Positions 1 to 27,133 are shown, counted from the stretch's first letter. The stretch: 27,133 nucleotides of DNA from Deinococcales bacterium (GCA_043778225.1 JAYWGM010000042.1:1-27133); one strand, 5' to 3'. A program made the numbers and translations. The notes: generated by a model from the letters alone, not told the origin.

Positions 1-41
1 GAACTCAGTAAAGCCATTCAGAAATTCTTTTAGGGAGAACC

Positions 42-848
42 ATGAAAAAACTTATGCTGTTTCTAGTCTCGAGCCTGCTGTTTTTCTCGGGCGCTGCCGC
101 AAATAGCCAGTATGCTTACCTGACCGATTTCAAAACCAATTTGACGATCCAAGCCGACACCACCGAACTGGTCAAACCGAGTGTAGCCGTGGCTCGAGGG
201 CAATTACCCAGTGGCGACGCACGGCATTATAAAATGATTTTCTCAGACCGTGTAAAAGGCTTTGAAACCCTAAAAATCAGCCCCAAAGCCAAAGTGACAC
301 TCCTGACTTTTCCAAGCCTTGCGCCCAAAGCCACTTCGCTCGAGAACCTGCGTTTGATGCTGAGTGGCGATGAAGCCCTACCGAGCGAATTTGAACGCAG
401 TTATATTTTTAAGTACACCCAGACTGGTAAAATAGTCACCAGTATTGCCCAAGTCAACACTCGAGCCGTGACGGGCGTATTTGAACAAGCCGTACTGATT
501 TCTAAAAAAAGTAACATCAGCGCCCGAAAATTCGTGTTGGATTTTGTAAATATCTACACCACCAGCCGTGAAATGCAGCGTGCTGGGCAAACGATGGATG
601 ATAACCCCGGTGGAATGAGTATTTCCAATACCAATCCGTTGCTACGAACCTTCAGCTTAGCTAAAAGCGGTCGGATTAAGCTCCTCAAAACCGTTGGCGA
701 ATACTTTAACGCAACCCTTGCACAACTCGAGGCTGGCTTGAATGGGCAAACTCTAGGCTATTTTTTCTCGTGGGAAACGCATTTTTATGCCACCATATCG
801 GATGTTACAAACGAAATGCTCGAGCTAAAACAAGGGTACGAGCCTTAA
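42..848 (+). CDS. Secreted hypothetical protein, possibly two internally repeated domains
   Basis: 268-aa ORF; GGGAG RBS before the ATG; Sec-type signal peptide MKKLMLFLVSSLLFFSGAAA; followed by a terminator. Confidence 0.8.
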   Translation: MKKLMLFLVSSLLFFSGAAANSQYAYLTDFKTNLTIQADTTELVKPSVAVARGQLPSGDARHYKMIFSDRVKGFETLKISPKAKVTLLTFPSLAPKATSLENLRLMLSGDEALPSEFERSYIFKYTQTGKIVTSIAQVNTRAVTGVFEQAVLISKKSNISARKFVLDFVNIYTTSREMQRAGQTMDDNPGGMSISNTNPLLRTFSLAKSGRIKLLKTVGEYFNATLAQLEAGLNGQTLGYFFSWETHFYATISDVTNEMLELKQGYEP

Positions 849-865
849 AACCTCCAAATTTTTCT

Positions 866-900
866 AACTCGAGACTGCTTTTTAGGGTCTCGAGTTTTTT
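866..900 (+). terminator. Rho-independent terminator whose stem is built from CTCGAG
   Basis: Stem AACTCGAGAC (866-875) / GTCTCGAGTT (887-896), followed by a T-run. Confidence 0.7.
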
Positions 901-971
901 GTTACGGTCTTGTCACGCTGGATTTTTATAGTGGTTTTATCTCGAGGGGAGTCTCGAGCAAGGAGAAGATT

Positions 972-1763
972 ATGAAAAAAATAATTGGAATTTTAGCCCT
1001 AGCCGGCATTTTAACCGCTTGCCCATCACCGCAACCAGTTGGCACAGCCTTGCCCACCACAGGTGGAACAGTCAGCAGCAGCGATACCAAAGCCTCTTTT
1101 GTCGCACCGATTGCTGGTGCTGGCACATTTGTTCAGGTCACATCCTCGAGCGACCAAGGGCAGATTCCAAGCGGACAAACCTTTGTCAGCGCCTATAATT
1201 TTGCAGTCACAGCAGGTTCAGTTGCAAATGCCACAATCAGCATTCAAGTTGCTGAACCTGTTGCACCAGCCATTTCGGTTCTCAAGGGAAACCCTGTGAA
1301 CCGCCTGTACAAACGCGATGGCAGTTTTTGGCGTTACGTGACAGGGCAAACCAACACCAGCACCACTGTTTCTGCTTCGGTCTCGAGTTACGGCGTGTAC
1401 GGTGTGCTGCGCGGCATTGCCACCATTAAGGACATTGTGGTCACACCCAATCCTGTTGTCATAGATCTAAATGGTAAAACTTCGGCTGTGACTCAACAAA
1501 TGACCGCCGTTGAGCGAGACAGCTTAGACCAGCCGATACCCAGCGTGGATTCATCCATAACTTGGATTTTGGGTAGTCAGGCATTTGCTGGCAGCCAACT
1601 CAGCCCACAAGCCTTGGTTGTGACTCCAGTCAACTCAATTGACAACACCACTGGCTTATTAACTGCCAGAGTTGCTGGTAGCGATACCATCATTGCCACT
1701 GGTAATCAAAATAAACAATCAGCTCCTGTCGCCCTGACCATCACTGGTTCATTAAATAAATAA
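972..1763 (+). CDS. Lipoprotein, beta-rich, probable Ig-like C-terminal domain
   Basis: AAGGAG RBS; lipobox LTAC after MKKIIGILALAGI; Ser/Thr/Val-rich; IVVTP...ITW...SID..TGLLTA...G..TIIAT resembles a bacterial Ig-like (Big_2) pattern. Confidence 0.75.
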   Translation: MKKIIGILALAGILTACPSPQPVGTALPTTGGTVSSSDTKASFVAPIAGAGTFVQVTSSSDQGQIPSGQTFVSAYNFAVTAGSVANATISIQVAEPVAPAISVLKGNPVNRLYKRDGSFWRYVTGQTNTSTTVSASVSSYGVYGVLRGIATIKDIVVTPNPVVIDLNGKTSAVTQQMTAVERDSLDQPIPSVDSSITWILGSQAFAGSQLSPQALVVTPVNSIDNTTGLLTARVAGSDTIIATGNQNKQSAPVALTITGSLNK

Positions 1764-1774
1764 AGGAGTTCACC

Positions 1775-2410
1775 ATGAAAAAAATTCTATTAACCGCCGC
1801 GCTATTCGCCTCGAGCCTTGTGCTTGCCCAAGATGCGGGTAGCCTTGCCGAAATCATTAAAACCTCAGCTTCTGAAGATTTCTTGTTTACGGGTATCGAA
1901 ATTCCTGTGCTCAAACAAATTATGGGTGACACCACCAAATCGGATACCAAGACCTATAACCTTAAAGACGCTGGCGGGTTTGAGATGAGTTATAAAGTTA
2001 CTAAGACCCCGTATTTTGTCCAGATTTTTGAGAGCAAAATGACGTACTGGATTACCTTTAATACTTATGTGACTCGAGATGATGCCTATATTGGTATGGT
2101 CACCAGCGCCCAAAAAGCCAGCAATGGACGCGGTAATGATTTGGCTTTTTACAGCATCACCAAGAAAAAACAAGTTTCGCCTAGCGATACCAAACTCTTT
2201 AATTACCCTGCGGTTGTGGCGTTTGCCAATGGCAAATGCAAAGTCCCCAAGGAAAATATTCACTTTGAACTCAAAGACGGTAGCGAAACGATTAAAATCT
2301 CGGGTTTTGATATTTTCCTGAGCGGCAAGAAATACACCTTGGCTGGAGAACTAAAACTTGACTTTAAGACTGGTGGATTTATTTTTGATAGTAAAAACGC
2401 CAAGTGTTAA
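1775..2410 (+). CDS. Secreted hypothetical protein
   Basis: AAAGGAG RBS; signal peptide MKKILLTAALFASSLVLA; 211 aa. Confidence 0.8.
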   Translation: MKKILLTAALFASSLVLAQDAGSLAEIIKTSASEDFLFTGIEIPVLKQIMGDTTKSDTKTYNLKDAGGFEMSYKVTKTPYFVQIFESKMTYWITFNTYVTRDDAYIGMVTSAQKASNGRGNDLAFYSITKKKQVSPSDTKLFNYPAVVAFANGKCKVPKENIHFELKDGSETIKISGFDIFLSGKKYTLAGELKLDFKTGGFIFDSKNAKC

Positions 2411-2480
2411 GAGCGCCAATCAGCCACGAGTCTTGAGCTACAAAGAGCTTTTAATTGGTCATCTCGAGAAAAGGAGCATC

Positions 2481-3911
2481 ATGAAAAAAGGTTTACTTGC
2501 ACTGTCTTTGCTGGCATTAACTGGCGTGGCATTGGCACAATTTAATCAGAATCGGAATTTACCGACCAAATTCCCAATAGATTGCCGTGCGCTTGACCGC
2601 CGTCCGACCAGCCCTGCCGAAGCCGTCCAGAATTGGAATTGGCGTTGCCAACGGGTTGCCGACCAATGGGGTAAGGGCGCACGTTTTGGTACAGGCATTG
2701 GACCCGCCCAATTGATGACCGGTTTTCCGACCAAGCCCGGCACAAGCCGCTACTGGGGCGGGTTTTTGGACAACGCCAAGCGCAAAATTTACATCGGCAG
2801 CACTTGGTCGGATAACCGCGATGTTGGCGGCGACCCAAAACTCAAGAATTTCGGTGTGATTTACGAAGTGGACATTGACTGGTCTAAACCCGAATCGGTC
2901 GGCAACCGCAAAGTGATAAGCGGCAAGTACCTAAGTCGTCAAGGTGATGTGGATGTCGGTGCTGGCGATACCCTGCGGACTGTCCGCACGATCAAAAAAG
3001 GCAAAGACGGAATGTTTTATGCCTTTACAATGGATCCAGGTAGCTTGCCGACAATTATGAAAATAGACCCAAGCAACGGCAACCGCAGCACCGTTTGGAC
3101 AGAAAAACCAATTCTGTACTCGGATAAACTCCAGTTCCCCAAAGACCAGTGCGAACAAGGCAGTGTGCCGCAAGCTCAAGGCGTGATGGGCAGCGTTCCA
3201 GCAAGCTCGAGACGAAGTAAGCAAGTCAATTTTAGTGGGCAGCCCTTCGAGATGAACCCAAACACTGGCGAGTTTTACCTGATTCCAATTAAAGGCACAG
3301 GTCCGCAAGGCATCATGAAAATCAGTGCTGACGGTAGCACCTGCTCTTGGGTCACACGAATGCGTGCCGACGGCAACAACAAGTACACCGACAATGCTGC
3401 TAACAAAGCCGACTCGAGCTATGGGCAACCCAACGGCGCAGGTCCACGAGGCACAGGTTTTACCAGCATGACTTTTGATGGTACAAACCCGTACTACCAC
3501 GAAATCAAAGGCAAGGCTTGGTTGTATGTTTCAAGCGGCAATAGCTACTGGCGTGCCGATGTCGAGACTGGCAACCGTGAATTGGTGGTGCAGCAAGAAC
3601 CCGGCGATACCAACAGCGTCTGGGATCCAGTTCGTAATTTCTTATGGACAAGTGGCACAGGCAATGGCTCGGGGATTGCACCCGTCACGATTAACGATGA
3701 AGAAAATCCAAAACTGCTGGGCAATATCTTTTGCCTTAATCCAACGGCTGCTTGGTTTCAGTGCATCCGTGGCGTTGGCGAAGCCGGACCACTTTTGCGT
3801 GGCGGATTATTCCTAGACCCGTCCGATGGTAATTTAATTATGGCTCACGATGCGGTTGGTTTGGTTCGCATCGAAGTGGCGACGGGCAACACCTACACTT
3901 TTTCCTTGTAA
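2481..3911 (+). CDS. Secreted hypothetical protein, probable beta-propeller
   Basis: Start moved to ATG 2481 (AAGGAG RBS; signal peptide MKKGLLALSLLALTGVALA); repeated blade-like motifs IMKIDPSNGNRS, IMKISADGS, YWRADVETGNRE, LVRIEVATGN; several Cys. Confidence 0.75.
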   Translation: MKKGLLALSLLALTGVALAQFNQNRNLPTKFPIDCRALDRRPTSPAEAVQNWNWRCQRVADQWGKGARFGTGIGPAQLMTGFPTKPGTSRYWGGFLDNAKRKIYIGSTWSDNRDVGGDPKLKNFGVIYEVDIDWSKPESVGNRKVISGKYLSRQGDVDVGAGDTLRTVRTIKKGKDGMFYAFTMDPGSLPTIMKIDPSNGNRSTVWTEKPILYSDKLQFPKDQCEQGSVPQAQGVMGSVPASSRRSKQVNFSGQPFEMNPNTGEFYLIPIKGTGPQGIMKISADGSTCSWVTRMRADGNNKYTDNAANKADSSYGQPNGAGPRGTGFTSMTFDGTNPYYHEIKGKAWLYVSSGNSYWRADVETGNRELVVQQEPGDTNSVWDPVRNFLWTSGTGNGSGIAPVTINDEENPKLLGNIFCLNPTAAWFQCIRGVGEAGPLLRGGLFLDPSDGNLIMAHDAVGLVRIEVATGNTYTFSL

Positions 3912-3923
3912 ACATAAGCCCCC

Positions 3924-3953
3924 AAAACCACCCATTAAATCTGGGTGGTTTTT
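3924..3953 (+). terminator. Rho-independent terminator
   Basis: AAAACCACCCA-loop-TGGGTGGTTTTT. Confidence 0.75.
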
Positions 3954-3985
3954 GTTGCCGTCAAATTCCAGATAAAATGTCAGCC

Positions 3986-4579
3986 ATGACCAACCAAGCA
4001 GCCAACTGGCTTTTTCCAATTTTGCTCGAGGGAAAACATATTCGGCTCGAGCCATTAAATCCAAGTCTTCATGCTGCACCAATGTTTGAATTCTTTGAGC
4101 CTCGAGTCACCGATTTTCTATCTCGAGGTGGGCAGCCGATAGCAAATGCTACAGATTTGCAAAAGCATCTCGAGGCGATAAATCAGATTCCTAAACGCCT
4201 CAACTGGGCGGTGCGGCTGCTCAAGACCAATGCGATTGCTGGGCGAATTTCGTACTCGGAAGTCAATGAAGCCAACAAGTGGCTCGAGGTTGGCACAATG
4301 CTGATGCCCGCTTTTTGGGGCAGCATGGCAAACCCAGAAGGCAAATTGCTGCTGCTGATCAGGGCTTTTGAAGTATTGGGCGCAAATCGAGTTCAGTTTA
4401 AGGTGGATGTACGTAATGAACGTTCTCAGGGCAGCATGGCAAAACTCGGTGCAGTGCGCGAAGGAGTTTTGCGCCAATCCCAAATTCGGGCTGATGGCTT
4501 TGTCCGAGACAGCGTGATGTACAGCATTTTGAAATCCGAATGGGGAGTGGTCAAGCAAAAGCTCGAGGCTCGAGTATGA
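3986..4579 (+). CDS. GNAT family N-acetyltransferase (RimJ/RimL type)
   Basis: LEGKHIRLEPL, LEVG, AFEVLGANRVQFKVDVRNERSQ...KLGAVREGVLR...RDSVMYSIL..EW; ATG 3986 is preferred because TAAAAT lies 7 nt upstream (alternative ATG 3977). Confidence 0.9.
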   Translation: MTNQAANWLFPILLEGKHIRLEPLNPSLHAAPMFEFFEPRVTDFLSRGGQPIANATDLQKHLEAINQIPKRLNWAVRLLKTNAIAGRISYSEVNEANKWLEVGTMLMPAFWGSMANPEGKLLLLIRAFEVLGANRVQFKVDVRNERSQGSMAKLGAVREGVLRQSQIRADGFVRDSVMYSILKSEWGVVKQKLEARV

Positions 4580-4821
4580 ATTGTGGTATCAAAGTAGCCA
4601 TTTCAATTCCCAACAAAACTTTTATTGCACTCGAGAAAATTGCTTTAGAACGCGATATATCATGCAGCGCTTTGTATACCCAAGCACTCGAAAAAATGCT
4701 TTTTGAACTCGAACAGAATACTTTGACAGAACACATCAATACAGCCATCGAAGCAGGTGCGTTTGAACGCGATGCTGTCTGGTCAGCCCAAGCCAATCAA
4801 ATGTTGGGTCGAGTTGAATAG
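4576..4821 (+). CDS. Ribbon-helix-helix antitoxin-like protein (ChpI/MazE-like); stop codon supplied by the IS end
   Basis: ATGA overlap with the GNAT stop; KVAISIP...LEKIALERDISCSALYTQALE resembles the K(T/V)AISIP..F...A...SRSxLY..AL antitoxin pattern; the TAG overlaps the left inverted repeat. Confidence 0.6.
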   Translation: MNCGIKVAISIPNKTFIALEKIALERDISCSALYTQALEKMLFELEQNTLTEHINTAIEAGAFERDAVWSAQANQMLGRVE

Positions 4822-5016
4822 ACCTCTTGCATAAGTCAGATTCGTGATGCACAGTACAGTATGGTCGTCAAGAGCAACCGATGGGAACACATTAAAAAGC
4901 TACTTAGCCAAAATTTTCGCTATCGTCGGAAGCGGTTTGGTTTAAGGGTGAACTTGATTGCTGGTTTGTATAATTTGGATGCAGGACAATGATTTTTGAC
5001 TTATGCAAGAGGTCTA
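4819..5016 (+). mobile_element. Non-autonomous, internally deleted IS5-family-like element (MITE)
   Basis: Perfect 24-bp inverted repeats at 4815-4838 and 4997-5020 (core TAGACCTCTTGCATAAGTC); internal ORF 4861-4992 MVVKSNRWEHIKKLLSQNFRYRRKRFGLRVNLIAGLYNLDAGQ, whose end matches the RRKRFGLR(F/V)NLIAG(I/L)YN C-terminus of IS5/ISL2-group transposases. Confidence 0.8.
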
Positions 5017-5201
5017 TTCACAGTAATGTTACGGCTGCTGCGCTCGGCTCGAGCCGCTTTGAGCTTGGCTTGTAAGTCCGAATCGAGTGGTTCTGCCAGT
5101 AGACTTGGGGTAAGGCTGTGCGAATCCCAGTAGGCTCGAGCTTGTTGCTCGGTCATATTTTTTGGAATATCAGCTTGGGTTTTAACGGTTTGTTTTTTCA
5201 T
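5001..5201 (-). pseudogene. Truncated BrnA/CopG-like antitoxin
   Basis: AGGAG RBS, ATG 5201; IPKNMTEQQARAYWDSHSL...RNITV resembles the IP...E.E...FWDTH...ITL antitoxin N-terminus; the frame runs into the IS right repeat before the RHH helices. Confidence 0.55.
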
Positions 5202-5285
5202 AGTAACTGCGCTCCTTTTGTTCTGCCACCCGAGCCGTGATGACTCGAACTTTATCACCAGACGATTGCCCAAGCACTTTTGCGG
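5182..5285 (-). pseudogene. BrnT-like toxin C-terminal remnant
   Basis: Manual translation AKVLGQSSGDKVRVITARVAEQKERSYYEKTNR*; matches the BrnT G..IRVISAR.A...ER..YE tail and overlaps the antitoxin start. Confidence 0.55.
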
Positions 5286-5354
5286 TACAATAAACCCATA
5301 AGGCATTGAAAACGAAACACAGCGAGGTTCGCAATGCCGCCACCGAGGTGATTT

Positions 5355-6698
5355 ATGACGCAAACTGTTAGTCGTCAAGAGCAGCATCAGGCTCAACATA
5401 AAAAGTATGTCCTCAGCAGTTGGGTCGCCCAAGGCGCACTCAATGCCCCAGTCGTCACTCGCGGCGAGGGTCGTTTTTTCTTTGATGAGGACGATAATCG
5501 TTACTTGGATTTAAGTTCGGGTCTGGTCAGCACCAACCTTGGACATGGGCATCCAAGGGTGGTCAAAGCGATTCAAGACCAAGCTGCTAAACTCTGCTAC
5601 AGCCCAACTGGGTACTTTCAGGACAAACGGGCAGAACTCGGCGAGGCAATTATTAAACTGACCCCGTGGTCTGAAGGCGGTCGGGCATTTTTTACGACTG
5701 GCGGCGCAGAAGCCAACGATGACGCGGTACGCATGGCTCGAGCCATCACTGGGCGTTTTAAGGTCTTAGCAACCTACCGCAGTTACCACGGCAGTACGGG
5801 TGTCGCCATGCAACTGACCGGCGAAGACCGGCGCTTTGGCAACGAGCCAGCCTTGTCGCCGGGGATTGTGCATTTTTTTGCGCCGTACCCATACCGCAGC
5901 CCGTTTTATACCCAAGACCCATTTGAAGAAACGGCTCGAGCGCTTGAACACCTCGAGCGCACCCTGATGCACGAGAACCCGCGCAATGTGGCAGCCATTT
6001 TGCTCGAGCCAATTGTTGGTTCTAATGGCGTGATTATTTACCCAAAAGGCTATCTCGAAGGGGTACGCCGAATTTGTACCCAACATGGTATCTTGCTGAT
6101 TTTTGATGAAGTTATGACTGGGTTCTGGCGCACTGGCAAGGCTTTTGCAGCCCATACGCTCGGGGTCACGCCAGACATGATCGTCTTTGCCAAAGGTGTG
6201 ACCAGTGCCTATATTCCGCTTGGTGGGGTCTTAATCCGCGAAGGATTAGCCCAATACTTTGACATCAAAGCCCTGCCCGTTGGTCATACGTATGCGGGGC
6301 ATCCACTTTGCTGCGCGGCGGGTTTGGGCGCAATTGCGGCTTACCAAGAAGATGGCATTGAAGAACACGTGGCACAACTCGAGGGTTGGCTACGCACTGG
6401 CTTAAAAGAACTCGAGAGTCGCTACCAAACACTGGGTGAGGCTCGAGGCATTGGGGCATTCTGGGCGCTAGAATTTGTCAAGGACAAAGACACCCGCGAA
6501 CCGCTTGTGCCTTGGCATGGCGATGGACCTGGAATCATGAAGAATTTCTTTTTAGAACTTCGTAAACGTGGTGTCTTTAGTTTCGGCAAGTTTAACATTG
6601 CCATGGTCACACCCCCCTTAAACACCACAAGGGGTGAATTAGATTTGGGTCTCGAGGCATTGGATGCGGCTTGTAAAGCTATAGATGCCGCCGTCTAA
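5355..6698 (+). CDS. Class III PLP-dependent aminotransferase (omega-amino acid/taurine-type)
   Basis: RYLDLSSGLVSTNLGHGHP, FTTGGAEAND, YRSYHG, LEPIVG, LIFDEVMTGFWRTG, PDMIVFAKGVT (PLP Lys), GHTY; GAGGTG RBS. Confidence 0.92.
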   Translation: MTQTVSRQEQHQAQHKKYVLSSWVAQGALNAPVVTRGEGRFFFDEDDNRYLDLSSGLVSTNLGHGHPRVVKAIQDQAAKLCYSPTGYFQDKRAELGEAIIKLTPWSEGGRAFFTTGGAEANDDAVRMARAITGRFKVLATYRSYHGSTGVAMQLTGEDRRFGNEPALSPGIVHFFAPYPYRSPFYTQDPFEETARALEHLERTLMHENPRNVAAILLEPIVGSNGVIIYPKGYLEGVRRICTQHGILLIFDEVMTGFWRTGKAFAAHTLGVTPDMIVFAKGVTSAYIPLGGVLIREGLAQYFDIKALPVGHTYAGHPLCCAAGLGAIAAYQEDGIEEHVAQLEGWLRTGLKELESRYQTLGEARGIGAFWALEFVKDKDTREPLVPWHGDGPGIMKNFFLELRKRGVFSFGKFNIAMVTPPLNTTRGELDLGLEALDAACKAIDAAV

Positions 6699-6711
6699 AC
6701 ATAAGTAATCC

Positions 6712-6749
6712 AAAAAAGGCGAACCTCGAGGTTCGCCTTTTTGTTTTTT
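6712..6749 (+). terminator. Rho-independent terminator, palindrome centred on CTCGAG
   Basis: AAAAAGGCGAACCTCGAGGTTCGCCTTTTT followed by a T-run. Confidence 0.85.
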
Positions 6750-6754
6750 GGTAT

Positions 6755-6819
6755 TGTTAAAAATACTTGACATTATGTCTGATTTGTTTTACATTAGCCA
6801 ATGTAAAAGATTTTTGATA
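6755..6819 (+). promoter_or_regulatory. Sigma70 promoter overlapped by three palindromic operator boxes
   Basis: -35 TTGACA 6767-6772, 17-nt spacer, -10 TACATT 6790-6795; boxes TGTTAA-N6-TTGACA (6755-6772), TGTCTG-N6-TTTACA (6776-6793), TGTAAA-N6-TTGATA (6802-6819). Confidence 0.65.
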
Positions 6820-6842
6820 TTGGCTACAATCAAAGGAGCAAA

Positions 6843-7271
6843 ATGACTTACGAAGAAAAATGGACGTGGATGTATGGGCTGATTTCAATTGTTGCCTTTG
6901 GCTGGTACTTGGTCTGGCTGCTTGGGCAGGCTTTCGGTATTGCACCAACCCAAATTACCTATGTCGTCCCGATGATTGCAGCCATCGGTAGTGCCGTTCT
7001 GGCTTCGATTGTTGGTAATATTTTGATTGCTCTGGCTGCCCCCAAAGAAGCCGATAAACGCGACCAGCGCGACCAAGAAATCCAGCGCCACGGCGATTAC
7101 AGTGGGCAGTTTATGGTCAACCTTGGCGGCTTGGCGGTTCTGATCATGTGTATGTTGCAACTCAATCATTTTTGGATTGCCCACACGATGTATTTTGCTT
7201 TTGTTGGCTCGGCAATTGTCAGTTCGGTGGTTAAAATTATCTCGTATCGCCAAGGTTTTGCGCCGTGCTAA
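6843..7271 (+). CDS. Four-TM membrane protein (DUF2178-like)
   Basis: AAGGAG RBS; four hydrophobic segments; central DQRDQEI (DERD-like) motif; overlaps an XRE gene. Confidence 0.75.
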   Translation: MTYEEKWTWMYGLISIVAFGWYLVWLLGQAFGIAPTQITYVVPMIAAIGSAVLASIVGNILIALAAPKEADKRDQRDQEIQRHGDYSGQFMVNLGGLAVLIMCMLQLNHFWIAHTMYFAFVGSAIVSSVVKIISYRQGFAPC

Positions 7272-7483
7272 AAGCCACGCAAATCACCAATTCAATTCGG
7301 GCATTGCGCTTTGCCAACAACGAAATGACCCAAGCCGACTTGGCAGATAAAATCGGCATGACCAGACAAACCGTGATTGCGATTGAACAAGGTAAGTATT
7401 CACCTTCGCTTGAGGTGGCTTTTCAGATTGCCAGAATTTTCAAAGTCAGACTCGAGGAGGTTTTTCACTACCCAGAGCCATAA
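7265..7483 (+). CDS. XRE/Cro-family HTH transcriptional regulator
   Basis: NSIRALR...MTQADLADKIGMTRQTVIAIEQGKYSPSLEVAFQIARIF..LEEVF. Confidence 0.92.
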   Translation: MLKATQITNSIRALRFANNEMTQADLADKIGMTRQTVIAIEQGKYSPSLEVAFQIARIFKVRLEEVFHYPEP

Positions 7484-7558
7484 ATCTAAACCGTAAAAGC
7501 AGCAGCGTAAGAATTATTTCTTCGCGCCAGCCCAAGTATTGTCAAAAGGAGAACCATC

Positions 7559-8557
7559 ATGAAAGCCATTATTTATACCGAGTACGGCTCACCCGAGGTG
7601 CTGCATTTAGCCGAACTCGAGAAGCCAGTACCCAAAGACCATGAAATCCTGATTCGAGTCCGTGCCAGCAGCGTTAATTATGGAGATTTAACCGCCAGAA
7701 ATTTTGGCAATATCTCGGCAAATCAATTTCATATGCTTGGTTTATTCTGGTTACTTGCCCGATTTGCCTTTGGTCTGAATAAACCCAACAACCATGTTCT
7801 AGGCTCAGAATTGGCAGGCGAAGTCGAAGCGGTTGGTCTGGCTGTAACCCGTTTCAAACAAGGCGATCAGGTCTTTGGTTACACAGGTCAGGGCATGGGG
7901 GCATATGCCGAGTACCGATGTATGCCAGAAACGGGCATGGTCACGCATAAACCCAGCAACCTCAGTTATGCACAGGCTGCCACCATTCCTTACGGTGCAA
8001 TCACCGCCCTGAATTTACTCAAAAAAGCCAAGTTGCAAGCCAGACAACGTATTTTAATCAACGGCGCAAGTGGCGCAATTGGTGCAGCAGCCGTACAACT
8101 GGCAAAACATCACTTTGGCGCACACGTCACAGGCGTAGGCAGCAGCCAGAGGCTCGAGTTAATTCGGTCTTTGGGGGCAGATTCGGTGATTGATTATAGC
8201 CAGCAGGATTTTACAAAAAACGGTCAAAGCTATGACCTGATTTTGGATGTGCTTGGTAAGGGTTCGTTTAGTCGCGCTCGAGCTTCGTTACAACCAAACG
8301 GACGCTATCTTTTTGCCAGTTTCAAAGCCAAGCAACTGCTGCAAATGCTCTGGACTTCGGTGTTTGGTAAGCAAAAAGTGATTTGTGCTTTATCCGAAGA
8401 AAAACCCCAAGATTTGGTCTTGATTAAAGAACTATGCGAAGCAGGAAAAATAAAAGCCTTTGTTGACCAAGATTACCCGCTAGAACAAACGGCTGCCGCC
8501 CACCGCTATGTGGAATCGGGGCGCAGAACTGGAAGTGTGGCGATTACCATAAGTTAA
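7559..8557 (+). CDS. NAD(P)-dependent MDR/quinone oxidoreductase-like dehydrogenase
   Basis: MKAIIYTEYGSPEVL, LGSELAGEVEAVG, GAYAEY, LINGASGAIG Rossmann motif, LGADSVIDY. Confidence 0.9.
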   Translation: MKAIIYTEYGSPEVLHLAELEKPVPKDHEILIRVRASSVNYGDLTARNFGNISANQFHMLGLFWLLARFAFGLNKPNNHVLGSELAGEVEAVGLAVTRFKQGDQVFGYTGQGMGAYAEYRCMPETGMVTHKPSNLSYAQAATIPYGAITALNLLKKAKLQARQRILINGASGAIGAAAVQLAKHHFGAHVTGVGSSQRLELIRSLGADSVIDYSQQDFTKNGQSYDLILDVLGKGSFSRARASLQPNGRYLFASFKAKQLLQMLWTSVFGKQKVICALSEEKPQDLVLIKELCEAGKIKAFVDQDYPLEQTAAAHRYVESGRRTGSVAITIS

Positions 8558-8653
8558 TTGTTGCTCGAGAAACCCAAAAACGGTGCTTTACAAATTTTAG
8601 TCAGGATTTTATTGGGGTAGCAACCGATAAAACTATTGCTACAGGAGGTCAAC

Positions 8654-9301
8654 ATGAATAATTTACAAAAAATAGGTGGCATTGCAGCACTTGTCAACGC
8701 CTTTGCCTATGTTGTTGGTTTTGGAATGGTTGCAACCTTACTCGCTCCAATTACGGAGGCTAAACCCGAGCAATACTTGGCATTTATGGTCAATAATCAA
8801 CTGCTGATGGTTATTTGGAACATCATTATTTACCTCATGACCGGTGTTTTTATCGTTCCTTTGGCATTGGCACTTCATGCACGATTAAACAATAAGACCT
8901 TGGCATGGACGCAAATCACAACCGCTTTTGGTCTGATTTGGGCAACCACGATTATTTGTAGTGGCATGGTGATTATTAACAACATCGGTATCGTTGCTCA
9001 TCTGTACAGCCAAGACCCAACTCGAGCCACGACTGTTTTTTTAGCTTTAACGGCAATAGAAAAAGGCTTAGGTGGTGCAATAGAACTTCCGGGCGGTTTA
9101 TGGATTCTCTTGGTCAGTTGGACGGCTTTACCAACAAATAAGCTGCCTAAATTTCTAAATTATCTGGGCATGGTAATTGGCGTGTCGGGGATTCTGACTG
9201 TTTTACCTTTTCTCAGCCAAGCCGCCTACGTTTTTGGCTTGGCTGCGATTCTTTGGTTTATCTGGGTCGGTATAACCATGTTGCGCGGTCCGACTTCGTA
9301 A
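8654..9301 (+). CDS. Multi-pass membrane protein (DUF4386-like)
   Basis: CAGGAGG RBS before ATG 8654; about 6 TM segments; LQKIGGIAAL...LALHARL...GGLWILLVS...LPKFLNYLG...WFIWVG pattern. Confidence 0.75.
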   Translation: MNNLQKIGGIAALVNAFAYVVGFGMVATLLAPITEAKPEQYLAFMVNNQLLMVIWNIIIYLMTGVFIVPLALALHARLNNKTLAWTQITTAFGLIWATTIICSGMVIINNIGIVAHLYSQDPTRATTVFLALTAIEKGLGGAIELPGGLWILLVSWTALPTNKLPKFLNYLGMVIGVSGILTVLPFLSQAAYVFGLAAILWFIWVGITMLRGPTS

Positions 9302-9302
9302 C

Positions 9303-10130
9303 TCAGGCTTGCAAAATCCGTGTGGCTCGAGCTTCGCGCCTAAGCTGCAAGCCAACACACACCACGCCACAGAGCAGCACTAACCACAAATACAATTGCG
9401 GCAGACCAAACACCAAAAAAAGCCCAAGCAACAATAGCTGGGTGCTGAGTTCGAGGTTCGCCAAAACAAATAGGCTACTCGCTTCGTGGTACTCGAGCCG
9501 AGCCGCTTCTCGAGCCGCCGCGTTTGGGTGTTTGATGTAAAGCGCTTGAAAACGTCGCTCGCAAAAATTCCGAATCAGGTTGTCTTGTGGCTTAAAAATG
9601 ACCGCATAAAATTGCTCGAGCAAGCGCAACACCACTTGGTTTTCTTGGCTGGTATCTGGGGCTGGACGAAAGTATTCTTTTCGCTCGAGTCGGTAGAGGT
9701 ATTCCCAGTTAAAATCTAAACTGAGCATCAGGGTAAAAACAACAAAAGCAAAAAGTGCCAGTATCCATTGCCCAGTCAACCAGCCCAAGCCAGCAAAAAG
9801 CGCACTATTGACTATAAAATCGCCCTCGGTATCAGCATAGCGCCCGATTTCCGAGACCATCCCAGAGGCTCTTGCCAATTGCCCGTCGGCGTTGTCTAAA
9901 ACAGTTTTGATTTGAATCAGCCAAGCCGCCCAAATCAAATCACCCCGAGCGATCAAAATACCAGCCACCACCCCAAGAATGGTATGAAAAATTACCAAAT
10001 TGGTTGGCGCAACCTTTAGAGGCAACAACACCAAAACCACCAAGTGGGCTAATTTACGAAAACCATACTCCGAGACATACTCAACTCGAGGACGGGGTTT
10101 TAGGGATTTTTGAAAAGTGTTTTCGGACAC
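9303..10130 (-). CDS. CDP-alcohol phosphatidyltransferase family protein
   Basis: Signature LDNADGQLARASGMVSEIGRYADTEGD (DxxDGxxARxxxxxxxxGxxxDxxxD); TM helices; GTG start 6 nt after TAGACT. Confidence 0.88.
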   Translation of the reverse strand: MSENTFQKSLKPRPRVEYVSEYGFRKLAHLVVLVLLPLKVAPTNLVIFHTILGVVAGILIARGDLIWAAWLIQIKTVLDNADGQLARASGMVSEIGRYADTEGDFIVNSALFAGLGWLTGQWILALFAFVVFTLMLSLDFNWEYLYRLERKEYFRPAPDTSQENQVVLRLLEQFYAVIFKPQDNLIRNFCERRFQALYIKHPNAAAREAARLEYHEASSLFVLANLELSTQLLLLGLFLVFGLPQLYLWLVLLCGVVCVGLQLRREARATRILQA

Positions 10131-10179
10131 TCGAGCAGTCTACTGCTGACAAAAGCCAGACAAAGTAAGCCAGTTAGCC

Positions 10180-10209
10180 AAAGAAAAACGAGGGCTGTTA
10201 GCCCTCGTT
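10180..10209 (-). terminator. Rho-independent terminator of the SodC-like gene
   Basis: Stem AACGAGGGCT/AGCCCTCGTT with a T-run on the minus strand. Confidence 0.75.
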
Positions 10210-10224
10210 CTCGAGTTGTGATTT

Positions 10225-10674
10225 TCAGAAGGTAGTGGTGCTGACATCGGCGCAAAGTGGCACAACAGCCAAAGCTGCTTTTTCGTGAACATTGATATAA
10301 ACACCGAGGTCGGCAATGGTGGTGGCAGTGGTGCTGGAATTGGTGAAGGTGGCTTTGCCAGTTGCATCGCTGGTGACAGTCACAGCGTAATCTGTTTTGA
10401 TTGCACCAGCAGAGTCACAAGGGGTGGTGCTGGCTGTACCTAAGCTGTGGTAATGCGCCACATATTCGGTGCTATTTTTTAAGCCACTCAAGGTCAGGGT
10501 TGTCTTGATTCCACCACTCGAGATTTTCTCGATGCTGGCTGTACCAGCCTGGGCGGTATAACCCGTTTGGGTGCGGGCAGCGAAATTGACGGTTTTGACG
10601 ACTGGATTTGGGGTGTTGCAACTGACCAAGCCAAATGCCGAGACTGCTGCGAATAAAATAAATTTGGTATTCAT
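10225..10674 (-). CDS. SodC (Cu/Zn SOD)-like or CHRD-like lipoprotein
   Basis: AGGAGG RBS; lipobox LVSC; LTLSGL...YVAHYH...PCDSAG...SDATGKA...YINVH...LCAD follows the SodC fold pattern. Confidence 0.65.
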   Translation of the reverse strand: MNTKFILFAAVSAFGLVSCNTPNPVVKTVNFAARTQTGYTAQAGTASIEKISSGGIKTTLTLSGLKNSTEYVAHYHSLGTASTTPCDSAGAIKTDYAVTVTSDATGKATFTNSSTTATTIADLGVYINVHEKAALAVVPLCADVSTTTF

Positions 10675-10925
10675 TGTCTAGCCTCCTGTTTAACCACTCT
10701 AAATCAAATTTATGGTCTGATTAGAGTACGTGCCTACAGTTATGAATGGATGTTTAACTCGAGTCCAATTGAATTGTAAAGCTGACGTAATCGCTATTGA
10801 CCACTTAAACGAATTTGTACCAACTTTCTTCTCGAGCCAGACGGCACAAACAGATTTACATTGTTCAACACAAATCGTTCAACGCTTCTCGAGCCAACCA
10901 TTTTAGGGATACAATAAGGTTTCTT

Positions 10926-12686
10926 ATGGATGCTCGGGAGCAAATTCGTCAACGTTTGGACATCCGCGAGGTGATTGCGGAATACGTGGCGTTGAAACCT
11001 GCTGGAGCAAACAAATGGAAAGGCTTATCGCCGTTTTCTAAAGAAAAAACCCCAAGTTTTAATGTGGATGTGCTAAAGCAACTCTGGTTTTGCTTTAGCA
11101 CCAAACAAGGCGGCACAGTTTTTGACTTTGTGATGAAAGTCGAGAACATCAGTTTCCGTGAAGCCCTCGAGAAATTGGCTGCCAAGGCTGGTGTGACCCT
11201 CGAGCCACGCAGCCCCTCGGAGTCTGGCAGTAAAAAACGCGATTTATTTGAAGTTAATGCTTTGGCTGCCCAGTTTTTCCAAAGCCAACTCGAAGGGTCA
11301 GAAGCCTTTGGCTACCTCGAGAAACGCGGCGTGAGTACAGCCAGCCTCAAAACCTTTGGCTTGGGTTTTGCCCCAAATGCTTACGATGGCTTAATGAAAT
11401 TTGCCAAAGCCCGTGGGGTTGGCGAACGCGAATTGCTCGAGGCTGGGCTGCTTTCCGAAAACGAAAAAGGCAGTATCTATGACCGCTTTCGTAATCGTGT
11501 GATGTTTCCGATTGCCGATTACCTTGGGCGAATTGTGGCTTTTGGTGGGCGGGTTCTGGACGACAGCAAACCCAAATACCTCAACAGCCCAGAAACCGAG
11601 GTTTTCAAAAAAAGCGAAACCCTGTACGGCTTAAACCTTGCCCGTAAGCACATCCAAGAGACTGGCGAAGCCGTGGTCGTCGAAGGTTACATGGATGTGC
11701 TGATGATGCACCAACATGGTCTGGCGGGGGCTGTGGCAAGCCTTGGCACTGCCCTAACCCAAGACCACGCCCACTTGTTGGCTCGCCAAGGCGCAAGACG
11801 GCTGGCAATGATGTTTGATAACGACCCAGCCGGGCAACGCGCTACTTTAGCTGGCTTAGACCAAGAAATTGGCAAACTCTTTTTGGTGCGTGCCGTGGTT
11901 GCCCCAAGTGGCAAAGATGCCGCCGATATTCTGTTGGCTGGCGGTCAAACCGACCTCGAGACAGCCCTAAACGGTGGGATTTCTGAAGTCGAATTTAGGC
12001 TCAATACTGCCCTCGAGAAATACAGCCCCAACACCTTAGATGGCAAACGCAACATTCTGCAAATGCTGTTACCGCGCCTCCGCCCACAGCACGTTTTTGA
12101 CCCCGTGGCGCTCGAGTTACAGCGCTTGGTCATAGACCGCCTGATGCTCGACCAAAAAATGCTCGAGACCTATCTGAATCAAAACCGCCCCAAGCAAACT
12201 TCGCCGCGCCTAGACGATGTGCAAATGCGTGGCATGGCTCGAGGTAACTCTGGCGATGAGTTAAAACTGGCTAAATTTTTAATTCAAAACCCAGCTTTAA
12301 TCGCCAAACTCGATGGCGAAGCTGCCTTTGAAAGCCCACTGGTTGCCGAAGTGATTAGCGTGGCTCGAACCGCCACCAGCACCGAACAGATTTTAGAGCA
12401 TTTTCGTGGACGACCCGAAGCCCATATTTTACTCGAGGGGCTTTTTGTGCCAAACCGCACCACCAACCATTCGTTTATTCCTGGCGAAATGGCATCTGAC
12501 CGTGTTGAATTTGCTGCCACCGAAATATCTTCGCGCAACCGTGAAGAAAGTTTGCGGCTCGAGTTGGCTGGACTCAAAGCCCAGATTCCCAAAGCACCAC
12601 TCGAGCAGCAGATTGTCTTGGCGCGGCAGTGTAGCGAACTACAAAAAGCGGTCGAAGCTGAACGGCGTTTACGAATGCGGAACTGA
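10926..12686 (+). CDS. dnaG: DNA primase
   Basis: EKTPSF N-terminal domain, YDRFRNRVMFPI, AFGGR, PKYLNSPET, VVEGYMDV and FDNDPAG TOPRIM motifs; ATG 10926 after TACAAT. Confidence 0.95.
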   Translation: MDAREQIRQRLDIREVIAEYVALKPAGANKWKGLSPFSKEKTPSFNVDVLKQLWFCFSTKQGGTVFDFVMKVENISFREALEKLAAKAGVTLEPRSPSESGSKKRDLFEVNALAAQFFQSQLEGSEAFGYLEKRGVSTASLKTFGLGFAPNAYDGLMKFAKARGVGERELLEAGLLSENEKGSIYDRFRNRVMFPIADYLGRIVAFGGRVLDDSKPKYLNSPETEVFKKSETLYGLNLARKHIQETGEAVVVEGYMDVLMMHQHGLAGAVASLGTALTQDHAHLLARQGARRLAMMFDNDPAGQRATLAGLDQEIGKLFLVRAVVAPSGKDAADILLAGGQTDLETALNGGISEVEFRLNTALEKYSPNTLDGKRNILQMLLPRLRPQHVFDPVALELQRLVIDRLMLDQKMLETYLNQNRPKQTSPRLDDVQMRGMARGNSGDELKLAKFLIQNPALIAKLDGEAAFESPLVAEVISVARTATSTEQILEHFRGRPEAHILLEGLFVPNRTTNHSFIPGEMASDRVEFAATEISSRNREESLRLELAGLKAQIPKAPLEQQIVLARQCSELQKAVEAERRLRMRN

Positions 12687-12830
12687 AATCGAGTCTGGTC
12701 ACCTCCGTTCAATCAATTTATGATCCCAAGTTTTAACCCTAACCTTAAAATTATGGCGTAAACGATTCAGGAAATGTATCAAATAGACCCTTGCTTGAGA
12801 ACCACTGCCAACCAAGGATAGAATCTTCGT

Positions 12831-13934
12831 GTGCGATTGATTCCCGATGGAACACGGTACTACCCACCCAAAGACGAGACTTGGCGCGAACAATTGCGCG
12901 GCAACCTCGAGCGGGTGCTGCATTTGTGGGGTTTTGACCCTGTGCAAACCCCGTCACTCGAGGTTTTTAACCCAGTTCATCCGTTGGCAGAAAAAGGCTT
13001 TAAGTTGGTAGACCGCGATGGCACAGTTTTAATGCTGCGCGGCGAATACACCACCAGCGTTGCCAATTTGGTGCGTACCCTCCCAGAGCCGACCTATCCT
13101 GTGCGATTACGCTACAGTGGTACACTTTGGGTGCGAACTCGAGATGCTGAATTGGGCAGACAGCGCGAATATACCCAAGTTGGGGCAGAATTACTCGGTG
13201 TCGATACCCCACTGGCAGACTCCGAAATTTTAGCCTTGGCGCTCGAGTGCTTAGACAGTGTGGGTTTTCCCAAAGCTGCTGTAGAAATTGGGCACCCCGG
13301 TTTTGTCAGGGCGGTCTTACAAGCCACACACCTCGAGCCAGACGAAATCCAGAATTTACGCACCGCGATTCACCGCAAAAACGCTCCAGAATTACAAACT
13401 CACCTCGAGACCTACAAAATTACAGGAAAAGTCAAACAAGCCGTGTTGCGTTTAATAGATTTGTACGGCAACGCCAATGTTCTCGAGGAAGCCAAAGAAG
13501 TGGCGATCAACGATGCCGCCAAAGCCGCCCTCGAGAATGTTCGGACGGTCGCAGCCCAGTTGCCACCAGAACGCTTTTTATTTGACCTGGGCATTGCTCG
13601 AGCTTGGGATTATTATACTGGTGTGATTTTTCAGGCATACACCCCAGATTTTGGGCAGCCGCTCTGCGGTGGTGGGCGCTATAACGCAGGTTTGCCCGCC
13701 GTTGGTTTTGCGGTCGGACTCGAGCGCCTGATGACTGCCCTTGGCGAAGCCCCCAGCCTCAAGCCAGCCTATGCCATCAGTCTAAATCCCAGCGCTGCGG
13801 CTGCCTTGCGCCAACAAGGTCAACGAATCATTGCTGCTTGGACAAGCAATCAAAGCGAACTTTTAGAAGCTGCCAAAGCATGGGGTGTTCAATGCCTGAT
13901 TCTCGAGGACGGAACAAAAATGGACATCCTATGA
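12831..13934 (+). CDS. hisZ: ATP phosphoribosyltransferase regulatory subunit
   Basis: HisRS-like IPDGTR, LR.EYTT, REYTQVGAELLG, FDLG...YYTG..F, GGGRY, AVGFAVGLERL; ATGA overlap with the short hisG. Confidence 0.92.
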   Translation: MRLIPDGTRYYPPKDETWREQLRGNLERVLHLWGFDPVQTPSLEVFNPVHPLAEKGFKLVDRDGTVLMLRGEYTTSVANLVRTLPEPTYPVRLRYSGTLWVRTRDAELGRQREYTQVGAELLGVDTPLADSEILALALECLDSVGFPKAAVEIGHPGFVRAVLQATHLEPDEIQNLRTAIHRKNAPELQTHLETYKITGKVKQAVLRLIDLYGNANVLEEAKEVAINDAAKAALENVRTVAAQLPPERFLFDLGIARAWDYYTGVIFQAYTPDFGQPLCGGGRYNAGLPAVGFAVGLERLMTALGEAPSLKPAYAISLNPSAAAALRQQGQRIIAAWTSNQSELLEAAKAWGVQCLILEDGTKMDIL

Positions 13935-14548
13935 TCCAAAACCCAAAGCTCACTATTGCCATTCCAAGTGGCGAGCGCAGTAAAAAATTTGCTTTGCAAT
14001 GCTTACGAAAGGCGGGTCTCGAGATTCCAGACTTGGATGATTCACGCAGTTTACGTTTTGAATTTACTGATTTGGCATTACTGCTGGTCAAAGACCCCGA
14101 TGTGCCAGTCTATGTGGATGTGGGTGCTGCCGATTGTGGGGTGGTCGGTCTGGACTGGATTCTCGAGGCTGGGCGCGATAACTACGAACCTGTGGATTTG
14201 GGCGGTAACGCCTACCGTTTTAGCTTGATTACTTTGGCGGGCAGCAGCCCCCGAATCGAGCGGGTCGCTACCAAGTACCCTCGAGCCACCCAAGATTTTC
14301 TGCGCCAACGTGGCATGACCGCCGATGTTCTGCCACTCAACGGCAAAATCGAACTGGCGGCTTTGACCGGTTTAGCCGATGCGATTGTCGATATTGTTGA
14401 AACGGGGCGCACCTTAACCGAGAATGGTTTGGTCGAGCGCGAACGATTGCTCGAGTTAAGTACCCGCTTTATTGTCAATCGAGCCGCCCTAAAACTCAAA
14501 GCCGAGCGCTTACGTGAATTGATTCATCGTCTCGAGCAAATGAAATAA
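13931..14548 (+). CDS. hisG: ATP phosphoribosyltransferase, short form
   Basis: [29 protein letters not shown]...[20 protein letters not shown]; about 205 aa. Confidence 0.92.
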
Positions 14549-14562
14549 GCTACACTAAGCCC

Positions 14563-15315
14563 ATGACCCTACAAAATAAAGTGATTCTACTGACTGGCGC
14601 GGCTGGCGAAATCGGTGCGGCAACCGCCAGACTTCTGGCATCTCGAGGCGCAAAGTTGGTGCTGACCGACATGAAACTACCAGCCCTTGAGGCACTGGGC
14701 ATCGAAGGGGCGCTGCTTTTGGAACACAATGTCACCCAAGAAGCCGATTGGCTGCGGGTCATGGCGAGTACCAAAGAACATTTTGGCGGATTGCATGGTT
14801 TGGTCAATAACGCTGGCATTGGTGGCACACCCGGCAGCGTTATAAGCTATCCGCTCGAGGCATTCGAGCAAGTCATGGCTGTCAATGTCACGGGTGTTTT
14901 TTTGGGCATGAAACACGGCATTAAACTGATGCTCGAGCAGCGTGAGGGCAGTGTCGTCAATATCTCGAGTGTGGCTGGGGTGATTGGTTCGCCAGGCATG
15001 ATTGCCTACAATGCTGCCAAACACGCGGTCATTGGTTTAACCCGAGGCGCTTCGGCAGAATTTGGTCGTAAAGGCATTCGGGTCAACAGCGTCAATCCGG
15101 GTCCGCTCGACTCGAGTATGATGCGTGGCTACGACGAAAGCCTTAAACCCGGTGAAGGTGCGACGGTACGCCAAAATCTCGAGCGAGGCATTCCTTTGCG
15201 GCGCTACGGCAAACCATCTGAAATCGCGCCTGTGATTGCCTTTTTATTGTCCGATGAAGCCAGTTTTGTAACGGGGTCGGTTTACCTCGCCGATGGTGGT
15301 CTGCATTCGGTGTAA
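14563..15315 (+). CDS. SDR family oxidoreductase
   Basis: [25 protein letters not shown] (YxxxK), [12 protein letters not shown]. Confidence 0.93.
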
Positions 15316-15387
15316 AAAACAAGGAGGAAAGTAAAAAGAGAAAAGTACAGTTGTTTCCTCTTTTCTCCTTCCTCTTTCTCTTTCTCT
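15316..15387. repeat. Purine-rich/pyrimidine-rich degenerate inverted repeat between convergent genes; probable bidirectional terminator
   Basis: AAGGAGGAAAGTAAAAAGAGAAAAG followed by TTTCCTCTTTTCTCCTTCCTCTTTCTC. Confidence 0.5.
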
Positions 15388-15978
15388 CTATTTGCTTTTA
15401 GCCAGTCGCTCGAGAACCAGTTTAGAGACAGCCCTTAAAGTTTCAAAAACCCCACCACCAATGTGTGCCGAGCCTTCATGGCATTGAAACTGCGAAGTGG
15501 GGTCTACGACTGCCCTGAGCATATCCATTGGCATCGCGTCGGGCAGGTCGCGCTTATTAAACTGAATCACCATTGGGACTTCATCGAGCGACAGATTGTA
15601 TTCCTGCAAATTCTCGCGCAGGTTTCGCATACTCTCGGCGTTGGCTCGTAAACGATTTGGGGCGCTGTCAGCAACAAAAATAATCCCATCCACGCCGCGC
15701 AGAATCAGTTTTCGGCTGGCATTGTAAAAAACTTGTCCGGGAACAGTGTACAAATGAAAACGGGTCTTAAAACCTTGAACTGTGCCAAGGTCTATGGGTA
15801 AAAAATCAAAAAACAAGGTGCGCTCATCTTCGGTGGCAAGCGAAACCATTTCGCCTTTGACCGTATCTGGCACTTGTTGATAAATCCATTTAAGGTTGGT
15901 GGTTTTTCCTGCCACACCAGGTCCGTAATAGACAATTTTACAATTGATTTCTCGAGCCGCGAAGTTAATGGTACTCAC
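15388..15978 (-). CDS. mglA: MglA small GTPase
   Basis: [64 protein letters not shown]. Confidence 0.95.
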
Positions 15979-15997
15979 ATTGTCACCTTATTCATGA

Positions 15998-16495
15998 TTA
16001 GTTGCTCTTAAAGAGGTCATCCAAAAGCGCACCGGCACTCAAGGCAAAATCTGCGCCCAAGTTCATGTCCATGTCGGGCATTGGCTCGAGGTTTTCGATA
16101 ATATCGGCAATGTCTTTAATCGCGGTCTTGGCATAAAGTTTAACCCGCCCAATCGGCGCGGTTTCATCAAAAATCACAACCAACAAGGCTTCGGACTGAA
16201 TTTCTTCGACATATAAGCCAATTCGTTCGCCCTGATGCACAAGCTCGTTAAAGCGCCGTTCGCCCAACAGTTTTGCCAGTGCGCCAGTCGCGGCGGCATT
16301 GCCGGCAATCAGGGTCGCAATGCTGTCTAGGGCTGGGGGCTTAGGTGCCCAAAGTGCTTCTTTGTGCGCCAAAACAAACCCTCGGCGGTCAACCAACATC
16401 GCATAACGCACATGGGCTTTATTCAGCATCTCGTCTAGAGAGGCGTTGACTTTGTTAAAAGATTCGCCGTATAAGGCGATACTCGGCTCAATCAT
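15998..16495 (-). CDS. mglB: MglB roadblock/LC7 GTPase-activating protein
   Basis: MIEPSIALYG...LVDRRGFVLAHKEALWAPKPP.LDSIATLIAGNAAAT.ALAKLLGE.RF, which closely resembles Thermus MglB; directly upstream of mglA. Confidence 0.92.
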   Translation of the reverse strand: MIEPSIALYGESFNKVNASLDEMLNKAHVRYAMLVDRRGFVLAHKEALWAPKPPALDSIATLIAGNAAATGALAKLLGERRFNELVHQGERIGLYVEEIQSEALLVVIFDETAPIGRVKLYAKTAIKDIADIIENLEPMPDMDMNLGADFALSAGALLDDLFKSN

Positions 16496-16586
16496 AACCA
16501 TGAGTATACGGCACGTCTGTACAAATTGCCACGAAAACCCGACATGGTACAGAATAAACAAACATTGATGGCGTAAAATGGTCAGT

Positions 16587-18290
16587 ATGAAACGCTTTTT
16601 GGCACTGCTAACCCTGACCTCGAGTGCCTATGCCACACCTATTTTCTTAAACGACCGACCACTTGAGCCACCGCTCGAGACTCGAGTCGATTTGGACAGC
16701 ACCCCACTCGAGAGCGCCCTTGATGAGCGTTTGCCTTTGGCGGTGCTTGAGCGTTTTGGAGTGGTGGTGCAGACTTCAAGCCTTGATGGCAAAATTCGGA
16801 TGCAGACCGAGGAGATACAAGAAGAGCAAACTATCGTCAAGTCAAGGCTCGAGTGGCAGCCCGAAAAAGGCTGGGTCAATGCAACTGGCGAAGTCTTGCA
16901 GGGCTGGAATGCGCCAGCCACCAAAGATGGCACAACCTATGTCCCCGTTAAATGTTTACAAGCGCTTGGCTTTACACTTGAGGTTCTCGAGACAGGCATA
17001 CAAGTTCGCAGCGAAGCCAACACCCTACCAACGGGTGGCTTAAATCAAATTCTCGAGCTTCGCAGCCTCAAAGGGCGCAACAGCCGCGTGACTTTAGGAT
17101 TGGCGCGAACAGCAGAATTCTTTGTTCTCGAGAAAACCGCCACTCAATTTAAGCTCAAATTGCCCAACACAGTCACACAGCCACGTTTTCAGGCGGTGGG
17201 TTCAGAAAGCCTTTCTCGGGTACGGGTGCTGCGGTTGGGCAACGATTCGATTTTAGAAGCCGAATTGCCACGCGGTTCAAAACTCGAGGTCAGTGCCAAC
17301 GGCAAAGAAGTCTTTGTGGACAGTTCGGATTTGGTGGCTGCGCCTGTTCCCTTGCCGGGGGAATTGCCCAACGGTGTGACTTATACGGTTACGCCATTTG
17401 GTGCAAGTAAACTGCATTTATTGCGGCTCGAGGCTGCCAAGTACCGCCCAGAGGTTGTGACTGCCCCGTGGGGTGGGGCAAAAAGCCTGCTTGAGTTTGC
17501 CGATGGCGCAGTCGCAGCCGTCAATGGTGGCTACTTTGACCCTGCCAGTATGCAGGCGGTGGATTTATTGTTTAACGGTTCAATCCAAGCCTATTCGCGT
17601 GGCAACCGTGCCACGATTGGTTTTTTAGACAACAGCACCTTGTTTGGAATTCCCAAAGCCAGATTGGTTTTGAATCTTGGGGCAACCGTTGCCAATGTCA
17701 ATCAGATTCGCCCTAGCCCGCACCCGCAGAATCTCACTTTTTTTATCGGTGATGGTTTTGTGCCAGTTGGCGGTTTGGGGTTTACGACTTTGGTGATTGC
17801 CAACGGTCTGGTTCTCGAGCGCCACGAGGCTGGTTTTGTGCCTAAAATAGGGCAACTGACCGTTTCGTTTAATCCAAAAACAAATCCAAGTTTTGAGCGA
17901 AAAATTGGCGACCCCGCCAGCCTAAATTTAACCTGGAGCGACCCTGCTTGGGCAAATGTCGGGAGTGGGCTGGCGGCTGGACCACGTTTAATTGCCAACG
18001 GAGTCTTTGCAGTCAATCCACAAGCCGAGGGCTTTGACCCAACTGGCGAGATTTGGCGACCAACCCGCCAAGTTGGTATCGGTATAGACAACAACAATAA
18101 TTATGTGCTGGCAATGCTCGAGTTTGGCTCGCCCGAAGATTTTGCTAGAGCGCTGCTGGCTCAGGGCTTGCGCGAAGCCATGCGCTTAGACAGTGGCACA
18201 AGCGCTCAGTTGGTGCTGGCTGGCGGGGCGGTGGCGGGGCGAGTTGGACGGTCTGTGCCGAATGCACTGGTTTTTAAGGCTCGAGAATAA
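16587..18290 (+). CDS. Secreted phosphodiester glycosidase (NAGPA-like) family protein
   Basis: Signal peptide; AVAAVNGGYF, AAGPRLI, PTRQVGIG, AMRLDSGTS (LDGGGS variant), RSVPNALV. Confidence 0.82.
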   Translation: MKRFLALLTLTSSAYATPIFLNDRPLEPPLETRVDLDSTPLESALDERLPLAVLERFGVVVQTSSLDGKIRMQTEEIQEEQTIVKSRLEWQPEKGWVNATGEVLQGWNAPATKDGTTYVPVKCLQALGFTLEVLETGIQVRSEANTLPTGGLNQILELRSLKGRNSRVTLGLARTAEFFVLEKTATQFKLKLPNTVTQPRFQAVGSESLSRVRVLRLGNDSILEAELPRGSKLEVSANGKEVFVDSSDLVAAPVPLPGELPNGVTYTVTPFGASKLHLLRLEAAKYRPEVVTAPWGGAKSLLEFADGAVAAVNGGYFDPASMQAVDLLFNGSIQAYSRGNRATIGFLDNSTLFGIPKARLVLNLGATVANVNQIRPSPHPQNLTFFIGDGFVPVGGLGFTTLVIANGLVLERHEAGFVPKIGQLTVSFNPKTNPSFERKIGDPASLNLTWSDPAWANVGSGLAAGPRLIANGVFAVNPQAEGFDPTGEIWRPTRQVGIGIDNNNNYVLAMLEFGSPEDFARALLAQGLREAMRLDSGTSAQLVLAGGAVAGRVGRSVPNALVFKARE

Positions 18291-18493
18291 GTATTTTTAC
18301 TCTCAGAGACAACAAAAACCCATTAAAGTCAGCTTGTTGTTCCAATCGCCAACAAGTGTAAGCAAGGTCGTACTGGACAACTACAATCTGCCTAAAAATA
18401 AAAACGGGTTTTTTGTAATAAACTCCATCAAAAAATTTGCTAAAATGCTTGTACTCGAAAGTGTGACATTCCGCTCGAGTTGGAGGACTGAAT

Positions 18494-19207
18494 ATGTTTG
18501 GATTTGACCCGATGGGTTTGTTGTTAATGGCAGTGATTTTTGGCATGGGGATGCTTGGGCAGGGCTACCTCAGCAGCACCTTTGGGAAATACTCGAAAAT
18601 TCGTAATGCCAAGGATTTAACTGGCGCAGAGGTGGCTCGAGACATCCTCGATTCACACAACCTGCAACACGTGCGGGTTGAAGCCACCCCCGGACACCTG
18701 ACCGACCACTACGACCCGCTTTCTAAAACCGTGCGGCTTTCTGAACCCAATTATGCCAGTCCAAGTCTGGCGGCGTTGGCAGTGGCAGCCCACGAAGTCG
18801 GACACGCAATTCAAGACGCAAAACTCTATGCGCCCTTGGTTATGCGGGCGCGTTTGGCTGGTCCGCTTGGTGCGGTTGCTAACCTAGGGAACATGGCACT
18901 GATGGCTGGTGCGATGATGATTATGGTCGGTTTTGGTGGTGGATTTGGCACAACCTTGCTCTTGATTGGTTGCGTCGGGTTAGCGGCTTTGCTGGTTTTT
19001 CATTTGGTGACATTGCCAGTCGAGTTTGATGCCAGTAACCGCGCTTTGGCACTGCTCGAGAACAACGGCTATTTAAGCCGCGAAGAAAATGCCGGCGCTC
19101 GGAAAGTCCTCAATGCCGCCGCCATGACCTATGTGATTGCGGCTGTCTCGAGCGCTTTACAACTATTGTACTACCTCAATATGTTGCGTGGCAGCAGCGA
19201 CGAGTAA
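18494..19207 (+). CDS. YugP-like membrane zinc metallopeptidase
   Basis: GGAGG RBS; LTGAEVAR.IL, LTDHYDP..K.VRLS, AVAAHEVGHAIQD (HExxH), LVTLPVEFDAS.RAL, VLNAAAMTYV. Confidence 0.92.
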   Translation: MFGFDPMGLLLMAVIFGMGMLGQGYLSSTFGKYSKIRNAKDLTGAEVARDILDSHNLQHVRVEATPGHLTDHYDPLSKTVRLSEPNYASPSLAALAVAAHEVGHAIQDAKLYAPLVMRARLAGPLGAVANLGNMALMAGAMMIMVGFGGGFGTTLLLIGCVGLAALLVFHLVTLPVEFDASNRALALLENNGYLSREENAGARKVLNAAAMTYVIAAVSSALQLLYYLNMLRGSSDE

Positions 19208-19220
19208 ATTAGTTTGGTGC

Positions 19221-19250
19221 AAACGAACCCCGAAATGGGGTTCGTTTTTT
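19221..19250 (+). terminator. Rho-independent terminator
   Basis: AAACGAACCCC-GAAAT-GGGGTTCGTTTTTT. Confidence 0.85.
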
Positions 19251-19294
19251 GCTCATGCGTAAATTCTGTTTTTATCGTATTCTGATTTTTAATT

Positions 19295-19597
19295 ATGAAT
19301 AGAATTACCCTAAAATTCCCCAAGCCACTGCCTTCGCTCGATTCCAAGGGCAAAGAAAAACCAATGCCCTATTTTGACTGGGACAGCTTATTTGAAGAAC
19401 TGCGGCGCACCCTCGAGCCACAACTGACCGAACAACTTGGCGAACTCGAACTCGAGTTAGAACTGGCAGGGTCAGCCGAGATTCGTGTGACCGGCAATTA
19501 TCCGGGCATGAAAACGGTCGAAGTTCGTGCCATGGTTTCTGAATTGCTAGGCGAAGCGATGGAAAGTATAGATACCACAGCGTATACCGAACAATAA
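19295..19597 (+). CDS. Small acidic hypothetical protein
   Basis: 100-aa ORF with protein-like composition filling the gap between two genes; no recognised motif. Confidence 0.65.
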   Translation: MNRITLKFPKPLPSLDSKGKEKPMPYFDWDSLFEELRRTLEPQLTEQLGELELELELAGSAEIRVTGNYPGMKTVEVRAMVSELLGEAMESIDTTAYTEQ

Positions 19598-19672
19598 TCA
19601 GTCTTGCTGCTCGAGACCAGACCATCAGTTTTGCTGCTCGAGACCAGACCATCAGTCTTGCTGCTCGAGACC
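19597..19672 (+). repeat. 27-bp tandem repeat, about 2.8 copies
   Basis: ATCAGT(C/T)TTGCTGCTCGAGACCAGACC at 19597, 19624 and 19651 (partial). Confidence 0.9.
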
Positions 19673-19832
19673 GAATTGGTTTAGAATATCGGTATGAACG
19701 CACTCATGCCAAAACTTCAAATGCTGATTGCGCGAAAACCATTGCGCGGCTAAGGGCTGCGCCTCCATATCTGTTTGCGCTGCTCGAGGTTAATGCTCGA
19801 GCTACATTTTTTAGAATGTTTTAAGGAGTTTT

Positions 19833-21371
19833 ATGTCCGACCAAGAAACCCAGTCACGCCCACACGAACAAACGCCGTCACGCTCACACGAACAAATGCC
19901 GTCACGCCCACACGAACAAACCCAAGCCCGCCTAAATAATTTAGCCGCCCTCGAGCAAGCTGGCTTTGCCCGTTTTCCATATTCGTACAACCAAACGCAT
20001 TCAGCCGCCACGCTGCACGCCGCCCACCCAGCCCCACTCGAGTCTGGTTTGGAGTGGCTCGAGGAGCCCGTTTCTTTGGCGGGGAGAATTATTTCTTGGC
20101 GCGACACTGGCAAACTGATTTTCGCCGATTTACAAGACCAATCGGGGCGAATCCAATTGTTTATCTCTAAAAATGCCGTGCCACAATTTGAGGCTGCCAA
20201 GTTTATAGACCTTGGCGATATTCTTGGTGTGACTGGACACCTGATGACCACCAAAACAGGAATGCTCTCGGTCAAGGTGACTGGCTTTACGCCACTGGTT
20301 AAGTCTTTGCATCCATTGCCCAGCGATTACTATGGGCTTGCCGATAAAGAATTGCGCTACCGCCGGCGTTACTTGGACTTAATTGTCACCCCAGACTCGA
20401 GAAAAGTCTTTTTGAGGCGCAGTAAAATCGTGCGCTTTATCCGAAACTTTTTAGATAATAAAGACTTTATTGAAGTCGAAGGACCAACCCTACAAGCCAT
20501 CGCCGGTGGCACAGAAGCCAAGCCCTTTGTGACCCACCACAATGCGCTCAGTCACAATTTTTCCTTGCGGATTGCACTCGAGCTACACCTCAAGCGCCTT
20601 TTGGTCGGTGGTTTTGAGCGGGTCTATGAAATCGGACGGGTTTACCGCAACGAAGGCATTGACCAAACCCACAACCCAGAATTTACGATGCTCGAGTTGT
20701 ACCAAGCCTACACCGACTACGAAGGCATTATGCTACTTGTCGAAGAACTCTGCTCGAGTTTGGCGCTTGCCGTGGCTGGCAGCACCGATGTTGTTTATGA
20801 AGACAAAAAGCTTAATTTTGCCGCTCCGTTTGCTCGACTCGAGTACCTGCCAGCCCTTTTAGAACACGTTCCAGAACTTAATTTTGACCCACTCGAGCTA
20901 GACAAATTGCGAATTTTTTGCGACGCTCGCTATCCCCAATGGAAAGCTGTTCCAGATTATAAACTGCTCGATAAATTGTTTGGAATGTTTGTCGAACCGC
21001 TGATTTTGCATCCCACCTTTGTGATTCATCACCCAATTTTAATTAGTCCACTTGCCAAACCACACCGTAGCTTGGCTGGCGTGACCGAGCGCTTTGAGCT
21101 TTTTGCCAGTGGTTTTGAACTTGCCAATGCTTTTTCTGAACTCAATGATGCCTTTGACCAACGCGCCCGTTTTGAAGCCCAAAGCGCTCGGCGCATTGCC
21201 GGCGACGACGAAGCGCCCGAACAAGACGAGGATTTTTTGTTGGCGCTCGAGTATGGAATGCCACCCGCCGGCGGCTTAGGTATTGGGATTGACCGCCTTG
21301 TGATGTTGCTGACTAACCAAACCAGCATCCGCGATGTGCTGCTTTTTCCACTCTTAAAACCTGAAGGCTAA
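19833..21371 (+). CDS. lysS: Lysine--tRNA ligase, class II
   Basis: AAGGAG RBS; OB-fold AGRI...[93 protein letters not shown]. Confidence 0.97.
19851..19922 (+). repeat. In-frame 24-bp tandem repeat x3 in the 5' end of lysS
   Basis: C(A/C)GTCACGC(C/T)CACACGAACAAA.. x3, encoding [24 protein letters not shown]. Confidence 0.88.
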
Positions 21372-21477
21372 AAAGTTCAGCACAAAACCGCGTTCTGCGC
21401 TATACTGGGTTATTCATTCGAGCTTACTCGAAACTTACCCACTCGAGCTTTCTCGAGAATCCCCACGGAGGTTCTTC

Positions 21478-22716
21478 ATGCCCATTTTTACTTACCGAGT
21501 CCGAGATGCCGCAGGCAAAATAATTTTGTCAACCATGGAAGCCGATACGTCCAAGTCGGTGCGCGATAAATTGCGCGAAAAAAACCTGACAATTGTTTCG
21601 ATTACTGAGCCAAAAACAGGTATCAACCAAGACTTGCAATTGCCGGGTTTTTTGAACGAAGAAAACCAGATGCCCGGCTTAAAACCAGTTGCTATTTTTG
21701 CCCGTCAGATGGCAACCATGATTGATGCTGGCTTACCGTTGGTGCAATCTTTGACCATTCTGCAAAAGCAGTCCGAGCATAAGGGCTTAAAAAAGATTTT
21801 GCGTGATATTCGTCAGACGGTCGAAAGTGGTATCCCTTTTTCTGACGCTTTAATTAAGTATCCAAGTGTATTTGATCGTTTGTTTATCAATCTTGTACGG
21901 GCTGGTGAGGTTTCGGGTACGCTTGACACGGTGCTTGACCGCGTGGCAATTTTCAAAGAAAAGGACTTGGCACTGCGCGGTAAAATTCGTGGTGCGCTGA
22001 CTTACCCGACCATTGTTTTGGTGTTTGCTTTGGGTGTGACTTACTTTTTGTTGACTACGATTGTGCCGCAGTTCGCTAAAATGATTAAGGATGTCAATCC
22101 AAACGCTAGTTTGCCGGGTATCACAATCTTTTTGCAAGTGGTTTCAGATTTCTTACTGAATCAAACATGGCTCTTGGGTCTGATTATTGGTGCATTGGCG
22201 ATTGCCTACCATTACTACTACAAAACCGATCAGGGTCGCCACGTGATTGACCGTTTCAAAATGAAAGCCCCTGTTTTTGGCAATCTGATTTCTAAGGCTT
22301 CGTTGGCATCGTTCTCGAGAACCTTATCGTTGCTGATTAAAAGTGGTGTCAACATCATCGAAGCGCTGGACATCACAAGGGGGGCTTCAAACAATGCGAT
22401 TGTCGAAGATGCCCTGACCAACGCTAAAAATGCCGTCATGCAGGGCGAGCAAATGTCGCAGCCGATGGCAGCTGCCGTAGATGTTTTTCCACCAATGGTC
22501 ACTTCGATGGTTTCGATTGGCGAAGAAACGGGTGGCTTAGACACGATGCTTGATAAAGTTGCTGATTATTACGAGCGCGAAGTGGATGAAGCTGTAGACC
22601 AACTGACTGCCGCCATTGAACCGATTATGATTATTTTCTTGGGTGCAATCGTCGGTGTGATTGTGGCTGGTATGTTTTTACCGATGTTTGCCTTGATTGG
22701 CGAGTTGTCGAAGTAA
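21478..22716 (+). CDS. pilC: Type IV pilus platform protein PilC (T2SS F family)
   Basis: MPIFTYRVRD..G, FARQMATMIDAGLPL, LVRAGEVSGTLD, ALTYP, FSRTLS.LI.SGV, IGEETGGLD.ML.KVADYYE.EVD, IEPIMI. Confidence 0.93.
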   Translation: MPIFTYRVRDAAGKIILSTMEADTSKSVRDKLREKNLTIVSITEPKTGINQDLQLPGFLNEENQMPGLKPVAIFARQMATMIDAGLPLVQSLTILQKQSEHKGLKKILRDIRQTVESGIPFSDALIKYPSVFDRLFINLVRAGEVSGTLDTVLDRVAIFKEKDLALRGKIRGALTYPTIVLVFALGVTYFLLTTIVPQFAKMIKDVNPNASLPGITIFLQVVSDFLLNQTWLLGLIIGALAIAYHYYYKTDQGRHVIDRFKMKAPVFGNLISKASLASFSRTLSLLIKSGVNIIEALDITRGASNNAIVEDALTNAKNAVMQGEQMSQPMAAAVDVFPPMVTSMVSIGEETGGLDTMLDKVADYYEREVDEAVDQLTAAIEPIMIIFLGAIVGVIVAGMFLPMFALIGELSK

Positions 22717-22728
22717 ATTTGTTTTTCC

Positions 22729-22763
22729 ACACGCAATGCCACTGGATGGCATTGCGTATTTTT
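22729..22763 (+). terminator. Hairpin/terminator between pilC and ilvE
   Basis: ACGCAATGCCA-CTGGA-TGGCATTGCGT followed by ATTTTT. Confidence 0.65.
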
Positions 22764-22777
22764 AAGGAAGGAAGATT

Positions 22778-23719
22778 ATGGCTGAATTTCTCGAGTATGC
22801 GTTCTTCAAAGAAAAAATCGTGCCTTTTGCCGAAGCCAATGTTTCGGTGGCAACCTTGGCTTTACAATATGGTTTGTCGTGCTTTGGTGGCATTCGTGGC
22901 TATCGGGGCGACGATGGTGCTGTCAGTATTTTTAGATTGCCTGAGCATATGCTGCGGTTCTCGAGAAGTGCTGGGTTACTCAAAATTAAATTACCGGGCG
23001 ATGTGAATTACCTCCAGCAAGCCGTGATTGATTTGACAAGAAAGAACGCCCCCAACACCGATTGCTATTTTCGCCCGTTTGCTTATAAATCCGACCTCAG
23101 TCTTGGTCCAAGCATTGGTCATGCAGGTGGTGGCTTTACGGTTTACATGATGAACCTTGGCAATTACTTTGGCGAAGACCGACCATTGCGCTTAATGGTC
23201 TCGAGTTGGCGGCGGGTTTCTGACAATGCCATTCCAGCCCGTGGCAAAATTGGTGGGTCGTATGTCAACAGTTCAATCGCCAAAGATGAAGCCCAGATAA
23301 ACGGCTACGACGATGCAATCATGATGAATGAGCGCGGCAAAGTTGCTGAAGCCAGTGCTGCCAACCTTTTTATGGTGCGCGATGGTGTCTTGATTACCGC
23401 GCCAATTACCGCCGATGTTCTCGAGGGAATCACTCGCCGCAGTGTGATTGAACTGGCTCATTATCTCGAGATTCCAGTTTTGGAGCGCGAAATTGACCGC
23501 TCGGAACTCTATATTGCCGATGAGATTTTTTTGTCTGGGACAGCCGCCCAAGTTGCCTCGGTTGGCGAGGTAGACAAACGTATTGTTGGTAACTCGAGCT
23601 ACCCCATCACCAACAAATTACGAGCAACTTTTGAGGATGTGGTGCGTGGGCGTAACCCAGCTTTCTCGCATTGGCTGACTCGAGTTGAGGTTTCAAAGCC
23701 TTTGGCAATCAGCCATTAG
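22778..23719 (+). CDS. ilvE: Branched-chain amino acid aminotransferase (class IV)
   Basis: ALQYGLSCFGGIRGY, IFRL.EH..R, YFRP, P.RGKIGGSYVNS, AEASAANLF, LEGITRRSV, ADEIFLSGTAA. Confidence 0.92.
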   Translation: MAEFLEYAFFKEKIVPFAEANVSVATLALQYGLSCFGGIRGYRGDDGAVSIFRLPEHMLRFSRSAGLLKIKLPGDVNYLQQAVIDLTRKNAPNTDCYFRPFAYKSDLSLGPSIGHAGGGFTVYMMNLGNYFGEDRPLRLMVSSWRRVSDNAIPARGKIGGSYVNSSIAKDEAQINGYDDAIMMNERGKVAEASAANLFMVRDGVLITAPITADVLEGITRRSVIELAHYLEIPVLEREIDRSELYIADEIFLSGTAAQVASVGEVDKRIVGNSSYPITNKLRATFEDVVRGRNPAFSHWLTRVEVSKPLAISH

Positions 23720-23769
23720 ATTGTCGTTTTTGCACAGACAGTTTGTTTTTTCTCAAGTAGACTTTCACC

Positions 23770-24222
23770 ATGAAGCCTTTACGCATTCTTTTGGCATTGT
23801 TGGCACTCTCGAGTTTTGCAGTAATCGCCCAAACTGCCGCCGAATTATTGGTCGTGACCAGCATTATTGGCACACTCGATAGCTCGGTGCGTTTGCCTTC
23901 GGGGTCGTTTCAGGTGCTCAACCCGACCCTGACCAGCCAATTTGCAGATTTACTCGGTGCAGATAAGCCCAAATATGAGGGCTACACGCTTTACCTCGCC
24001 AAGGGTTTAGCCAGTAAATTAGCCGATGCTTATATCGCAAACCTAACCAGCAATTTTGCGGCGGCTGGCTATTTTGAAAACTCAAGAATCAACCTCCCAG
24101 CCCCAAGTGGCGAAGTTCGGACGCGCCTAGACTATGAAAATTTTGACAACGGTAAATTCTTGATGGTTTTTACATTGCGTAAAGCCGACACCTTTTACTT
24201 TTTGGTGGCAAAAAAGAAATAA
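23770..24222 (+). CDS. Secreted hypothetical protein
   Basis: Signal peptide MKPLRILLALLALSSFAVIA; TAGACT 6 nt before the ATG. Confidence 0.75.
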   Translation: MKPLRILLALLALSSFAVIAQTAAELLVVTSIIGTLDSSVRLPSGSFQVLNPTLTSQFADLLGADKPKYEGYTLYLAKGLASKLADAYIANLTSNFAAAGYFENSRINLPAPSGEVRTRLDYENFDNGKFLMVFTLRKADTFYFLVAKKK

Positions 24223-24224
24223 CC

Positions 24225-24416
24225 TCTTGACCATAAACACGCACCTTCTTACCCCTAAAGCAGCACCTGTCTTGATTCCATACACGCACCTAACGGGCGG
24301 AATCGCTGACGGGCTTGGGGCGCTGACGGGCATGGTCGCTTCTTGACCATAAACACGCACCTGACGGGCATGGTCGCTTCTTGACCATAAACACGCACCT
24401 GACGGGCATGGTCGCT
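24225..24416. repeat. Composite two-unit tandem repeat array
   Basis: 22-bp unit A TCTTGACCATAAACACGCACCT and 16-bp unit B GACGGGCATGGTCGCT, arranged A A' A'' B' B'' B A B A B. Confidence 0.85.
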
Positions 24417-25239
24417 AATTTGGCTCAAGCAACGGGTCATAATCATTAAAATCGCCACCGTTATCTTCTTCAAGGTCGTCATCCCAGAGCGGTTTGGTAA
24501 AATCTTTGGCTCGTTCAAGAAAACCAAGCAAAATACGATTAAACTCGGCGGGTTTCTCGAGTGGGGCGTTGTGCCCAGCCCCAGTAATCGTGACCAGTAC
24601 GCCTAAACCGGGCTTAACCCATTCAACAATTTCGTGACTGTAGCGCATCGGGGTCAACACATCGTCTGTGCCAACCGCCACCAAGACTGGCGATTCGATA
24701 GCCCGAAGCCATTTGCGTTGGTCACCAAAACCAAGCACATACTCGATACTGGCACGCAGCACTTCGGGTGGAGTGCTTTCGGCTCGAGCCAAAGCCATTT
24801 CAAGGCGGTCTTTGGCATGGGTCAGGAAATCTGCTCCAAATAACCACGGCACAGCCACGGTGTATGCCAGTCTCGAGCCACCAATTTCAAGGGCTGATAA
24901 AATACTACCAATTTTAGTCTCGAGCGGTGCATCGAGTCGGGCGAGGCTATCCACCAAGGTGAGCGAGAGGATTTTCTCGGGGTGCATCCCAGCAAAAACA
25001 ATTGCCAGTACCCCACCACCACTGTGTCCGACCAAATGAATTTTTTCTAAGTGGTGCTGCTCGAGCAATGCCATTAAATCGGTGCGGTGCGATTCAAGTG
25101 TTCCCATCGGTGAACGGTCATAACGCAATACCTGAAATTTTGCCGCTAAAGTTTCGCTGGTGCTTTTCCAAGAACTCGAGTCGTTCAATTCACCATGCAG
25201 CAATACAACGGTTTCTGTGCCAGTGCCTTCTACAATCAT
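24415..25239 (-). CDS. Alpha/beta fold hydrolase (PcaD-like) with an acidic tail
   Basis: VVLLHG, LVGHSGGG nucleophile elbow, GTDDVLTP, GAGHNAPLEKP. Confidence 0.9.
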   Translation of the reverse strand: MIVEGTGTETVVLLHGELNDSSSWKSTSETLAAKFQVLRYDRSPMGTLESHRTDLMALLEQHHLEKIHLVGHSGGGVLAIVFAGMHPEKILSLTLVDSLARLDAPLETKIGSILSALEIGGSRLAYTVAVPWLFGADFLTHAKDRLEMALARAESTPPEVLRASIEYVLGFGDQRKWLRAIESPVLVAVGTDDVLTPMRYSHEIVEWVKPGLGVLVTITGAGHNAPLEKPAEFNRILLGFLERAKDFTKPLWDDDLEEDNGGDFNDYDPLLEPN

Positions 25240-25255
25240 GGCTCGAGTCTACCGC

Positions 25256-25366
25256 GAAAGAGCAAGGGTAAAAGGGCAAGGGTAAAAGGGCAAAGGGTAA
25301 AAAGGTGAAAAGTAAAAACTTAACCCTTTTTACCTTTTCACCTTTTCACCTTTTCACCTTTTTACC
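25256..25366. repeat. Short 7-8-mer repeats forming a purine/pyrimidine inverted array
   Basis: (AAGGGTAAAAGGGC)x2...GGTAAAAAGGTGAAAAG, then (CCTTTTCA)x3 CCTTTTTACC; includes a perfect 17-bp inverted match. Confidence 0.75.
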
Positions 25367-26418
25367 TATGTTTTTAGTACCACGTGTTCGGCACTAAATC
25401 CTGGTCCCATGGCAGTCAAAAGGGCGTGTTCGCCTTTGGGGATTTCTCCTAGGCGCTGCATAAATGCCTCGAGAATAAACAGGACGGTTGGGCTGCTCAT
25501 GTTGCCGTGGTTCTCGAGAATGCGACGTGAATCTTCGAGTTTTTTGTTTTCCAGTCCGAGGGCTTCGATAAAGGCTTGCATCACTTTTTCTCCGCCCGGA
25601 TGGGTGATGAAGTGCTGGACTTGCTCGAGTTCTAGATTAAATTGCTCAAAACAACGGGTTACATCGCTACGAATATGTTTTTCGACCACCAGTGGCACAC
25701 TTTTCGAGAGCAGGACTTTTAAGCCAGTGTTGACGATTTCCCAGCCCATGACTTCTTCGGTGTCGTCCCAGAGGGTACTCGAGCCGCCCAGTATCTCTAC
25801 GCCGTGGTCTTGACCCGATAACACCACGGCGGCTGCACCGTCGGCAAAAAGACTGGTGCTGATTAAGTTGGCACGGCTTGGGTCGTTGGCTTGAAAAGTC
25901 AGGCTCGAGCATTCGACCGCCACCAACAAAACGCTGCTGTTTGGGTAAGCACGAATATACTCGGACGCACGGTTGAGTCCGGCTGCGCCACCGGCACACC
26001 CCAAGCCCCAAATCGGTAAGCGCATGGCATGCCGGCTGATACCAAGGCGCTTGATCAGCCAACTGTCCAGACTTGGCGTGGCTAAGCCGGTACTCGAGAC
26101 AAATAAAATCGCATTGATTTGCTCCGCCCCAATACCAGACTTCTCGAGCGCGGTTTTTGCGGCGCGTTCGGACATTTCTCGGGCTTGTTCAATATAAATC
26201 TGGTTGCGTTCCGACCAACTTCGTAACTCGTAATACCATTCAAGCGGGGCACTGAGGTAACGGGTTTTGACGTGTCCGTTGTCAAAAACATTGAGTAGCC
26301 GCTCGAGGTCTCGAGAAGTGTTCTTAAAAATCGCACCAATCAGGTGCCGCACCGCATCCTGAGAAACCTTGTACGGCGGTAGAGCAGTGCCTACAGCAAG
26401 AATACGAGGTTCAGACAT
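25366..26418 (-). CDS. Type III polyketide synthase (chalcone synthase-like, BpsA/SrsA type)
   Basis: Start [15 protein letters not shown] at 26418; VSSTG..TPSLD, GLGCAGG (catalytic Cys), VECSSL, LFADGAAA, HPGG (His), GNMSS (Asn), AMGPGF. Confidence 0.93.
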   Translation of the reverse strand: MSEPRILAVGTALPPYKVSQDAVRHLIGAIFKNTSRDLERLLNVFDNGHVKTRYLSAPLEWYYELRSWSERNQIYIEQAREMSERAAKTALEKSGIGAEQINAILFVSSTGLATPSLDSWLIKRLGISRHAMRLPIWGLGCAGGAAGLNRASEYIRAYPNSSVLLVAVECSSLTFQANDPSRANLISTSLFADGAAAVVLSGQDHGVEILGGSSTLWDDTEEVMGWEIVNTGLKVLLSKSVPLVVEKHIRSDVTRCFEQFNLELEQVQHFITHPGGEKVMQAFIEALGLENKKLEDSRRILENHGNMSSPTVLFILEAFMQRLGEIPKGEHALLTAMGPGFSAEHVVLKT

Positions 26419-27133
26419 TATCCATCGCTTTCTGGGGTTTGGCAAGTTTCGCGGTAGACATACTGCGATAATTTTTTGCGATGCCGACTGCTCCAGTCTA
26501 TGGTTGGGCGGCGGTTGCCCTCTTTTAAGTAACCAAGTCGGTAAATCGCCATCAATTCGAGATTGTCCGGGACACGTAAAATCTGCTTCATTTTTTCCCA
26601 GCACTCGGGAATTTCCATTGGCGTACTGATAAATTGAATCCCCATACCGAGTGCGTGGGTGGTCAGCCAAATGTTTTCCATGGCTGCCCCCATCCCAAAA
26701 ATACTGTAAAATCCAGACAGCTTGCCGGGAATATACTCGGCTTTATCGAGCATCACCCCAATCAGCAAAGGGCTACCCGCCACAAGGTCTTTGTTGTCTT
26801 TACCGAGCATTTTTGGCACACCTAAATTTCGCATGATACTGACCCCAGTTGGCGACATCACTTGCTTGGCAAAGGGTTTTAGCGGTCCTGGCAATTGGTC
26901 AAAATGAATTCCATCGCCTCGGGCTGATAATTCGCTTTCCGAAAAACGAAAATAGGGTCTGTAGCGGTCAAAAAAAAGTCCTTCTTGGATAAGGCGCTCC
27001 ATCGAGTAACCCGCCAGTTCTGCCACCTCGAGAATCCGTGCTTTATCCTCGAGCAGCACAAAACGCCACGGTTGCGAATTAAAATGACTCGGCGCTCGAG
27101 AAGCCGCTTCCATCAGGGTTTTTTGGTGTTCAC
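26418..27133 (-). CDS. Nitroreductase family protein; 5' end lies outside the window
   Basis: Frame open to the window edge ([25 protein letters not shown]); GAAMENIWL...LGMG, IYRLGY; TAATG overlap with the PKS start. Confidence 0.88.

Follow-up and report, generated by a model that had tools for sequence, protein, structure and literature searches.

The 27,133-nucleotide stretch of an uncultured Deinococcales bacterium, a relative of Deinococcus, analysed here (hereafter, the window) raises the question of why a single palindrome, CTCGAG, is repeated so densely through it. The word occurs 156 times, the first copy starting at position 68 and the last lying at 27095–27100, which is 24-fold over the uniform expectation of 6.6 and 45-fold over dinucleotide-preserving shuffles of the window (mean 3.44, maximum 9; 0 of 100 shuffles reach 156). 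A sequence-only reading had estimated approximately 155 copies and a roughly 20-fold enrichment, which the recount bears out. It had noticed neither GAGCTC nor GTCGAC; both are absent from the window and rare in the source genome (24 and 49 copies, respectively).

The window carries housekeeping genes only, with no methylase and no nuclease among them, in agreement with the earlier supposition that the responsible gene lies elsewhere, and tRNA and Rfam scans of it returned no match. Contigs assembled from two sequencing runs of a single study (X1, possibly the source sample, and X2) matched long pieces of positions 1–20000 with 0 differences. None of the 40 variants listed from public-run contigs falls inside a CTCGAG site, and 2 sites in divergent-strain contigs are intact, an anecdotal observation.

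Table 1. Positions of CTCGAG sites and related features in the window.
Feature	Position	Strand	Details
All CTCGAG sites (n = 156)	68..27100	.	Mean spacing 174 bases, median 121, CV 0.97
Site in codon phase 2 (xxC TCG AGx)	68..73	.	ORF 42–848; phase from coordinates
Site in codon phase 1 (xCT CGA Gxx)	193..198	.	ORF 42–848
Site in codon phase 0 (CTC GAG = Leu-Glu)	339..344	.	ORF 42–848
Four non-coding sites	868..958	.	Sites at 868, 889, 941 and 953; 123-base spacer between ORFs 42–848 and 972–1763
Doublet CTCGAG-N-CTCGAG	4562..4574	.	Spacing 7; 123 such doublets in the genome
Doublet, spacing 7	16674..16686	.	
DnaG primase gene	10815..12686	+	14 sites; orthologs compared with 7 genus members
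Lysyl-tRNA synthetase gene	19833..21371	+	10 sites
Longest site-free stretch of the window	21458..22313	.	Sites 862 bases apart; 44% GC; within the PilC gene

Density, codon phase and spacing

The enrichment extends over the whole source genome (G000; 89% complete), in which 24,877 copies in 4,029,277 bases (6.2 per kb, or one per approximately 160 bases) make CTCGAG the commonest hexamer and occupy 3.7% of all bases. This corresponds to 26.7 times the zero-order expectation and 20.5 times the level of an empirical null genome, G197. The word is found on all 107 contigs, at 3.99 to 10.6 per kb, and every one of the 18 relatives sampled from the same family has it in excess; the earlier proviso that the enrichment might be missing from the rest of the genome thus does not apply.

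Codon usage does not account for the excess. The three sites cited in the sequence-only reading as examples of the three codon phases were verified against the open reading frame containing them (Table 1). Coding sites in G000 number 12,703, 4,331 and 4,470 in phases 0, 1 and 2, against approximately 1,580, 380 and 320 after an amino-acid-preserving shuffle of synonymous codons, that is, an 8-, 11- and 14-fold excess; with approximate gene calls, the corresponding numbers for the window are 74, 31 and 23 against 13.0, 3.2 and 0.8. Coding and non-coding DNA of G000 are equally rich in the word (6.17 and 6.21 per kb); in the window, again with approximate gene calls, the values are 5.59 and 6.59 per kb, respectively. 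Hence, Leu-Glu codon bias is insufficient, as had been argued, and the excess is not confined to the Leu-Glu frame. Because a dicodon-preserving shuffle leaves CTC–GAG pairs intact by design, it is unable to refute the enrichment. Outside the motif, Leu is spelt CTC in only 9% of cases and Glu is spelt GAG in 23%.

CTCGAG behaves as a bare six-base word, with flanks near background and C preceding 89% of all TCGAG in G000. Its density over the opening 90 nt of genes equals that in the rest of the gene and is flat upstream of gene starts. The sites are Poisson-spaced (gap CV 0.998), and distances of up to 400 bases show nothing but the 3-base period, with no helical period. The density follows gene composition, from 0.89 per kb in genes below 38% GC to 7.96 per kb in those above 54% GC, and 11 of the 14 site-free gaps longer than 1.8 kb are 31–39% GC. 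CTCGAG is thus scarce in low-GC, foreign-looking DNA and confined to resident DNA. One-base deviants number 6,184 at positions 1/6, 3,503 at positions 2/5 and 4,106 at positions 3/4; normalised to G197, these become about 0.91, 0.87 and 0.75, a weak outer-position trend in the same direction as in HIP, the highly iterated palindromes of cyanobacteria. That the excess reflects a real drive at the DNA level appears to us almost certain.

Distribution, turnover and effects on proteins

Across Deinococcota the excess is patchy. It is present in 19 of 19 genomes of the family (G000 and the sampled relatives, each separately assembled), weaker in three other families, and elsewhere absent or replaced by avoidance. 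Several genera of the family that includes Thermus-sized genomes have an intermediate excess of 2 to 3.5 per kb, a level that bears on the similar enrichment in Meiothermus mentioned in the sequence-only reading; GC-rich relatives favouring CTC and GAG codons carry 1 to 3 per kb, and G253 represents a second, separate motif-dense lineage with 7 per kb. G197, a near-complete genome of 2.3 Mb with the same GC content as G253 and its sister in three genes, shows no excess over the null (75, 12 and 18 sites against 68, 15 and 13 in its own shuffle). In a sample of the Thermus-sized genome G022 the word is likewise not above its shuffle, and it is avoided in genus g7 (0.01 to 0.2 per kb) and in G020. 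The null level of G197 next to its dense sister suggests that the excess is reversible.

Comparison of orthologs points to the sites being both made and kept. CTC and GAG are jointly retained in 207 of 267 cases (0.775), whereas the behaviour of these codons outside motifs would predict 0.137. Individually, the codons are kept 2 to 3 times better within the motif than outside it (CTC, 0.79 and 0.34; GAG, 0.85 and 0.40; CGA, 0.59 and 0.22; TCG, 0.81 and 0.47). Conversely, 30 of the 77 Leu-Glu pairs of G000 that are not CTCGAG (39%) are CTCGAG in the ortholog, so lost sites are repeatedly regained. The joint retention and the regained sites support the active process creating or keeping sites that had been invoked before. 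No indel occurs at any site in the lysyl-tRNA synthetase alignment, which rules out an origin as 6-base insertions (footprints); the sites come about by point substitution. Parsimony yielded 8 one-step losses and 0 one-step gains, too few clean events to give a direction. Site positions turn over on a roughly neutral timescale (decorrelation factor 0.27–0.44; four-fold-site identity 0.49).

The drive is strong enough to alter both codons and proteins. CTCGAG occupies 0.69, 0.56 and 0.42 of the synonymous opportunities in the three phases in G000, against 0.08, 0.02 and 0.02 in G197, and the log-odds shift towards it is 2.6–3.0 relative to the synonymous transition neighbours CTTGAG and CTCGAA and up to 5.0 relative to other spellings. 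Leu-Glu is the most over-represented dipeptide of G000, with an observed-to-expected ratio of 2.33 against 1.24–1.27 in three motif-free lineages; of its 18,383 Leu-Glu pairs, some 8,000 are, by a rough estimate, in excess of the level typical of motif-free relatives. In lysyl-tRNA synthetase, some sites are synonymous recodings of a conserved Leu-Glu, and others stand where relatives have Val/Ile-Asp or Leu-Asp.

Search for the responsible agent

The motif-rich genomes have no methyltransferase orthogroup in common, whether in the C5, N4/N6 or D12 class or in the partly compared gamma class, in all of which specificities are unreadable from sequence; NCBIfam names of the candidate enzymes give no specificity either. 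A C5 family occurs in 17 of 18 family relatives and is missing from G010, and an N4/N6 family occurs in 16 of 18 and is missing from G013 and G002. The 5 best genomes all have D12 methyltransferases, yet these fall into different orthogroups; G000, for instance, has no copy of the one that G013, G009 and G011 carry. The single C5 enzyme of the one-contig genome G013 shares at most 35% identity with any other compared, and two gamma-class candidates are sporadic among motif-rich genomes. The motif-free G197 has no match to three methyltransferase families. Thus, of the published hallmarks of HIP1, frame-independence, excess and conservation are shared by CTCGAG, whereas no methyltransferase orthogroup was found to track it, a statement at the orthogroup level that leaves room for unrelated enzymes of the same specificity.

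Individual candidates were also rejected. L053 (650 aa; a MerR-like domain, an N6 methylase and a TaqI-like specificity domain) occurs only in G000 and 2 of 18 family relatives, and the type IIG-like L056 (about 1,340 aa) has true orthologs only in G000 and G009. L047, an HhaI-like C5 methylase, forms an ordinary restriction-modification pair with an adjoining HNH nuclease, is absent from the one-contig G013, and shares 80% identity with the G006 copy and 60% with the G253 copy. ComEC and PilC, present in motif-rich genomes but also in G197, G020 and G022, do not discriminate, nor does MutL, which occurs both with and without the motif; its absence from G253 (640 contigs) is probably an assembly gap.

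XhoI and PaeR7I recognise CTCGAG, and restriction systems cause avoidance of their own site, as seen in genus g7, in contrast to the 27-fold excess here. The XhoI family PF04555 has no match in G000, though it also matched 0 of 14 control genomes. In nature, m5C methylation of CTCGAG is described for Halorubrum sp. BOL3-1 (PMC8112702). No published report of the motif was found in the literature on CTCGAG over-representation or on Deinococcota and Meiothermus palindromes and methylomes, and Elhai 2015 (PMC4390886) mentions neither CTCGAG nor Deinococcus.

Candidate mechanisms and significance

CTCGAG is best read as a HIP1-like, highly iterated palindrome that belongs to no longer repeat or mobile element. 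To our knowledge, such palindromes have so far come only from cyanobacteria, where the HIP1 problem is 30 years old and its cause is debated between a repair ratchet, chromosome structure and an uptake signal. With cyanobacterial HIP1 (GCGATCGC) and its alternate HIPs (Elhai 2015, PMC4390886; Xu, Lawrence and Durand 2018, PMC5861425), CTCGAG has in common a short, perfectly palindromic form around a CG-containing core, tens-fold over-representation, occurrence between genes as well as within them in every frame, conservation among relatives beyond neutral expectation, scarcity in recent acquisitions, and presence throughout a lineage with exceptions. It is, however, a different word in a different phylum, six bases long instead of eight, about six times denser than HIP1, which occurs roughly once per kb (Elhai 2015, PMC4390886), and it distorts the proteome strongly. 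HIP1 shows a 10–90 kb periodicity, whereas CTCGAG is Poisson-distributed at short range (distances up to 400 bases), and HIP1 co-occurs with CGATCG and GATC methylases, whereas no methyltransferase was found to track CTCGAG.

We infer a force that would read double-stranded DNA, blind to genes, frames and position, writing CTCGAG in and blocking its decay, and that would amount to a fixation bias with a scaled strength of about 3 acting on each site independently. The likeliest agent would be a factor that recognises CTCGAG as a dimer and steers the repair of mismatches or heteroduplexes toward the full palindrome, in a very-short-patch-like or gene-conversion-like manner, possibly coupled to methylation of CTCGAG; its loss, as supposed for G197, would let the motif decay to exactly the null level. 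Palindromes fit dimeric readers of duplex DNA, as in type II enzymes and many repair nucleases, and by this analogy CTCGAG suits such a reader. The precedent for a sequence-specific repair bias, the mechanism type favoured here, is Dcm/Vsr very-short-patch repair of E. coli (CCWGG), which makes the word recognised by the methylase commoner and closely similar words rarer, to a small extent. Vsr (PF03852) has no match in G000 at its 89% completeness (the control was positive in 3 of 14 genomes), there is no common C5 methylase, and the deamination neighbours that Vsr-like repair should deplete are not depleted relative to G197 (CTTGAG, 0.91; TTCGAG, 1.07), the most depleted neighbours being transversion ones (CTGGAG, 0.48; CACGAG, 0.52). 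Moreover, slower loss and faster gain fit selection or an uptake-linked drive just as well, and Xu et al. 2018 (PMC5861425) take similar conservation of HIP1 as arguing against biased repair. We adopt biased repair tentatively, giving it somewhat less than an even chance. The fuller proposition, that a switchable Deinococcota machine reads duplex CTCGAG and biases fixation towards it with no dedicated, vertically inherited methyltransferase, at full strength in one family and G253, in part in several genera drawn from three further families, and switched off in G197, the Thermus-sized genomes and g7, is possible but on balance improbable.

A transformation-linked drive, in which CTCGAG, perhaps methylated, would mark DNA of the cell's own kind, so that motif-rich fragments are taken up or recombined more often and the motif spreads by molecular drive, is unlikely yet deserves weight. 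The DUS of Neisseria and USS of Pasteurellaceae, 9–12 bases long, not palindromic and present about once per kb, are similarly over-represented genome-wide words of naturally competent bacteria with a drive-like build-up and a mark on protein sequences, and the proteome distortion seen here recalls that of Pasteurellaceae uptake sequences. In its favour, the lineage has ComEC and PilC, foreign-looking DNA is without the motif, and motif-free G197 is also without matches to three methyltransferase families. These uptake genes are, however, equally present in motif-free relatives, including G197 and the motif-avoiding G020; CTCGAG is a palindrome of only six bases and occurs at six times the density of known uptake sequences; its Poisson spacing lacks the saturation expected of one site per fragment; and no methylase tracks it. 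For HIP1 itself, PMC13756078 states that the palindrome raises transformation in a way that depends on methylation and proposes it as an uptake sequence, which favours this drive.

Direct selection for dense sites, bound by a nucleoid, segregation or self-recognition protein (Chi-like nuclease protection or chromosome architecture), seems to us quite unlikely. The sites are retained far better than neutral and every contig of G000 carries them, and Xu et al. 2018 (PMC5861425) favour selection and a role in chromosome structure for HIP1; yet positions turn over at a roughly neutral pace, there is neither helical or short-range periodicity nor a tie to gene starts, the motif is fully erased in the near-complete G197, and selection would have to pay for thousands of amino-acid changes. 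Explanations that need no active process (a preference for certain codons or dipeptides, base composition, remnants of GC-rich ancestry, or an artefact of assembly, binning or repeat elements) are scarcely credible, being refuted by the shuffle, non-coding and relative-genome tests: the Leu-Glu phase does hold 59% of coding sites and GC-rich relatives with favoured CTC and GAG do carry the word, but synonymous shuffling leaves an excess in every phase, non-coding DNA is as rich in the word as coding DNA, both codons are infrequent outside the motif, G197 at equal GC content and G022 have no excess, the flanks are random, and 19 genomes assembled separately, as well as contigs from a second sample, show the motif.

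CTCGAG is thus a second case of a highly iterated palindrome, in an unrelated phylum, denser and more forceful than the first; new are its phylum-wide patchiness, the contrast between G253 and G197, and the finding of no tracking methyltransferase orthogroup in the classes compared. In practical terms, the word sensitively flags foreign DNA in these genomes and skews the codon-usage, dipeptide and k-mer statistics behind binning and annotation, and XhoI and TaqI would fragment such DNA very finely if it is unmethylated. The graded strength across lineages, together with a sister pair at the extremes with the same GC content, provides natural controls that are said to be missing in cyanobacteria and makes the responsible gene findable by phylogenetic profiling of the kind applied to HIP1 in PMC13756078. 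Among the lineages with part-strength excess there seem to be near-complete genomes, perhaps from isolates, and the mechanism is approachable through methylome and transformation tests in cultured relatives. If a switchable machine does exist in these bacteria, its gene would be findable by comparative genomics and testable at the bench, and would offer the first mechanistic handle on HIP1.

CTCGAG abundance and anatomy

The sequence-only reading had proposed that the palindrome CTCGAG is strongly over-represented in the window, and the counts bear this out, with 156 sites compared to 3.44 on average and at most 9 in 100 dinucleotide-preserving shuffles. Its examples of the three codon phases (positions 68, 193, and 339) are all right for ORF 42-848, and the permuted palindromes GAGCTC and GTCGAC, which it had not noticed, indeed have 0 copies. 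The window occupies positions 1-27133 of contig C42 in the source genome, G000. Across the assembly of G000 (4,029,277 bases, 107 contigs, 48.7% GC, 89% complete), CTCGAG is the commonest hexamer, with 24,877 sites (6.2 per kb; 26.7 times the zero-order expectation) distributed over all contigs at 3.99 to 10.6 per kb; the runner-up among enriched palindromes reaches only 2.5-fold. Contigs of 2 sequencing runs (from one study, independently assembled, one of them possibly the source sample) show 0 differences over long pieces of positions 1-20000. Measured against an empirical null, a 460 kb sample of the motif-free genome G197, CTCGAG shows a 20.5-fold enrichment, and its one-off and two-off neighbours stand at 0.85 and 0.77, respectively; among one-off words, depletion is strongest for CTGGAG (0.48) and CACGAG (0.52), both transversion neighbours, and transition neighbours lie near 1.

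The motif is exactly 6 bases long. The 10 flanking positions on each side are near background composition, with C immediately 5' and G immediately 3' being mildly disfavoured, which means that CTCGAG does not sit at the centre of any longer repeat or mobile element. Outside CTCGAG, TCGA shows no enrichment, and C precedes TCGAG in 89% of cases. Coding DNA carries 6.17 and non-coding DNA 6.21 sites per kb; density is even along genes and upstream of starts, and mildly raised 10-40 bases past stop codons. Genes were called approximately, as the longest ORFs of at least 120 aa that do not overlap (3,244 genes), and on this basis coding sites number 12,703 in phase 0 (CTC GAG, Leu-Glu), 4,331 in phase 1 (xCT CGA Gxx), and 4,470 in phase 2 (xxC TCG AGx). 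Genes below 38% GC carry 0.89 sites per kb and those above 54% GC carry 7.96; 14 gaps exceed 1.8 kb, 11 of them at 31-39% GC, and one gap contains a site-free methylase gene. Inter-site gaps are Poisson-like (mean 161, CV 0.998), except that they carry a 3-base period from coding DNA and that gaps below ~20 bases are too few, and no helical or other periodicity was found up to 400 bases. No two sites start 6 bases apart, since their junction would form GAGCTC, an avoided word, and pairs at spacing 7 are 3 to 4 times as frequent as those at each neighbouring spacing (8-11). The 123 CTCGAG-N-CTCGAG doublets of G000, 97 of which are in coding DNA, are out of frame and display no preference for the centre base; their excess may be a sign that adjacent sites are recognised cooperatively.

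Features of the window, with coordinates in nucleotides
Feature	Position	Strand	Remarks
GNAT acetyltransferase gene	3977-4579		
Stretch absent from one form of the GNAT gene	4053-4364		310 bases
CTCGAG-N-CTCGAG doublet	4562-4574		
MITE-like element	4819-5018		~200 bases; ~22-base terminal inverted repeats; CTCGAG-free
Small Ras/Arf-like GTPase adjoining Roadblock/LC7 protein	15388-16561	-	MglA/MglB-type polarity pair
CTCGAG-N-CTCGAG doublet	16674-16686		

The ~200-base element looks like a small mobile element of the MITE type: its halves recur at or near the ends of contigs C55 and C12 (96-98% identity) and in the related genome G005 (94-99%), read depth is raised over it, and the run contigs break there. 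Contigs of both runs include a form of the acetyltransferase gene without the 310 bases, which could reflect a difference between strains or the influence on assembly of a 66%-identical paralog of this stretch on C55.

Distribution in Deinococcota

Among 301 surveyed genomes of the phylum (a tally that takes in the unpublished G265, which enters no other result, with genome sizes rounded), densities above 4 per kb were observed only in the family of G000 and in G253 of family f3. All 18 sampled relatives from 5 genera of the former carry 4.3 to 6.8 sites per kb, and G253 carries 7.0, followed by several genera of families f5 and f2 together with G196 of f3 (2 to 3.6), the Thermus-sized genus g9 (~0.6 to 1.6), and genus g7 (100 genomes; 0.01 to 0.2), in which the motif is avoided. 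The named relatives are metagenome-assembled genomes of Deinococcales bacterium, mostly incomplete assemblies. In samples of 18 to 40 kb each, CTCGAG is in excess over a synonymous shuffle of the same genome in every phase, and spells 45-72% of Leu-Glu pairs, in G196, G086, G010, G207, G019, and G220; there was no excess in the G022 sample and no site at all in that of G020. In the Thermus-sized G022 (locus L082, G022:C1:1-20000), TCGA and CTCGAG both number 20, every TCGA thus lying within CTCGAG with no excess over the codon shuffle, which is probably due to codon usage plus TCGA avoidance.

G253 and G197 carry the same genus label, are mutual closest relatives in 3 genes, and provide a natural experiment on the presence of the motif. 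Their identity is 76% in LysRS (tree support 94/96), 77% in PilC (99/99), and, judged by identities only, 57% in ComEC, compared to at most 53% to others; identity of either genome to G000 is only 58-69%. The 3.5 Mb of G253 (~50% GC) hold 24,536 sites, and the 2.3 Mb of G197 (50% GC, five contigs, 95% complete) hold 683. Phase counts in the 460 kb sample of G197 (75, 12, and 18) equal those of its own shuffle (68, 15, and 13), with CTCGAG spelling only 8% of Leu-Glu pairs and a non-coding density of 0.35 per kb.

Candidate agents and comparison with HIP1

In G000, the C5 methylases number 5 full enzymes, and there are 8 matches to the Eco57I family, to which M.TaqI belongs, along with several enzymes of the N4/N6 class and one of the D12 class. 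None of these tracks CTCGAG, in a comparison by sequence, from which specificity cannot be read. No C5 enzyme was found in G010, and no N4/N6 enzyme in G196 or in G013, a one-contig relative within the family; the single C5 enzyme of G013 shares no more than 35% identity with any other C5 compared, including the single one of G006, and G013, G009, and G011 share a D12 orthogroup that has no copy in G000. Two methylase candidates were rejected, the TaqI-like L053 being confined to G000 and 2 of 18 relatives and L056 having only one true ortholog. Vsr was not found in the 89% complete G000, and a search for XhoI-family nucleases, run without a positive control, gave no match.

GGCC and other restriction-type words are near-absent from G000 but tolerated by G197, which has no match to the C5, N4/N6, or Eco57I families; G197 has thus lost restriction-modification altogether. 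The coincidence of this loss with the absence of the motif is a correlation rather than an identification of the agent. The avoidance in G000 is extreme, with 131 copies of GGCC in 4 Mb (0 in the window), 2,061 of GATC, 3 of GGCGCC, 1 each of GACGTC and AGGCCT, and 24 of GAGCTC; about half of its hexamer palindromes fall below 0.1 times expectation, whereas G197 displays no such avoidance. In G000, it accompanies a large, sporadic set of methylase genes.

As HIP1 is described by Xu et al. (2018, PMC5861425) and Elhai (2015, PMC4390886), CTCGAG resembles it in its tens-fold excess, its occurrence in all frames and spacers, and its conservation beyond neutral. It differs in being another word in another phylum, for which no co-distributed methylase was found, with Poisson short-range spacing and a large effect on proteins. 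Furthermore, the methyl-directed mismatch-repair ratchet, as outlined in PMC4390886, predicts saturation at ~1 HIP1 site per kb, and CTCGAG in G000 is ~six times denser. The newest proposal for HIP1 (PMC13756078) is a methylation-dependent uptake signal, and the same role for CTCGAG is a live alternative; however, uptake genes fail to discriminate motif-rich from motif-free lineages, and ComEC, PilC, and MutL all occur both with and without the motif. In nature, CTCGAG carries m5C in an archaeon (PMC8112702); our literature searches found no report of CTCGAG abundance in Deinococcota.

Effect on proteins and turnover of sites

Codon or dipeptide bias as the cause is ruled out by the excess over a within-gene shuffle of synonymous codons, which preserves the protein sequence and codon usage of each gene and gives ~1,580, 380, and 320 sites in phases 0, 1, and 2 (observed counts are 8, 11, and 14 times higher), and by the low use of CTC (9% of Leu codons) and GAG (23% of Glu codons) outside the motif. 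CTCGAG spells 69% of Leu-Glu pairs in G000, where Leu-Glu is the top over-represented dipeptide (observed/expected 2.33, against 1.24 to 1.27 in samples of 3 motif-free lineages), and by a rough estimate ~8,000 of the 18,383 pairs are surplus over the motif-free baseline. When LysRS sequences are aligned, none of the sites falls on an indel; at some of them a conserved Leu-Glu is recoded, and others lie where relatives show Val-Asp, Ile-Asp, or Leu-Asp. Across 109 ortholog pairs, G197 has Leu-Glu at only 120 of 437 phase-0 sites of G000, the commonest alternatives being LD, IE, LK, VE, and LQ. The tRNA genes contain 6 sites, where the genome-wide density predicts 33; under strong constraint, the motif is resisted without being excluded. 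Of the 68 tRNA genes that ARAGORN identified in G000, 6 bear CTCGAG, and 4 of these form a tight cluster on C19 (~9.9-12.8 kb), perhaps an array of rapidly evolving tRNA genes.

When 17 genes of the window were each aligned by codon with 2 to 7 orthologs from the genus, the baseline synonymous codon identity was 0.557 and the four-fold-site identity 0.49. Retention of CTC, GAG, CGA, and TCG is 0.34, 0.40, 0.22, and 0.47 outside motifs and 0.79, 0.85, 0.59, and 0.81 inside them. Where Leu-Glu is conserved, all six bases of CTCGAG are kept in 207 of 267 comparisons (0.775, with 0.137 expected), and the ortholog has CTCGAG at 30 of 77 Leu-Glu pairs spelled otherwise in G000. Both retention and regain fit a two-state model with an equilibrium of 0.69 at a decorrelation factor of 0.27 to 0.44; on our reading of this model, site identity therefore turns over on an approximately neutral timescale, with losses slowed and gains speeded. 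Occupancy of synonymous opportunities in phases 0, 1, and 2 is 0.69, 0.56, and 0.42 in G000 versus 0.08, 0.02, and 0.02 in G197, and the log-odds shift for CTCGAG is 2.6-3.0 relative to the 2 synonymous transition neighbours and up to 5.0 relative to other spellings. Collectively, the dynamics look like those of a fixation bias with a scaled strength of ~3 rather than of a pure mutational source.
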